DNA of 64,000 nt from Pristiophorus japonicus (taxonomy: Eukaryota). The notes under the pieces are model-generated. The model did not search any database, had not been told where the DNA came from, and saw only the letters and a list, made by a program, of their open reading frames with translations. The stretch's first letter is position 1; the number at the start of each line of letters is the position of its first letter. The stretch spans positions 21,762,001 to 21,826,000 of the forward strand of contig NC_091999.1 of NCBI RefSeq assembly GCF_044704955.1, read 5' to 3'. The position numbers and the translations under genes are program-made. This document shows positions 1 to 64,000 of this stretch, one piece after another.

Positions 1-630
1 TCTATTTATATTCCACTTGACCCTGTCTCTGGTTTAATACACTAGACCTTGACTCTGTTTATATTCTACTAGACCCTGTCTCTGTTTATAATACACTAGA
101 CCCTGTCTCTGTTTATTTTACACTAGGCCCTGACACTGTTTATATTACACTAGACTCTGTCTCGGTTTATTTTACACTCGGCCCTGACACTGTTTATATT
201 ACACTAGACACTGTCTCTGTTTATATGATACTAGACCCTATCACTGTTTATATTACACAACATCTTGTCTCTGTTTATAATACACTAGACGCTGTCTCTG
301 TTTAAATTACACTGGAACCTGTATCAGTTTTACTGCCCTAGACCAAGAGTGAAATATTTTACAGTATAACCTGCCCCTGTTCATATTGCACTCGACCTTG
401 TCCTAGTTATTACTGCACTAGACAATGCATCTATTTATAATATGCAAGGCTGTGTCTTAGTTACATTTACTGAGGTGATTAAAATGATGAGACGTGGTGA
501 TAGATTCATAGACGTTTACAAAACACTAGACCATGTCTCTGTTTACATTACACTAAACACTCTCTCTCTGTTTATCTTACAAGAAAACCTGTCCCAGTTA
601 TTACTGCACTATAACATGACTCTGTTTATA
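1..630 (+). repeat. 27-bp minisatellite (consensus ACTAGACCCTGTCTCTGTTTATATTAC), degenerating rightwards
   Basis: Tandem copies of gaccctgtctctgtttatattacacta; the 9-codon period gives the DPVSVYITL / TRPCLCLYY pseudo-ORFs elsewhere in the track. Confidence 0.9.
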
Positions 631-632
631 CA

Positions 633-1080
633 GTGTGCGATAGTATAGTGGATATGATACTGGACTAATCCACAGATCTAGAAGAATAATCCAGAGACGT
701 GATTTCAAATCCAGCCACAACAGCTGGGCGAATTTAAATTCAGTTAAATGAATATAAAATTGGAATCATAAGCTAATATGAGTAATGCTGACCATGAAAC
801 TACCAGATTGTCCTTTAGGGAATGAAATCTGCCATCCTTACCCGGTCTGGCCTATATGTGACCCACAGTAAGGGTCTCTTAAATGCCTTCTGGAATGACC
901 CAGCAAGCCACTCAGTTGTATCAAACCGCTAGAACAAAGTCAGCACTGAGTACTTTCACCACACGCACTGCAGCGGTTCAAGAAGGCGGCTCAGCACCAC
1001 CTTCTCAAGGGCAAATAGGGATGGGCAATAAATGCTAGCCTTGCCAGTGAAATCCAGACCCCATGACGAAGAAATAAAAA
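633..1080 (+). mobile_element. tRNA-headed SINE with LINE-derived 3' tail
   Basis: tRNA-like head (gtatagtgg...ttcaaatcc) and 3' tail ctgcagcggttcaagaaggcggctc...aataaatgct...aaataaaaa; the same tail ends the LINE fragments at ~12.84, 22.55, 30.19, 41.22 and 62.50 kb. Confidence 0.75.
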
Positions 1081-1124
1081 TGATTACATTAGGCAGTACC
1101 TCAGTGATTACAGCAAAATGATAT

Positions 1125-1470
1125 TTATTATACAGCAGTACCTGTCTCAGTTATTACTACACTATACCGTATCTCTGTTTATATTACACTAGGCCCTGTC
1201 TCTTTATATTATTCTAGACACTGTCTCTTTATATTATTCTAGACCCTGTCTCTGCTTATATTACACTAGACCTTGTCTCTGTTATTACTGCACTAGAACG
1301 TGTCTCTGTTTATATGACACTAGACCCCGTCTCTGTTTATATTACACGAGACCCTGTCTCAGTTATTACTGCACTAGAACGTGTCTCTGTTTATATTACA
1401 CTAGACCCTGTCTCAGTTATTACTGCAATATAAGATGTCTCTGTTTATATTACACTAGACCCTGTCTCCG
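1125..1470 (+). repeat. 27-bp minisatellite
   Basis: Tandem ctagaccctgtctctgtttatattaca with gttattactgca variants. Confidence 0.9.
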
Positions 1471-1499
1471 TAAGATAGAGAGACAGATGATAGATAGAT

Positions 1500-2015
1500 A
1501 CTGATAATCGTCAAGATATATATTTGCGTGTGTGAGAGGATGCAATAATTGTTTTTTTTACTTAGGAGCACATTTATTCTTGTTAACAGCTATCAGCAGC
1601 AGTGGGCAATGTCCTATTGATCTTGTATTGTGACGGTAATATTTGTGTTGAGAGGATGGGGTGAATCTCGTAACAATCTCCCAGAGATGGTCCGGGATTG
1701 AGGGACAGGACTGAAGGTGAGCAATTCACTGCACTTTGCACTACTTAGTGGCACTCTGTGTGTTAAATGTTACTAATTCACACGTGTGTTGCCCTGTGCC
1801 AATTGCTCACAGTTTTTAATGTTAAGGATTGTTTTTCCTGCAGTATTTTCCATTCAGCTTTCACATGGCCCACTGATTGTGTCAGACAGAGCCTTGAATC
1901 GTGACCTCACAGCACCGCCGGATGGGCAGCCGCAGAGTCCTAACGTGCACTCAGTTCAACAGCTCTCAGTTTGTTGAGAGGAACATAAAAAACACACACA
2001 AGGTGTTTGCTATAT
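1500..2015 (+). other. Block E of the unidentified gene family, in opposite orientation to the array; contains a GT-AG intron at 1717-1843
   Basis: Reverse complement of the blocks at ~15.6-16.2, 32.4-33.0, 43.4-43.95 and 54.4-54.9 kb; donor GAAG|GTGAGC at 1716/1717, acceptor tttttcctgcag| at 1843. Confidence 0.75.
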
Positions 2016-3345
2016 AAGAACATAAGAACTAGGAGCAGGAGTGGGCCATTCGGCCCCTCAAGCCTGCGCCGCCATTCAATCAGCTTATGGCTGATCTGAT
2101 ATTGGCCTCAACTCCACTTTCCTGCCTGTACCCATAACCCTTGACTCCTCTGTAGTTCAATAATCCGTCTGTCTCAGCCTTGAATGTATTCAATGACCCA
2201 GCTTCTACAACTTTCTGAGGTAGAGAATTCCTCAGATCCACGATCCTCTGATAGAAGAAATTCCTCCTCATCTCCGTGATAAATGGGTGACCCCTTATTC
2301 TGAAACTGTGCCCCCGAGTTCCTGATTCCCCAACGAGGGGCAATATCCTCTCAGCATCTGCCCTGTCAAGCCCCCTCAGAATCGTATATCCACCAATAAG
2401 ATCACCTCATATTCTTCTAAACACCAATGAGTACAGACCCAACCTGCTCAAAATTTCCTCATAAGGCAACACTTTCAATTCAGGAATTAACCTCATGAAT
2501 CTTCTCTGAACTGCCTCCAATGCATGTATGTACTTTCTTAAATAAGGAGACGACAACTGTAGGCAGAACTCCAGGTGTGGTCTCACCAACACCCTGTGCA
2601 GTTGGAGCAGGACTTTCCTACTTTTATACTCCATCCCCCTTGCAACAAAGCTCAACATTCCATTTGCCTTCCTGATTACTTGCTGTACCTACATGCTAAC
2701 TGTTTGTGTTTCATGCACAAGGACAGCAAAATCCCTCTGTCGCGCAGAATTCTGTAGTCTCTCTCCATTTAAACAATATTTTCCTTTTCTATTCTTCCTA
2801 CCTAAGTTGGTATCCTCACATTTTCCCACATTATACGCCAGCTGCCATTTTTTTGGTCCGCTCACTGAGCTTGTCTATATCCCTTTGCAGACGCTTTGTG
2901 TCCTCTTTAAAACTTGCATTCCCACCCATCTTTGTATAATCAGCAAATTTGGCAACATTACACTGTCATTTAATCCATGTCATTAATATAGATTGTAAAT
3001 ATTTGCGGCCCCGGCATTGATCCCTGTGGGACCTCACTAGTTACAGTTGCCAACCTGAAAATTACCATTTTATCCCAACCCTGTTTTCAGTTAGTTAGCA
3101 AATCCTCCATCCATATTACCCCCAAAACCATTACCTCTTATCTTGCGTCGTAACATTGATGTGGCACCTTATCGAATGCCTTTTGGAAATCCAAATACAC
3201 TCCATCTACCAATTCCCCTTCATCCACCCTGCTCGTTATATCTCAAATAACTCTAATAAATTTATCAAACACGATTTCCCTTTCATAAAACCATGCTTAT
3301 GCTGATTGATTGCAATTATGATTTTCTAAATATCCTGCTACGACT
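2016..3345 (-). mobile_element. CR1-clade LINE (HER1-like), 5'-truncated ORF2 3' part, degraded
   Basis: (ATAAGAAC)n tail at 2016; ORF fragments LVRPHLEFC, EMRRNFF.QR.V.L.NSLP. Confidence 0.9.
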
Positions 3346-3520
3346 TAATATATTTAAGGTGGAACTAGATAGATTTTTGAATGATAAGGGTGTGAAGGGT
3401 TTTGGGAAGCGGGCAGGGAGGTGGAGCTGAGCTAGCAGCAGATCAGCCATGATCTTATTAAATGGCGGAGCGGGCTCGAGGGGCCAAATAGACTGCTCCT
3501 ACTTCTATTTCTTATGATCT
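3346..3520 (+). mobile_element. CR1 LINE 3' end fragment
   Basis: gatagatttttg...cagccatgatctt...ctcctacttctatttcttatg tail. Confidence 0.8.
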
Positions 3521-4283
3521 TACGGCCCATCGCGCCTGCTCTGCCATTCAATAAGATCATGGCTGATCGGATCATGGACTGAGGTCCACTTCCCTGTCCA
3601 CTCCCAATATACCCTTATTCCCTTATCGTTTAAGAAACTGTGTATTTCTGTCTTAAATGTATTCAATGTCCCGGCTTCCACAGCTCTCTGAGGCAGCGAA
3701 TTCCACAGATTTACAGCCATCTGAGGGAAGAAATTCCTCCTCATCTCAATTTTAAATGGGCTGCCTCTTATTCTAAGATCTTGCGCTTTAGTTCTAGTTT
3801 GGCGGGAAAAAAATCAAAGATCAAGTTATTATTTAAATGAAGAAAAATTGCAAAGTGCCGCCGTACAGCGGGACCTGGGGGCACTTGTGCAAGAAACGCA
3901 GAAGATTAGTATGCAGGTAGAGCAAGTGATCAGGAAGGCAATCGAATCTTGGTCTTTGTCGCAAAGGCAATGGAGTATAAAAGCAGGGAAGGCTTGCTGC
4001 AGTTGTACAGGGTATTGGTGAGGCCACACCTGGAATACTGTGTGCAGTTTTGGTTTCCATATTTACGACCAGATGAACTTGCTTTGGAGGCAGTTCAGAG
4101 AAGGTTCACAAGGTTGATTCCGGAGATGAGGGGTTGATTATCAGGAAAGGTTGAGTAGTTTGGGCCTCTACTCATTGGAGTTCAGAAGAATGAGAGGTGA
4201 TCTTATCGAAACGTATAAGATTATGGGGGGTTTGACATAGTGGATGCAGAGAAGATGTTTCCACTGATAGGGGAGTCTAGAAT
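3521..4283. mobile_element. CR1 LINE with internal inversion (3521-3797 minus, 3798-4283 plus)
   Basis: Minus part encodes MRRNFFPQ..WNSLPQ; plus part encodes the immediately upstream LVRPHLEYCVQFW...RMRGDLIETYK segment. Confidence 0.8.
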
Positions 4284-4289
4284 TGGAAC

Positions 4290-5800
4290 TAGCGGTTTTC
4301 AGTCAGTAGTGAAAACTGACTGCAAAAGCTTCTATCGATAGGTGAAGAGAAAAAAAATAGTTAAGACAAATGTAGATCCCTTGCAGTCAGATTCAGGTGA
4401 ATTCATAATGGGGAACAAAGAAATGGCAGACCAGTTCGACAAATGCTTTCATTCTGTCTTCAAGAAGGAAGACACAAATAACCTTCATGAAATATTGGGG
4501 GAACGAGGGTCTAGTGAGAAGGTTATTAGGCGGGAAATTGTGTTGGGGAAATTGATGGTGTTGAAGGCCGATAAGTTCCCGGGGCCTGATAGACTGCATC
4601 CTGGAGTACTTAAGGAAGTGGCCCTCGAAATAGTGGGTGCATTGGTGATCATTTTCCAACAGTCTATCGACTTTGGATCAATTCCTATGGACTGGAGAGT
4701 AGCTAATGTAATAACACTTTTTAACAAAGTAGGGGAGAGAAAACGGGTAATTATGGACCGGTTAGCATGACATCAGTCGTGGAGAAAATGTTGGAATGAA
4801 TCATTAAAGATGAAATAGCAGCGCATTTGGAAAGCAGTGTCAGGATCGGTACAAGTCAGCATGGATTTAGGAAAGGGAAATCATGCTTGACAAATTTTCT
4901 AGAATTTTTTGAGGATGTAACAATAGAGTAGACAAGGAAGAACCAGTGTATGTTGTGTATTTGGAATTTCAAAAGGCTTTTGACAAGGTCCCACACAAGA
5001 GATTGGGGCGTAAAATTAAAGTGCATGGTATTGGGGGTAATGTACTGACGTGGATAGAGAACTCGTTGGCAGACAGGAAGCAGAGAGTCGGAATAAATGG
5101 TCTTTTTCAGAATCGCAGGCAGTGACTAGTGGGGTGCTGCAGGGCTCAGTGGTGGGACCCCAACAATTTACAATATACATCAATGATTTAGATGAAGGAA
5201 TTGAGTGTAATATCTCCAAGTTTGCAGATGATACTAAGGTGGGTGGCGGCTTGAACTGTGAGGAGGATGCCAAAAGACGACAGGGTGACTTGGACAGGTT
5301 AGGTAAGTGGGCAAGTGCATGGCAGATGCAGTATAATGTGGATAAATGTGAGGTTATCCACTTTGGTGTCAAAAACACGAAGGCAGAATATCATCTGAAC
5401 GGCGGGGGATTAGGAAAAGGGGAGTTGCAACGAGACCTGGGTGTCATGGTACGTCTGTCATTGAAAGTTTGCATGCAGGTACAGCAGGTGGTGAAGAAGG
5501 CAAATGGTACGTTGGCCTTCATAGCGAGGGGATTTGTGAACAGGAGCAGGGAGGTCTTAGCGCAGTTGTACAGGGCCTTGGTGAGGCCTCATCTGGAATA
5601 TTGTGTTCAGTTTTGTTCTCCTAATCTGAGGAAGGACGTTTTTTGCTATTGAGGGAGTGCAGCGAAGCTTCACCAGACTGATTCCCGGGTTGACAGGACT
5701 GACATATGAGGAGAGACTTGATAGACTGAGCCTGTATTCACTGGAGTTTAGAAGGATCAGAGGGGATCTCATAGAAACATAAAATTCTGAAGAGAATGCA
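4290..5800 (+). mobile_element. CR1 LINE ORF2 (reverse transcriptase) fragment with frameshifts
   Basis: ORFs 4342-4770 (PGPD.LHP.VLKE) and 5050-5652 (GVLQGSVVGP, FADDTK, LVRPHLEYC); FQKAFDKVPH between them. Confidence 0.95.
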
Positions 5801-5821
5801 CAGGTTGAATGCATGAAAAAT

Positions 5822-6020
5822 CGTGCCTGTGCCGGCTCTTTGAAAGAGCGATCCAATTAGTCCCCCTCCCCTGCTCTTTCCCCATAGCCCTGTGATGTTC
5901 TCCCTTCATGTATCTGTCCAATTTCCATTCGAGAGTTATTAGTGAATCTGCTTCCACCACCCTGTCAGGCAGTGCGTTACATTTCACAACAACTTGCCGC
6001 GTAAAGAAAAACATCACCAT
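5822..6020 (-). mobile_element. Older CR1 subfamily 3' fragment
   Basis: gtgcctgtgccggctctttgaaagagc...; CNALPDRVVEADS translation. Confidence 0.75.
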
Positions 6021-6689
6021 ATAAAATGAAAGGGAGCGAGTCACCATCTCCAGGCTTCAGAGAGCAGAGGGAGCTCAGTGACCGATCCACACACACCGCC
6101 AGTCATTTCCAGAATGGACACTCTGAACAACAGGCTCATTTGCAAATGTCACCGCAATGTGTGGCTCTGCACCGACTCCCTGGCCAAGTATAGGTCTCTT
6201 GTCAGATGTTTCCACCAGATTGCGGCCCGTGTGTTTATTTACTGCCCAGAAGTGAGATGTGCGGTTTGGAGCCTGCAGCACAGAAACAGGAAGTTGTGTT
6301 GCCTGAGACTGAAATAACGTCAATTTGATGTTATCACCATGAACAGGCTTCCGGTCTGTGAGGGAGGCCTCACCCTGACAGCACCAAGACCCACAGCACA
6401 GATTGCCATTCATCTCAACATTGCATTCACCTCTATTCTCATTTTGAAGATTAACACCCAAGCACTTATTTGGGGTTTAACACGTTCACCAAGGAGCGAG
6501 ATGGACTGAATGTGATCACTGGGATAAAAGAGGGGAGATAAAAATGAACTTACCCCAAACAGTGCTATTGGAAAATAGAAGGTTTTTGGTAATTTAGATA
6601 CTCTCTGAGAGATAGAGAGGGAGAGATAGGCGAGAGGTAGAGTGCGTTAGGTGTTCTCTGAGGCAAAGGCCGCTACATCTTTTAAGGGA

Positions 6690-7005
6690 CAAAATAAAAA
6701 CAGAAAACACTTTAAATCTCAGCTGGTCAGGCAGCATCTGTGGAGAGAGAAACAGAGTTAACGGTTCAGAGAGAGGAGAGAGGTTGTGTGAGTTCGGTGA
6801 TGTCCGAGAGAGGAAGACAGAGAGGAGATGTGTTAAGTCTGAGGCAGAGAGGAGAGAGGATATGCGCGTGAGGCACTCTTTGAGACAAAGGCCGCTACAT
6901 GTTTTAAGGATTAAAACAAAAACAGAAAATACTGGAAATCTCAGTGGGTCAGGCAGGAGAGAGAAACAGAGTTAACGTTTCAGGTCGATGACCCTTCATC
7001 AGAAC
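6690..7005 (-). mobile_element. Penelope-like terminal-repeat fragments (two tandem copies, ~6690-6768 and ~6912-7005)
   Basis: aaaacagaaaatactggaaatctcag...cagcatctgtggagagagaaacagagttaacgtttcaggtcgatgacccttcatcagaac; flanked by related catcttttaaggg / catctttcaaggg sequences. Confidence 0.6.
6971..7005 (-). ncRNA. Minimal type I hammerhead ribozyme motif
   Basis: Minus strand GUU-CUGAUGA-A-GGGUC-AUC-GACCU-GAAA-CGUU-AAC: both core boxes, stem II, palindromic ACGU stem III and GUU/AAC stem I. Confidence 0.65.
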
Positions 7006-7317
7006 ATCTTTCAAGGGGACGGTGGAACAATTGTCTGAAGCAAGTATGATACCAAGCTATGCAGAAAGAGTGGACCAGCATAATTAGATTTGGGTTATTC
7101 CAGTACAGGTCCAGTACAGATGCGGTGGGCCAAATGGCCTATTTCTGCGCAGTGAGCTACTAAGATTCTATGGTACAATATGAGGAAGGGAAGGGACGTA
7201 TTTGGACATCCCGATTAAGACCTCTCGCTCTCCCAGCGCAAAATAATTTATTTCACTACACCCGTGAATAACTGGACTTTCGCTTGTGTTAATTACCAAC
7301 ATTTTAACACCATTTCT

Positions 7318-7705
7318 TGTATGTGGAGCACATTGATGTGTTTGTGGAGCACACTGATGTGTGTGTGTGGAACACGTTGATGTGTGTGTGGAGCACATTG
7401 ATATGTGTATGCAACACATTGATATGTGTGTGTGGGGCACATTGATGTGTGTGTGAAGTACATTGATATGTATGTGTGGAAATATTGATGTGTCTTTGTG
7501 ACAGATTGATGTGTCGGTGGAGCACATTGATGTGTGTGTGGAGCACGTTGATATGTGTGTGTGGAGCACTTTAATGTTTGTGTATGGAGCGCATTGATGT
7601 GTGTGTGGAACACATTGATGTGTGCAGGGAACATTATTGTGTGTGTTGATCATGCTGATGTGTGTGGTTCACATTGATGTGTGTGTTGCTGTCCATGTGC
7701 TGATA
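7318..7705 (+). repeat. ~21-bp minisatellite (GTGTGTGTGGAGCACATTGAT)
   Basis: Tandem cacattgatgtgtgtgtggag units with variable TG length. Confidence 0.9.
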
Positions 7706-7770
7706 TTTCTCCTTCTTCGGCGTGGAAATGCATCGTTTGAACATCATTCAAAAGAAAATGCATCAATTAG

Positions 7771-8240
7771 AAAGAAAGACTTGCATTTACACAGGTCCTT
7801 TCACCACCTGAGCACGTCCCAAAGCGCTTTACCGCCAATGAAATTACTTGAAGTGTAGTCACTGTTGTAATGCAGGAAACATGGCAGCCAAAATGAGTGC
7901 AGCAAGCTCACACAAGCTGCAAGTGATCATTGAGCAGATAATCGATTTTCTCTGTGTAGTTCGTTGACTGGAAGTTATTGAACTGGACACTGGGGAGAAA
8001 TCACCTGTTCTTCTGCACAATCATGCCATGGGACCTTTTAAGTAGATCTGAGGGGGCAGATGGGGCCTCGGGTTAACTTCTCAACCCAAAGACGGCAACT
8101 CCGACAGTGCTGCACTCCCTCAATACTGGCACCAGGAGTGATGTGCCTGGACTTTGCGCTCAAGTCTATGGATTGTGAGTTTATCCCAAAACTATCTTAG
8201 ACCAAGGGGAAAGTGAGATACACTGAGCCTCGGCTGACAC
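7771..8240 (-). mobile_element. SacSINE1/DeuSINE-type SINE, near full length
   Basis: Reverse complement has a tRNA-derived head (ggctcagtg...), Deu core (gagggagtgcagcactgtcggag) and tail gtaaagcgctttgggacgt...taaatgcaagtctttctt. Confidence 0.85.
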
Positions 8241-8279
8241 AAACAGACGTTGCCCTGTGCAATGCAATGAATACATGCC

Positions 8280-9090
8280 CCCGGGTAATATAAACAGAGA
8301 CAGGGTCTAACGTAATATAAACAGAGACAGGGTCTAGTGTAATATAAACATGGATAAGGTCCAGTTTAATATAAACAGGGACAGGGTCTAGTGTAACATA
8401 AACAGTAACAGGGTACAATATAATATAAACAGAGACAGCTTGTAGTGTAAATTAAACAGTGACAGGGTCTAGTGTAATATAAACAGAGGCAGAGTCTAGT
8501 GTAATATAAACAGAGACAGGGTCCAGTATAATATAAACAGAGACAGGTTGTAGTGTAATATAAACATTGACAGGGTCTAGTGTAATATAAACATTGATAG
8601 GGTCTAGTGTAATATAAACAGAGACAGGGTCTTGTGGAATATAAACAGAGATAGGGTCTCGTGTAATATAAACAGAGACAGGGTCTCGTGTAATATACAC
8701 AGAGCCAGAGTCTAGTGTAATATAAACAGAGACAGAGTCTAGTGTAATATAAACAGAGACAGGGCCCAGGGTAATATAAACAGAGACAGGGTCTAGTGTA
8801 ATATAAACAGAGACAGGGCCCAGGTTAATATAAACAGAGACAGGGTCCAGTGTAATTTAAACAGAGACAGGGTCCAGTGTAATATAAACAGAGACAGGGT
8901 CTAGTGTAATATAAACAGAGACAGGGCCCTGTGTAATATAAACAAAGACAGGGTCTAGTGTAATATAAACAGAGACAGGGCCCCGTCTAATATAAACAGA
9001 GACAGGGTCTAGTGTAATTTAAACAGAGACAGGGCTTAATACAATATAAACAGAGACAGTGCCTAGAATAGCAGAAACTGAGACATGGCC
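8280..9090 (-). repeat. 27-bp minisatellite, homogeneous array of about 30 units
   Basis: Tandem acagggtctagtgtaatataaacagag. Confidence 0.95.
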
Positions 9091-9654
9091 TTGCGCAGTC
9101 ATAGCTGTGCCCTTTGTTTAATGGCCCTGCTGCACGTGGAAACATTTTCACAGAATCACAGTGCCCGAATTTGTTGGACTTATTGCCAGCTGCCACCGCG
9201 TTTTCTCCGCGCTCTCCCTGTATTTTGAGTGCCCTCCTCTCCGAGCGATTTTGATGAGGTCGCAACACCAACAAAAGACTTCCTGCCCGCTCCCTCCCGA
9301 GATTGGTCCAGCCAGTCCTCCACTGCGGCAGCAGAAGATAGTGCACTTGTTTTCTTCATTGCTTTTGTAGCCATTTTGTTGGTCCTCTGAAGAATTTGTT
9401 GAAATGTTTTTGTCCCGTTACCCCCTCCGTGGGCTGGACTCTATCCACGGCGTTGCTTTGCTAAGGATCGCATTTACCAGCCAGGATCCGAACCACGGCC
9501 CGCTGCTGCCTAGAATCGGCGTGTAAGGCCAATTTTTATCCACTGGGCATTATTTTCCCATTTTTCCACCAAACTTTCACCCTGCACCGTGAGGAAATTC
9601 GTAGTCCTTTCAACGTTACATGGGCGGTATTTAGCTTTGACCAAACTCGGGCCC
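9091..9654. mobile_element. Probable non-autonomous DNA transposon remnant, one end only
   Basis: CpG-rich island absent from other unit junctions; ends in aaactcgggccc (reverse complement GGGCCCGAGTTT), resembling PIF/Harbinger-type termini; no matching second TIR seen. Confidence 0.35.
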
Positions 9655-10249
9655 ATAGATTAGTACAGCACGGTCAGTGGCAATTCAGCCAATAGAGTCT
9701 GAGCCGGTTCTTCCCAAAACCAATCAAATTAGTCTCACTCCACCACTCTTTTGCTATATCCCTGCATTTTTCTCCTTCAGGTATTTATACAATTTCATTT
9801 TGAAAGTTAGTCTTGAATCTGTATCTACCACCCTATCAGGCAGTACACTCCAAATCCTAATCAGTGGTTGCAAAAATAAGTTTGTCCATATATTGCCTCT
9901 GGTTCTTTTGTCAATCACCTTACATCTGAAACAGTTTCTATTTATTTACTCTATCTAAACCCTTGATGATTTTAAACACATCTATCAAATCTCCTCTTAC
10001 TTCTCTCCTCTAAGGAGTAGAATCCCATCTTCTCCTGTCTCTCCACAATGACTGAACTCCTTCATGCCTGGTACTCAACTCGTGAATCACCTCTTAACCT
10101 TCTCTTCTCCACGGAGCATAACCACAGCTTATCCAGTTTCAGAATATATGAACGCCCGGTGAAGGAATTGGGTGCAGAAAATTCCAGCTGAGGAATCCTC
10201 ATCGATGGAAACAGAAACACTGCAAAGGGAAAAATAGGAATCACTTTGG

Positions 10250-10490
10250 CTGAGAGAATGATGAAGGGAGGGAGGACTGGAGCAAGCGAAGAGTGGAGTG
10301 ATGGAGGGAGGGAGGGGTGGGTGCAGGTAAGGAGCGATTGATGGAGGGAGCGATGGAGGGAGGGAGGGATGGGTGCAGGTAAGGAGCGAGTGATGGAGGG
10401 AGTGTTGGAGGTATGGAGGATGGGAGCGATGAAGGGAGAGAGGGATGGAGAGATGGATGGAGGGTGAGAGGGATGGTGAGAGGGAGTGAT
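10250..10490 (+). repeat. Purine-rich (GGA/GGGA) low-complexity tract
   Basis: gatggagggagggaggg-type repeats; equivalents at ~20055-20365, 27708-27890, 38750-38995, 50090-50310 and 59680-60445. Confidence 0.9.
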
Positions 10491-10859
10491 GGGCTATCTC
10501 CCAATTAACCTGAGCAAAACTCTCCATGATTTTGAACACTTCTATTAAGTGGCCCAAACCTGCTCGGCTCTAAGGAGAACAGTCCCAGCTTCCAGCTGCT
10601 CTGATGGTGTAGCTCACAGAGGGTAAAACTCAGGTTCCTTGAGTCCTTCTGCCTGGGGCACTTTGAGATGTTCCTTGCGGAATTGCCGACACTTTTATAT
10701 GGACCCAGTGTAAATCCTAGTGTGGGAATGACATCCAAGGCAAGAAAAGAGAACTGGCCCCTGATAATAAATGGATCAGTGTAATTCTGGTCTCAGGCCC
10801 TCAACTTCAGACACGATGAGCTGAATGGAAATTTAAAAAAATACAAGCTGTGATATGTT

Positions 10860-11312
10860 CAAGCCTCGGCTCAGTGTGGTCGCTCTCGGCTCCTGACTCA
10901 GAATGTCACAGATACTAAACCCACTCCAGAGACCTGAGCACAAAATCTATGCCGACATGCGCAGTGCCAGTACTGAGGTCGTGCTGCACGATCATATGTG
11001 CCATCTTTCGGGGCAGACATTAAACTGAGGCCCATATTCCAACTCAGTTGGATTTAAAGGACTCATGGCACTCTGTTAAAGAGCAGAGGAGTTCTCCATG
11101 GTTTCAAGGTCAAATATGTAACCCTCAAGCAACTTCTGAAAAATTGATTATCTGATCATTATTCCATTGCTTTTTCTGGTCTCTTGCTGTGCACAAAATG
11201 GCTGCCCCATTTCCTACATTGCAACAGTTACCACACTTCCAAAGTAATTAATTGGCTGTAAAGCACTTTGTGACAACATGAAGTCGTGATAGGCGATATA
11301 TAAATGCACGCT
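10860..11312 (+). mobile_element. SacSINE1/DeuSINE-type SINE (unit copy 1)
   Basis: ggctcagtg head, cagtactgagg..gtgctgcac core, ggctgtaaagcacttt...tatataaatgca tail. Confidence 0.9.
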
Positions 11313-12184
11313 GTTGCTAAATTTCAACATTTGAAAATACAATTTGCATTATGTGAAACGTTCAGATATTAAAGTGATTGTAGGACACTCCTCTGGTCAC
11401 TGGTGTAACTTGTTTAGTTTCAAAAGGTTAAATCCTCCACTAAATGGAGATCCAGTGGAATAGCAGCCTGTTCATAGATGATCCCAGCAGCAGAATATTT
11501 AGAACTGAATTATTCATTTTAATATTTATTCGCTTTGATAAAAATCACATCTGTTTTAATTGAACAAAACTGAAGCCAACTTCACTGTTCGACATATTTC
11601 TATTAATGTTGTATCAACTGTCAATATTCTTAAAATAATTGCTTGTTGTGAGTTGAAACTAATCAATAACTGACTCTGTTAATCTGATTCTGCTGCCATG
11701 AACACTTCATGGGAACCAGTGAGTCGTTTATGTAAATAATCAGATAAAAAGAAGTCCCAGATTAGAGTATTGAGCGATGGAAACACAATAAATGTGTCCC
11801 CACCAACACAGCACAGAAATAAAGATAGAGAGAAATGCAAATCTCTCAACAGATTCCAGCAACAATTGTTTTTTGGTACATTTCACTAAATTATAGGAGA
11901 ATAAAATAAAGATGATACCCACGGACAAAATGGGGAAAGATTCTAATCACCGTACACAGCAACATCACAAGTGTGACAGTGGAGATTTCCTGTATCTCTC
12001 CCTCTCCTATTTCCACTTTCCATCTTGTCTCTCAAGAAGAGATAATTGGCCTTCCCGCACAACTAGATGTCAACATCTAACAAATGTTTTCCTTGAGCCC
12101 CAATGATATGCCTCGGAACAAATTGATTGGGTTGCACAGAAGGAGCATTAATCCAAAATATGACACGTGTATTAAATTATCTGG

Positions 12185-12460
12185 CATTGTTTGATGGAAC
12201 AGTGCAGAGGGATCTTTACACTGTATTTAACCCGTGCTATACCTGCCCTGGGTGTGTTTGATGGGACCGTGTAGAGGGAGCTTTACTCTGTTTCTAACAC
12301 CGTGTTGTACCTGCCCTGGGTGTGTTTGATGGGAACATGCAGAGGAAGATTTACTCTGTTTGCAACCCGTGCTGCACCGGCGCTGGGAATGTTTGATGGG
12401 ACGGTGTAGAGGGAGAATTACTCTGTATCTGACATCTGCTGTACCTGCCCTGGGAATTAC
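12185..12460 (+). repeat. ~67-bp tandem repeat
   Basis: gtgtttgatgggac.gtgtagagggagctttactctgtatctaacccgtgctgtacctgccctggg about 4 times; equivalents at ~22062-22270, 29570-29905, 40685-40895, 52003-52280 and 61937-62222. Confidence 0.9.
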
Positions 12461-12837
12461 TGGGTTGAGTGTAGTAATAGCTGAGACAGGGTGCAGTGTA
12501 ATATAAACACTGACATGGTGAATTATAATAAAAGCAGAAACAGGGTCTAGTTGAATAGAAACAGAGGCATGGTCTCGTGCAGTAATAATGGTGACAGGGT
12601 CTCGACTAACATAAACAGAGACATGGTCTAGTTTAGTAATGTGAAAGGATGGGGCCAGTGTAATATAAACAGTGTCCTTGTCTAGTTTAATATAAACAGA
12701 TTCAGCTTATTGTGTAATAGAAACAAAGGCATGGCACATTCCAGCAATATCTGAGTCAGAGTCTAGAATAATATTAGTAGCTCTACTGCAATAATAACTG
12801 AGGTGGAGCCTTGTGTCGTAATTACTGATACAGTGAT

Positions 12838-13257
12838 ACTTTAATTGGTTCCTGGCATGTGGGTGTGGGTGCCGCTGACGAGGCTAACATTGATTCTCTA
12901 TCCATAATTGGCCTTGAGAAGGAGGTCATGTGCGGCCACCTTGAACCGCTGCTCTCCGTGTGGTGAAGGGACCCCCACAGTGTTAGGGAGTGGGTTCCAT
13001 GAATTATACCCAGCGACTATGAGGGACGGTAATAAATTTCCTAGTCAGGATGTTGTGTGATTTGGAGTGAACTTTGAGGTGGTGGTGTTCCCACGAGGCT
13101 GCTGCACTTGTCCTTGTAGGTTGAAGAAATCGTAGGTTTGGAAACTGCTGTCGAAGATGTCTTTGCGAGTTGTTGCAATATATCGTGTAGATAGTAATCC
13201 CTGCAGACATGGTGTGCCGGTGGTGGAGGGAATAAATATTTAACGTGGTGGATGGGG
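12838..13257 (-). mobile_element. CR1/L2-group LINE 3' end (partner tail of the SINE at 633-1080)
   Basis: HHRRT.SAV.TI.KMHCSNSPRHLRQH.PNLR motif in unit copies at 22545-22950, 30192-30605, 41223-41640 and 62498-62917; deleted in copy 5. Confidence 0.75.
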
Positions 13258-13319
13258 TAATATAAACTGGAGCAGGGTCTAGGGTATTAATAACTGAGAC
13301 AGGCTCTGATGTATTACAA

Positions 13320-14480
13320 AATCATAGAATAGTTACAGCACAGAAGAGGGCCATTAGGCCCAAGTTGCCCGTGCCGCTCTCTGCGAGAGTATTTCAGCTA
13401 GTCCACACTCCACCCTTTCCCGTAGCCCTGTGAATTTTCTTCCTGCAGGTACTTACCCAGTTCTCTTTGCAATGCCATGATTGACTCTGCCTCCACCACC
13501 CTTTCAGGTAGTGCATTCCAGATCCTAACCGCTCGCTGTTTAAAAACGTTTTCCTCATGTCGCCTTTGGCTCTGCTGCCAATCACCTTAAATCTGTGGTC
13601 CTCTGTTCTCGACCCTTCCACCAATGGGAACAGTTTCTCTCTAGCTATTCTGTCTTGACAGTTTATTTTTCTGAACACCTTTATCAAATCTCCTCTCAAT
13701 CTTTTCTATTCTACAGAGAACAACTCCAGCTTCCCAAGACTACCACGTAACCGAAGTCCTTTATCCCTGGACTCACACTTGTAAATCTTTTATGAACCCT
13801 CTCTAAGGCCTTCACATCTTTCCTAAAATGAGGTGCCCAGAATTGGACCCAATACTCTAGTTGAGGCTGAACCAGTGTTTTATAAATATTCATCATAACA
13901 TCCTTTCATTTGTATTCTATGCCTCTAATTATGAAGCCCAGGGTACCGTATGCTTTTTAGCCACATTCTCAGCCGCCTCTGCCACATTCAATGAGTTGTG
14001 CATGTATACCCCCAGTTCACTGCGTTCATGCATCCTTTAGAATCGTATCCTTTAGTTTATTTTGCCTCTCCTCGTTCTTCTTACCAAACTTTATCACTTC
14101 ACAATTTTCTGCGTTTAATTTGCCACGTGTCCACCCATTCCACCAGCATGTCAATGCCATCTTGCAGTCATTATTATCCTCCTCACTGTTCACTATGCTT
14201 TCAAGTTTGATGCCATCTATAAATTTTAAAATTGTGCCCCTACACCCAAGTCTAAGTAATGAATATGAATCATGAAAAACAGTGTTCCTAATGACAACCG
14301 CTGCGGAACTCCACTATATACCTTCCTCCAATCCCCAAAAAAAACCACTACTCTCTGATTCCTGTCACTCAGCCAATTTCATACCCTGCCGCCACTGTCC
14401 CTTTTATTCTATAGGATTCAACTTTTCTGCAAATGATATTTTCAAGATACTTTATCAAACGCCTTTTGGAAGTCCACCAC
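13320..14480 (-). mobile_element. Old CR1 LINE, part of the repeated unit
   Basis: MRGDLIKVF, LVQPQLEYWVQFWAPHFRKD; equivalents at ~30670-31800, 41705-42860, 52590-53690 and 63550-64000. Confidence 0.9.
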
Positions 14481-15023
14481 ATCAACCATATAAACTGAGA
14501 CTCGGTCTTGTGCAGTAAAAACTGCGACAGAGTCTGGTGTAATGAGAGAAACAATAATTGCAGATTTATTAACCGTATGCCAGGTACAGGTGCAGTTTCA
14601 TGTTGGCCATCACTTGCACCAATAATCATACACTCGAGGTGTATAACAGGGCATTCTGTCTGGCGGTGAGGTGATCACTGGTCAAAGAAGCTCAGAGACT
14701 GGTGGTGGTCTGCTCATTATCCTCGGTGTGAATTAATCCCCTTTCCCACTGAACACTGCAAACAGACATGGTCACCTTGGTAACGGAATGGTCAGTGTGA
14801 CATCACTTTCTAAAGCAGAACACGCAAGACAATGTGTTATCAATAAATATTAAAGGTAATAAACGACCTACCATTAGCTGCAGAATAACATTTAAAGGAA
14901 AAAAAGTAATGGTTGAAGCTAATCATTTATCTTTGTTGATAGCACTTGCACGTATTATAAATGATGTGTCTTATACACACACACACATACACAGACACAC
15001 ACACACGCACACATACACACACA

Positions 15024-15622
15024 CATCATAGGCAGTCCCTCGGAATCGAGGAAGACTTGCATTCACTTTAAAAATGAGACCTTAGGTGGCTGAACAGTCC
15101 AATACGAGAACCACAGTTCCTGTCACTGGTGGGACAGAGAGCCGTTGAGGGAAAGGGGCGACGTGGTGTGGGACAGGTTTGCCGCACGTTCTTTCCGCTG
15201 CCTGTGCTTGCTTTCTGCATGCTCTCAGCGATAAGACTCGAGGTGCTCGGCACATTCCCGCATGCACTTCCTCCACATAGGGCAGTCTTTTGTCTTTGGC
15301 CCTGCTGTATGCCTCAGAGACATGGACCATGTCGAGTACAACCCTCAAGCCGCTGGAGAAATACCACCAACGATGTCTCCGCAAGATCCTGAAAATCTCT
15401 TAAGAGGACAGACGCACCAACGTTAGCGTCCTCGACCAGGTCAACATCCCCATCATTGCAGCACTGACCACACTTGATCAGCTCCGCTGGGCAGGCCACA
15501 CTGTTCGCATGCCAGACACTAGACTCCCAAAGCATGCACTCTGCTCGGAACTCACGTCAAACGAGCGAAAGGTGGGCACTGGAAGCGTTACAAGGACACC
15601 CTCAACGCCTCTCTGAAAAGGT
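15024..15622. mobile_element. RTE-clade LINE 3' end with inverted 5' segment, inserted in (CA)n
   Basis: Minus 15024-15300 encodes CPTSDRNCGSRIGLFSHLRSH with an (ATG)-type tail; plus 15300-15622 encodes LLYASETWT...LRWAGH.VRMPD.RLPK. Confidence 0.9.
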
Positions 15623-16185
15623 ACACACACACAGACACATATAGCGAACACTTTGTGTATGCTATTTTCAGTTGTTCGTCTTAACCAAATGAGCGATACA
15701 GTTTTTGAAGACATTAGGACCCTGAGGCCGCCCATCCAGTGGTGCTGTGAGGTCACGGTTCCAGGCTCCTTCTGACATAACCAGTGGGTCACGTGACAGC
15801 TCCAGAGAAAATATTGCAGGAAAAACAATTCTTATCATTAATTAACTGAGAGAAATTGGCACAGCACACCACAAGTGTGAATTAGTAACCTTTAACACAC
15901 AGTGTGCCACTAAGTAGTGCAAAGTGCAGTGCACTATTGCCCACATTCAGACTTGTCCCTCAATACCAGTCCATCTCTGGGAGATTGTTACAAGATTCAC
16001 TCCATCCTTTCAGCACAAATATTAACGACATGGCACCAGATCAATTAGGCATTGCACACAACCTTTGATAGCTGTTAAGGAATCGAAACATATGTTCCAA
16101 CCAAAAAAGTATTGCATCCTCCTACCCACACACATGTATATCTTTATTTATATTAATATCTCTCCAGCGTCTATATATCTTCTGT

Positions 16186-16630
16186 GTTGCTTTGGCATTC
16201 TCGTGTCCTGGCATGCAAACTATGTGGCCTGCCCAGCGGAGCTGATCAAGTGTGGTCAGTTCTTCAATGTTGGGGATGTTGGCCTGGTCGCGGACGTTAC
16301 AAGGACATGCTCAAAGCCTCCCTGATAAGGTGCAACATCCCCACTGACACCTGAGAGTCCCAGGCCAAAAACCGTGCTAAGTGGAGAAAGTGCATCCGGG
16401 AGGGTGCTGAGCTACTGGAGTCTCATCGCGGAGAGCATGCAGAAATCAAGTGCAGGCAGTGGAAAGAGCGCATGGCAAACCATTCCCACCCATCTCTTCC
16501 TTCAATGACTATCTGTCCCACTGTGACAGAGACTGTAATTCCTGTAATTGGACTGTTCAGCCACCTAAGAACTGATTTTAAGAGTGGAAGCAAGTCTTCC
16601 TTGATTCCGAGCAATTGCCTATAATGATGG
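16186..16630. mobile_element. RTE-clade LINE 3' end with inverted 5' segment and 8-bp target-site duplication
   Basis: TSD tcttctgt at 16178-16185 and 16631-16638; empty site in other copies; minus 16186-16295, plus 16295-16630. Confidence 0.9.
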
Positions 16631-17085
16631 TCTTCTGTCTAGCTAACAGACGCATGGTCAAGTGCCGAAATAACTGAGACAGGGTCCGTTGTGCAATAAA
16701 TTGAAATATAGAGCCTGGAGTGGGTGTTTATTCAAAAAATATCTGAGACCGAGACAAAAGTGAGACATACTGAGCATCGTCTCACACAAACAAACATTGT
16801 CCTGTGAAGCGCAATGGATATATGGCCCAGTGTAACATAAAGCGACACAGGGCCTAGTGTAACATCAAAGGATACAGGGCCTCGTGTAATATAAACAGAG
16901 ACAGGTTATAGTGCCATTTAAACAGAGACAGAGCCCAGTGAAATTTAAGCAGACAAGGCGTAGTGTAATATAAACAGAGACATGATGTAGTGAAATTTAA
17001 ACAAAGACAGGGTCTAGAGTAATATAAACATGGACAAGGTATAGTGTATTAAAAACGGAGACACTGCCTCGTGTAATATAAACTT

Positions 17086-18780
17086 AAGAACACAAGAACA
17101 TAAGAAATAGGAGCAGCAAGAGACCACCTGACCGCTCGAGCCTGCTCCGCCATTGAATAAGCTCATGGCTGATCAGATCATTGACTCAGCTCCACTTCTC
17201 TGCCTGCCCCCCATAACCCTTTATTCCCTTATCGCGCAAAGATCTGTCTATCACCGCCTTAAATATATTCAATAACCTAGCCTCCACAGCTCACTGGGAC
17301 AGAACATTTCATAGATTTACAACCCACTGAGAGAAGAAATTCCTCCTCATCTCAATTTTAAATAGGCGGCCCCTTATTCTGAGACTATGTCCCCTTGTTT
17401 TATGTTGCCCTGTGAGTGGAAACATCCTCTCTGCATCCACTCTGCCAAGCCCCCTGATTATCTTATACGTTTCGATAAGATCACCTCTCATTCTTCTGAA
17501 TTCCAATGAATAGAGGCCCAACCTACTCAACCTTTGCTCATAAGTCAAACCCCTCTTCCCCGAAATCAACCTAGTGAACGTTTTCTGAACGGGCTCCGAA
17601 GCAAGTAAATCGTTTCTTAAATATGGAAACCAAAACTGCACGCAGTATTCCAGGTGTGGCATCACCGATACCTTATGGTGTTGGTTCAATGGTGTAATGG
17701 TGAGCACTCTGGACTTTAAATTCAACGATCCGTGTTCAAATCTTAAGATAGATATAGCTGTGGAAAGCCGTCCCTGCTTTTATACTCCATCCCCTTTGCA
17801 ATAAAGGCCAAGATACTATTGGCCTTCCTGATCACTTGCTGTACCTGCATAGTATCCTTTTGTCTTTCATGCACAAGTACCCCCCGGTCCCGCAGTCCTG
17901 CGACAATTTGCAATTTTTCTCCATTTAAATAATAACTTGCCCTTTGTTTTTTTCTGCCAAAGTGCATGACCTCGCACTTTCCAACATTATACACCATCTG
18001 CTAAATTTTTGACCACTAACTTAGCCTGTCTGTGAACTTTTGCAGATTTCTTGTGTCCTCATCACACATTGCTTTTCCTCCCATCTTTGTATCATCAACA
18101 AACTTGGCATCGTTACACTCAGTCCCTTCTTCCAAATCATTTATTTAGATTGTATACTGATCCCTGCGGCCCCACACTAGTTACTGGTTGCCAAACAGAG
18201 AATGAACCATTTATCCAGACTCTCTGTTTTCTGTTAGTTAGCCAATCCGCTATCCATGCTAATATATTACCCCCAACCCCGTGAACTTTTATCTTGTGCA
18301 GTAACCTTTTAGGTGGCACCTTGTCAAATGCCTTCTGGAAGTCCAAACGCACCACATCCACTCGTTGCGCTTTATCCTCCCTGTTCGTTACATCCTCAAA
18401 GAACTCCAGCAAATTTATCAATCATAAATCCATGCTGACTCTGCCTGACCGAAGTTTCCTTTTCCAAATGTCCTGCTACTGCTTCTTTAATAATGAGTTC
18501 CAACATTTTCCCAACCACAGATGTTAGGCTAACTGGTCTATAGTTTCCTGTTTTTTGTCTGATTCCTTTTTTAAATAGTGGCGTTACATTTGCAGCTTTG
18601 CAATCTGCGGGGACCTCCTCAAACTCCGGGCAATTTTGGTAAATTACAAGCAATGCATCCACAAACCCTGCCGCTACTTTTCTTAAGACTCTAGGCTGCA
18701 AATCATCAGGTCCAGGGGAATTATCTTCCTTTAGTCCCAATATCCTACTGAGTACCACCTCCTTAGTGATTGTGATGGTC
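17086..18780 (-). mobile_element. CR1 LINE linking units 1 and 2
   Basis: aagaacataagaa tail; PHLEYCVQFW, LDFQKAFDKVP, GNYRPVSLTS; same right junction (atggtca...gattagt) as at ~47550 and ~58660. Confidence 0.95.
17683..17743 (+). pseudogene. tRNA-Gln-derived pseudogene (anticodon position reads TTA), 3' acceptor strand missing
   Basis: ggttcaatggtgtaatggtgagcactctggactttaaattcaacgatccgtgttcaaatct closely follows vertebrate tRNA-Gln; interrupts a CR1 sequence. Confidence 0.9.
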
Positions 18781-21700
18781 ATTTGTTGATTAGTAGAGCA
18801 CAGAAGGTGACAATTCAGCCCATAGAGTCTGTGCCGGTTCTTTTGAAGAACAATCCAGTTAGTTTCACTCACCCGCTCTTTCGCTATATCACTGCATTTT
18901 TAACTCCTTCAAGTATTTACACAATTTACTTTTGAAGGCTACTATTCAATCTATATCTACCACCCTATCAGGCAGTACACTCCAAATCCTAACCAGTGGC
19001 CGCGTAAAGAAGTTTGTCCACATATCGCCTTTGGTTCTTTTGTCAATCACCTCACACCTGCAACAGCTTCTATTTATTTACTCTATCTAAACTCTTGATG
19101 ATTTTAATCTGGTCTTTCAAATCTGCTCTTAGACTTCTCTCCTCTAAGGTGGAGAATCGCATCTTTTCCTATCTCTCCACATTAACTGAAGTCCCTCATC
19201 CCTGGTAACATTCTATTAAAGATGCCCTTAACCTTGTCCAATCCAAGGAGAACAATCCCATCTACTCCTGTCTCTCCACATTAATTGAAGTGCTTCATTC
19301 CCGCTGCTATTCCACTGAATTCCCTCTTAAACTTCTCTACTCCAAGGAAAACAACCCCAGCTTCTCCAGTCTTTCCACATAATTTTAATCCCCCATCCCT
19401 GATGCGTTTCCAGTAATTCTCTTCTGCACCCTCTCGAAAGTCTTCACGTCCTTCCTAAAGTGTGGTGCCCAGAATTGGACACAATCCTCCAGCTGGGGCC
19501 GAACTCGTGCATCTAGTCTTTCATCCTTGGTGCCAATCTGGTAAATCTCCCCTCACCCTTCTCTGCTGTAAGAAGAACAGTCCCAGATTCTACAAGATGT
19601 CCGTGTAACGAGAGCTTGCGTCCTACCTTCCAGTACACACAATGTCATCGAGCTCCAGGCAGGAACTGGCCCAACTTCAATAGCGAGAAGGGGCAAGAAA
19701 AAGGAGCAACTGAAAGTCGCGGATGTCTAAAAACAATTTTTCAAACTGTTACCCTTATTTATTTAATTTATAAGCAGAAAAAGTATCCTCACTGCCCCAG
19801 CTAGAACTTCTACCCAAAGCCAGTTCCCCAGCCAACTCCCTCTCCGAAAAGGTCACCATTTTATTTCTTGTCAGTCTTTTTAGGTGGGGAGGGGTTGGGA
19901 GGTTAAATATAAATATTTGCCATCGCTCGCTCTTTTATTTGTTAATATATATGGAAGCCCGGTGAAGGAATTGGGTGCAGAAAATTCCAGGTGAGGAATC
20001 CTCATCGATGGAATCAGAAACACTCAAAAGGGAAAAATAAGAATCTGTTGGGCTGAGGGAGGGATGGAGGGACGGACGAGTGGAACAAGTAGGGGTGGGG
20101 TGATGGATGGGTGGAGGAATGGACGGAGGGAGGGATGGGTGCAGGGAGAGAGTGATTGATGTAGGGAGGGATTGAGGAAGGGGGGAGTGGAGCAAGGGAG
20201 GATTGATGTGAAGAATGGGTTTAGTGTGGACAGAGGCAGGGAGCGGTGGGTCCAGGGAGGGAGCGATTGATGGGAAGGGGGATGGTGGGAAGAAGGGAAG
20301 GAGGGATGAAGGGAGGGAGGGAAGGAGATACGGGTGGATGGAGGAAGGGATGGTAGGAGGGAGTGATGTAATATCTCCCAGTTTACCCGATCAAAACTCT
20401 TCATAATTTTTAGCACCTCAATTAAGTGGCACATAACCTGCTCGGCTCTAAGGAGAACACTCCCAGCTTTTAGCTACTTTGATTGTGCAGCTCACACATT
20501 GTAAAACTCAAGTTCCGTGAGTCCTTTTGCTTCGGGCACTTCCAGATGTACCCTGCGGAATCGCTGACACTTTTATTTCGACCCAGTGGAAATCCCAGTG
20601 TGGGAATGACATCCCAGGCATGATAAGATAACTCGCCCCTGATAATAAATGGAGCGGTGTAAGACTGGGCTCAGGTCTTGAACTTCAGACACGATGAGCT
20701 GAATGGCAACATTTTAAAATACAATCTGTGATATGTTTAAGCCTCGGTTCAGTGGGATCACTTTCGCCTCTGACTCAGAAGCTCACAGATACTAAACCCC
20801 ACTCCAGAGACCTGAGCCCTTAAGCTGTGCTGACACATCCGGTGCCAGTACTGAGGGAATGCTGCATGGTCAGATGTGCCGTCTTTTGGGGCAGGCATTA
20901 AACTGAGGCCCCAGCTTCCCACTCAGCTGGATATAAAGGACTAATGGTACTATCCTAAAGAGCAGAGGAGTTCTCCACGGTTTCCCGCGCAAAAAATTAT
21001 CCCTCAACCAACACCTGAAAAATAGATTATCCGATCATTATTTCATTGGTGTTTGTGGGATCTTGCTGTGCATAAATTGGCTGCCACATTTCCTACATTA
21101 CAACAGTGACCACATTTCCGGAAAAACTCATTGGCTGTAAAGCTGTTTGGGACAACATGAGGTCAGGAAAGACGCTGCAAGGTGTTTCTAAATGTCAACA
21201 TTTGAAAATAGACGTTCCGATTTGTGAAAAGCTCAGATATTACTGTGATTGTCGGGCACTCCTCTGGTCACTGGTTTAACTTATTTAGTTTCAATGGGTT
21301 AAATCTTCCAATAAATGGAGATCCAGTGGAATAGCAGCCTGTTCAGGGATGTTCCACTGATTTCAGCTGCAGAACTTTCAGAACCGAATTATTCATTTTG
21401 CAATTTATTCCCTTTGATATGAAACACATCTGCTCTAATTGAACAAAACTGAAGCCAAAGTCACAGATCGAGATATGTATATATCTGTGTACCAAATGTC
21501 AATATTCTTAAAATAAGCCCTTGTTGTGAGATGAAACGAATCAATAATTGACTCTGTTGATTTGATTTTGCTGCCATGAACACTTCATGGGAATCAGTGA
21601 GGCGTTTATGTAAATAAACACAGAAATAGAAATCCCAGATTAGAGCATTGAGCGACAGAAACACAATAAATGTTTCCCCACCAGCACAGCACAGAAATAA

Positions 21701-23235
21701 AGATAGAGAGAAATGCAAATCTCTCAACAGATTCCAGCAACAATTGTTTTTTTGGTACATTCTCTAAATTATAGGAGAATAAAGTAAAGATGATCCCCAC
21801 GGTCAGAATTGGGAAAGATTCTAGTCACCATATATAGTGACATCACAAATGTGACAGTGGAGATTTCCTGTGCCCTCTCCCTCCCGTATTTCCACTTTAT
21901 GTCTTGTCTCTCAAGAATGGATAATTGGCCTCCCCCCCACAACTAGATGTCAATATCTAACAAACGTTTTCCTTGAGCCCTACTGAAATGCTTCGAACCA
22001 TGTTGATGATAGTGCGCAGAGGGAGATTTAATCCAAAATGTGACATGTGTATGAAATGATCTGGGAGTTTTTGATGGGACAAAGTAGAGAGATCTTTACA
22101 CTGTATCTAACCCGTGCTGTACCGGCGCTGTGAATGTTTGATGGGACGGTGTAGAGGGAGCTTTACTCTGTATCTAACCCGTGCCGTACCTGCCCTGGCA
22201 ATGTTTGATGGAAAGGTGTAGCGTTAGCATTACTCTGGATCTGACACATGCTGTACGCGCCCTGTGAGTTACAGAGTTTAGTACAGTAATAACGGAGACA
22301 GGGTCTAATTGAATATAAACAGAGGCATGGCCTAGTTTTTTAACATGAAAGAATGGGGCTAGTGTAATAAAAACAGTGTCTTTGTCTCGTTTATTATAAG
22401 CAGAGACATGGTTCTGAGTAATAGGAACAAAGGCATGACATATTCCAGTAATATCTGAGACACGGCATAGTACAATATTAATAGCTCTAGTGCAATAATA
22501 ACTGAGATAGGACATAGTGCAGTAATTATTGATACAGGGACAGTGTTTTATTCATGCCTGGCATGTGGGTGTTGATGGCAAGGCCAACATTGAATGCCTA
22601 ACCCGAATTGGACTTGAAAATCAGGTGTTGAACTGCGACCTTGAACCGCTTGCAGTCCGTGTGGTGAAGGTACTTCCACAGTGTTAAGGAGGGGGTTCCA
22701 CGAATTTGACCCAGCAATTATGAAGGAACCGTAATAAATTTCCAAGTCAGAATGGTGTGACTTGGAGGGGTACGTGGAGGTGATGGTGTTCCCATGAGCC
22801 CGCTGCTCTTGTCCTTCTAGGTGGAAGAGGTCGTAGGTTTGGAAAGTGCTGTCGAAGATGTCTTGGCGAGTTGCTGCAATGCATCTTGTAGATAATACTC
22901 ACTGCAGACAAGGTCCGCCGATGGTTGAGGTAGTGAATTTTTAATGGATGGTGCAATATAAACAGGAACAGTGTCTAGTATACTAATAACTGAGACAGGC
23001 TCTGGCGTAATTATACAATCATAGAATGGTCATAGCACATAAAAGTGCCATTGGACCCATATAGCCCGTGCCGCTCTCTGCAAGATTATTTCAGTTCGTC
23101 TATTCCCACGTCCTTTCCCGTAGCCATGTGAATTTTCTTCCTTCAGCTACATATCCAAATCCATTTGTAATGCCATGATTGACTCTGCCTCCACCACCCT
23201 TTCAGACAGTGCATTGCAGTAATAACTGTAACAGG
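18781..23235. repeat. Tandem segmental unit, copy 2 (right half missing)
   Basis: Has exon A (19935-20022), exon B (20496-20638), SINE, block C, 67-bp repeats and LINE tail; lacks exon D and block E. Confidence 0.9.
20738..21185 (+). mobile_element. SacSINE1/DeuSINE-type SINE (unit copy 2)
   Basis: Same sequence and flanks as 10860-11312. Confidence 0.9.
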
Positions 23236-23339
23236 GTCCAGGGTCTCAATTACCAAGACAGGGACTGCAGGGTGGAAGAGTAAACTGACCACAGAACCGA
23301 GGTAAGGGGGCCATTCAAGTGGGGGAGCAAAACGAAATG

Positions 23340-24260
23340 TTGGGTGGGAAAGCAAATTGTGAGGAAGACACTAAAAAATCTGCAAGAGGATCTAGACGAG
23401 CTAAGTGAGTGGGCAAAAATTTGTCTCACGATGTATAATGTGGGAAAATGTGAGGTTGTCCACTTTGGCAGAAAAAATAAAAAATACAATTATAATTTAA
23501 ATGGAGAAAAATTGCTAAGTGCTGCGGTAAAGAAGGACCCTGAGGGTCCTTGTGCATGAACCACAAAAAGTTAGTATGCAGATAAAGCAAATAATCAGGA
23601 AGGCAAATGGAATTTTGGCGTTTTTTTCAAGGGGGATAGAGTATAAAAGCAGAGATGTCCTGCTACAACTGTACACTGTATTGGTGAGGCCAAACCTGGA
23701 GTACTGCTTACAGTTTGGATCTCCGCATTTAAGGAGGGATATACTTGCATTGGAGGCTGTTCAGATAAGGTTCACTAGGTTAATTCCAAAGATGAGGTGG
23801 TTGTCTTATGAAGAAAGGTTGAGTAGGTTGGGCCTATACTTGTTGGAATTCAGAAGAATGAGAGGTGTTTTTATCGAAACATATAAGGTAATGAAGGGGT
23901 TCGACAAGATGGATGAAGAGAGGATATTTCCACTCATAGGGGAAACTAAACCTAGGGGTCTTATTCTCAGAATATGGGGCTACCCAGTTCAAATTGAGAT
24001 AAGGAGGCATTTCTTCTCTTGGAGGGTTGTGAAGCTGTGGAATTTTGTGCCAGAAAGAGCTGTGGAGGCTGGGTCATTGAATATATGTGAGGCGGAGATG
24101 GACAGATCTTAGAGCGATAAGGGAATAAAGGGTTATGGGAACTGGCAGGGAAGTGGAGCTGGGTCCATGATCAGATCAGCCATGACTAAATGGCAATGCA
24201 GGCTCAAGGAGCCAAATGGCCTCGTCCTGCTCCTATTTCTTATTTTCTAATATTCTTATG
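23340..24260 (+). mobile_element. CR1 LINE 3' part
   Basis: ORF 23552-24112 LVRPNLEYC...EFRRMRG; ttcttatg tail. Confidence 0.95.
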
Positions 24261-24384
24261 TCCTAGCGTGATTTAAAAATATTCCTTGTCCATTGCAATA
24301 ATAAGTGCGGCAGGATCTAGTGTTTTATAAATAGAGACGGGTCTTAGTGTAATATGAACCTAGACATGATGTAGTTATAGAATA

Positions 24385-25310
24385 ACAGAATAGAGAATGA
24401 TACAGTAGATAACGTGCACATTCAGTCCACTTGTGCCTGCGCCGGCACTAAGCTGAAACAGCTAAGCAATTAGTCCCACTCCCCTTGCTGTTTCCCAATA
24501 TCCCTGCATTTTTTCAAATACCATTATTTACCCAATTCCCCTTTGAAACTTATTACCGGAACTGCTTCCAGCACCCTATCAGGTAGTGGATTCAAGATCA
24601 TAACAGCTCGTTGTGTATTTCTTTTTCCTCATTTCGCCTCTGGCTCTTTTGCCAAGTTCCTTAAATCTGTATCCTCTAGTTACAGACCGGTCAGCCAATG
24701 AAAAATTAGCTTCTTATTTATAGTGTCAGACCCATTCCCGATCTTGAACATGTTTGTCAAGCTCACTTTAGCCTTCTCTGCGCGAATTACAGCAATACCA
24801 ATGTCCCGAGTGTCTTCACTTTACTGAAGTCTTTAATCCAAAGTACTATTCTAGTAACTTTCCGCTGCACCATTGCCAAGGCCGTTCAATCGTTCCTAAA
24901 TATGGCGCTCACAAAAAACAATGCCTTCCAGATGCTTAGCAATATGTTCCTTGCATTTGCACCCTTTATCTCTATTTATAAAAACGAAAGATAAGGTATA
25001 CATTCTGCAATTCAGATCAGAACAACTTGCTATATCAAAACATCTCCTCATCTCCCTTCTGTTATTTTTTTGCAAAGGATCTTAAATCTGTGCCCTCTGG
25101 TTACCGACACTCCTGACAGTGTAAACAGTGTCTCATTATTAACCGTATCAAATCACGTCATAAAGGGAAGGCTATAACTGGCAGAGGCATTATTTTCTGA
25201 TTGCTCCAGAGATTGATTGGTAGATTTTGGTTCCGTTAGGATGTTACGTGTGACGGAACTAATCCTGGTCGATGGAATTAAGATGCCGATCATCCGTCAT
25301 CTAATTGAGT
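24385..25310. mobile_element. Highly degraded CR1 fragments
   Basis: gtgcctgcgccggc..., cttaaatctgtgccctctgg remnants. Confidence 0.55.
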
Positions 25311-25359
25311 AGAAGAATGGTATAGTTCAGTACTAATTGAGAAAGCGTATCGTGAAATT

Positions 25360-26860
25360 TAAACTGAGGAATGTTCTAATCCATTAATAACAGAGACAAC
25401 ACCTAGAGCAATATAAAGAGGAGACATCGTCTAGTGTAGTAAAAACTGTGACAGTGCCTAGTGTAACATATATAGAGACATGGTATAGATTGTAATAACT
25501 GAGAGTGCCCAGTGTACTATAAGAATAACATTGCCTAGTGCATTATAACTGAGGCAAGATTTCGTGTAATATGAGAGATACATAGCCGAGTGCAGCAATA
25601 AATGAGACAGTATTTAATCTTAGACTATATGAATACAGGCACGGTCCATTACAATAATAAACTGAGAGAGGGCATCGTGTAATATAAACTGAGACAAGGC
25701 TGAGTGAAATTTAATCACATGCATGGTCTAGTGGAGCGATAACTGAGACAGAGCCTAGTGTAATATAAAGAGACACGTGTTCTCATGCACTAACAGAGAG
25801 AGCCTTGTGTAATATAAAGAGAGACATGGCTTAGTACAGCAATAACTGAGATATGGCCCAGTGTAATATGAACAGATGCAGAACATAGTGTAATATAACT
25901 AGTGACAGGGTCTAGTGCAATGATGAATGAGGCTGGACATTGTGCAATATTAACAGAAACAGAGTCTAGTACAGTACTAATGGAGACAGGACCTAATGTA
26001 ATATACCAGCGATATGGTCTGGTGAAGTAATAACTGAGACATTGTCTCGTGTAATGTAAACAGGGACATTGTCTTGTGTAATATAAACAGAAACATTGTC
26101 GAGGACAATGTAAACATGCACATTGTCTTGCGTAATAAAAATAGAAAAATTTTCTTGTGCAATATAAACAGAGACATTGTCTAGTAAAATATAAACAGAG
26201 ACATTGTCTGGTGTAATATAAACAGAGATATTGGCTAGTGTAATATAAACAGAGACATTGTCTGGTGTAATATAAACAGAGATATTGGCTAGTGTAATAT
26301 AAACTGAGACATTGTCTACTGTAATATAAACTTAGACATTGTCTAGTGTAACATGAACTGAGACATTGTCCAGTGTAATATAAACAGAGATATTGTCCAG
26401 TGTATTATAAATTGAGTCATTGTCTACTTAAATATAAACTGAGATATTGTCTACTGTAATATAAACAGAGACTGGACCTACTGTAATATAAACAGAGACA
26501 AGTTCTATTGCAACAAAAACTAAGATATGCCCTACTGTACTTCTAACAGAGGCATTCTCTAGATCAATATAACTGAGGCAGGGCACAACTGTCTAAGTTA
26601 TTAGTGTAGTTAACCTGGTCTTCGTTTATATTGTACTGGACCATGTCCCTGTTTATATTACACATGGCCCAGTCCCAGTTATTCCTGCACCAGAACATGT
26701 TTAATTTAAATTATATCTGACAATATCTCTGTTTATATTACATAAGTCCCTTTATCAATTATTACTGAAACAGATATTTTTCTGTTTATAAAATTCATGA
26801 CCTGGTTTATATTATACTCGGTCCTGTCTGAGTTATACTGCACTACACACTGTCTCAGTT
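25360..26860. repeat. 27-bp minisatellite field with orientation switch near 26600
   Basis: gtaatataaacagagac orientation up to ~26580 (cattgtc variant 26040-26460), gtttatattacac orientation after ~26620. Confidence 0.85.
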
Positions 26861-28257
26861 TAAGAAAATAAGGACATAACAATTAGGAGCAAGAATAGGC
26901 CATTCGGCCCCTCAAGCCTGCTCCGCCATTGTGGCTGGTCTTCGACCTCAACTCAACATTAACCGAAGTCTCTCATGCCTGATACTAATCTACTACATCT
27001 CCTCTTAACCATTTCTGCTCTAAGGAGAACAGCACCGGCTTCTCCAGTCTCTCCACATATTTGTTATCGCCCATCCCTGATGCGTTTCCAGTAAATCTCT
27101 TCTGCACCCTCTCGAAAGACTTCATGGACGTCCGATAGTGTGGTGCCCAGAATTGGACACAATACTCTAGCTGGGGCTGAACTAGTGTTTCTAGTCATTC
27201 ATCCCTGGTACCAATCTGGTAAATCTCCCGTCAGCCTTCTCTGCTGTAAGGAGAACAGCCCCAGCTTCTCAAAGTCTGTCCGCGTAGTGAGAGCTTGTGT
27301 CCTACCGTCCCACATAAACAATGGCAGCGAGATCGAGGCGGGAACTGGTCCGTCCCCAACAGCGAGATGGGGGTGGGAAAAAGGGCAGCTGAAAGTCGAC
27401 GATGTCTTGTAACAATTTATTCTTTTTATTTAAAAATAGTAAAAATTTCCTGACTGCCCCAACTAGAATTTCTACCCAACACCAGTTTCCAACCAACTCC
27501 CACTACGGAAAGGTCAACATGTTATTTCACGTCACTTTTTTAGGGGAGCATGGAGGGATTAAATGTATAGATTTAGCATCTTTCGCTCTCTCTTATTTGT
27601 TAAAATATATGAAAGCCCGGTGAAGTAATTGGGCACAGAAAATTCCAGCTGAGGAATCCCCATCGATGGAAGCAGAAACACTGCAAAGGGAAAAATACGA
27701 ATCATTTGGGATGGATGGAGGGTGGAAGGAGTGGAGCAAGGGCGGGGTGGAGTGAAGCAGGGTTGTAGTGAGGGACAGCGGGATGGAGGGTTGGGTGTAG
27801 GGAGGGTGAAATTAATGGAGGGAAGAATGAAGGGTGGGAGAGAAGGAGATACTGGTGGAGGGAGGGAGGGATGGTGGGAGGGAGTGATGGAGTATCTCCC
27901 CTTATAGCCGATCAAAACACTTCATCATTTTGAACACCTCTATTAAGTGGCCCATAACCTGCTCGGTTCTAACGAGCACAGTCCCAGCTTCCAGCTGCTC
28001 TGATGATGCAGCTCACACAGTGTAAAACTGAAGTTCGGTGACTCCTTCTGCCTCGGGCACTTCCAGATGTTCCCCGTGGAATCGCTGACATTTTTCTATG
28101 GACCCAATGTAAATCCCAGTGTGGGAATGACATCCCATGCAAGAAAAGAGAACTGGCCCCTGATAATAAATGGAGCGGTGTAAGACTGTGCTCAGGCCCT
28201 GAACTTCAGACACAATGAGTTTAATGGCAGCATTCTAAAATACAAGATGTGATATAT

Positions 28258-28712
28258 TCAAGCCTCGGCTCAGTGGGATCGCTCTCGCCTCTAACTCAGA
28301 AGGTCACAGATAATAAACCCCACTCCAGAAACCTGATCCATAATCTACGCTGACTCGCCCGGTGCCAGTACTCAGGGAGTGCTGCACGGTCAGAGGTGCC
28401 ATCTTTCAGGGCAGACATTAAACTGAAGTCCATCTTCCCACTCAGTTGGCTTTAAAGGACTCATGGCACGATATTAAAGAGCAGAGGAGTTCTCCAGGGT
28501 TTCCAGCGCAAATACTTATCCCTCAACCAACATTTGAAAAATAGATTATCTGATCATTATTTCATTGCTGTTTGCGGGATCTTGCTGCGCACCAATTGAC
28601 AGCCACGTTTCCTACATTACAATAGTGACCGCACTTCCACAGTAAATCATTGGCTGTAAATCACTTTGGGACATCATGAGGCCATGAAAGGCGCTATATC
28701 ATGCAAGGTATT
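28258..28712 (+). mobile_element. SacSINE1/DeuSINE-type SINE (unit copy 3)
   Basis: Same sequence and flanks as other copies. Confidence 0.9.
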
Positions 28713-31700
28713 TCTAAATGTCAACATTTCAAAATACAAGTTGCAATATGTGAACAGCTTAGATATTACTGTGATTGTCGAACACGCCTCTGCTCACTCG
28801 TTAAACTAATTTAATTTTAGTTGGTTAAATCTTCCATTGAATGGAGATCCAGTGGAATACGAACCTGTTCAGAGATGTTCCACTGATTAAGCAGAACTTT
28901 CAGAACTGAATTACAAATTTTAATATTTATTCCCTTTGATATAAATCACATCTGTTGTAATTGAACAAAACTGAAGCCAAGGTGACTGTTCGACATCTTT
29001 CTACTTATGTGTACCCACTGTCAATATGCTTAAAATGAGACATTGTTCTGAGTTGAGACTAATCAATAAGTGACTCTGTTGTTCTGATTTTGCTGCCATG
29101 AACACTTCATGGCAACCAGTGAGGCGTTTATGTAAACAGACACAAACATAGAAGTCCCAGATTAGAGTATTGAGCGACAGAGACACAATAAATGTTTCCC
29201 CACCAATACAGCATCGAAATAAAGATAGAGAGAAATGGAAATGTCTCAACAGATTCCAGTAAAATTGTTTTTCGGTGCATTTTACTAAATTATATTAGAA
29301 TAAAGTAAAGATGAAACCCACGGACAGAATGGGGAAAGATTCCTTCTCGTCAGCATATAGAACAATATCACATGTACCGTCTCCCTCTCCTTTTTCCATT
29401 TTCTGTTCCATCTGTCAAGAATTGTTCGTTGACATTTCCCCACAAATAAATGTCAACAGATAACAAAAGATTTCCCTCAGCCATAAGGATATGCCTCGGA
29501 CCAAATTGATTGGAGTGCACAGAGGAAGCTTTAATCCAAAATGTGAACTGTGCATTAAATGACATGCGAGTATTTGATGGGAAAGTGTAGAGGGATCTTT
29601 ACTCTGTATCTAACCCGTGCTGTAATTGCCCTGAGATTGTTTGATGGGACTTTGTAGGGGGAGCTTGAACTCTGTGTCTAACCAGTGCTGTACCTGCCCT
29701 GGGATTCTTTGATGGGACTTTGTCGGGATAGCTTTACTCTGTATCTAACCAGTGCTGTACCTGCCCTGGGATTGTTTGATGGGACTTTTTAGAGGGAGCA
29801 TTATTCTATGCCTCAACCGTGCTGTACCTGCCCGGGCAGTGTGTGATGGGACAGGAAAGAGGAAGTTTTCTTGTATCTGACACATGCTGTACCTGACCTG
29901 GGAGTTACATGGTCTAGAGCAGTAATAATTGAGACAGCGTCTAGTTTAATATAAACAAGGACATAACCTAATGCAGTGATAACGGTGACAGGGTCTAGTT
30001 TAATATAAACAGAGACATGGTCTCGTGCAGTAATGTGAAAAGATGGGGTTAATGTAATATCAGCAATGTCCTTGTCTAGTTTAATATAAACAGATGCAGG
30101 GTTTTTAGCAATAGGACAAAACGCATGGCATATTCCAGTAATATCCGAGAGAGCGCTGAGTACAATATTAGTAGTTCTATAAAGGGACATTGTTTTATTG
30201 GTCCCTGAAATTTGGGTGTCGCTGGCAAGGCCATCATTGATGGTCTATCCATAATTGGCCTTGAGAAGCAGGTGGTGAGCTGCCACCTTGATCTGCTGCA
30301 GACCGTGTGGTGAAGGTACTTGCACAGTGTTAGGGAGGGGGTTCCACGAATTTGACCCAGCGACTCTGAAGGAACGATAATCAATTTCCAAATCAGGAAG
30401 GTGTGTGATTTGGACGGGTACGTGGAGATGATGGTGTTCTCATGAGCCTGCTGCCCTCGCCCTTCTAGTTGGAAGAGGTCGTAGGTTTGGAAAGAGCTGT
30501 CGAAGATGTCTTGGCGAGCTACTGCAACGCATCTTGTGGATAGTAATCACTGCAGACATGGTGCGCTGGTGGTGGAGGAAGTGAATATTTAACTTGGTAT
30601 GTGGAGTTATATAAACTGGAATAGTGTCTAGTTCAATAACAACTGAGACAGGCTCTGGTGTATTATAAAACCATAGAATGGTTACAGCACAGAAGAGGGT
30701 CTTTCGGTCCATATAGCCCGTACCGTGCTCTGCAAGAGCATTTCAGCTAGTCCACTGCCCCGCCCTTTCGCGAAGCCCTGTGAATTTTCTTACTTCATGT
30801 TCTGATCGAATTCCCTTTGCAATGCCATGATTGAATCTGCCCCTATCACATTTCAGATTCTAAACACTCGCTGCATAAAAATATTTCTGTTTTGTCGCCT
30901 TTGGTTCTTCTGTCAATCACCTTAAATCTGTGTCCTATTTTCTCAACCCTTCCGCCAATTGGGAAAAGTTTTTTGCCAGCTACTCTGTCTAGACCCCTTA
31001 TGATTCTGAACACCTCGATCAAATCTCATGTCACCCTTCTCTGCTCTGAGGAGAAAAACCCCAGCTTCTCCACTCTAACCACATAACTGAAGTACCTTAT
31101 CCCTGGAACCACACGTAAATCTTTTCTGCACCCTCTCTAAAGCCTTCATATCTTTACTAAAGCGCGGTGCCCAGAATTGGAGACAATACTCCATTTGCGG
31201 CCTAATCAGTGTTTTATACAGGTTCATCATAATTTCCTTGCTTTTGTATTCTATGGCTCTATTTATGAAGCCAAGGATGTCGTATGCTTTTTAAAACACT
31301 TTCTCAACCTGCCCATTTAATGATTTGTGCACATATAACCCCAGATCTCTGTGTTCATTGCACCCTTTAGAATTATATCCTTTTGTTTATTTTGCCTCTC
31401 CTCATTCTTCCTTCCAAAATGTATCACTTCACAATTTTCTGCTTTTTATTTGCCACGTGTCCGTCTATTCCACCAGCATGTCTATGTCCTATTGAAGTCT
31501 CCTACAATCCTCCTCACTGTTCACTATACTTCCAAGCTTGAGTCATCTGCAACTTTTGAAATTGTGCCCTTACACCTGAATCTAAGTCATGAATATAAAT
31601 CAAGAAAAGGAGTGTTCCTGGCACCAACTGCTGAGAGCACCACTGTATACCTTCCTCCAGTCCAAAAAAATCACTGCTCTCTGATTCCTGTCACTCAGTC

Positions 31701-32314
31701 AATTTCGTATCCATGCTGCCACTGTCCCTTTTATTCTATCGGCTTCAACTTTGCTGGCCAAGATATTGTCAGGGCACTTTTTCAAACACCTTTTGCAAGT
31801 CACCCACAACAACGATATAAACTGAGACTTGGTCTATTGCAGTAAAAACTGCGACGGTGTCTGGGTGTAATGAGAGAAACAATGAGTCAGCTATTTACAG
31901 ATTTATTAACCTCAAGCCTGGTACAGGTGCAGTTTCATGTTTACCATAATTTGCAATAATCATCACACACTGCAGGTGCATATCAGGGGATTCTGTGTGA
32001 TGGTGAGGTGATCACTGGACAATAACGCGCAGAGACTAGTGGCTGGCTGCTCATTTTCCTCGGTTTAATTTAATCCCCTTTCCCACTGAAAACTGCGGAC
32101 AGACATGGTCACCTTGATAACAGAAAGGTCAGCGTGACATCACTTTCTAAAGGAGAGTATGCAAGACAATGTTGCATCAATAAATGTTAAATGTATTAAA
32201 CGATCTGCAATTAGCTGTTCATTGAAATAAAATGCTGAAAAATAATGGTTGAAGATAATCATTTATCTTTGTGGCATGCAATTGCACATTTTATGATTTG
32301 TACATACAGGCACA

Positions 32315-32332
32315 GACACACATACATTTGCA

Positions 32333-32369
<37 letters not shown>

Positions 32370-32422
32370 ACACACACACACACACACAAACACACACGCA
32401 CACACACATACATACGCACATA
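32315..32422 (+). repeat. (CA)n microsatellite between exon D and block E
   Basis: Direct reading; equivalents at ~14975-15024 plus 15623-15640 and at 43333-43400. Confidence 0.95.
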
Positions 32423-33159
32423 TATAGCAGTCACTTTGTCTGTACTCTTGTCAGTTGATCGTCTCAACCAGAAGAGATTATCTTTCGGTGGACATTAGGA
32501 CCCTGCGGCCACCCATCCGGTGGTGCTGTGAGGTCACGGTTCCAGACTCTGTCTGACACATACTGGTCACGTGAAAGCTCAATAGAAAATACTGCAGGAA
32601 AGACACTCCTTAAAATTAAATAACTGGGGGAAATGAGCACAGTACAACAAAAGTGTGAATTAGTAACCTTTAACACACAGAGTGCCACTAAGTAGTTTAA
32701 AGTGCAGTGAATTGCTCACCTTCAATCCTGTCCCTCAATCCCAGTCCATCTCTGGGAGATTGTTACAAGATTCACCCCATCCTCTCAACTCAAATATTAC
32801 CGTCACAATACCAGATCTAAAGTACTTTGCACACAACTCTTGATAGCTAGTAACAAAATTAAACGTATCTTGCAACGAAAAAAGTATTGCATCCTCCCAC
32901 CCTCACGCATATATATCTTTATTTATATTAACATCAATCCACCGTCTATATAGCTTCTGTCTATCTAACAGACGCATGGTCGAGCGCAGAAGTAACTGAC
33001 AACAGTGTCTGTTGTACAATAAATCGAGATATAGTCCCTGGAGTGGGAGTTTATCCCAAAACTATCTGAGACTGAGGCAAAAGTGAGAAAAATTGAGCCC
33101 CAGTTGACACAGACAGACATTGTCTTGTGAAGTCAATGGATACATGGCCCAGTTTACCA

Positions 33160-33571
33160 TAAAGGCAGACTGGGCCTCGTGTAACATAAAGGGAGACAGG
33201 GTCGACTGCAACCTAAACAGAGACAGGGCGTAGTGTAATATAAAGAGAGACAGGATCCAGTGTAATATAATAAGAGATAGGGTCTAGTGTAATATAAAGA
33301 GAAACAGGGTCTAGTGTAATATAAAGATAGAAAGGGTCTAGTGTAATATAATCAGAGACAGAGCCCAGTGTAATATAAACTGATACAGGGTCTAGTGAAA
33401 TATAAATATAGACAGGGTCTAGTGTAATTTAAACAGAGACAACGTCTAGTGTAATATAAAGATAGACAGGGTCCAGTGCAATATAAAGAGAGACATGGTC
33501 TAGTGCAATATAAACAGAGACAGGGTCTCGAGTAATACAAACAGAGACCGGGCCTAGTGTAATATAAACAC
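33160..33571 (-). repeat. 27-bp minisatellite
   Basis: Tandem acagggtctagtgtaatataaa.agag. Confidence 0.9.
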
Positions 33572-36503
33572 GTTAATTATAGGTTAATTAGTATTTTAAT
33601 GTGATACTTGTGTCTGACTTTTTTTTAGATATGTCACTAATATTAGGGCATATAACCGATACGGCCTCTCTCATTTCGTGTTCAAGTTCGATAATTTTTT
33701 CTCTTTTTTTGCATTTGATGTTCATAAGAGATGTGAATCCTAATTCGCAGAGATGTAGAAAACTGCATCAGAATTATCAAAGCTTTTTTTGATATTGCAG
33801 GATATTCTTCTTTAATAGAAATCCAGAATTCATCAAGAGACATATCTGAATGTTTCATTTTAAGACTGTGGTCTGTAGAAGTAGAAGTCAATTCTTCTTC
33901 TTCTTGCAACGTAAAATCAAAATCTGACGTATTAGTTGGAGAAAATGGAATCATATTCTCTACATACAAAGATCGAAAATATTTTTTGATGCTGTCTTCC
34001 AGTGATGCCAAATGCTCTATCACAATAGGAGCAACCTTTTTAATACTGTGATTTGGTATCAAAGGGAAGGTTTTAAGATTTTTTTTCTGTTGCACTCTTT
34101 TTTCCAGGGAGAATTGTTTTTCTGAAAAACTAATAGCTTGTCTGTCGAGGTGAGAATGTTTTCATTTCGCCCTTGCATACTGGTATTAACGCTGTTTAGA
34201 CAATTAAATACAGCTGCCAAATATGCCAACTTAGCACACCACTTTTCACTCTTCAGGTATTTGCAAATGGTATCATTTCCTTCTTTTTCAAAAAATACTG
34301 ACAATTCTTTTTTAAGTTCAAATACACGACATAAGACTTTTCCCCTTGAAAGCCATCCTACCTCTGTATGCAAAAGTAAACATTCGTGCTGTGCATCCAT
34401 AGCTTTGCAGAGCTGTTTAACAAGCAAGTTTTTAAAGGTCTTGATTTTATATAATTTACAATATTATCAACCTGATCTAACACAGATTTTAATTCGAGCA
34501 GTAATGTCTTTGTAACAAGTGCTTCTCTATGCAAAAAGCATTGGGGGAATATATTTGGATTATGTTTTTTTGCAAGCGTAATGAACCCTTTGACAAATCC
34601 CACCATAGATTGAGCACCGTCAGTGCAGATTCCAACACATGAGTCCCATGAAATTCTCAAGTCTTCTAAATATGAATTCACAGAATCAGATATGTCTTGA
34701 CCTCTAATACTTTTGGGAAGTTCTCTTCAGCACAGAAATTGGTTAACTATCTCGTTTTCATGAATGAAGCGAACAAATGCTAACATTTATCACTAATGTT
34801 GGTGGACACGTCGATTTGCACAGCACAATTCGAGTTTGTAAGTTTATTGGCTACATTTTCTTCAATGTTAGGTGACATTTCATTTATGCTTCTCCGAATT
34901 ATAACGTCAGACAGCGGAATGTTTGCAATTTCTTGTTCCGCTGCATCACCAAGCATTATTTTGGCAATTTTACGACATGTATGCAACATACGTGACTCAG
35001 CTACAGTATGAGACTACATTTTCTGCGCTATTAATTCAGCAATTTCCTAAGATGCAATTTGAAACTTACCTTAACATTTTTTTCAAAATATTTCACTTGT
35101 TTTGATTGCGTTGCCATCAATCTCTGAAAATACATCTGATCTTTTGTTGAAAGATGTGCATGTTTCGTAGTACAATGACGTTTGAATGTCCTGGGAACCA
35201 TTGCACTGTTCTACAGTTTTTTTTGCCGCACAAACACACAGTGGAATGGGGCATTCTTCTTCTCCTGTCCATGAAAAAGTGAACCTCAAATAATCCTCCA
35301 TATATTGACGATGAATTTTGGATTTTTTAGGATTCGGTTTGGCGCCGCTTGTACTGGCGTTGGTTGTAGGCCTACTAGCGCCACTTGTAGTGGCATTGTG
35401 ATTGATATCACCTTGCTCATTGTTACGTTTTCTTATGATGAATATGTCCATTGGGAGGACAACATTTTTCTTCTGAATGATCCAAACTCCGGACAGATAC
35501 GAACTGAGTCTTCCAATTTCCAAACTCCAGAGAGTCCAGACAGAAACGAAACTAGAGTTGAACAGGAAGTTTTGATTTTGACTGTGGTCAAAATATGCCA
35601 AAAGCGAACGCTCAGAAATCAAAGTAACCGCTAGAATGGCGAGGCCAGGTCAAATTGGATGACGCTTACATCAAAGGAGGAGCTAATTGGCGCTATATCA
35701 GGTCAAAGCATCAAAGATGCCGCCAGTCCCGGCCACACATCAAGCTGCAGATCAATGAACAAAAATAACAAAATATAAATAAGAATGTAATTAAATAAGG
35801 TTTGACATTTTCGTATAAAAACTACACATTTTACTGCATATGTGTTAGAGTCATCTTTCATTTCTTTCATCCAATATAATAATTACATTTTAAGCTTTTC
35901 AAATGAACAATTTAATACTATTATTTTGGATTGGGCATGGACATGGCCCAACTGCCCCCCTGGCTAAGCCTTGGTACAGACGCACATACACACACAAGCA
36001 CACGCTTACACACACAGTTTCAGTCGATGGTAGGCACTCGCACTTCTCTATCAGTAATGGGAGGGAGTAAGGTAATGATAGAGGTGGGGTGGGGGGGGGG
36101 GGGGCGGGGTTGTGCGATGTCGAGTACTCAAAGGAAACAAATTTTGCCAAAGGATTTTGTTCTGAGTATGGACATTTAAATTGTTTGTATGTGCTATCTC
36201 TTGTCATCATTACTTGTACAACTCTAGAACATAGTTTTTTTTAATAATAATAGAGATAAATAGATAGTTATTTGTCAATATTGACAATGTTTATGACAGC
36301 AGTGGCGTCATACATATAGGTAGATGACATATGTGTCTGTCTGTTTCTCTCCCTCCCCCTCCCCTTCTGTTTCAGAGTGAAATGGTTTGTGTTTCATTGA
36401 GAAATCAGCTAAAGTCCACCATACTTTTACACAATTTGCCGGCACACTTGTGAAGGGTTCACGGCACACCAATATGCAGCGGAATACCTGTTGAGAACCA
36501 TTG
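33572..36503 (-). mobile_element. hAT (Buster/Charlie group) DNA transposon, one TIR retained
   Basis: Terminal CAATGGTTCTCAAC (reverse complement of 36490-36503) with cggcacac subterminal repeats; unit sequence resumes at atctaaaa (36504). Confidence 0.85.
33596..35451 (-). pseudogene. hAT Buster/Charlie-family transposase pseudogene (ZBED5/SCAND3-related), frameshifted
   Basis: YLRFTF...PLCV (BED finger), VQIDVST, CTDGA, CFLHREAL, LLLHTEVGWLSRGKVL, FWISIKEEYP and terminal QVSH* spread over several frames. Confidence 0.92.
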
Positions 36504-36631
36504 ATCTAAAACCTTTATGATTTTAAACACGTCGATCACATCTCCACTTTAACTTCTCTTCTTCAAGTAGAACAATCCCATCTTCTACAGTCTCTCCACA
36601 TTAACTGAAGTCCCTAATGCCTCGTACTAAT

Positions 36632-38020
36632 CGTGGTTGGAAAAATGTTGGATTCCATTATTAACGAAGAAGTAGCTGGACATTTGGAAAAACAAAATTC
36701 GGTCAGGCAGATGCAGCATGGATTTATGAAGGTGAAGTCATGTTTGACAAATTTGCTGGCGTTCTTTGAGTATGTAGCGAACAGGGTGGATAAAAGGGAA
36801 TCAGTGCGTGTGGTGTATTTGGTCTTCCAGAAGGCATTTGACAAGGTGCCACATAAAAGGGTACTACACAAGATAAAAGTTCACGGGATCGGGGGTAATA
36901 TATTAGCATTGACAGAGGATTGGCTAACTAACAGAGAACAGAGAGTCGGGATAAATGGTTCATTCTCTGTTTGGCAACGAGAAACTATGGGGTGCTGCAG
37001 GGATCAGTGCAGGGACCCCAACTATTTACTATCTCCATTCACAGCTTGGAAAAGGGACTGAGTGTAACGTAGCCAAGTTTGCTGATGATAAAAGGATTGG
37101 AGGAAAAGCAATGTGTGAGGAATATACACACTATCTGCTAAAGGACATAGACAGGTTACGTGAATGGGAAAAAATTTGGCAGATGGAGTATAATGTTGGA
37201 ATATGTGAGGTCATGCACCTTGCAGAAAAAAAAATCAAACAGCATGTTATTATTTAAATGGAGAAAGATGGCAACGTGCCTCCGTACAGCGGGACGTGGG
37301 GGTACTTGTGCATGAAACACAAAAGGATAGTATGCAGGTATAGCAAGTGATCAGGATGGCCAATGGTATCTTGGCTTTTATTGCAAAGGGGATGGAGTAT
37401 AAAAGCGGGGAAGTCTGCTAGAGCTATATAAGGTATTGGTGAGGCCACACCTGGAATACTGCATGCAGTTTTGGTTTCCTTATTTATGAAGGATAAAATT
37501 GCTTTGGAGGCAATTCAGAGAAGGTTCACTCAGTTGATTCCGTGGATGAGGGGGCTGACTTATGAGGAAAATTTGAGTCGGTTGGCCCTCTACTCATTGG
37601 AATTCAGAAGAATGAGAGGTGATCTTATCGAAACGTATAAGATTATGAGGGGGCTTGTCAAGGTGGATGCAGAGAGGATGTTTCCACTGATGGTAGAGAC
37701 TAGAACTAGAGGGTATGATACTAGAATAGTTTTCATCTCATGAAAAACTGAGATGAGCACAAATTTCTTCTCTCAGAGGGTGGTAAATCTGTGGAATTCC
37801 CTTCCTCAGAGAGCTGTGGAAGCTGGGACGTTGAATACATTTAAGACAGAAATAGACAGTTTCTTAAATAATAAGGGGATATGGGTTTATGGAGAGCGGG
37901 TCCGGAAGTGGACCTGAGCCCATGATCAGATCATCCATGATCTTATTGTAGAGCGCAGCAGGCTCGAGGGACCGTATGGCCTACTCCTGCTCCTCATTCT
38001 TATGTTCTTATGTTCTTATA
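36632..38020 (+). mobile_element. CR1 LINE insertion shared by copies 4 and 5
   Basis: VGKML.SII.E.VAGHLEKQ start, (ttcttatg)n tail followed by aatttactaaatctcctc. Confidence 0.95.
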
Positions 38021-39367
38021 ATTTACTAAATCTCCTCGCAAACTTCTCGGCTGTAAGGAGAGCAGCCCGAGATTATCCAGTCCCTCCACATAATTATAAT
38101 CCCCATCCCTGATACATTTCCAGTAAATCTCTTCTGCACCCTAGCGAAAGTCTTCATGTCCTTCCTAAAGTGTGCTGGCCAGAATTGGACACAATACTCC
38201 AGCTGGGGCCGAACTCGTGTTTATAGTCATTCATCCCTGGTACCAATCTGGTAAATCTTCCCTCACACTTCTCTGCTGTAAGGAGAACATCCCCAGCTTC
38301 TCCAAATCTGTCCGTGTAGCGAGAGCTTGCATCCTACCGTCCGGTACACACAATGGCAGCGAGCTCCAGGCGGGCACTGACCCGTCCTCAACAGCGAGAA
38401 AGGGGAGGAAAAATGAGCGGCTGAAGTCGATGATGCGTTAAAAGAATTTCTAAAATGATTATCTGTTTTTTTAATTACATAACGGAAAAATATCCTGACT
38501 GCCCTGTCTAGAATTTCTATCCAGTGCCACTTCCCCAGCCACTCCCTCTCCGGAAATGTTGCCATTTTATTTCTTGTCAGTTTTTTGGGGGGATGGTATT
38601 AAATATAAATATTAGCCATCGCTCTCTCTCTTATTTGTTGATATATATTAAAGCTCGGTGAAGGAATTGGGTGCAGAAAATTCCATCTGAGGAATACTCA
38701 TCGATGGGAGCAGAAAAACTGCAAAGGAAAAAAATAATAATCGGTTGAGCTGAGGGAGGGATGGAGGGGGGGAGAAGTGGAGCAAGGGAGGGGTGGCATG
38801 TTCGAGGGGTGAGAAATGGACGGAAGGAGGGAGGGATGGTTGCAGGGAGGGAGAGTTTGATGGAGGGAGTGATGGAGGGAGGGAGGGAAGGAGAGACAGG
38901 TGGAGGATAGAAGGGATGGAGGGAGGAAGCGATGAAGGGAGGGAGTGAAGTAGAGTCGGGTGGAGTGTGGGAGGGATGGAGGGACGGAGTGATGGAGTAT
39001 ATGTCAATTTACCCGAACAAAATTCTTATTGATTTTGAGCACCTCTATTAAATGGCCCATAACCTGCTCGGCTCCAAGCAGAACAGTCCCAGCTTCCAGC
39101 TACTCTGATAGTGCATCTGACACAGTGTAAAACTACAGTGTAATCGGTGAGTCCTTGTGCTTCAGGCACTTCCAGATGTTCCTTGCGTATTCGCTGACAC
39201 TTTTACATAGATCCAGTGGAAATTCCAGTGTGGGAATGACATCCCAGGCAAGATAGGAGAACTCGTCCCTGATAATAAACGGACCGGAGTAAGACTGGGC
39301 TCAGGCCCTGAACTTCAGACACGATGAGCTGAATGGCAATATTTTAAAATACATGCTGTTATATGGT

Positions 39368-39820
39368 CGAGCCTCGGCTCAGTGGGATCACTGTCACCTT
39401 TGATTCAGAAGTTCAGATACTAAACTCTACTCCAGTGACCTGAGCCCATAATCTATGCCGACACGTCCGGTGCCAGTACTGAGGGAGTGCAGCACGGTCA
39501 GAGGTGCTGTCGTTCAGGACAGACATTAAACTGATTCCTCTTCTTCCCACTCAGGTGGATTTAAAGGTCTCATGGCACTATGTTAAAGTGCAGATGAGTT
39601 CTCCAGGGTTCACAGCGCGAATGTTTATCCCTTAACCAACATCTGAAAAATAGATGATCTGATCATTATTTCATTGCTGTTGGTGGGATCTTGATGTGCA
39701 CCAATTGGCTGCCACACTTCCTACATTACAACAGTGACTAAACTTCCAAAGTAATTCATTGTCTGTAAATCATTTTGGGATATCATTAGATCATGAAAGG
39801 CGCTATATGAATGCAATGTG
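39368..39820 (+). mobile_element. SacSINE1/DeuSINE-type SINE (unit copy 4)
   Basis: Same sequence and flanks as other copies. Confidence 0.9.
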
Positions 39821-42800
39821 TATCTAAATATCAACATTTCAAAATACAAGTTGCAATATGTTAAATGCTCAGATAATCCTGTGATTGTCGGCACTCCTCT
39901 GGTTACTGGTTTAAATTATTTAGTTTCAGTTAGTTAAATCTTCCATTAAATTGAGATGCAGTGGAATAACAGCCTGTTCAGAGATGTTCCACTGATTTCA
40001 GCAACATACCTTTAAGAACTGAATTATTCATTTAAATATTTATTCCCTTTGATATAAATCACATCTGTTGCAATTGAACAAAACTGAAGTTAACGTCATT
40101 GTTCGACATATTTCTACTTCTGTCAATATTCTTAAAATAAGCCATTGTTGTGAGTTGAGCCCAATCAATAAGTGACTATGTTGATCTGATTTTGCTGCCA
40201 TGGACATTTCATGGCCAGCAGTGAGGCGTTTATGTAAATAAACACAGAAATAGAAATCCCAGATTAGAGCATTGAGCAACAGAGACACAATAAAAGTTTC
40301 CCCACCAACAAAACATAGAAATAAAGACAGAGAGAAATGCAAATCTCTCAACAGATTCCAGCAACAATTGTTTTTTGGTACATTTCTCTAAATTATAGGA
40401 GAATAAAGTAAAGATGATACCCACGGACAGAATGGGGAAAGATTGCTTCTCATCAGCATTTACAGCAACATCACAAAGGTGATAGTGGAGATTTGTGTAT
40501 CCTCTGCCTCTCAATTTTCCATTTTCCTCCTATCTCTTAAGAATGGATCATTGACATTCCCCCACAACTAGATGTCAACATCTAACAAAAGATTTCCTTC
40601 AGCCATAAGGATCTGCCTCGGACCAAATTGATTGGAGTGCACAGAGGGGGTTTTAGTCCAAAATGTGACCTGTGCATTAAATGGCATGGGAGTTTTTGAT
40701 GGGACAGTTTAGAGGTATCTTTACTCTGTATCTGACACATGCTGCACCTGCCCTGGCAGTGTGTGATGGGACAGTATAGAGGGAGCATCACTCTGTCTCT
40801 AACCCGTGCTGTTATTGTTCTGTGCAAGTGTGATGGGACAGTATAGTTGGAGCTTTACTCTGTATCTGACACATGCTACATCTGCCCTGGGAGTTATATG
40901 TCTAGAGCAGTAATACCTGACACTGCGTGTAGTGTAATATAAAGAGAGACATATTCTCGTGCAGTAATAACGGTAACAGGGTCTAGTCTAATATAAAAAA
41001 GAGACATGTTCTAATGCAGTAATGTTAAAGGATGGAGCTACTGTAATATAAGCAATGTCCTTGTCTAGTTTAATATAAACAGAGACAGGATCTTTTGTAA
41101 TCGGAACAAATGCAAGGCCTATTCCATTAATATCTGAGACAGGGCCTAGTACAATATTAATAGTTCAAATGCAGTACGAACAGAGGTAGTGGCTAGTACT
41201 GTAATGACTGATACAGGGATATTGTTTATTGGTTCCTGACATGTGGGTGTGGGTGTCGCTGGCAAGGCCAACATTGAATGTATTTTCCTAATTGGCATTG
41301 AGAAGCAGTTGGTGAGCTGCCACCTTGAACCGCTGCAGACCTTGTGGAGAAGGTACTCACACAGTGTTAGGGACGGGGTTTAAGAATTTGGCCGAGTGTC
41401 TATGAAGGAAAGATAATACATTTCAAAGCCAGATTGGTGTGTGATTTGGAGGGGTACGTGGAGATGATGGTGTTCCCATGAGCCTGCTGCCCTTGTCCTT
41501 CTATGTGGAAGAAGTCGTAGATTTGGAAAGTTCTGTCGAAGATGTCTTGGCGAGTTACTGCAATGCATCTTGTGGATAGTAATCACTGCAGACATGGTAC
41601 GCCGGTGGTGAAGGGAGTGAATATTTAACATGGTGTGTTGGGTTATATAAACTGGAACAGTGTCTTGTGTAGTTATAACTGAGGACAGGCTCTGGTGTAT
41701 TATAGAATCATAGAATGGTTGCAGCACAGAAGAGGGCCATTCGGCCTTTATAACCCGTGTCGTTCTCTGCAAGAGAATTTGAACAAGTCCAGTCCTCCGT
41801 CCTTTCCCGTAGCCATGTGAATTTTCTTCCTTCAAGTACCTATCCAATTCCCTTTGGAATGCCATGATTAAATCTTCGCCCACCGCCTTTCAGGCATTGC
41901 ATTTCAGATCATAACCACTCGCTGCATACAAACGTTTTCCTTATGTCGCCTTTGGTTGTGTCAATCACTTTAAATCTGTGTCCTCTGTTCTCGACCCTTC
42001 TGCCAATGGGAAAAGTTCATCTCCAGCTACTCTCTCGAGACCCCTTATGATTCTGAACACCTCATTCAAATCTCACCTCAAACGTCTTTGCTCTAAGGAG
42101 AACAACCCCAGCTTCTCCTGACTAGACCACATAACCGAAGTACCTTATCCCTGGAACCACACGTTAATATTTTCTGCACCCTCTCTAAGGCATTCACATC
42201 CTTCCTAAAGTGCGGTGCCCAGAATTGGACACAATATTCCAGTTGAAGCCTAATCAGTGTTTTTTACAGGTTCTACATAATTTCCTTGCTTTTGTATTCT
42301 ATGCCTCTATTTAGTAAGCACATGCTCCCATATGCTTTTTAAACCAATTTCTCAATCTGCCCTGCCACATTCAATGATTTATCCACATATAGCCTGAGGT
42401 CTCTGTGTTCATCATACCCTTTAGAATTGTACCCTTTGGTTCATTTTGGCTCTCCTCGTTCTTCCTACCAAAATGTATCACTTCAAAATTTTCTGTGTTT
42501 CATTTTCCAGGCATCCGTCTATTCTACCAGCAAGTCTACATCTGTTTGAAATATATAATAACCCTCCTCACTGTTCACTATACTTCCAAGCTTTGAGTCA
42601 TCTGCAAATATTAAAATTGTGCCCTTACACCCAATATAATTCATGAATATATATCAAGAAAAGCAGTGTTCCTCGCACCAACTGCTGCAGAACACCACTG
42701 TATAGCTTCCTCCAGTCCAAAAAAAAACACTGCTCTCTGATTCCTGTCACTCAGTCAATTCCATATCCAGGCTGCCACTGTCCCTGTTATGCTATGGGTT

Positions 42801-44129
42801 TCAACTTTGCTGGCACGGATATTATCAAGGCACTTTATCAAACACCTTTTCTAAGTCCACCACATCAACGATATAAACTGAGCCTGGGTCTAGTGCAGTA
42901 ATGAGAGAAACAATTAGTCAGGTAATTACATATATACTAACCTCATGCCAGGTACAGGTGCAGTTTCATGTTTACCATCACTTGCACCAATCATCATATA
43001 CTTGAGGTGTATATCAGGAGATTCTGTGTGATGGTGAATGATTGTTGGATAATAAAGCGCAGAGACTGGTGGCTGGCTGCTCATTATCCTCGATGTAATT
43101 TAATCCCTTTTCCCACTGAATACAGCGGACAGACATGTTCACCTTGGTAAGGGAATCGTCAGTGTGACATCAGTCTCTAAAGTAGAGCGTGCAAGACAAT
43201 GTGTTATCAATAAATGTTAAAGGTATTAAACGATCGGCAATTAGCTGTTGAATAAAATAAAATGCTGAAAAATAATGGTTGAAGATAATCATTTAACATT
43301 GTGGAATGTTCTTGCACACATTATAATTTGTACATACACACACATACAAACATGTACATAAACACACACACATACACACACACATATACATACACATATA
43401 GAAAATACTTTGTGTGTTCTCTTTTCAGTTGATCGTCTTAGCCAGATGAGAGATTGAACTCCGGTGGATATTGGGAGCCTGCAGCCGCCCATCCGGCGGT
43501 GTTGTGAGATCACGGTTCCAGGCTCGGTCTGACACAATCAGTGGGTCACGTGAAAGCTCAAAAGAAAATACTGCAGGAAAAACAATCCTTAACATTAAAG
43601 AACTGGGAGCAATTGGCACAGGAGAAGACAAGTGTGAATTAGTGACCTTTAACACACAGGGTGCCACTAAGTAGTGTAAAGTGCAGTGAATTGCTCACCT
43701 TCAGTCCTGTCCCTCAATCCCAGTCCATCTCTGGGAGATTGTTACAAGATTCACCCCATCCTCTCAACACAAATATTACCCATACAATACCAGATCAATA
43801 CGACATTACACAAAACTACTGTTAGCTATTAACGAAATTAAACTGATGTTCCAACCAAAAAAAAGTATTGCATCCTCCTATCGACACACATAAATATCTT
43901 TATTTATAGTAATATCTATCCACCGTCTATATAGCTTCTGTCTCTCTAACAGACGCATGGCAAAAATAACTATCTGTTGTACAATAAATAGATATATAGT
44001 CCCTGGAGAGGGAGTTCATCCCAAAACTATCTGAGACCGCGGAGAAAGTGAGACACCCTGAGCCTCAGTTGACACAAACAGACATTGTCTTATGAAGTCA
44101 ATGGATACATGGCCCAGTTTAACATAATT

Positions 44130-44478
44130 GCAGACAGGGTCTAGTGTAACAGAAAGAGAGACAGGATCTAGTGTAATATAAAGAGAGACAGGGTCGAGTG
44201 TAATATAAAGAGAGACAGGGTCTAGTGTAAGATAAAGAGATACAGGGTCTAGTGTATATAAACAGAGACAGGGTCTAGTGTAATATAAGGAGAGACAGGG
44301 TCTAGTGCAAAAGAAACAGAGACACGGTCTCGTGTAATACAAACAGAGACAGGGTCTAGTGTAATATAAACAGAAACAGGGTCTAGTGTAATTTAAATAG
44401 TGACAGCGTCTAGTGTAATATGAACAGAGGCAGCGTCTAGTGTAATTTAAGAGAGACAGTGCCAAGTGTAATGTAAGC
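44130..44478 (-). repeat. 27-bp minisatellite
   Basis: Explains ORF 44016-44480 (YTRPCLCLY / LDPVSLYIT repeats). Confidence 0.9.
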
Positions 44479-47400
44479 AAAAGAACATTAGAAATCTGAA
44501 CAGGAGTGGGCCACCTCGAGCCTGCTCGCCATTGAATAAGATCATGGCTGATCTGATCATGGACTCAGGTGCATTTCCCTGCCCGATCCCAATAACCCTT
44601 TATTCTCTTAGAAACATAGAAACATAGAAAATAGGTGCAGGAGTAGGCCATTCGGCCCTTCTAGCCTGCACCGCCATTCAATGAGTTCATGGCTGAACAT
44701 TCAACTTTAGTACCCCATTCCTGCTTTCTCGCCATACCCCTTGATCCCCCTAGTAGTAAGGACCTCATCTAACTCCTTTTTGAATATATTTAGTGAATTG
44801 GCCTCAACAACTTTCTGTGGTAGAGAATTCCACAGGTTCACCACTCTCTGGGTGAAGAAGTTCCTCCGCATCTCGGTCCTAAATGGCTTACCCCTTATCC
44901 TTAGACTGTGACCTCTGGTTCTGGACTTCCTCAACATTGGGAACATTCTTCCTGCATCTAACCTGTCTAACCCCGTCAGAATTTTAAAAATTTCTATGAG
45001 GTCCCCTCTCATTCTTCTGAACTCCAGTGAATACAAGCCCAGTTGATCCAGTCTTTCTTGATAGGTCAGTCCCGCCATCCCGGGAATCAGTCTGGTGAAC
45101 CTTCGCTGCACTCCCTCAATAGCAAGAATGTCCTTCCTCAGGTTAGGAGACCAAAATTGTACACAATACTCCAGGTGTGGCCTCACCAATGCCCTGTACA
45201 ACTGTAGCAACACCTCCCTGCCCCTGTACTCAAATCCCCTTGCTATGAAGGCCAACATGCCATTTGCTTTCTTAACCACCTGCTGCACCTGCATGCCAAC
45301 CTTCAATGACTGATGTACCATGACACCCAGGTCTCTTTGCACCTCCCCTTTTCATAATCTGTCACCATTCAGATAATAGTCTGTCTCTCTGTTTTTACCA
45401 CCAAAGTTGATAACCTCACATTATCCACATTATATTTCATCTGCCATGCATTTGCCCACTCACCTAACCTATCCAAGTTGCTCTGCAGCCTCACAGCATC
45501 CTCCTCGCAGCTCACACTGCCACCCAACTTAGTGTCATCCGCAAATTTGGAGATACTACCTTTAATCCCCTCATCTAAATCATTAATGTACAGTGTAAAC
45601 AGCTGGGGCCCCAGCACAGAACCTTGCGGTACCCCACTAGTCACTGCCTGCCATTCTGAAAAGTATCGCTCAAAGATCTTTCTATCTCCGCCTTAAATAT
45701 ATTCAATCACCTAGTCTGCAAAACTCTCTGGGGCTGAAAATTCCATAGATGTACATACCTCTGAGCGAAGAAATTCCCCGTTAGTTCAGTTTCAAAAGTG
45801 CAGCTTGTTTTTCTGAGACTATGTCCCCTAGTTTTATTTTCCCCTATGAGTGGAAGTATCCTTTCTGCATCCACAATGTCGAGTGCCTTCATTATCTTAT
45901 AATTTGCAATAAGATCACCTTTCATTCTTCTGAACTCCAATTTTTATTGGCCCAACCTACTCACACTATCTTCATAATTCAACACCCTCATCTCCGGAAT
46001 CAACCTTCAACGGAATGCCTCCAATGCAGGTATATCCTTCCTTAAATACAGAGGCTAATACTGGACGCAGTACTCTAGATGTGGCTTCACCAATATCCTG
46101 TCGAGTTTTGCCCATTCACTTAGTCTGTCCATATCCCTTTACAGGTTATTGGTGTCCTCCTCACAATTTTCTTTCCCACCCTTCTTTTTATCATCTGAAA
46201 ATTTGGCTATATTATACTGGGTCCCTTCATCCAAGTCATTACTATCGATTGTAAATATTTGAGATTCCACCACCGATCCCTGCGGCATACCACGAGATAC
46301 TGTTTGCCAATCTGAAATTGACCCATTTATCCCGACCCTCCGATCTGTTAGTGAGCCAATCCTCTATCCATGCCAATATATTGCCTTCAAACCCGAGAAC
46401 TTTTATCTTGTGCAGTAAACTTTTATGTGGCACCATATCGAATACCTTCTGGAAATCCAAATACGCTATATCCACTGGATCCCCCTAATTCACCCTGCTC
46501 GTTTCATCCTCAAAGATCTCCAGCAAAGTTGTCAATCATGTCGTCCCGTTCATGAAACCATGCTGATTCTGCTTGATTGTATTTTGCTTTTCCAAATGTC
46601 CCGCTACTGCTTCCTTAATGGTTTTCAGCATTGTCCCAATGACAGATGTTCCGCTCACTGGTCTATAGTTTCTTGCTTTTTGTCTGCCTATTTTTTAAAA
46701 TAGGGGCACTACATTTGCAGTGTTCCAATCCGCTGAGACCGCCCCAGAATTCAAGGAAGTTTGGTAGATTACAACCAAAGCATCCACTATCTCTGCAGCC
46801 ACTTCTTTTAGGGCCATAGGATGTAACCCATCAGGCCTTGGGGACTTGTCCGTCTTTAGTCCCATTATGTTACCGAGTACAACTTCATTAGTAATAGTGA
46901 TTGTAATAAATTCCTCCCTCCATATAGCCCCTTGATTTTCCACAATTTGGATGTTTTTAGTGTCTGCTACCATGAAGACCGATACAAAATATTTGTTCAA
47001 CGTTTCTGTCATTTCCCTGTTCTCCATTATTCGTTCCCCAGTCTCATCCGCTTGATAACCAACATTTACCTTAACCGCTCTTTTGCTTGTTATGTACCTG
47101 TAGAAACTCTTACTATCTGTTTTTATATTTCGCGCTAGTTTACTTTCATAATCTATCTTCCCTCTCTTCATCATTTGTTTCGTTGTTCATTGCTGGCTTT
47201 TAAAAGTTTCCCAGTCCTTTGGCCTCCCACTAGTCTTGGCCACACTGTATGCCTTTATTTCCAATTTGAAACCATCCTTATTTCCTTAGTTAGCCACGAA
47301 TGGTTATCCCCTCTCTTACAGTCTTGCCTTCTCATTGGGATGTATTTTTGTTGCGAGTTATGAATTATCTACTTAAATGTCTGCCACTGCTCATCAACCA

Positions 47401-47549
47401 TCCCATACTTTTATCTATTTTCCTAGTCCGCTTTAGCCACAACTGCCCTCATACCTTTGTAGGCTCCTTTATTGAAGCTTTGGACAGTGGTTTGAAAATC
47501 AACTCTCGCGCTCTCCAACTGAATTTGAAATTCAACCGTGTTATAGTCA
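44479..47549 (-). mobile_element. CR1 LINE linking units 4 and 5, interrupted by a younger CR1
   Basis: NIKTDSKSFYRY, DKSP.PDGLHP, YLDFQK.FD motifs. Confidence 0.92.
44611..45663 (-). mobile_element. Young CR1 LINE nested in older CR1
   Basis: (AGAAACAT)n tail; uninterrupted 211-aa ORF 44707-45342; GVPQGSVLGP, FADDTK; host sequence ttattctctta|tatcgctc rejoins across it. Confidence 0.95.
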
Positions 47550-47980
47550 TTCATAGATTAGTATGGCACAGAAGGTGATAATTCAGCCCACAGAGTCTGC
47601 GCCGGCTCTTTCGAAGAACAATCCAGTTACTCCCACTCCCGTGCACTTTCCCTATATCACTGCATTTTTTCCTCCTTGTAGTATTTGTACAATTTCTTTT
47701 TGAAGGAAACTATTGAATCTATATCTACCACCCTACCAGGCAGTACAATACAAATCTTAACCAGTGGTTGCATAGAAAATTGCGTCCAAATATCGCCTCT
47801 GGTTCTTTTGTTAATCACCTTACATCTGAAACAGTTTCTAGTTATTTACTCTATCTAAACCGTTGATGAATTTAAACAGATCTATCAAATCTCCTCTTAG
47901 ACTTCTCTCCTCCAAGGAGAACAATCCCATATTCTCCACTTTCTACATATTAACTGAAGTCCCTCATGCCTGGTAATAAT

Positions 47981-49360
47981 ATTGGTTGGGAAAATGTCGG
48001 AGTTCATTATTAAAGAAGCAGTAGCAGGACATTTGGAAAAGCAAAATTCGGTGAGGCAAAGTCAGCATGGATTTATGAAGGGGAAGTCATGTTTGACAAA
48101 TTTGCTGGAGTTCCTTGAGTATGTAGCGAACAGGGTGGATAAAGGGGAACCATTGGATCGGGTGCTTTGGACTTCCAGAAGACATTTGACAAGGTGCCAC
48201 ATAAAAGGTTACTGCACAAGATAAAAGTTCACGGGGCTGGGGTTAATATATTAACATGGATAGAGGATTGGAGCAAAGAACAGAGAATCAGGATAAATGG
48301 TCCATTCTCTGATTGGCAACCAGTAACTAATGGCATGCCGCAGGGATCAGTGCTGCGACCCCAACTAATTACAATCTACATTAACTACTTGGAGAAGGGA
48401 CTGAGTGTAACGTAGCCAGGTTTGCTGGCGATAAAAAGATGGGAGTAAAAGTAGTGTGTGAGGAGGACACAAGAAATCTGCAAAAAGACATAGACAGGCT
48501 AAGTAAGTGAGAAAAAAATTGGCAGATGGAGTATAATGTTGTAAAGTGTGAGGGCATGCACTTTGGCCGAAAAAAATCCAAGAGCATTATTGTTTAAATG
48601 TAGAAAGATTGCAAAGTGCCGCAGTACAGCGGGACCTGGGGGTATTGTGCATGAAACACAAAAGGACAGTACGCAGGTACAGCAAGTGATTAGGAAGGCC
48701 AATGGTATTTTGGTCTTCATTGCAAAGGGGATGGAGTATAAAAGCAGGTAAGCCTTGCTACAGCTATATAAGGTATTGCTGAGGCCACATCTGGAATACT
48801 GCATGCAGTTTTGGAGTCCATATTTACAAAAGGATATACGTGCTTTGGAGGCAGTTCAGAGAAGATTTACTAGGTTGATTCATGGGATGAAGGGTTTGAC
48901 TTATGAGGAAAGGATGAGTAGTTTGGGCCTCTACTCATTGGAATTCAGAAGAATGAGAGGTGATCTTATCGAAACTTATTAGATTATGAAGGGGCTTGAC
49001 AAGGTGGATGAAGAGAGGATGTTTCCACTGATGGGTGAGACTAGAACTCGAGGGCACGATCTTAGAAGAAGGGGCCACCCATTTAAAACTGAGATGAGGA
49101 GCGATTTCTCCTCTCAGAGGTTGTACATCTGTGGAATTCGCTGCCTCAGAGAGCTGTGGAAGGTGGGATATTGAATAAATTTAAGGCAGAGATAGACCGT
49201 TTCTGAAACGATAAGGGGATAAGGGTCTATGGGGAGCGGACGTGGAAGTGGAGCTGAGTCCATTGTCAGATCAGCCATGATCACACTGAATGGCGCAGTA
49301 GGCTCGAGGGGTCGTATGGCCCACTCCTGCTCCTCTTTATTATGTTCTTATGTTCTTATA
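47981..49360 (+). mobile_element. CR1 LINE insertion shared by copies 4 and 5
   Basis: Same 5' truncation point and 3' flank as 36632-38020. Confidence 0.95.
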
Positions 49361-50676
49361 ATTTACTAAATCTCCTCTTAACCTTTTCTAATCGAAGGAG
49401 AACAGCTCCAGTTTCACCAGTCTCTCCACATAATTTCAATCCCCCATCCCTGATACATTTCCAGTAAATCTCTTCTGTACTCCATCGAAAGTCTTCACGT
49501 CCTTCCTAAAGTGTGGTGCCCAGAATTAGATACAATACTCCAGCTGGGGCTGAACTAATGTTTCTAGTCATTCATCCCTGGTACCAATCTGGTAAATATC
49601 CCCTCACCATTCTCTGCTGTAAGGAGAACAGCCCCAGCTTCTCCAAGTCTGGCCACGTAGTGAGAGCTTCAATCCTACCGTCCCGTACACACAATGAAGC
49701 GAGCTCCAGGCGGGCACAGGCCCGTCCTCAACCGCGAGAAGGCGGAGGAAAAAAGAGCAGCTGAAAGCCGACGATGTCTTGAAATTTTTTTAAATTGTTA
49801 TCTTATTTTTTTTATTTAAAAAAGGAAAGATATCGCGACTGCCCCAACGAGAATTTCTACCCAGTGCCGGTTCCCCAGCCAACTCCCTCTCCTGAAAGGT
49901 AAACATTTCATTTCTTGTCAGTTTTATTTAGCGTGGGGGCTTCAATATATATATTTGCCATCGCGCTCTCTCTTACTTATTAATACATATGAAACCCCGC
50001 TGAAGGAATTGGGTGCAGAAAATTCCAGCTGAGGAATCGTCATCGATGAAGCTGAAACATTGCAAAGGGAACAATAATAATCGTTTGGGCTGAGGGAGGA
50101 AAGAGTGGAGGGTGGAGTGGAACAAGGGAGGGATGAAGTATGGTGGAGTATGGAGGAATGGTGGAGGGATGGACAGAGGGAGGGAGGGATGGCTGCAGGG
50201 AGGGAGCGATTGATGGAGGGATGGATGGAGGTATGAACGGAGGTAAGAATAAAGGGAGAGAAGTAAGGAGAGACGGGTGGAGGGCGAGAGGGATGGTGGG
50301 GGGAGTGATGGAGTATCTCCCAATTTACCCGATCAAAACTCTTCATGATTTCAAACACCTCTATTAAGTGGCCCATAACGCGCTCGGCTCTAAGGAGAAC
50401 AATCCCAGTTTTCAGCTGCTTTGATGGTGCAGCTCACACAGTGTAAAACTCAAGTTCCGTGAGCCCTTCTGCCTAGGGCACATCCAGATGTTCCTTGCGG
50501 AGTCGGTGTCACTTTTATATGGATCCAGTGAAAATACCAGTGTGGGAATGACATCCCGGGCAAGATAAGAGAACTCGCCCTGATAATAAATCGATCAGTG
50601 TAAGACTGGGCGCAGGCACTGAACGTCAGACACGATGAGCTGAAAGTGAACATTTTAAAAAGAAGCTGTGATATGT

Positions 50677-51130
50677 TCAAGCCTCGGCACAGTGGGATGA
50701 CTCTCGCCTGTGATTCAGAACGTCACAGATACTAAACCACATTCCAGAGACCTGAGCCAATAATCTATGCCGACAAGCCCGGTGCCAGTTCTGAGGGAGT
50801 GCTGCACGGTCCGAGATACCGTCTTTCAGGGCAGGCAATAAGATGAGGCCTCATCTTTCTGCTCAGTTGGATTTAAGGGATTCATGGCACTATATTGAAG
50901 AGCAGATGAGTTCTCCAGGGTTTCCAGCGCAAATATTTATACTTCAACCAACATCTGAAAAACAAATTATTTGATCAATATGTCATGCTCTTTGTGGGAG
51001 CTTGCTGTGCACACATTGGCTGCCATGTTTCCTACATTACAACAGTGAGCACACTTCCAAAGTAATTCATTGGCTGTAAAGCACTTTGGGACATCATGAG
51101 GTCAAGAAAGGCACTATATAAATGCAGGGT
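50677..51130 (+). mobile_element. SacSINE1/DeuSINE-type SINE (unit copy 5)
   Basis: Same sequence and flanks as other copies. Confidence 0.9.
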
Positions 51131-54100
51131 ATTTCTAAATGTCAACACTTGTAAATACAAGTTGATATATGTGAAAAGCTCAGATATTAATGTGATTGTA
51201 GGACACTCCTCTATTCACTGGTTTTACTTGTTTAGTTTCAATGGTTTAAATCTTACACTAAGTGGAGATCCAGTGGAATAGCAGCCTGTTCAGAGATGTT
51301 GCATTAATTTCGGCAGTAGATCTTTCAAAACTGAATTATTAATCTTACTATGTATTTCTTTGATATAAATGACATCTGTTCTAATTGAACAAAACTGAAG
51401 CAAACCTCACTGTTGTGGATGTTTCTATTAATGTTGTACCAACATTTAATAATTTTAAAATAAACAATTGTTGTGAGAGGAGACGAATCAATAAGTGACT
51501 CTGTTGATCTGATTTTGCTGCCATGAACACTTCATGGGAACCAGTGAGGCGGTTATGTAAATAAACACAGAAATAGAAGTCCCAGATTAGAATATTGAGT
51601 GACAGAAACAATTTAAATGTTTCCCCACCAATACAGCATAGAAATAAACCGAGAAAGAAATGAAATTTCTCAACGGATTCCAGTAGCAATGTTTGGGGGG
51701 ACATTTCTTAAATTATAGGAGAATAAAGTAAAGATGATACCCAGGGACAGAATGGTGAAAGATTCGATTCGCCGTCTCTAGTAACATTACAAATGTGTCA
51801 GTGGAGATTCCCTGTATCCTCTCCATCTCCTATTTCCACTTTTTGTATTGTCTCTCACGAATGGATAATTGGCCATCTCCCACAACTAGATATTAAAATC
51901 TAACAAAAGTTTTCCTTGAACCCTAATGATACGCCTCGAACCAACTTGATTGGAATGCGCAGAGGGAGATTTAATCCAGGATGTGACCTGTGCATTAAAC
52001 GATCTGGGAGCGTTTGATAGGACAGTGTAGGGAGAGCTTTACTCTGTATTTAAACTGTGCTCTACAGTGTCCCTGGGAGTGTTTGATGGGACACTGTAGA
52101 GGTCGCTTTACTCTGGATCTGGCACATTCTGCACCTGTCATGGGAGTGTTTGATGGGACAGAGTCGAGGGAGCTTTAAACTGTATCTAACCCGTACTGTA
52201 CCTGTCCTGGGAATGTTTGATTAAAATGTAGAGGTCGGTTTACTCTGTATCTGACGCATGCTGTACCTGACCCGTGAGTTACAGTGTTTAGTGCATTAAT
52301 AACGGTGACAGGGTCTAAATTAACATAAACAGAGACATTGTCTCGTTTAGTAAAGTGAAATGATGGGGCTAGAGTAATATAAACAGTGTCCTTGTCGAGT
52401 TTAATATAAACAGAGACAGGGACTTGTGTAATAGGAATAAAGGCATTGCCTATTCCAGTAATATATGAGACAGGGCCTAGTACAATATTAATAGTTCTAT
52501 TACTGTAATGACTGAGGTAGGGCCTAGTGCAGTAAGTACCGATACAGGGACATTGTTTTATTCGTTCCTGTAATGCAGGTGTGAGAGTCATTCGGCCCAT
52601 ATAGACCATGCCGCTCTCTGCAAGAGTATTTCAGCTAGTCCACTCCCCCGCCCTTTTCCGTAGCCCTGTGATTGTTCTTCCTTCAGGAACTTATCCAATT
52701 CCATGCCATGATTGAATCTGTCTCCACCACTCTTTCAGGCAGTGCATTCCAGATCCTAAGTTTTCCTCGTGTCGATTTAGGTTGTTCTGCCAATGCGACA
52801 AATCTGTATCCTCTGTTCTCGACCCTTCCGCCAATGGGAACAGTTTCTCTCCAGTTGCTCTGTCTCGACCCCTTATGATTCTGAACACCTCTATCAAGTC
52901 TCATCTCAAACTTCTCTGCTCTAAGGAGAACAACCCCAGCTACTCCAGTCAATCCACATAACTGAAGTACCTTATCCCTGGAACCACAGGGAAATCTTTT
53001 CTGCACCCTCTCTAAGACGTTCACATCCTTCCTAAAGTACGGTGCCCAGAATTTGACACAGTAATAGCTTGAGGCCGAAACCGTGTTTTACACAGGTTCA
53101 TCATAATTTCCTTGCTTATATATTATATGCCTCTATTTATGAAGCCCAGGATCCCATATGTTTTTTAAAACACTTTCTCAACCAGCCCTGCCACCTTCAA
53201 ATAATTTTGCATATATACCCCCAGGTCCCTGAGTTCATCACAGCTTTTAGTACTGTACCCTTTAGTTAATTTTAATCTCCTCGTTCTTCCTTCCAAAATG
53301 TATAACTTCACACTTTTCTGCATTCCATTTGCCACGTGTCCGTCTATTCCACCAGCATGTCGCTGTCCTCTTGAAGTCATCACTATCCTCCTCTCCTCAC
53401 TGTTCACTAAACTTCCAAGCTTTGAATCGTTTGAAAATGTTGAAATTGTACCGAGTACACCCGAAACTAGGTCATAATTATAAATCAAGAAAAGCAGTGT
53501 TCCTAGTACCAACCGCTGAGAAACACCACTGTATTCCTTCCTCCAGACCAAAAAAAACCACAGCTCTCTGATTCCTGTCACTCAGCCAATTTCATATCCA
53601 TGAAGCCACTGTCCCTTTTATTCTATGGGATTTAACTTTTCTGGCAAGGATATTATCAAAGCACTTTATCAAATGCCTTTTGGAAGTCCATCACATCAAC
53701 TATATAAACTGAGACTGGGTCTACTGCAGTAAAAACTGCGATGGGGTCTAGTGTAATGAGAGAGACAATATTCAGATAATTACAGATTTATTAACCTCAT
53801 GCCAGGTACAGGTGCAGTTTCATGTTTACCATCACTTGCACCAATAATCATACACTTGAGGTGTATATCAGCGGATTCTGTGTGATGGTGAGGTGATCAC
53901 TGGACAATAAAGCGCAGAGACTGGTGCCTGGCTGCTCATTATTCTCGGTGTGATTTAATCCACTTTCCCACTGAATACTGCGGACAGACATGGTCACCTT
54001 GGTAATGGAATAGTCAGTGTGACATCACTTTCTAAAGAAGAGCACTCAAGACAATGTGTTATCAATAAATGTTAAAGGTATTAAACGATCTGCAATTAGC

Positions 54101-54181
54101 TGTTGAATAAAATAAAATGCTGAAAAATAATGGTTGGAGCTAATAGTTTATCTTTGTGAAATGCACTTGCACACCTTATGA

Positions 54182-54367
54182 NNNNNNNNNNNNNNNNNNN
54201 NNNNNNNNNNNNNNNNNNNNNNNNNNNNNNNNNNNNNNNNNNNNNNNNNNNNNNNNNNNNNNNNNNNNNNNNNNNNNNNNNNNNNNNNNNNNNNNNNNNN
54301 NNNNNNNNNNNNNNNNNNNNNNNNNNNNNNNNNNNNNNNNNNNNNNNNNNNNNNNNNNNNNNNNNNN
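54182..54367. other. Assembly gap (N run)
   Basis: Run of N at the position of the (CA)n tract in other copies. Confidence 1.
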
Positions 54368-55041
54368 TGTGTGCTCTTTTCAGTTGTTCGTCTTAAGCAG
54401 ATGAGTTGTTCTTCTGGTGGATGTTTGGACCCTGCGGCCGCCCATCCGGCGGTGATGTGAGGTCACGGTTCCAGGCTCTGTCTGTCACAATCAGTGTGCC
54501 ATGTGAAAGCTCAATAGAAAATACTGCAGGAAAAACAATCCTTAAAATTAAAGAACTGGGAGCAATTGGCACAGTACAACACAAGTGTGAATTAGTAACC
54601 GTTAACACACAGAGTGCCACTAAGTATTGCAAAGTGCAGTGAATTGCTCACCTTCAGTCCTGTCCCTCAATCCCAGTCCATCTCTGGGAGATTGTTACAA
54701 GATTCACCCCATCCTCTCAACACAAATATTACCGACACAATGCCAGATCATTTCGACATTGCCCACAACTCTTGTTACCTATTAGTGAAACTAAACATAT
54801 GTTTTAACCAAAAAAGTATTGAATATTCCCACCCACACACATATATATCTTTATTTTTATTAATATCTATCCACCGTCTATATATCTTCTGCTTATCTAA
54901 CAGTCGCAGAAATAACGGAGACAGGGTATGTTGTGCAATAAATAGAGATATATTCATTGGAGTGGGAGTTTATCCCAAAACCATCTGAGACCGGAGCGAA
55001 GTGAGACACGCTGAGCCTCGGCTGACACAAACAGACATTGT

Positions 55042-56511
55042 AACATTATAAGACCATAAGAATATAAGAAATAGAAGCAGGAGTAGACCATACGGCCCCT
55101 CGAGCCTGCTCAGCCATACAATACGAAGATGGCTGATCCGATCATGGACTCAGATCCACTTCCTTGCACGCTCGCCGTAACACATTAATCCCTTATCGCA
55201 TAAGAAACTGTCTATCTCTGTCTTAAATTTATTCAATTTCCCGGCATCCACAGCTCTCGGAGGCAGTGCATTCCACAGATTTACAACCCTATGAGAAAAT
55301 AAGTTCCTCCTCATTCCAGTGTTAAATGGACGGTCCCTTATTCTAAGATTATGCCCCTAGTTTTAGTCTACCCTATCAGTGGAAACATCCTTTCTGCATC
55401 CACCTTTTCGATAAGATCACCTCTCATTCTTCTGAATTCCAATGAGTAGATGCCCAACCTCCTCAACCCTTCCTCGTAAGTCAAGCCCCTCATCTCCGCA
55501 ATCAACCTAGTGAACATTCTCTGGACTTCCTACAAAGGAAGTATAACCTTTCGTAAATGTGGAAAACAAAGCTGTACGCAGTTTTCCAGGTGTGGCCTCA
55601 CCAATACTCTGTATAACTGTAGCAAGACCAACCTGCTTTTATACTCCATCCCCTTTGCAATAAAGGCCAAAATTCCATTGGCCTTCATGATCACTTCCGT
55701 TCCCTGCATATTAACCTTTTGTGTTTCATGCACAAGTACCCCTAGGTCCCGGTGTAGTGCAGCACTTTGCAATTTTTCTCCATTTAATTAAAAAGTTGCT
55801 CTTTGATTTGTTCTGCCAAAGTGCATGATCTCACACGTTCTTACATTATACTCCATCTGTCAATTTTTCCCCACTCACATGGCCTGTCTGCGTCCTTTTG
55901 CAGATTTGTTGTGTCTTCCTTACACATTGCTTTTCCTCACATCTTTGTACTTTGTATCGTCAACAAACTTCTCTGTGTTATACTCGGTCCATTCATTCAA
56001 TTTGTTAGTATAGATTGTAAATAGCTGGGGCCCCAGCACTGATCCCTGCGGCACGCCACCATTTACTGATTGCCAAACCGAGAATGAACAATTTAGCCCG
56101 ACACTCTGTTTTCTGTTAATTAGACAATCCTCTATCAATGCTAATATATTACCCCAACCCCGTGAAGGTTTATCTTGTGAAGTTATCTTTAATGTGGCAA
56201 CATGTCAAATGCCTTCTGGAAATCGAAATACACCACATTTACTGGTTCCCCTTTATCCACGCTGTTCGTGACATCCTCAAAGATTTCCACCAAATTTGGC
56301 AAACAAGACTTCCTCTCCATAAATCTATGCTGAGTCTGCCTGAGCGAATTATGATTTTCCAAATATCATGCTACAGCTTCTTTAAAAATGAACTCCAACA
56401 ATTTCCCAAACACAGATTTTAGGCTATCTGATCTATGGTTACCTGCTTTCTGGCTGTCTCCTGTTTTTAAATAGGGGCCTTACATTTGCAGTTTTCCAAT
56501 CTGCTGGGTTT
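55042..56511 (-). mobile_element. CR1 LINE inserted only in copy 5
   Basis: Splits cagacattgt|cttgtgaag, which is contiguous at ~33115 in copy 3; GVPQGSVLGPQLF motif. Confidence 0.92.
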
Positions 56512-56645
56512 TCTTGTGAAGTGCAATGATACGTGACCTATTCCAACATAAAGGGAGACCGGGTCTAGTGTAATATAAACAGAGGCAGGGCCTAGTGTAA
56601 TATAAATAGCTACAGTGCCCAGTGCAATATAAATATAAAAATATA

Positions 56646-58659
56646 AGTACATAAGAACTAGGAGCAGGAGTAGGCCAACTGGCCGCTCTAATCTGCTCAG
56701 TCATATAGTAAGGTCATAGCTGATCTGTTCATGGAGTCAGCCCCACTTCCCTGCCCGCTCCCAATAATTTTTTATTCCCTTATCGCTCAAAGATCTGTCT
56801 GTCTCCGCCTTAAATATATTGAATGTCTAGCCTCCACAGCTCTCTGGGGCATAGAGTTCCATAGATATGCAATCCTCGCAGAGAAGAAATTCCTCCTCAT
56901 TTCAGTTTTAAATGTACTGCCCCTTATTCTGAGACTATGTCCCCTAGTTTCTTTCTCCCCTTTGAGTGGAAATATCCACTCTGAATTCATCTTGTTGAGC
57001 CCCATCGTTTTCCAATCTTTCAGTAAAATCAGCTCTCATTCTTCTGAACTCCAATCTGTATAGGCCCAACCGACTCAACCTATCTTAATAAGTCAACTAC
57101 CTCCTCTCCAGACTCATGCTAGTAAACCTTCTCTGGACAGTCTCCAATGTAAGTATATCCTTCCTTAAATAGGGAGACCAAAACCTTATTGCAGTACTCT
57201 AGTACAATATCGTGTACAGTTCTGCCCACTCACTTAGCCTGTCTATATCCCTTTGCAGATTTTTTGTGTCCTCACAATTTTCTCACCCATCTTTATATCA
57301 TCAGCAACCTAGGCTACATTACACTCAGTGCCTTCATCCAAAGTCATGACTATAGATTGTAAATAGTTGAGGACCAAGCACCGATCCCTGCGGCACCCCA
57401 CTAGTCACTGTTTGCCAACCGGAAAATGACCCAACTATCCCGACTCGCCGATCTGCTAGTTAGCCAACACTCTACCCATGCTAGTATATTAACACCAATC
57501 CTGTGAACTTTTATCTTGTGCAGTAACCTTTTATGTGGCATCTTATCGAATGCATTCTGGAAATCCAAATACACCACATCCACTGGTCACGCACTATCCA
57601 CCCTGCTTGTTACATCTTCAAATAACTCCGGCAAATTTGTCAAACATGATTTCCCCTTCATTAAACCATGCTGACTCTGCTTGATGCTTTTCTTAATGTC
57701 CCGCTACTGCTTACTGAATGGAATCCAGCTTTATTCCAATGGCTGACGTTCGGCTTATTGAACTATAGTTCCTTGCTTTTTTTCCGTCTTCTTGTTTAAA
57801 TAGGGGGCGTTATATTTGCAGTTTTCCAATCTACTGGGTCCGCCCCAGAATCCAGGGAATTTTGGTAGATTACAGCCAAAGCATCCACTATCTCTGCAGC
57901 CACTTATTTTAGGACCCTAGGATATAAGCCGTCAGGTCCAGGGGACTTGTCCGTCTTGAGTCCCATTATTTTACCGAGTACTACTTCATTAGTGATCGTG
58001 ATTGTAATACGCTCCTCCCTCCCTATAGCCCCTTGATGTTCCAATATATTAATGTTTTTAATGTATTCTACCGTGAAGACAAATACAAAATATTTCTTCA
58101 ACGACTTTGCCATTTCTTTGGTCTCCATTATTAATTGCCCAGTCTCATCCTCTCGGTGACGAATATTTACTTTAGCCAATCTTTTCCTTTTTATGTACCT
58201 GTAGAATCTTTTACTACCTGTTTTTATATTTCGGGCTAGTTTACTTTCATAATCTATCTTCCCTCTCTTTATGTTTCATTATTTCTTTGCTAGGTTTTTA
58301 AAGTTTCCTAATCCTCTGACCTCCCACTCCTCTTGGCCAAATTGTATGCATTTGTTTGCAATTTGATACCATCCCTTGTTTCCTTAGTTAGCCCCGGATG
58401 GTTATCCCTTCTCATGCAATGTTGCCTTCTCATTGGGATATATTTTTGTTTCGAGTTATGAAATATCTCCTTAAATGTCGGCCACGGCTCATCAGCTGTC
58501 CATCCTTTTATTTATTTTCCCAGTCTACTTTAGCCAACTTTGCCCTCATAGTGTCCTTCATTTAAACTTAGGACACTGGTTTGTGAATCGATTCTCACCG
58601 ACCACCGCCCCCCCCTTCCCCCCGCCGCAACTGAATTTGAAATTCAACCATGTTATGGT
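56646..58659 (-). mobile_element. CR1 LINE linking units 5 and 6
   Basis: Colinear with 44479-47549 and shares the right junction ctgaatttgaaattcaacc...catagattagt. Confidence 0.92.
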
Positions 58660-59716
58660 CACTCATAGATTAGTACGGCACACAGGGTGGCATTCAGCCC
58701 ATAGATTCTGTGCCAGCTCTTTCGAAGAGCAATCCCATTAATGTCAATCCCCCGCTCGTTCCCTATATCCCTGCATTTTTTCTCCTTCAAATACTTACAC
58801 AATTTCCTTTTGAAGAGTACTATTGAATCTGTATCTACCACCCTATTATGCAGTACACTCTAAATCCTAACCAGTGGTTGCATAGAGAATTTCGTCTACA
58901 TATCGCTTCTTGTCCTTTTGTCAATCACCATCCATCTGAAACAGTTTCTGTTTATTTACTCTGTCGAATGATTGACATTTTCAAAAAAGTCTATCAAATC
59001 TTCTCTTCGACTTCTCTCCTCTAAAGAACAGAATCCCATCTTCTCCTGTCTCTTCACATTAACTGAAGTCCCTCATCCCTGGTACCATTCTCTTACACAT
59101 GCCCTCAACCGTGCCCCCTCCAAGGAGAGCAATCACATCTTCTCCAATCTCCACTTTAACTGAAGTCCCTCATGCAGGTACCAATCTACTGAATCACCCC
59201 TCACCCTTCTCTGCTGTATGGAGTACAGCCCCAGCCTCTCCAAGTCTGTCCGTGTAGCGAGAGCTTGCGAGCTACCATACCGTACACACAATGGCAACAA
59301 GCTCCAGGCGGGCACTGGCCCATTCTCAACAGCGAGAATGGGGAGTGAAAACGAGAAGCTGAAAGTCGGCGATGATTTAAAACAATTTTAAAGATGTTAC
59401 CCTTCTATTTTTTATTTATGAAAAGGAAAAATATCCCGACTGACCCAACGAGAATTTCTACCCAGTGCCAGTTCCCCAGCCAACTCCCTCTCCGGAAAGG
59501 TCACCATTTTATTTCTCATCAGTTTGTTTTTCGGCAGGTGGATGAAATATATCCATTTGCTGTCGCTTTCTCTCTTATTTGTTAATATAAGAAATTGGGT
59601 GCAGAAAATTCAAGCTGAGGAATCCTCATCGATGGGAGCAGAAAATCTGCAAAGGGAAAATAAGAAACGGCTGAGCTGAGAGAAGGATGGAGGTAGGGAG
59701 GAGGGGAGCAAGGAAG

Positions 59717-60195
59717 GGGTGGTGTGATGGAGGGGTGAACATAAGAACATAAGAATTATGAACAGGAGTAGGCCATCTAGCCCTTCGAGCCTGCTCCGCT
59801 ATTCAATAAGATAATGGCTGCTCTGGCCGTGGACTCAGCTCCACTTACCCGCCCGCTTCCCGTAACCCTTAATTCCCTTATTGGTTAAAAATCTATCTAT
59901 CTGTGACTTGAATACATTCAATGAGCTAGCCTCAACTGCTTCCTTGGGTAGAGAATTCCACAGACTCACAACCCTCTGGGAGAAGAAATCCCTTCTCAAC
60001 GCGGTTTTAAATGGGCTCCCCCTTATTTTGAGGCTGTGCCCCCTAGTTCTAGTCTCCCCGACCAGTGGAAACAACCTCTCCGCCTCTATCTTTTCTATCC
60101 CTTTCATTATTTTAAATGTTTCTAGAAGATCACCCCTCATCCTTCTGAACTCCAATGAGTAAATACCCAGTGTACTCAATCTATCATCATAACAT
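59717..60195 (-). mobile_element. Short CR1 3' end inserted in the purine tract of copy 6
   Basis: aacataagaacataagaa tail; YSLEFRRMRGDLLETFKIM...WNSLPKE. Confidence 0.92.
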
Positions 60196-60814
60196 AATGA
60201 GGTGGAGGGATGGTCGGAGAGTGGGAGGGATGGGTGCGGGGAGGGAGAGATTGATGGAGGGAGGGATGGAGGTATGGAGGGCTGGAAATGGAATGAGCGT
60301 GACACGGATGGTGGGAGGGAGTGATGAAGGGAGGGAGGGAAGGTGAGACTGGTGGAGGGTGGGAGGGATGGAGGGAGGGAGGGATGATGGATGGGAGGGA
60401 AGGAGAGACGTGTGGTGGGAGGGAAGTATATTGGGAGAGAGTGATGGAGTATCTCCCATTTTACCCGATCAAAACTCTTCATATTCTTGAGCACCTCTGA
60501 TAAGTGGCCCATAACCTGCTCGGCTCTAAGGAGAACAATCCTAGCTTCCAGCTGCCATGATGGTGCAGCTCACACAGTGTAAAACTCAAGTTCCGTGACT
60601 CCTTCTGCCTCGGGCACTTCCAGATGTTCCTTGTGGAATCGCAGTCACTTTTATATCGACCCGGTGGAAACCCCAGTGTGGGAATGACATCCCAGGCAAG
60701 ATCAGGGAACTCGCCCGTGATAATAAGCGGATCGAAGTAAGACTAGGCTCATGCCCTGAAATTCAGGCAGGATGAACTGAATGACAACACTTTAAAATGC
60801 AAGCTGTGATATGT

Positions 60815-61258
60815 TCAAGCCTTGGCTCAGTGGGATCACTCTCGCCTCTGACTCAGAATGTCACAGATACTAAACCACACTCCAGAGAACTGAGCCCATA
60901 ATCTATGCCGACATGACCGCTGCAAGTACTGAGGGAGTGCTGCACGGTCAGAGCTGCCGTCTTTCGGGGCAAACATTAAACTGCGGCCCCATTTTCCCAC
61001 TCAGGTGGATTTAAAGGATTCATTGCACTATCTTAAACAGCTGAGGAGTTCTTCAGGGTTTCCACGGAAAACATTTGTCCCTCAAACAATTTCTGCAAAA
61101 CAGATTATCTGATCATTATTTCATTGCTGTGTATGGGATCCTGCTCTGCACAAATTGGCTGCCACATTTCCTACATTACAACACTTCCAAAATAATTAAT
61201 TGGCTTTAAAGCATTTGGGACATTATGAGGTCACGAAGGGCGCGATATAAATGCTAGT
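60815..61258 (+). mobile_element. SacSINE1/DeuSINE-type SINE (unit copy 6)
   Basis: Same sequence and flanks as other copies. Confidence 0.9.
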
Positions 61259-62957
61259 TCTTTCTAAATGTTAATATTTTTAAATACAAGGTGTGATATG
61301 TGAAACGCTCAGATATTACTGATGGTCACTGGTTGAACTTGTTTAGTTTCAATGGGTTAAATCTTCCACGAAATGGAGATCCAGTGGAATAGCAGCATGT
61401 TCAGAGATGTTCCACTGATTTCAGCTGCAGAACTTTCAGAACTGAATTATTCATTTTAATATTTATTTCCTTGATATAAATCACATCTGTTCTAATTGAA
61501 CAAAACTGAAGCCAACGTCACTTTTCGACATATTGCTACTTCTGTGTACCCACTGTCAATATTCTTCAAATAAGCCATTGTTGTGAGTTGAGACTAATCA
61601 ATAAGTGACTCTGTTGTCATGATTTTGCTGCCATGAACACTTCGTAGGAACCATTGAGGCCTTTATGCAAATAATCACAGAAATAGATGTCCCAGATTAG
61701 AGTATTGAGCATCAGAGACACCATGAATGTTTCTTCACCAACACAGCATTGAAATAAAGATAGACAGAAATGCAAATCTCCCAACAGACACCAGCAACAA
61801 TTGTGTTTTGGTATATTTCACTAAATTTTATTGGAATAAAGGAAAGATGATACCCACGGACAGAATGGGGAAATACTCCTTCTCGTCAGCATGTACAGCA
61901 AAATCACTAATGTGATAGAGGAGGTTTATGCTTAAAGGTGTACCTGCCCTGGGAGTGTGTGATGGGAGATTGTAGATGGAGTTTTACTCTGTATCTGACA
62001 TATGATGTACCTGCCCTGGGAGTGTTTGATGGGGTAGTGTTGAGGGAGTTTTTCTCTGTATCTAACCCACACTCTACCTGCCCTGGGTGTATGTGATGGG
62101 GTAGTATAGAGGGCACTTGACTCTGTACCTGACACATGCTGTACCTGGCATGAGAATGTTTGATGGTGCGATGTAGAGAGCGCTTTACTCTGTATCTAAC
62201 ACATGCTGAACCTGGCCTGGAAGTTACAGAGTTTAGTGCAGTAATAACTGAGACCGGGTCCAGTGTAATATAAACAGAGAAATGGTCTAGTTTAGTAATG
62301 GAAAAGGTTGGGGCTAGTGTAACATAATCCATGTCCTGGTCTAGTTTAATATAAACAGAGACAGGGTCTTGTGTAATAGGAATAAAGGCATGCCATATTG
62401 CAGTAATATCTGATATCGGGCCTAGTACAATATTAATAGTTCTAGTGCAGTAATAACTGAGATAGGGCTCCGTGCAGTAATTACTGATGCAGGGACATTT
62501 CTTTATTCGCTTCTGGCATATGGGTGTGGGTGTCGCTGGCAAGGCAAACATTGATGGTCTATTCTTAATTGGCCTTGATAAGCAGATGGTAAGCTGCCCC
62601 TTGAACCGCTGCAGTCCATGTTATGAACGGACCTCCACATTGTTTGGTAGCGGGTTCCAAAATTTGACCCAGTGACTATGAAGGAACGGTAATAAGTTCC
62701 TAGGTCAGGATGATGTGTGATTTGGAGGGATACACGGAGGTGATGGTGTTCCCATGAGCACGCTGCCCTTGTTCTTCTTGGTGGAAGAGGTCGCAGGTGT
62801 GGAAAGGGCTGTCGAGGATATCTTGGCGAGTTGCTGCAAAGCATCTTGGGGGTTTTAATCACTGCAGACATGGTGCGCCGTTGGGGGTGGGAGGGATTAT
62901 TTAATGTGGTGGATGGAGTAAAATAAACTTGAGATGGGTCTACTGTAGTGTAGTGGA

Positions 62958-63548
62958 GTCTTTTTGTGTCCTCGTCACACATTGCTTTTTCTCCCATCTT
63001 TGTATCATCAGAAAACCTGGCTATGTTGCTCTCGATGCATTCTTCAACGTCGGTAGATTGTACATAGAGGGGTTCCCAGCACTGATTCCTGCAGCATCCC
63101 ACTAGTTACTGAATGCCAACCCGAGAATGAACCTTTGATCCTGACTCTCGGTTTTCTGTTAGTCAGCTAATCCTCTATCCATGCTAATATATCAGCCCGA
63201 ACCCCGTGAATGTTTATCTTGTGCAGTAACCTTTTATGTGGCACCTTATCAAATGCCTTCTAGAAGCCCAAATACATCACATCCACTGGTTCCGTTTTAC
63301 CCACCCTGTTTGTTACCTCCTCAAAGAATTCCTGAAAATTTGTCAAACATGACTTCCCCTTCATAAATCCACGCTGACTTTGTCTGACCGAATTTTGCTT
63401 TTCCAAATATCCTGCCACTGCTTCTTTAATAATGGACTCCAACATTTTCCCAAGCGCAGATGTTAGACTAACTGGTTTATAGTTTCCTGCTTTTTGCCTG
63501 CATCCTTTTGCAAATAGGAGCATTAAATTTGTAGTTTTCCAATCTGCT
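62958..63548 (-). mobile_element. CR1 LINE internal fragment specific to copy 6
   Basis: GNYKPVSLTS, GFMKGKSCLTN; replaces part of the unit. Confidence 0.85.
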
Positions 63549-64000
63549 AATCACCTTAAATCTGTGTCCTTTGTTCTCGATCTTCCCACCAATGGGAACA
63601 GTTTCTCTCTACCTACTCTATCTAGACCCCTTATGATTCTGAACACTTCTATGAAATCTCATCTCTACCTTTCTGCTCTAAGGAGAAAAGTTCCAACTTC
63701 TCCAGGCTATCCACATAACCGAAGTACCGTATCCTTGGAACCACAATTGTAAATCTTTTCTGAATCCTCTCTAAGGCCTCACATCCTTGCTAAAGAATTG
63801 GACACAATATTCCAGGTGAGGCTTAAACAGTGTTTTATAAACGTTCATCATAACTTCCTTTCTTTTGTACTCTATGCGTGTATTTACGAAGCCCAGCATC
63901 ATGTAATCTATTGACCATTGTCTCAACCGGCCCTGCCACCTTCAATGATTTGTGCACATATACCATCAGGTCACTGTGTTCATGCACCTACTTTAGCATT

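Follow-up and report, generated by a model that had tools for sequence, protein, structure and literature searches.

Head-to-tail amplification starting from breaks in repeats has been described for the human 20q11.21 copy number variant (CNV), where one break of the amplicons lies in or near an Alu and the other in a microsatellite (PMC8165465). The locus considered here shares with the CNV the same orientation of the copies, a single shared junction, breaks in a SINE and in a tandem repeat and a proposed role of microhomology; unlike the CNV, it records an old, fixed event (units about 16% diverged), with a repeat of about 10 kb in six copies or more and a microhomology of only 3 to 4 decayed bases. 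Tandem duplications with templated insertion, or local n-jumps, offer another parallel (PMC7025897), since a short inverted template close to the breakpoint would produce this junction too; different from those events, the newness of the junction between blocks D and E is here only putative, and the inverted paralogue of block E, termed E0, seems to be of somewhat greater age than the split of the units. SacSINE1 is a Deu-domain, tRNA-headed chondrichthyan SINE with whale shark copies of 97 to 463 bp (PMC5499810); the SINE at our left boundary, about 470 bp long, is close to it in length. An L2-type tail is a further trait of such SINEs.

In a narrow literature search, no paper on this locus was found. 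Within the 64,000-nucleotide stretch of DNA analyzed here (the window), the array can be divided into six units, T1 (8163 to 16708), T2 and T3 (together 16709 to 33031, with an irregular boundary at about 23.2 to 26.9 kb), T4 (33032 to 43996), T5 (43997 to 54950) and T6 (54951 to 64000), the last of which extends past the right edge, so that there are at least six units and the right end of the array lies outside the window. T1 contains, in order, a SINE head, a spacer (8241 to 8278), a 27-bp array (8285 to 9090), a private insert (9091 to 9653), marker p (9654 to 10140), the A-B-D body, block E (E1) and two 27-bp monomers, and from its first bases it forms a plus-strand chain with T2, T4, T5 and T6 (four of the five units compared). 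Marker p at 9654 shows 82.1 to 84.6% identity to the copies at 18788, 47552 and 58664 and 64.7 to 70.7% to six other copies of its family; it is thus closest to the unit copies, and the sequence following the array at 8285 to 9090 is part of the unit. T2 is without D and E and ends near 23260, and T3, without a SINE head, is collinear from the array on. The unit bodies are 82 to 86% alike, and the sites in 1,421 alignment columns follow a star-like pattern.

At four unit boundaries, namely, T1/T2 (16644 to 16720, joint at about 16709), T3/T4 (32966 to 33040, about 33032), T4/T5 (43945 to 44005, about 43997) and T5/T6 (54895 to 54960, about 54951), we confirmed the composition that the original prediction had assigned to the right ends of the units: reversed block E and two 27-bp monomers are followed by the SINE head, the spacer and the array, and the sequence to the right of each joint matches 8163 to 9090. 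This end-to-start junction is common to four of the five unit boundaries and is lost at T2/T3, and an undeleted boundary occurs at none of the five. Only about two monomers per unit lie between E and the SINE head, so that the array proposed to have traveled with the reversed E is there to that extent, and not as the whole array from 1125 to 1471. Closer inspection of the joint revealed a monomer-like filler of about 8 bases and then 3 to 4 bases that the SINE has as well; two of the four units, and E0, show this stretch in decayed form. The spacer of about 38 bp past the SINE end is common to the junction-bearing units; in the last unit it is split by a LINE and resumes near 56510.

The left boundary of the array falls within a complete SINE of about 470 bp (7771 to 8240, minus strand), presumably resembling SacSINE1; on its left side, the duplication breaks this element at about 8162 to 8165. 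The unit SINE heads at about 16709, 33032, 43997 and 54951 have 73 to 82% identity to the head at 8162 to 8240, which itself reaches 58 to 62% against the six copies of the unit-internal SINE, a member of the same family found once in each unit in the opposite orientation; the heads are thus closer to this copy than to the family, as had been anticipated. The SINE body (7771 to 8161) has 66 to 68% identity to the unit-internal copies (three of the six tested), which as whole elements are 82 to 85% alike. Within the window, the body adjoining 8161 matches only these six elements, and thus there is no headless reciprocal piece in the window. The flank preceding the SINE at 7771 does not belong to the units: 6009 to 7770 has no copy in the units, and its segments 6009 to 6600, 6600 to 7320 and 7690 to 7770 have no other match in the window better than an E value of 0.015, in a search that recovered a planted 150-bp piece of 78% identity in 10 of 10 trials. 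Contigs from two runs of one sample extend across 8163, carrying the body and head of the SINE and the spacer at about 84% identity. As judged from sequence comparison, the proposal that the complete SINE is the ancestral state is supported, with a body that does not derive from the units and a leftmost copy that retains the uncut left flank. Among themselves, the unit heads are 78 to 89% identical, and the head at 8162 is slightly farther from them (74 to 82%), which fits a split of this head and of E0 at the same seeding event and counts against a greater age of E0.

At the left of the window, E0 (1472 to 2013, plus strand) matches in reverse the copies of block E at 15640 to 16185, 32422 to 32961, 43397 to 43941 and 54368 to 54891, with 77.2 to 82.5% identity. 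The 27-bp array adjoining it (1082 to 1471, minus strand) continues, decayed, from 1123 to about 1082, where it meets a SINE-like element (631 to 1081, plus strand) that we take to be HE1-like and of which only the 3' 120 to 140 bp or so match other repeats of the window; the array resumes beyond that element at 1 to 630 (minus strand) and extends past the left edge. The region 947 to 1428 was rejected as an orthologue of the unit-internal array and repeat tail, as only the common 3' tail matches. With 22- and 35-base profiles, the closest match to the junction monomer of the units that the window contains outside them is the monomer that ends at 1123, and at 18 bases it ties for best; it has six states in common with the units that occur together in none of 92 other monomer-like windows. 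On these characters, we read it as a paralogue's version of the right-hand breakpoint. The breakpoints expected near 1125 and 8168 were about right and are placed here at 1123 and 8163. Of the two, which had been thought to lie beside 27-bp arrays, the former falls within the array and the latter within the SINE, some 120 bp away from its array.

E0 diverges from the unit copies by 20.0%, compared with 14.8% among these copies (confidence interval [CI] of the difference, 2.3 to 8.2 points). Its distance to E3 to E5 is not significantly greater than that of E1 (difference, 2.4 points; CI, -1.2 to 6.0), and the E tree, in which support is 49 to 53%, does not nest E0 in any supported clade, in line with the placement outside the array clade originally put forward. 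Given these two results, the age claim is weak, and E0 is probably an older inverted paralogue of the right boundary that was cut off by LINE insertions and by a scar near 5820. Its homology ends exactly at the 3' tail of a LINE, so that no new join in the units is required. That tail belongs to a stack of LINE fragments in both orientations (2014 to 5821) with reverse transcriptase-like open reading frames, presumably CR1-like. At about 5820, a CR1-like piece lacking about 340 bp of its 3' end is fused to a second LINE-type fragment without a 3' tail (5819 to 6008, minus strand), a fusion that we interpret as a scar of rearrangement after insertion.

We take as shown the collinearity of the units, their shared junction and the left boundary at 8163. 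Since T1 is collinear with the later units and on the same strand, the seam at the unit ends is likely a head-to-tail tandem-duplication junction, with breakpoints in the SINE and in the second array, and E0 a separate inverted duplicate. The mechanism is an ordinary one. A single ancestral locus would have consisted of the flank, the complete SINE, the spacer, a 27-bp array, marker p, the A-B-D body, block E and a second 27-bp array. The breaks of one duplication would have fallen inside the SINE (about 8163) and, on the right, in the second array after its second monomer, and the two ends would have been joined, probably through the microhomology of 3 to 4 bp. Unit and seam may then have been multiplied by unequal crossing-over, the copies being individualized by later insertions and deletions and the leftmost one retaining the uncut SINE. 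The E end would also have been duplicated separately and in inverted orientation, probably at an earlier time, to give E0 and its long array; this copy would have kept an uncut right flank, and its downstream part may have been lost among the LINE insertions. The shortness and decay of the microhomology and the separate event needed to place E0 in inverted orientation count against the tandem model.

The original prediction had instead read the seam as an inversion junction and the first 9 kb as the ancestral arrangement, 1123 to 8163 having been inverted in a duplicate. The orientation of E0 and the positions of both breakpoints fit this reading, but it predicts that the units contain copies of 6009 to 7770 and that a reciprocal junction exists; the window shows neither, the supposed interior, SINE body included, being absent from the units, and within the window the reading is thus contradicted. 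Moreover, 8163 to 9090 is the start of the first same-strand tandem unit, and what follows it is unit sequence, just as at the other boundaries; 2014 to 6008 bears the scar at about 5820. An intact ancestral arrangement of the first 9 kb is not supported, and the inversion is highly improbable. It mostly fails because the repeat unit was phased wrongly, an error by which a duplication seam comes to look like an inversion. The converse idea, that the complete SINE is derived from a head remnant recombined with an oppositely oriented unit-internal SINE, with E flipped too, could appeal to the presence of such an element in each unit; it is refuted by the low identity of the body to internal copies that are far more alike, conflicts with the non-unit flank and retains a negligible chance.

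Two further histories would leave the same junction. A longer direct duplication, including the left flank and the full SINE, may have been followed by a deletion from monomer 2 to the SINE head before amplification, with E0 inverted later. Deletions between 27-bp monomers do seem to happen at the locus (T2/T3), and contigs contain relatives, at about 85%, of parts of 6.1 to 8.3 kb, but the extra event is required by nothing in the window and no boundary is undeleted, which leaves this course very unlikely. Rather unlikely, too, is a tandem duplication that took up a templated inverted insertion. The original unit would have stopped at the (CA)n tract behind D, and a template switch to the opposite strand at E0 would have copied about 2013 to 1123 before re-entry at 8163, so that E0 was the donor and E became joined to D-B-A; the core of the original prediction would thereby be retained in modified form. 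The E/monomer end has its closest intact source in inverted orientation, about 6 kb from the left breakpoint, and from the three better-preserved units, E0 and the 8162 head stand at much the same distance (79.7 to 82.5% and 80.0 to 82.2% identity, respectively). Against it, a second new junction is needed exactly where the LINE tail now sits in E0, with which the D/E side of the putative insert coincides, and in 1478 to 1635, where the units are 75 to 91% alike, 44 of 154 positions of E0 depart from the majority of the units, while marker p of T1 shows no excess distance. At three sites, no E0-private letters occurred in the contigs, which is no proof of absence. It is doubtful, to a greater degree, that one template switch duplicated the locus and grafted inverted E, as a promoter/first-exon block, onto the unlinked D-B-A, the chimeric transcription unit then being amplified and a core of about 150 bp selected. 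If the template-switch reading were true, donor, both breakpoints and products would all be visible within 64 kb, and the locus would gain in importance if E was truly grafted onto new exons.

With the tandem duplication as the preferred reading, the locus is a textbook case of an old array whose founding breakpoints, one in a SINE and one in a minisatellite, are still legible. Its point of interest is the core of block E (1636 to 1790, plus strand, in E0), with a candidate splice donor at 1716/1717 and a candidate acceptor at 1843/1844. The 1716-1844 joint was not among the 15 joints listed (1,926 more exist) in contigs from four of seven runs; the runs X5 and X6 cover E, a cover that carries no meaning for expression. 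Rfam gave no match at the gathering threshold over the window and two chance-level matches in 1400 to 2050, consensus folding of the core found no change on both sides in any of 46 pairs, and a motif scan of metagenome contigs returned no match. The five-copy peptide of 1843 to 1974 had no match at an E value of ≤1 among 2,665 candidates when only longer proteins were considered, and among 1.84 billion representatives, it had three, all short and in repetitive unrelated proteins. No synonymous excess was seen in 1843 to 1944, A or D; in 1654 to 1716, the best of six frames, interrupted by a stop, has six synonymous versus two nonsynonymous changes (uncorrected P = 0.007). All five copies retain the core of about 150 bp, whose conservation exceeds the background (permutation P = 0.0006).

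The junction described in the original prediction, where a reversed block E (the end block of the units) and monomers are joined to the SINE head, spacer, and array of 8163 to 9090, was confirmed by the matches of E, the monomer ending at 1123, the head, and the spacer. E0, the inverted paralogue of E at 1472 to 2013, gave reverse matches to four unit copies with 77.2 to 82.5% identity. After E, each unit presents about two 27-bp monomers, the head (the piece that remains of a SINE cut at about 8163), a spacer of ~38 bp, and a 27-bp array, the last three matching 8163 to 9090. The monomer ending at 1123 was the top non-unit site for the 22- and 35-base profiles and joint top at 18 bases; it has six states in common with the units, jointly carried by 0 of 92 other monomer-like windows. 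The four unit heads were 73 to 82% identical to the head at 8162 to 8240, and comparison of the latter head with six copies of the unit-internal SINE gave 58 to 62%, a thin family control since these copies are descendants of one insertion. The spacer, common to the units and lying outside the SINE, is stronger proof of common origin than the head identities.

The inversion proposed to explain this junction, with breakpoints at 1123 and 8163, predicts that the units carry the left flank (6009 to 7770) and the SINE body and that a reciprocal junction was left behind. Using 6009 to 6600, 6600 to 7320, and 7690 to 7770 as queries (7321 to 7689, a TG-rich tandem repeat, was left out), no other match in the window was better than an E value of 0.015, in a search for which a planted 150-bp piece of 78% identity was recovered in 10 of 10 cases. 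The window matches of the SINE body beside 8161 were limited to the six internal SINEs. Two features of a simple inversion were thus not found within the window, and the proposal was not supported. Nor is the arrangement of the first 9 kb, regarded as ancestral, pristine: at about 5820, a CR1-like piece, its 3' end short by ~340 bp, is joined to a tailless LINE piece of opposite orientation, and, since LINE insertions normally retain their 3' ends, this fusion is a later deletion or rearrangement.

The phasing initially adopted, with head and array as the right end of the unit and 8163 to 9090 as a separate donor, had to be abandoned, as unit sequence continues past the array at 8285 to 9090. 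The marker block p at 9654 shares 82.1 to 84.6% identity with the copies at 18788, 47552, and 58664 (64.7 to 70.7% with six other family members), so that what follows this array is part of the unit. From the head on, the blocks of the first unit, T1 (8163 to 16708), are collinear on the plus strand with those of T2, T4, T5, and T6; in T3, the head is lost. The unit order is head, spacer, array, p, A, B, D, E, and two monomers. At the seam, one copy ends and the next begins, and a first copy with an uncut SINE together with an end-to-start seam is what head-to-tail duplication predicts; the junction is explicable without inversion. Microhomology-mediated repair at the seam is plausible, because about 8 monomer-like filler bases lead into 3 to 4 bases that the SINE also has. 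The breakpoint anatomy is the same as in a published human case (PMC8165465). The locus belongs to the known class of head-to-tail tandem duplications, with three of four defining features found within the window and the fourth located beyond it. At the irregular T2-T3 boundary (23220 to 26870), a lone monomer is followed, without D, E, or a SINE head in between, by a long variant 27-bp array (25334 to 26544), the last part of which (26590 to 26861) is inverted.

The claim that the complete SINE (7771 to 8240) is ancestral and the heads truncated was upheld. Its rebuilding by recombination with the unit-internal SINE was ruled out, since its body is only 66 to 68% identical to the three of six internal copies tested. 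Contigs from two runs of the same sample span the breakpoint at 8163, carrying body, head, and spacer (~84% identity). Therefore, the truncated state is derived. We take the SINE to resemble SacSINE1, to which it is similar in length (PMC5499810).

E0 still has a long array at the point of the cut in the units and therefore preserves the uncut right flank, in inverted orientation. Its homology ends exactly at a LINE tail (2014). Divergence was 20.0% between E0 and the unit copies and 14.8% among the latter (509 columns; confidence interval [CI] of the difference, 2.3 to 8.2 points), E0 was not significantly farther than E1, the T1 copy, from the other unit copies (CI, -1.2 to 6.0 points), and the E tree was star-like, with support of 49 to 53%. 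E0 is probably an older inverted duplicate whose downstream part was lost. We consider it unlikely that a templated inverted insertion at the seeding event placed E in the units; such insertions are a class described in cancer genomes, in the pertinent part of PMC7025897. E1 is flanked by two related LINE-type insertions (15025 to 15623 and 16185 to 16632) in opposite orientation, 78.7% identical over 258 bp and presumably RTE-like, the second with a short target duplication.

The conserved core of E is the part of the locus that deserves a second look. In the four-unit alignment (3987 columns kept after removal of arrays and simple repeats), the least-changed 120-column window lies in E (U3, 32654 to 32773); it has 14 changes where some 40 would be expected (permutation P = 0.0006, or P = 0.0014 once CpG columns are removed). 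In the core, E0 departs from the majority state of the units at 5 of 155 positions, compared to 44 of 154 and 13 of 150 in the two flanks. Selection or gene conversion could account for this low divergence. The core contains a candidate splice donor and, downstream, a candidate acceptor, each intact in four of five copies, both being lost in E1. The best of six frames at 1654 to 1716 showed 6 synonymous and 2 nonsynonymous changes (uncorrected P = 0.007) and contains a stop; no coding signal occurred in 1843 to 1944, A, or D, and protein, Rfam, and folding searches gave nothing usable. Block A (27596 to 27680 and paralogues) has a strong acceptor-like site in four of five copies. Among the contigs of runs X1 and X3, the listed E core sites occurred in up to 27 to 38 and sites in 6.0 to 7.8 kb in 3 to 11, counts that are no copy number but hint that E belongs to a larger family.

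The window is vertebrate-type DNA rich in repeats, which we take to be from a shark given its repeat families and the hint in the original prediction, and its self-comparison revealed blocks repeated severalfold at about 80% identity amid LINE fragments and 27-bp arrays; the recognizable long open reading frames (ORFs), judged by eye, look transposon derived or lie in repeats. Decayed DNA-transposon ORFs, which we assume to be hAT/ZBED-like from their motifs, are inserted on the minus strand after the array of T4 (33570 to 35980), and an assembly gap of 186 N (54182 to 54367) occupies the expected place of the (CA)n tract of T5. Two different elements (631 to 1081 and 30190 to 30600, plus paralogues) have a common 3' tail, and each is embedded in a 27-bp array with the same relative orientation; a target preference is possible. 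A CR1-like copy at 3521 to 4287 consists of two opposite pieces whose matches to the reference copy overlap by about 11 bp. This arrangement is that of 5'-inverted (twin-primed) insertions, which are known mainly from L1. In the left flank, 6617 to 6769 and 6841 to 6983 form a local direct duplication (78% identity over 153 bp), and 6260 to 6370, with what we take to be ETS-like motifs, is possibly the promoter of another gene; relatives of 6138 to 6451 are present in the contigs at 86 to 95% identity.

What the first reader, a model, noticed from the sequence alone, without database searches (positions are those of the whole stretch)
9654..64000. Six-copy tandem array of an ~8-11 kb unit hidden under transposon debris
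Seen: the same ordered set of blocks recurs, with the exon-B landmark at 10618, 20496, 28017, 39122, 50438 and 60574. Old insertions (SINE, LINE tail, old CR1, linking CR1) are shared, while younger insertions are copy-specific. Inference: an old local amplification with birth-and-death decay. Copies differ by many substitutions, so it is not an assembly duplication.
Basis: partly seen in the sequence, partly recalled or inferred. Interest (0 to 1): 0.8.

Follow-up and report, generated by a model that had tools for sequence, protein, structure and literature searches.

The report
Old tandem duplication of transposon debris
A roughly 10 kb stretch of shark DNA, built almost entirely from dead jumping-gene fragments, was copied head-to-tail six times long ago just upstream of an antibody (IgM) gene cluster and has been decaying ever since; it is a real but ordinary kind of duplication.

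Summary
Self-BLAST shows colinear forward off-diagonals up to 4.9 kb at 78-81% identity. They cover 89% of 9654-64000, and the longest chance hit is 31 bp. Block A occurs six times, with landmark spacing of 7.5-11.3 kb.

The copies differ by K2P 0.18-0.20 and form a star-like tree. This points to one short burst of amplification followed by independent decay, not an assembly artefact. The N gap sits between flanks that are colinear with copies 3 and 4.

The unit is not a gene hidden under debris; it is the debris.
- "Exon B" is a remnant of a LINE ORF2 C-terminal tail on the minus strand. It falls in a bin of high-copy repeat shared by three organisms.
- Of 264 ORFs of 62 aa or more, only 7 hit a Pfam family credibly, and all 7 hit reverse transcriptase. 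None hit an Ig domain.
- Recombination signal sequences occur no more often than by chance.

Two things remain open. A 167-bp core in block C evolves about half as fast as the rest. The scan also holds three unchecked notes on other DNA of this genome describing similar arrays beside other IgM clusters.

Interest is low: a new member of a known kind.

The parts
9654..10073 (-). Left edge of the array: 3' tail of an old LINE ('LINE-J', block D-end) with no unit body to its left. The flank 9100-9653 is unique within the window.
   Evidence: (K2P 0.171-0.207 to the other D-ends)
10144..19208 (+). Copy 1: blocks A (lacking its first ~620 bp), B, C, 27-bp minisatellite, D. Private inserts at 15027-15622 and 16186-16631.
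19314..26985 (+). Copy 2, the most rearranged. A and the first part of B are colinear (19314-23226). After that come a separate LINE(+) at 23335-24259, a B-type LINE-tail remnant at 24562-24700 and an expanded 27-bp minisatellite at 25317-26584. There is no C core and no D.
   Evidence: (L23 K2P 0.28-0.30)
26986..36626 (+). Copy 3: A, B, C and minisatellite (26986-33516). D is replaced by a private 3-kb insert (33517-36503) carrying minus-strand ORFs. Only the last 122 bp of D are left (36504-36626).
   Evidence: Dimer_Tnp_hAT E 0.023, below cut-off
36626..38019 (+). 'Linking' LINE(+) nested inside LINE-J at the copy 3/4 junction. Its twin lies at 47975-49359 (K2P 0.181).
   Evidence: (RVT_1)
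38019..47975 (+). Copy 4, the reference unit. A 38019-40892; B 40668-43385; C 43380-44088; minisatellite 44104-44480; private LINE(-) 44615-45660; D 45664-47975.
49359..59084 (+). Copy 5, preceded by the linking LINE at 47975-49359. It contains the assembly gap 54182-54367, a private LINE(-) at 55040-56418 and a deletion of c4 41257-41732.
59177..64000 (+). Copy 6, cut by the window end. A lacks its first ~220 bp. Private LINE-tail insert 59735-60199, private LINE piece 62972-63453, then the start of the old LINE of block B.
38985..39265 (-). 'Exon B' landmark of copy 4: a remnant of a LINE ORF2 C-terminal tail. Equivalents lie at 10480-10760, 20360-20640, 27880-28160, 50300-50580 and 60440-60720.
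43615..43781 (.). 167-bp slowly evolving core inside block C. Equivalents lie at 15858-16027, 32636-32802 and 54568-54734, with an inverted extra copy outside the array at 1634-1800.
44132..44476 (.). 27-bp minisatellite that follows block C. Other tracts lie at 16632-17083, 25317-26584 and 33167-33570, and outside the array at 1-344, 1141-1468 and 8285-9066.
40697..40894 (.). 67-bp tandem repeat at the A/B boundary. Other tracts lie at 12188-12454, 22070-22267, 29573-29903 and 61939-62224. Contig depth on the copy-1 tract is extremely high in all four runs laid.
54182..54367 (.). Assembly gap (186 N) between blocks B and C of copy 5. The flanks are colinear with copies 3 and 4. Not filled.

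Best explanation
This is an old, local, head-to-tail segmental duplication. A roughly 10 kb stretch already consisted of nested dead transposons. It held at least four minus-strand LINE fragments, a SINE, a 67-bp and a 27-bp tandem repeat, and an unclassified repeat module (block C plus the minisatellite). It was amplified to six copies, plus a partial one at the left edge, in a short burst. The likely mechanism is unequal crossing-over, and the founding event may have been recombination between two LINE copies in the same orientation.

Since then the copies have evolved independently and mostly neutrally. There has been no homogenisation. Each copy has picked up its own LINE and DNA-transposon insertions and its own deletions.

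The array carries no recognisable gene.

Shown: the duplication, its extent, the divergence, the star-like tree, the transposon nature of the landmark and of most of the unit, and the absence of Ig domains and recombination signals.
Inferred: the mechanism (unequal crossing-over, LINE-LINE recombination) and the age.
For: - Colinear alignments up to 4.9 kb at 78-81% identity cover 89% of 9654-64000. The longest hit in shuffled controls was 31 bp.
- The same block order and the same transposon junctions recur in each copy.
- K2P in a 1.65-kb core shared by all six copies is 0.176-0.202. In the ML tree, terminal branches are 0.084-0.101 and the only supported inner branch is about 0.0105. Other blocks give 0.135-0.274.
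- Private insertions have clean edges, for example 59735-60199.
- The unit junction lies inside one LINE(-). Its tail (profile positions 101-213) is block D-end and its upstream part (54-123) opens block A. The linking LINE(+) is nested in it.
- The left limit of homology, 9654, is that LINE's 3' terminus.
- Only RVT_1 is credibly found by Pfam, in 7 of 264 ORFs of 62 aa or more.
- Rfam at gathering threshold and ARAGORN both found nothing.
- Of 295 windows tested for codon periodicity of substitutions, the lowest p was 0.002, which fails Bonferroni correction.
- 'Exon B' matches LINE ORF2 tails: BLASTP E 5e-05, and the profile hit falls at the same profile positions (104-134) in all six copies.
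- The bin holding 'exon B' in copy 1 has depth 23k, 40k, 65k and 4.4k in runs of three organisms. Its neighbouring bins have 1-5k in X1 and 89-3,819 in X5.
Against: - The LINE-tail profile hit on 'exon B' is significant in only 1 of 6 copies (E 0.0028). One is marginal (E 0.061) and four have E of 1 or more. A DNA profile of the window's younger LINE tails hits 0 of 6 landmarks.
- A 167-bp core in block C has 27 changes where about 56 are expected (binomial p 3.8e-07), so not everything is decaying neutrally.
- Distances differ between blocks. Copies 3, 4 and 5 are closer to one another in B and C than in A, so the history is not a clean single burst.
- At 'unit-specific' positions 11608-11779, between 14 and 37 different contigs of the source organism carry the non-reference letter (rows with fewer also occur), more than the five other copies in this window. 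One contig joins 10920 to 11304 without the SINE that all six copies carry. The family therefore has members elsewhere.
- Three unchecked notes describe similar arrays beside other IgM clusters.
- The right end of the array lies outside the window.
Confidence: 0.8

Rival explanations
1. The array is one instance of a recurrent module that travels with shark IgM clusters. It, or a proto-array, existed before the IgM clusters were dispersed and was copied along with them. Most of the 'amplification' would then be older than this locus, or the flank of IgM clusters would be prone to amplify repeatedly. This overlaps with the best explanation and does not exclude it.
For: Three first-reader notes on other DNA of the same genome describe 9-14 kb tandem arrays next to or upstream of IgM clusters (s1-877906, s1-874943, s1-878040). 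Here the IgM V segment is noted 4.8 kb beyond the window end, about where copy 6 would end. At positions 11608-11779, 14-37 distinct contigs of the source organism carry the non-reference letter (rows with fewer also occur); organism B has up to 19 such contigs there and organism C up to 6. One paralogous contig lacks the SINE.
Against: The notes are unchecked and I could not fetch their DNA, so homology between the arrays is not shown. The contig counts fit a low-copy old transposon family equally well. The tool itself warns that depth is not copy number. No Ig exon or recombination signal lies inside the units.
Confidence: 0.35
2. Each unit carries a functional element: the 167-bp core of block C, under purifying selection as a regulatory element or a non-coding RNA. 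On this view the array is kept for that element.
For: The core has the lowest divergence of 173 sliding windows (0.084 against a median of 0.164). It has 27 changes in 167 columns against a background of 0.335 per column (p 3.8e-07; z -3.0 against 20 non-overlapping windows). Transitions and transversions are both roughly halved. The reduction is seen in every pair of copies, which argues against a few gene-conversion events. The inverted copy at 1634-1800 differs from the unit copies by 5-11% in the core but by 31-35% in the flank.
Against: Rfam gave no match on the core at E up to 5. Alignment folding showed 0 and 1 compensatory pairs on the two strands. The core belongs to a repeat module that also occurs outside the array, so part of its conservation may be a property of the transposon family. 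Copy 2 has lost it. The rate drop is only about twofold.
Confidence: 0.12
3. Each unit carries a multi-exon, minus-strand protein-coding gene, as in the first reader's companion notes. On this view the array is a decaying gene family.
For: Splice-like AG/GT signals and short open frames exist on the minus strand. One example is an AAG|GTGAGC site inside the block C core of copies 3-5.
Against: The two named exons are a LINE-tail remnant and a low-complexity repeat. Stops interrupt every frame of 'exon B' in every copy, and some stops are shared. There are no credible Pfam domains apart from reverse transcriptase. Substitutions show no significant 3-periodicity. A 115-aa ORF from block A found no relatives. 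I built and searched no joined exon model.
Confidence: 0.04
4. The pattern is not a duplication. It is either independent insertions of the same interspersed repeats that happen to lie in the same order, or an assembly artefact.
For: Nearly every block belongs to a repeat family that is abundant in three organisms.
Against: Order, orientation, junction points and the non-repeat spacers are shared over as much as 11 kb, for example copies 4 and 5 along their whole length. The 16-20% divergence is far above assembly error or allelic difference.
Confidence: 0.02

Closest known systems
Tandem segmental duplications of vertebrate genomes
   Same: A kilobase-scale unit repeated head to tail at one locus. 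Transposon content is shared and so predates the duplication. Private insertions follow it. Repeat-mediated unequal recombination is a plausible origin. [quoted passage not shown] I saw only that abstract.
   Different: Segmental duplications are usually catalogued at 90% identity or more (recalled). This array is at 80-84%, so it is much older than those usually listed, and it has six copies with no gene.
Macrosatellites (kb-unit tandem arrays such as D4Z4; recalled, no call)
   Same: A unit of several kb, repeated in tandem.
   Different: Macrosatellite units are kept nearly identical by concerted evolution, and their copy number varies. Here terminal branches are 0.084-0.101 and there is no sign of homogenisation. 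Copy-number polymorphism was not testable.
Shark IgM heavy-chain mini-clusters (V-D-D-J-C units present in many copies)
   Same: A multi-copy unit of about 10-20 kb in an elasmobranch genome.
   Different: No V-set or C1-set domain in 264 ORFs. Recombination-signal matches are 0 and 1 against 0.93 and 0.70 expected by chance.
Repeat-mediated (Alu-Alu or LINE-LINE) non-allelic homologous recombination duplications (mechanism recalled)
   Same: Every unit junction lies within one LINE, and the array's left limit of homology coincides with that LINE's 3' terminus.
   Different: The right boundary lies outside the window, so the second parental LINE cannot be seen. After about 0.1 substitutions per site, no hybrid-element breakpoint can be recovered.

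Membership tests
Tandem segmental duplication | Two or more adjacent copies in the same orientation, colinear over kilobases, including spacers and transposon junctions | tested here: met
   six copies of block A; copies 4 and 5 are colinear over about 11.3 kb
Tandem segmental duplication | Similarity far above chance and not due to assembly error | tested here: met
   longest hit in shuffled controls 31 bp.: 16-20% divergence between copies
Tandem segmental duplication | Copy number confirmed by spanning long reads | not testable with these tools
   only short Logan contigs were available, and the longest piece listed was about 330 bp
Macrosatellite (homogenised array) | Units kept highly similar by concerted evolution | tested here: not met
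   K2P 0.176-0.202 and a star-like tree with long terminal branches
Shark IgM cluster or decayed Ig cluster | Immunoglobulin V-set or C1-set exons | tested here: not met
   0 of 264 ORFs of 62 aa or more. Shorter, decayed remnants were not scanned.
Shark IgM cluster or decayed Ig cluster | Recombination signal sequences (heptamer, 12- or 23-bp spacer, nonamer; consensus recalled) | tested here: not met
   0 and 1 matches at up to 3 mismatches, against 0.93 and 0.70 expected
LINE (non-LTR retrotransposon) fragment, for the 'exon B' landmark | Similarity to the C-terminal part of LINE ORF2, in the right order and spacing | tested here: met
   BLASTP E 5e-05.: all six copies map to profile positions 104-134, but only 1 of 6 is significant. 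In copies 2-4 an upstream peptide maps to positions 21-50 or 21-71 at the expected spacing.
LINE (non-LTR retrotransposon) fragment, for the 'exon B' landmark | Belongs to a high-copy interspersed family | tested here: met
   bin 10493-10691 is deep in all four runs of three organisms, and a joint 9998 to 10557 is present in all four
   Only Pfam RVT_1 was obtained. An 8-bp repeat at the 3' end of the young copies is CR1-like from memory only.
Protein-coding gene in the unit | An open frame conserved between copies, with an excess of third-position substitutions | tested here: not met
   stops in all frames.: lowest p 0.002 over 295 windows.
Structured RNA gene (the block C core) | An Rfam match or compensatory base changes | tested here: not met
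   no match on the core.: 0 and 1 compensatory pairs. With five near-identical sequences, power is low.

The most novel reading that the evidence does not exclude
Tandem arrays of this transposon-mosaic unit are a regular companion of sawshark IgM clusters. On this reading they were inherited or regenerated with each cluster. Each unit would carry one constrained 167-bp element acting on the neighbouring antibody locus, for example as a boundary, a regulatory element or a recombination-promoting element.
Probability: 0.1. Interest if true: 0.55.

Novelty: new member of a known kind. Interest (0 to 1): 0.22.

Why it matters
In itself it matters little. Old tandem duplications of repeat-rich DNA are common in large vertebrate genomes, and this one carries no gene.

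It is useful in three ways.
- It is a caution. Its 'exon-like' landmark is a LINE remnant, so companion notes that read a spliced gene into these units should be treated sceptically.
- It is a dated, well-resolved example of burst amplification without later homogenisation, sitting directly beside an IgM cluster.
- It gives a testable lead. If the arrays noted beside other IgM clusters are homologous to this one, their unit-by-unit tree would show how shark antibody clusters spread through the genome.

Tried and rejected
1. Decayed IgM cluster. Rejected for lack of Ig domains and recombination signals. ORFs under 62 aa were not scanned.

2. Protein-coding exons. Rejected. The 115-aa ORF 40043-40387(-) from block A found no relatives: 5 candidates, none at E of 0.001 or better. 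That search only sees proteins of 0.55-1.75 times the query length.

3. RNA genes. Rfam at gathering threshold gave 0 matches and ARAGORN gave 0. The Rfam E-value search of 43350-44110 gave six weak hits, none on the core. The best was mir-297 at E 0.0029 and 30.5 bits against a gathering score of 90, and it sits on a simple repeat.

4. Copy number from reads. Not possible. All ten runs are Logan contigs, and depth there is not copy number.

5. Fetching paralogous arrays. No tool reaches other parts of this genome. The findings look-up by sequence was blank, which means nothing.

6. DNA-level LINE profile on the landmarks. 0 of 6 hit.

7. Terminal inverted repeats around the 3-kb insert of copy 3. 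None convincing among 8 weak pairs. Its hAT assignment rests on one sub-threshold Pfam hit in 1 of 8 ORFs. No hit appeared at E of 0.01 or better.

8. Literature. Three searches listed nothing on tandem arrays beside shark IgM clusters. I read only listings and abstract starts, no full text, and supplements were closed.

9. Rows dropped. ORFs under 62 aa, ORFs lying wholly before 9600 and ORFs containing N were left out. Only copies 1, 3, 4 and 5 enter the tests on blocks B and C, because copy 2 lacks those blocks and copy 6 runs off the window.

Full report
**What the window is.** It has 64,000 bases at about 42% G+C, with one run of 186 N at 54182-54367. Earlier notes of this scan place it in a sawshark genome; a note names it the Japanese sawshark. 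They also place an IgM heavy-chain cluster just beyond the window end, with V and a pre-joined DJ at +4.8 kb and Cmu1 at +12 kb. On that basis the cluster is on the + strand and the array lies 5' of it. I did not check those notes.

**The observation.** A self-blastn gives many long forward off-diagonal alignments at 78-81% identity, the longest 4,939 bp. A text dot-plot shows parallel diagonals from about 9.6 kb to the window end. Forward hits of 400 bp or more with an offset over 5 kb cover 48,418 of 54,347 bases (89%) of 9654-64000. Block-shuffled controls never gave a hit longer than 31 bp in five shuffles. The six landmark positions align at 89% mean column identity, with spacings of 7.5-11.3 kb.

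**The gap.** The two sides of the N run (52583-54179 and 54368-55041) match, in order and on the same strand, 41732-43324 and 43413-44088 of copy 4, and 30695-32296 and 32441-33123 of copy 3. The flanks therefore behave as one continuous unit. The paralogues have 88 and 144 bp between the equivalent points. Nothing coding spans the gap, and I did not fill it.

**Anatomy, in copy 4 coordinates.**
- Linking LINE(+): 36626-38019.
- Block A: 38019-40892.
- Block B: 40668-43385.
- Block C: 43380-44088.
- 27-bp minisatellite: 44104-44480.
- Private LINE(-): 44615-45660.
- Block D: 45664-47975.

**State of each copy.**
- Copy 1 (10144-19208) is nearly complete but lacks the first ~620 bp of A.
- Copy 2 keeps A and half of B (19314-23226), then only remnants and an expanded minisatellite.
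- Copy 3 (26986-33516) has lost D to a private 3-kb insert.
- Copies 4 and 5 are colinear along their whole length.
- Copy 6 runs off the window.
- A lone D-end at 9654-10073 marks the left edge. The 550 bp to its left have no other match in the window.

**What the unit is made of.** A profile of LINE ORF2 C-terminal tails, built from seven window copies, finds minus-strand LINE pieces at the start of A, in B, in D and in D-end of the units. A DNA profile agrees. D-end (profile positions 101-213) and the start of the next A (54-123) are two parts of a single LINE(-). This LINE spans what looked like the unit boundary, and the linking LINE(+) is nested in it.

Pfam finds RVT_1 in 2 of 10 long ORFs and in 7 of 264 ORFs of 62 aa or more from 9465-64000. 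The other 13 family hits, to 12 families, are single ORFs at E 0.0002-0.0093, and none is an Ig family. TRF finds a 67-bp repeat and a 27-bp minisatellite in the copies.

**The 'exon B' landmark.** The landmark translates on the minus strand, with stops in every frame of every copy, to a string that resembles the LINE tail motif. BLASTP of the copy 5 ORF against a clear LINE tail gives E 5e-05. With filters off, the profile maps a minus-strand peptide of every copy to positions 104-134. The hit is significant in only 1 of 6 copies (E 0.0028), marginal in one (E 0.061) and at E of 1 or more in four. In copies 2-4 an upstream peptide maps to positions 21-50 or 21-71 at the expected spacing. The DNA profile hits none of the six, so this is an older or different LINE.

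**Public contigs laid on copy 1.** Contigs of four runs from three coded organisms were laid on 9100-15050 at 80% likeness. The numbers laid were 68,515, 106,117, 57,451 and 12,824.
- The flank bins 9100-9696 have depth 0-11.5 in the three runs that are not from the source organism.
- Of the 27 bins from 9697 on, 23 exceed 1,000 in both runs of organism B.
- The 'exon B' bin stands at 23k, 40k, 65k and 4.4k, well above its neighbours.
- The tool warns that depth is not copy number. I use it only for presence and absence.

**Age and mode.** In a 1.65-kb stretch shared by all six copies, K2P is 0.176-0.202. The ML tree has terminal branches of 0.084-0.101 and one supported inner branch of about 0.0105, splitting {1,2,5} from {3,4,6}. 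Other blocks give 0.135-0.274, with copies 3, 4 and 5 somewhat closer to one another in B and C. The two linking LINEs differ by 0.181. The LINE at 23335-24259 differs from them by 0.28-0.30 and is probably a separate insertion.

I read this as a short burst of amplification followed by long independent decay, with some mosaicism from unequal exchanges. With recalled vertebrate neutral rates of about 1-2e-9 per site per year, 0.09-0.10 per lineage means roughly 50-100 million years. It would be longer if shark rates are slower. This is an inference.

The left limit of homology coincides with the LINE's 3' terminus. That is what recombination between two same-orientation LINE copies would leave, but the right end is out of view.

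**Gene content.**
- Of 295 windows tested for 3-periodicity of substitutions, none passes correction; the lowest p is 0.002.
- Rfam at gathering threshold and ARAGORN find nothing.
- Recombination-signal patterns occur 0 and 1 times, against 0.93 and 0.70 expected.
- A block A ORF has no relatives in the word-based protein search.
- I built no joined exon model.

**What does not fit a purely neutral, purely local story.**

First, a 167-bp core in block C is the least diverged of 173 sliding windows (0.084 against a median of 0.164). It has 27 changes against about 56 expected (p 3.8e-07; z -3.0). The reduction is seen in all pairs of copies. It also holds against an inverted extra copy at 1634-1800, whose flank is 31-35% different. 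No RNA family or covariation explains it.

Second, at positions 11608-11779, which look unit-specific, 14-37 distinct contigs of the source organism carry the non-reference letter in most listed rows, with fewer in some rows. One contig lacks the SINE that all six copies carry. Related sequence therefore exists elsewhere in the genome.

Third, three unchecked notes describe similar arrays beside other IgM clusters. I could not fetch that DNA.

**Literature.** Three searches listed nothing on such arrays next to shark IgM clusters. One abstract, of preprint 10.1101/2024.11.22.624925 and seen only in the listing, says tandem duplications predominate in vertebrate genomes.

**Verdict.** This is a real, old, six-copy tandem segmental duplication of a transposon mosaic with no gene. 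It is ordinary in kind. The minor open points are the slow core and the possible link to IgM clusters.

Noticed in passing
window 43615-43781 (also 15858-16027, 32636-32802, 54568-54734; inverted copy at 1634-1800): A 167-bp core inside block C evolves about half as fast as the rest of the unit. It is 89-95% identical to an inverted copy outside the array, whose flanks are only about 67% identical. No Rfam match and no covariation.
   Followed up: partly
window 33517-36503: A 3-kb insert private to copy 3 carries several minus-strand ORFs of 120-190 aa. One of them has a sub-threshold match to the hAT dimerisation domain (E 0.023). It is probably a relic of a DNA transposon. No terminal inverted repeats were found.
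   Followed up: partly
window 12188-12454, 22070-22267, 29573-29903, 40697-40894, 61939-62224: A 67-bp tandem repeat sits at the A/B boundary. On the copy-1 tract, the only one laid, summed contig depth reaches 0.16 to 10 million across the two bins in runs of all three organisms. It appears to be a very abundant satellite-like element shared by several species.
   Followed up: no
window 1-344, 1141-1468, 8285-9066, 25317-26584, 33167-33570, 44132-44476: A 27-bp minisatellite recurs in both orientations, inside and outside the array. It always follows block C where that block is present, which suggests that block C plus the minisatellite is one mobile module.
   Followed up: partly
window 1141-3341: Upstream of the array, an inverted block C plus minisatellite abuts a LINE(-). 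This is the region another note calls the unit's 'birthplace'. I saw only that these pieces are repeat modules and did not test the inversion idea.
   Followed up: no
window 9654-64000: LINE fragments that look like independent insertions lie mostly on the minus strand, about 8 against 2 by my count. The bias is not significant. If real, it would fit plus-strand transcription through the region.
   Followed up: no
window 42857-43006: Within the old LINE of block B, substitutions between copies fall unevenly on the three codon positions (6, 3, 16; p 0.004). This does not survive correction for 295 windows.
   Followed up: no

Follow-up and report, generated by a model that had tools for sequence, protein, structure and literature searches.

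The window (the whole 64,000-nt stretch of Pristiophorus japonicus DNA analysed here) carries six copies of a ~6.7-kb cassette composed of unique blocks, CR1 and SINE-like fossils, and 27- and 67-bp minisatellites, and what a sequence-only reading had described as an unidentified spliced gene is one of these copies (copy 3, 26952-33570, minus strand). Copy 3 runs from a 27-bp minisatellite array at its high, 5' end (33167-33570) to a CR1 fragment at its low end, and all of its features other than the minisatellites are given on the minus strand. Unique block E (32720-32901) contains the slowest-changing ~40-nt stretch (32728-32767, an imperfect hairpin) and ends in the GT donor-like site GAAG/GTGAGC at 32720. 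It is followed by a 128-nt intron-like block (32719-32592) with the end tttcctgcag, by block C (32591-32435; 157 nt here and 153-162 nt in other copies), by a (CA)n tract (32311-32420), and by the 236-nt block D (32146-31911; ctttag/ to GAG/GTTA), all three frames of which contain stops. Further along lie a LINE fossil (30713-31811) that is common to nearly all full cassette copies and that we take, from its RT peptides, to be of the CR1 family, and the repeat-like fossil Sa (30235-30593), presumably SINE- or LINE-tail-like. A 67-bp minisatellite (29573-29903), unique block X (28731-29552, ~820 nt), which the sequence-only reading left unused, and the dispersed-repeat fossil Sb (28262-28720), presumably SINE-like, precede the 143-nt block B (28159-28017). 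Block A (27680-27419) follows the acceptor-like ttccctttgcag/ at 27680 and contains AATAAA at 27430 and 27421 and, in one frame, a TAA preceded by 28 codons; the CpG-rich unique block t (27279-27408) and the terminal CR1 fragment together occupy 26999-27408.

The remaining copies lie on the same strand. Copy 1 (10143-16800) has its 3' end cut and has lost the C acceptor, copy 2 (19274-23226) is without E, C, and D, copy 4 (38019-44479) keeps all eight GT/AG dinucleotides, copy 5 (49359-55041) has lost the B and A acceptors and contains an N run, and copy 6 (59177-64000) runs past the window end to ~66.1 kb. An inverted fragment on the plus strand (1141-1950) comprises the 27-bp array, E, the intron, and part of C. 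The block order is the same across nearly all full cassette copies, indicating that the CR1, SINE-like, and minisatellite pieces predate the spread of the cassette.

The splice-like motifs from which a spliced gene had been proposed, including the stop and AATAAA past the block A acceptor, are indeed present in copy 3, and the reported block lengths are also correct: B is 143 nt in four of the six window copies (copies 1, 2, 3, and 6; 147 nt in copy 4, and minus one base at the acceptor in copy 5), and D is 236, 236, 235, and 236 nt in the four copies that carry it. For block C no donor had been named; the closest candidate is a weak GTGACT at 32435. Copy 3 does retain all eight GT/AG dinucleotides, as stated, but copy 4 retains them as well, so that the special status given to copy 3 does not stand. 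If each site is retained with the background frequency of 0.76-0.78, the probability that at least one of four to six copies keeps all eight sites is 0.38-0.58, and the intact set in copy 4 is thus explained by chance. Nor is a restriction of splice signals to one strand borne out: with vertebrate weight matrices, the unique blocks are no richer in strong sites than 300 dinucleotide shuffles, either on the gene strand (2 acceptors vs 1.4 and 1 donor vs 1.8) or on the other strand (0 acceptors vs 0.8 and 2 donors vs 1.7). By the same matrices, the four acceptors rank 1, 6, 8, and 9 among 158 AG dinucleotides, and the donors of E, D, B, and C rank 1, 15, 20, and 34 among 163 GT dinucleotides, the A acceptor and the E donor being the top-scoring sites of the gene strand. 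Across 63 non-redundant copies, the E donor reads GT in 33 cases and GG in 23, and GG occurs in almost every copy of one deep lineage. The GC content of blocks C, D, and B is 47-50%, compared with 31-42% in the unique introns, and the GC steps at the D, C, and B acceptors rank 2, 6, and 24 of 88; the richer GC of these blocks and the first two of these steps fit relic exons.

We compared the divergence of the exon blocks with that of adjacent repeat fossils, as the gene proposal invited, and found the two to be equal, which argues against a working gene. On a tree of 42 units, the exon blocks show 1114 substitutions over 759 sites and the transposon fossils 2743 over 1866 sites, a rate of 1.47 per site in both and a ratio of 1.00; the ratio is 1.03 in a wider 21-unit clade. 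In whole arrays, which were fetched whatever the state of their exons, the indel counts (per 100 nt and 10 copies) are 3.3-7.0 in blocks E, C, D, B, and A, 3.6-4.3 in unique introns of at least 90 nt, and 1.7-5.0 in the fossils, and indels of 3n length are not in excess. On the 42-unit tree, the indel counts of B (4) and A (0) are low, as if under constraint, but this stems from the choice of its units via a search with the B protein and disappears in whole arrays. Splice dinucleotides in whole arrays are retained at 182 of 234 sites, which is not above the background of 0.761 (P=0.59). The results show that the cassette blocks have all changed at one rate since the spread.

The exon blocks do not show the purifying selection of a protein-coding family. 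Codon periodicity is absent from them, dN/dS is 0.8-1.6 in all six frames, as in the fossils, and the best frame of B in whole arrays (n=30) is intact in 14 copies, carries stops in 7, and is frameshifted in 9. The majority sequence has stops in every frame of E, C, and D, and a single open frame through the spliced exons was not found; the longest ATG frame of the predicted copy-3 transcript is 69 codons (P=0.24 against shuffles). The frame of block B that the majority sequence leaves open is interrupted by a TAG in copy 3, where a different frame is open. Block X, the majority sequence of which has two ~94-codon open frames, was rejected as an exon, being without homologue and without codon signal.

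An outside homologue, which would have supported a gene family, was not found in protein searches. Searches of Pfam, PDB, 1.84 billion representatives, and a word index were made with queries of 28-119 residues, a length at which remote homology could escape; the representatives yielded only three partial matches, short, repeat-driven, and in repetitive proteins. A small-GTPase origin was rejected because the sole PDB match in question, ARL6, has E=0.35, and the remaining PDB searches gave E values of 0.39-0.64 or no match. We also discarded a ZU5/UPA relic (UNC5-, ankyrin-, or PIDD-like), an origin presumed from motifs: block profiles reach a best i-E of 0.25 against the genome's ZU5/UPA matches, which lie elsewhere than the cassette. 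Own-genome searches for a parent gene found none and were saturated by family copies, which could hide a distant parent. Rfam gives 0 matches at gathering score in the 64-kb window and 8 weak ones, far below threshold, in 18 kb, and the z-scores of eight folds around the E donor are unremarkable (-1.4 to +1.3), so that a miRNA or snoRNA host or a known structured RNA was rejected. A metagenome collection gave 0 matches to a 25-nt motif taken from E.

An IgM heavy-chain cluster begins ~4 kb past the window end, just outside the window, so that the place of the arrays 5' of IgM clusters was invisible to the sequence-only reading. Past copy 6 there is a partial seventh copy, followed by a leader and VH exon (L120:4333-4807, plus strand) arranged head-to-head with the array. 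The leader, VH, RSS, D, and J lie within ~1 kb and are followed by four C exons and a TM exon; the V-set, the four C1-set domains, and the TM exon identify the neighbouring genes as IgM. We found no similarity between the cassette and the IgM coding cluster. IgM gene copies are many on one chromosome, and C23 holds the bulk of the clusters. Among 150 cassette matches, 122 lie within 150 kb 5' of an opposite-strand VH, compared with 7.9% of random points on C23. The same arrangement is seen in 50 of 67 arrays, and a cassette accompanies 34/34 of the closest VH genes. For the other 17 of the 67 arrays no VH is listed on the 5' side, and for 47 of the 97 listed V genes no cassette is listed.

Copies of the cassette number at least 354 genome-wide. 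They occur on at least eight large contigs, with a fairly constant ~6.7-kb core and a star-like deep tree, and their ends, in the 27-bp array and CR1 pieces, show several breakpoints. Units within one array are only 82-86% alike, indicating that the arrays are not homogenised, and neighbouring cassettes share flanking LINEs, as tandem duplicates do. In a comparison of six clusters (15 pairs), the identity within an IgM lineage is 82-92% for the cassette and 85-93% for the J-C intron, whereas between two deep IgM lineages it is 80-86% for the cassette and 74-77% for the J-C introns. Because the cassette is closer than the J-C introns across the two lineages, this comparison suggests that 5' flanks may have been exchanged between two older IgM lineages. 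The mean tip depth of the 42-unit tree is 0.114 substitutions per site; with a pedigree mutation rate of 7e-10 per generation (PMC10587355), this would correspond to ~1.6e8 generations, which is not credible, and we give no date.

With a probability of roughly 0.78, we read the cassette as a non-functional passenger multiplied jointly by unequal crossing-over and by the duplication of whole IgM clusters. It has a fixed place beside the cluster and evolves neutrally with one 40-nt exception. A single ancestral cassette would have stood in the 5' flank of one IgM cluster; crossing-over between 27-bp arrays and CR1 end pieces would have built arrays of up to ~eight units, cluster duplications would have spread these to ~50 sites, and ectopic exchange of 5' flanks would have carried the cassette between the two older lineages, all of these recombination steps being deduced, not observed. 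Of the earlier proposal of an amplified lineage-specific gene, lncRNA, or pseudogene family, the amplified unit thus survives, and a pseudogene origin is possible, but a working gene or lncRNA is opposed by the neutral rates and the missing homologue. That the unique blocks are former exons of a gene already dead before the spread is a tentative view, to which we give somewhat less than an even chance.

Passenger pseudogenes and low-copy repeats are dead or non-coding DNA that is co-duplicated with a selected multigene family and decays neutrally. The cassette resembles them in its neutral decay and in its hierarchical identities (98-99%, about 90%, and 80-86%) and differs in that its parent gene was not found and in being also tandem-expanded, up to ~eight per cluster. 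Like macrosatellite-like arrays, it consists of 7.5-11-kb units arranged head to tail and separated by spacers rich in repeats; unlike them, its units are 82-86% alike within an array and have no conserved ORF or RNA. The neighbour of the cassette is a shark IgM minilocus (VH-D-D-JH-Cmu; PMC2435157), of which there are 15-200, spaced at least 120 kb apart in nurse shark (PMC2435157), and the cassette lies outside this coding cluster. The part of that account covered here describes no conserved upstream repeat array (PMC2435157), whereas cassette arrays are found in this genome. In holding the bulk of the IgM clusters, C23 is like the elasmobranch AgRC chromosome of other sharks (PMC12227049), for which the covered part of the account lists Ig, TCR, UrIg2, and PSMB5 genes and stray V exons and not intergenic cassettes (PMC12227049). 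Among the titles and abstracts covered, none describes such a cassette. The cassette context, with arrays 5' of IgM heavy-chain clusters, is new here.

Neutral rates may be compatible with a function for which transcription or spacing is all that counts, and the 40-nt stretch of E, which changes at 0.38 of the cassette rate, may mean that one part is constrained, against a pure passenger. The cassette could be an upstream control module of the IgM clusters in which this stretch, by binding a transcription factor, or divergent transcription of the array, by opening the VH promoter, acts and the rest drifts. We consider this unlikely. Its fixed place and orientation 5' of VH fit such a role. No other window on the 42-unit tree changes as slowly as the stretch (P<0.001, 1000 permutations), and among the 40-nt windows of whole arrays it has the lowest divergence (0.049 vs a median of 0.109). 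Shark IgH genes are without the usual upstream octamer (PMC2435157), which is also absent from the 935 nt upstream of the neighbouring IgM leader, and other elements must therefore act. However, CR1/SINE fossil windows reach 0.054-0.065 in whole arrays, hardly behind the stretch, the signal is gone with 60-nt (P=0.49) and 100-nt (P=0.16) windows, and the two samples overlap. A 21-mer of the stretch has at least one change in 22 of 37 copies, some in the hairpin stem, EBF, EICE, NF-kB, and CTCF motifs do not occur in the cassette, the folds are unremarkable, and many IgM genes have no listed array. The stretch is a weak regulatory lead and a weak candidate cis-element. It is also improbable, in our estimate, that the cassette is a dedicated copy-number-variable module in which the stretch, present in as many as eight repeats and passed from one IgM lineage to another, sets V(D)J opening per cluster, possibly via a spliced non-coding RNA that is transcribed divergently.

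That the cassette is a living family of spliced genes or lncRNAs in which copy 3 and six near-identical sisters still work seems quite improbable. In this seven-member clade, the exons show 14 changes over 764 sites against 98 over 3354, a ratio of 0.63 that is not significant (P=0.11), and some of the clade's members have an open B-A frame; the complete splice sites, the top-scoring A acceptor and E donor, and the AATAAA past A also favour a gene. Against it stand the neutral exon, indel, and splice-site rates, including the ratio of 1.03 in the 21-unit clade, frames that do not exceed shuffle length, the lack of a homologue, the GG at the E donor in 23 of 63 copies, and the use in copy 3 of an open B frame that is not the majority's. 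Very improbable is a self-moving non-autonomous transposable element, e.g., composite or rolling-circle: the constant core, the spread over contigs, and the star-like tree would suit one, but the place and orientation beside VH genes are fixed, flanking LINEs are common to neighbours, inverted end pairs in the two copies examined are minisatellite or LINE ends with no cassette-specific terminal inverted repeat, and the sole transposase-like frame nearby is a weak hAT match (E=0.023) outside the cassette.

As a neutral passenger, the cassette is ordinary biology yet useful. Because it is free of the selection that distorts V-gene trees, it provides a neutral marker on ~50 IgM clusters that can order cluster duplications, and it points to 5'-flank exchange between old IgM lineages. 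It also cautions annotators that descent by itself is enough for convincing GT/AG patterns to persist in such units. A regulatory role of the 40-nt stretch, if real, would be relevant to shark heavy-chain exclusion, a long-standing puzzle (PMC2435157), and a V(D)J-opening module, if true, would offer a way to study how a shark B cell switches on one or a few of its many IgH clusters when their promoters have no octamer.

Dispersed copies on C9, C11, and C20 were rejected as intact parents, since the E donor is missing in 20/20 examined among the 22 matches listed, and those shown are cut off or rearranged past D. Truncated E-D pieces elsewhere would have travelled with zinc-finger gene duplications. 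On C3, too, the copy is broken, and a 95-kb array of the 27-bp repeat flanks it.

Six minus-strand copies of the ~6.7-kb cassette core lie in the window (G000:C23:21762001-21826000), four complete and two partial, and a further cassette fragment is inverted (1141-1950); the copies are 82-86% identical to one another over aligned columns. The shared core runs in the order 27-bp array, E, 128-nt intron-like block, C, (CA)n, D, CR1 fossil, repeat fossil, 27- and 67-bp repeats, unique block X, SINE-like fossil, B, CR1 piece, (GGAG)n, A, CpG-rich block and CR1 piece, where E, C, D, B and A are exon-like unique blocks. Because most of 40 units from at least 10 contigs share this block order, some units being truncated, the repeats must have been present before the cassette spread. 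When up to two mismatches are allowed, a 21-nt motif of E matches the 5.9-Gb genome 354 times and its reversed control once. Block D has 1255 first-look candidates, and four further blocks have 259-504 each. Copy 3 (26952..33570) has six near-twins elsewhere, 98-99% identical over B.

An IgM heavy-chain cluster on the plus strand starts ~4.3 kb beyond the window end, with 1.3 kb separating it from the last piece of cassette (L120:4333-5352 and L121:1855-9450; window end + 4.3 to 19.5 kb). It is apparently complete, with leader, VH, RSS, D and J, V-set and four C1-set domains, and a TM exon. This type of IgM cluster organisation identifies the genome as that of a cartilaginous fish. Neither the 100 kb preceding the window nor the sequence beyond window coordinate 67 kb holds a further cassette. 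We compared cassette and VH positions genome-wide, using 97 of at least 117 VH matches, without the 19 weakest and one duplicate. At least 122 of the 150 cassette matches listed lie within 150 kb 5' of an opposite-strand VH (median 48 kb), four lie 3' of a VH and 24 have no listed VH nearby; 7.9% of random points on contig C23 have this position. The arrangement holds for at least 50 of 67 arrays, for 34 of the 34 closest listed VH genes, and for at least 16 of the other 63 listed V genes. One exceptional array, at 56.6 Mb, sits 5' of an IgM C exon, and the cluster adjoining the cassette copies on C3 is also IgM. C9, C11 and C20 carry truncated E-D fragments, which lie among zinc-finger genes at spacings of 0.1-4 Mb (L210-L229: C9 202-222 Mb, C11 84.8 Mb, C20 77-79.6 Mb), and the 30 kb upstream of six examined copies holds zinc-finger motifs without any Ig exon. 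Cassettes upstream of IgM clusters were not found in the literature surveyed, most subscription papers lying outside its scope. In published work, nurse shark IgH miniloci are at least 120 kb apart, miniloci number 15-200 and the upstream octamer is given as absent (PMC2435157), the bamboo shark has 37 IgM clusters (PMC8692893), IgH isotypes are linked to TCR alpha/delta (PMC12227049), and larger elasmobranch genomes show more tandem gene duplication (10.1101/2025.06.08.657570); a mutation rate is given in PMC10587355.

We consider that the cassette was probably carried along as a neutral passenger when IgM clusters duplicated (probability about 0.78). One end of the core is the 27-bp array, and the other is formed by CR1 pieces that break off at several different points. 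Some neighbouring cassettes have flanking LINEs in common, and two copies examined for terminal inverted repeats showed none specific to the cassette. Near the end of C3, two cassette copies enclose a 95-kb pure 27-bp-repeat array (G000:C3:330563300-330658270; L136-L145), which lies 5' of an orphan IgM cluster. Unequal crossing-over would fit the ends, the shared LINEs and this array. The J-C introns of six clusters fall into two lineages, 85-93% identical within and 74-77% between, and the cassettes of the same clusters, measured alike, are 82-92% identical within lineages and 80-86% between. On these identities, the simplest reading is that cassette and IgM cluster would have co-duplicated inside a lineage and that one swap of 5' flanks between lineages would have followed, six clusters being too few for its direction.

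That the unique blocks were once exons is nearly an even question, leaning slightly against. The GC content is 47-50% in C, D and B but 31-42% in the unique introns, and it steps at the acceptors of D and C; this contrast favours relic exons. The splice motifs named in the sequence-only reading are all present in copy 3, and the reading was correct that copy 3 keeps every splice site; copy 4 also keeps all eight splice dinucleotides, and with four to six copies the chance that at least one does so is 0.38-0.58. Seven of the dinucleotides survive in 182 of 234 cases, compared with a background of 0.761 at 407 other AG and GT positions. With vertebrate weight matrices, the E donor (32720) and A acceptor are strong, three acceptors moderate and three donors weak; strong sites are no commoner than in shuffles on either strand, which does not confirm the one-strand signals of the sequence-only reading. 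Of 63 non-redundant copies, 33 have GT and 23 have GG at the E donor, a split mainly following one deep branch, and GT is absent in all 20 truncated E-D fragments.

A working gene, which the sequence-only reading had proposed beside an lncRNA or pseudogene family from these partly correct observations, is unlikely, given stops in the frames, neutral exon rates, ordinary indels and splice sites at background. In the majority sequence, E, C and D each have stops in all three frames, and the one open frame of B carries a TAG in copy 3. Divergence from the majority sequence is flat along the cassette, no codon periodicity was found along it, and six-frame dN/dS values range over 0.8-1.6 in exon blocks and 0.8-1.4 in fossils. 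A tree was built from the 42 units, out of 66, that are complete. On it, exons carry 1.468 non-CpG substitutions per site, fossils 1.470 and unique introns 1.323; the exon/fossil ratio of 1.00 counts against a working gene, whose exons should diverge less than neighbouring fossils. Because these units had been chosen by similarity to B or copy 3, we also fetched whole arrays with every copy included, where the indel rates of B and A are ordinary and the best frame is disrupted in 16 of 30 B blocks. The seven-member copy-3 clade has an exon rate ratio of 0.63 (P=0.11), which counts against a neutral passenger; the ratio in the enclosing 21-unit clade is 1.03. Searches gave nothing at threshold in Pfam (13 and 15 stop-free frames) or Rfam, a best E=0.35 in PDB (six profiles), no homologue in word-index searches with profiles of B, X and D, and, for the B profile against 1.84 billion representatives, only three short matches, all in repetitive proteins. 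Since all queries were short, the blocks may still have a remote parent. A suspected resemblance to ZU5-UPA was not borne out by comparison with this genome's own ZU5 and UPA exons.

The one remaining lead is a 40-nt stretch inside E (32728-32767), for which a regulatory role is improbable. In its favour, the 42-unit tree gives it a substitution rate 0.38 times that of the cassette (P<0.001, permutation), and it is the least divergent 40-nt window in whole arrays, barely ahead of fossil windows. Against it, its core 21-mer is changed in 22 of 37 copies in those arrays, slow windows of 60 and 100 nt on the tree are not significant, folding is no better than in shuffles, and none of the B-cell motifs compared matches.

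Well over 100 IgM C4-like exons occur in the genome, most on the 68-Mb C23 (5-67 Mb), many truncated or with stops, and one V-gene group has a common stop and 5' truncation. The VH family of the orphan C3 cluster is distant. In the cluster next to the window, whose VH protein is identical in three C23 clusters, the second D segment seems to abut JH directly, possibly a germline-joined DJ. C2H2 zinc-finger genes lie farther out on both sides, including two 264-codon frames 55-77 kb beyond the window end (L125:4600-5391, L127:5834-6625), and the flanks hold LTR-retroelement or retrovirus-like frames (L122:3505-8087, L147:694-4072, L245:7176-9290), one with an RVT_1 match. Within the cassettes, the CpG-rich block (27279-27408; 59% GC, CpG o/e 0.97) reads, from its sequence, like a decayed plus-strand first exon with ATG. 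Copy 1 has a GC-rich ~600-nt insertion without Pfam match between C and D (15025-15623), and a minority of copies have a B variant 15 nt longer and fused to a LINE fragment (L248:5441-5580, L047:3441-3575), possibly an older form of B. A decayed hAT-like DNA transposon lies between copies 3 and 4 (33682-35649; Pfam hAT dimerisation, E=0.023, below the cut-off).
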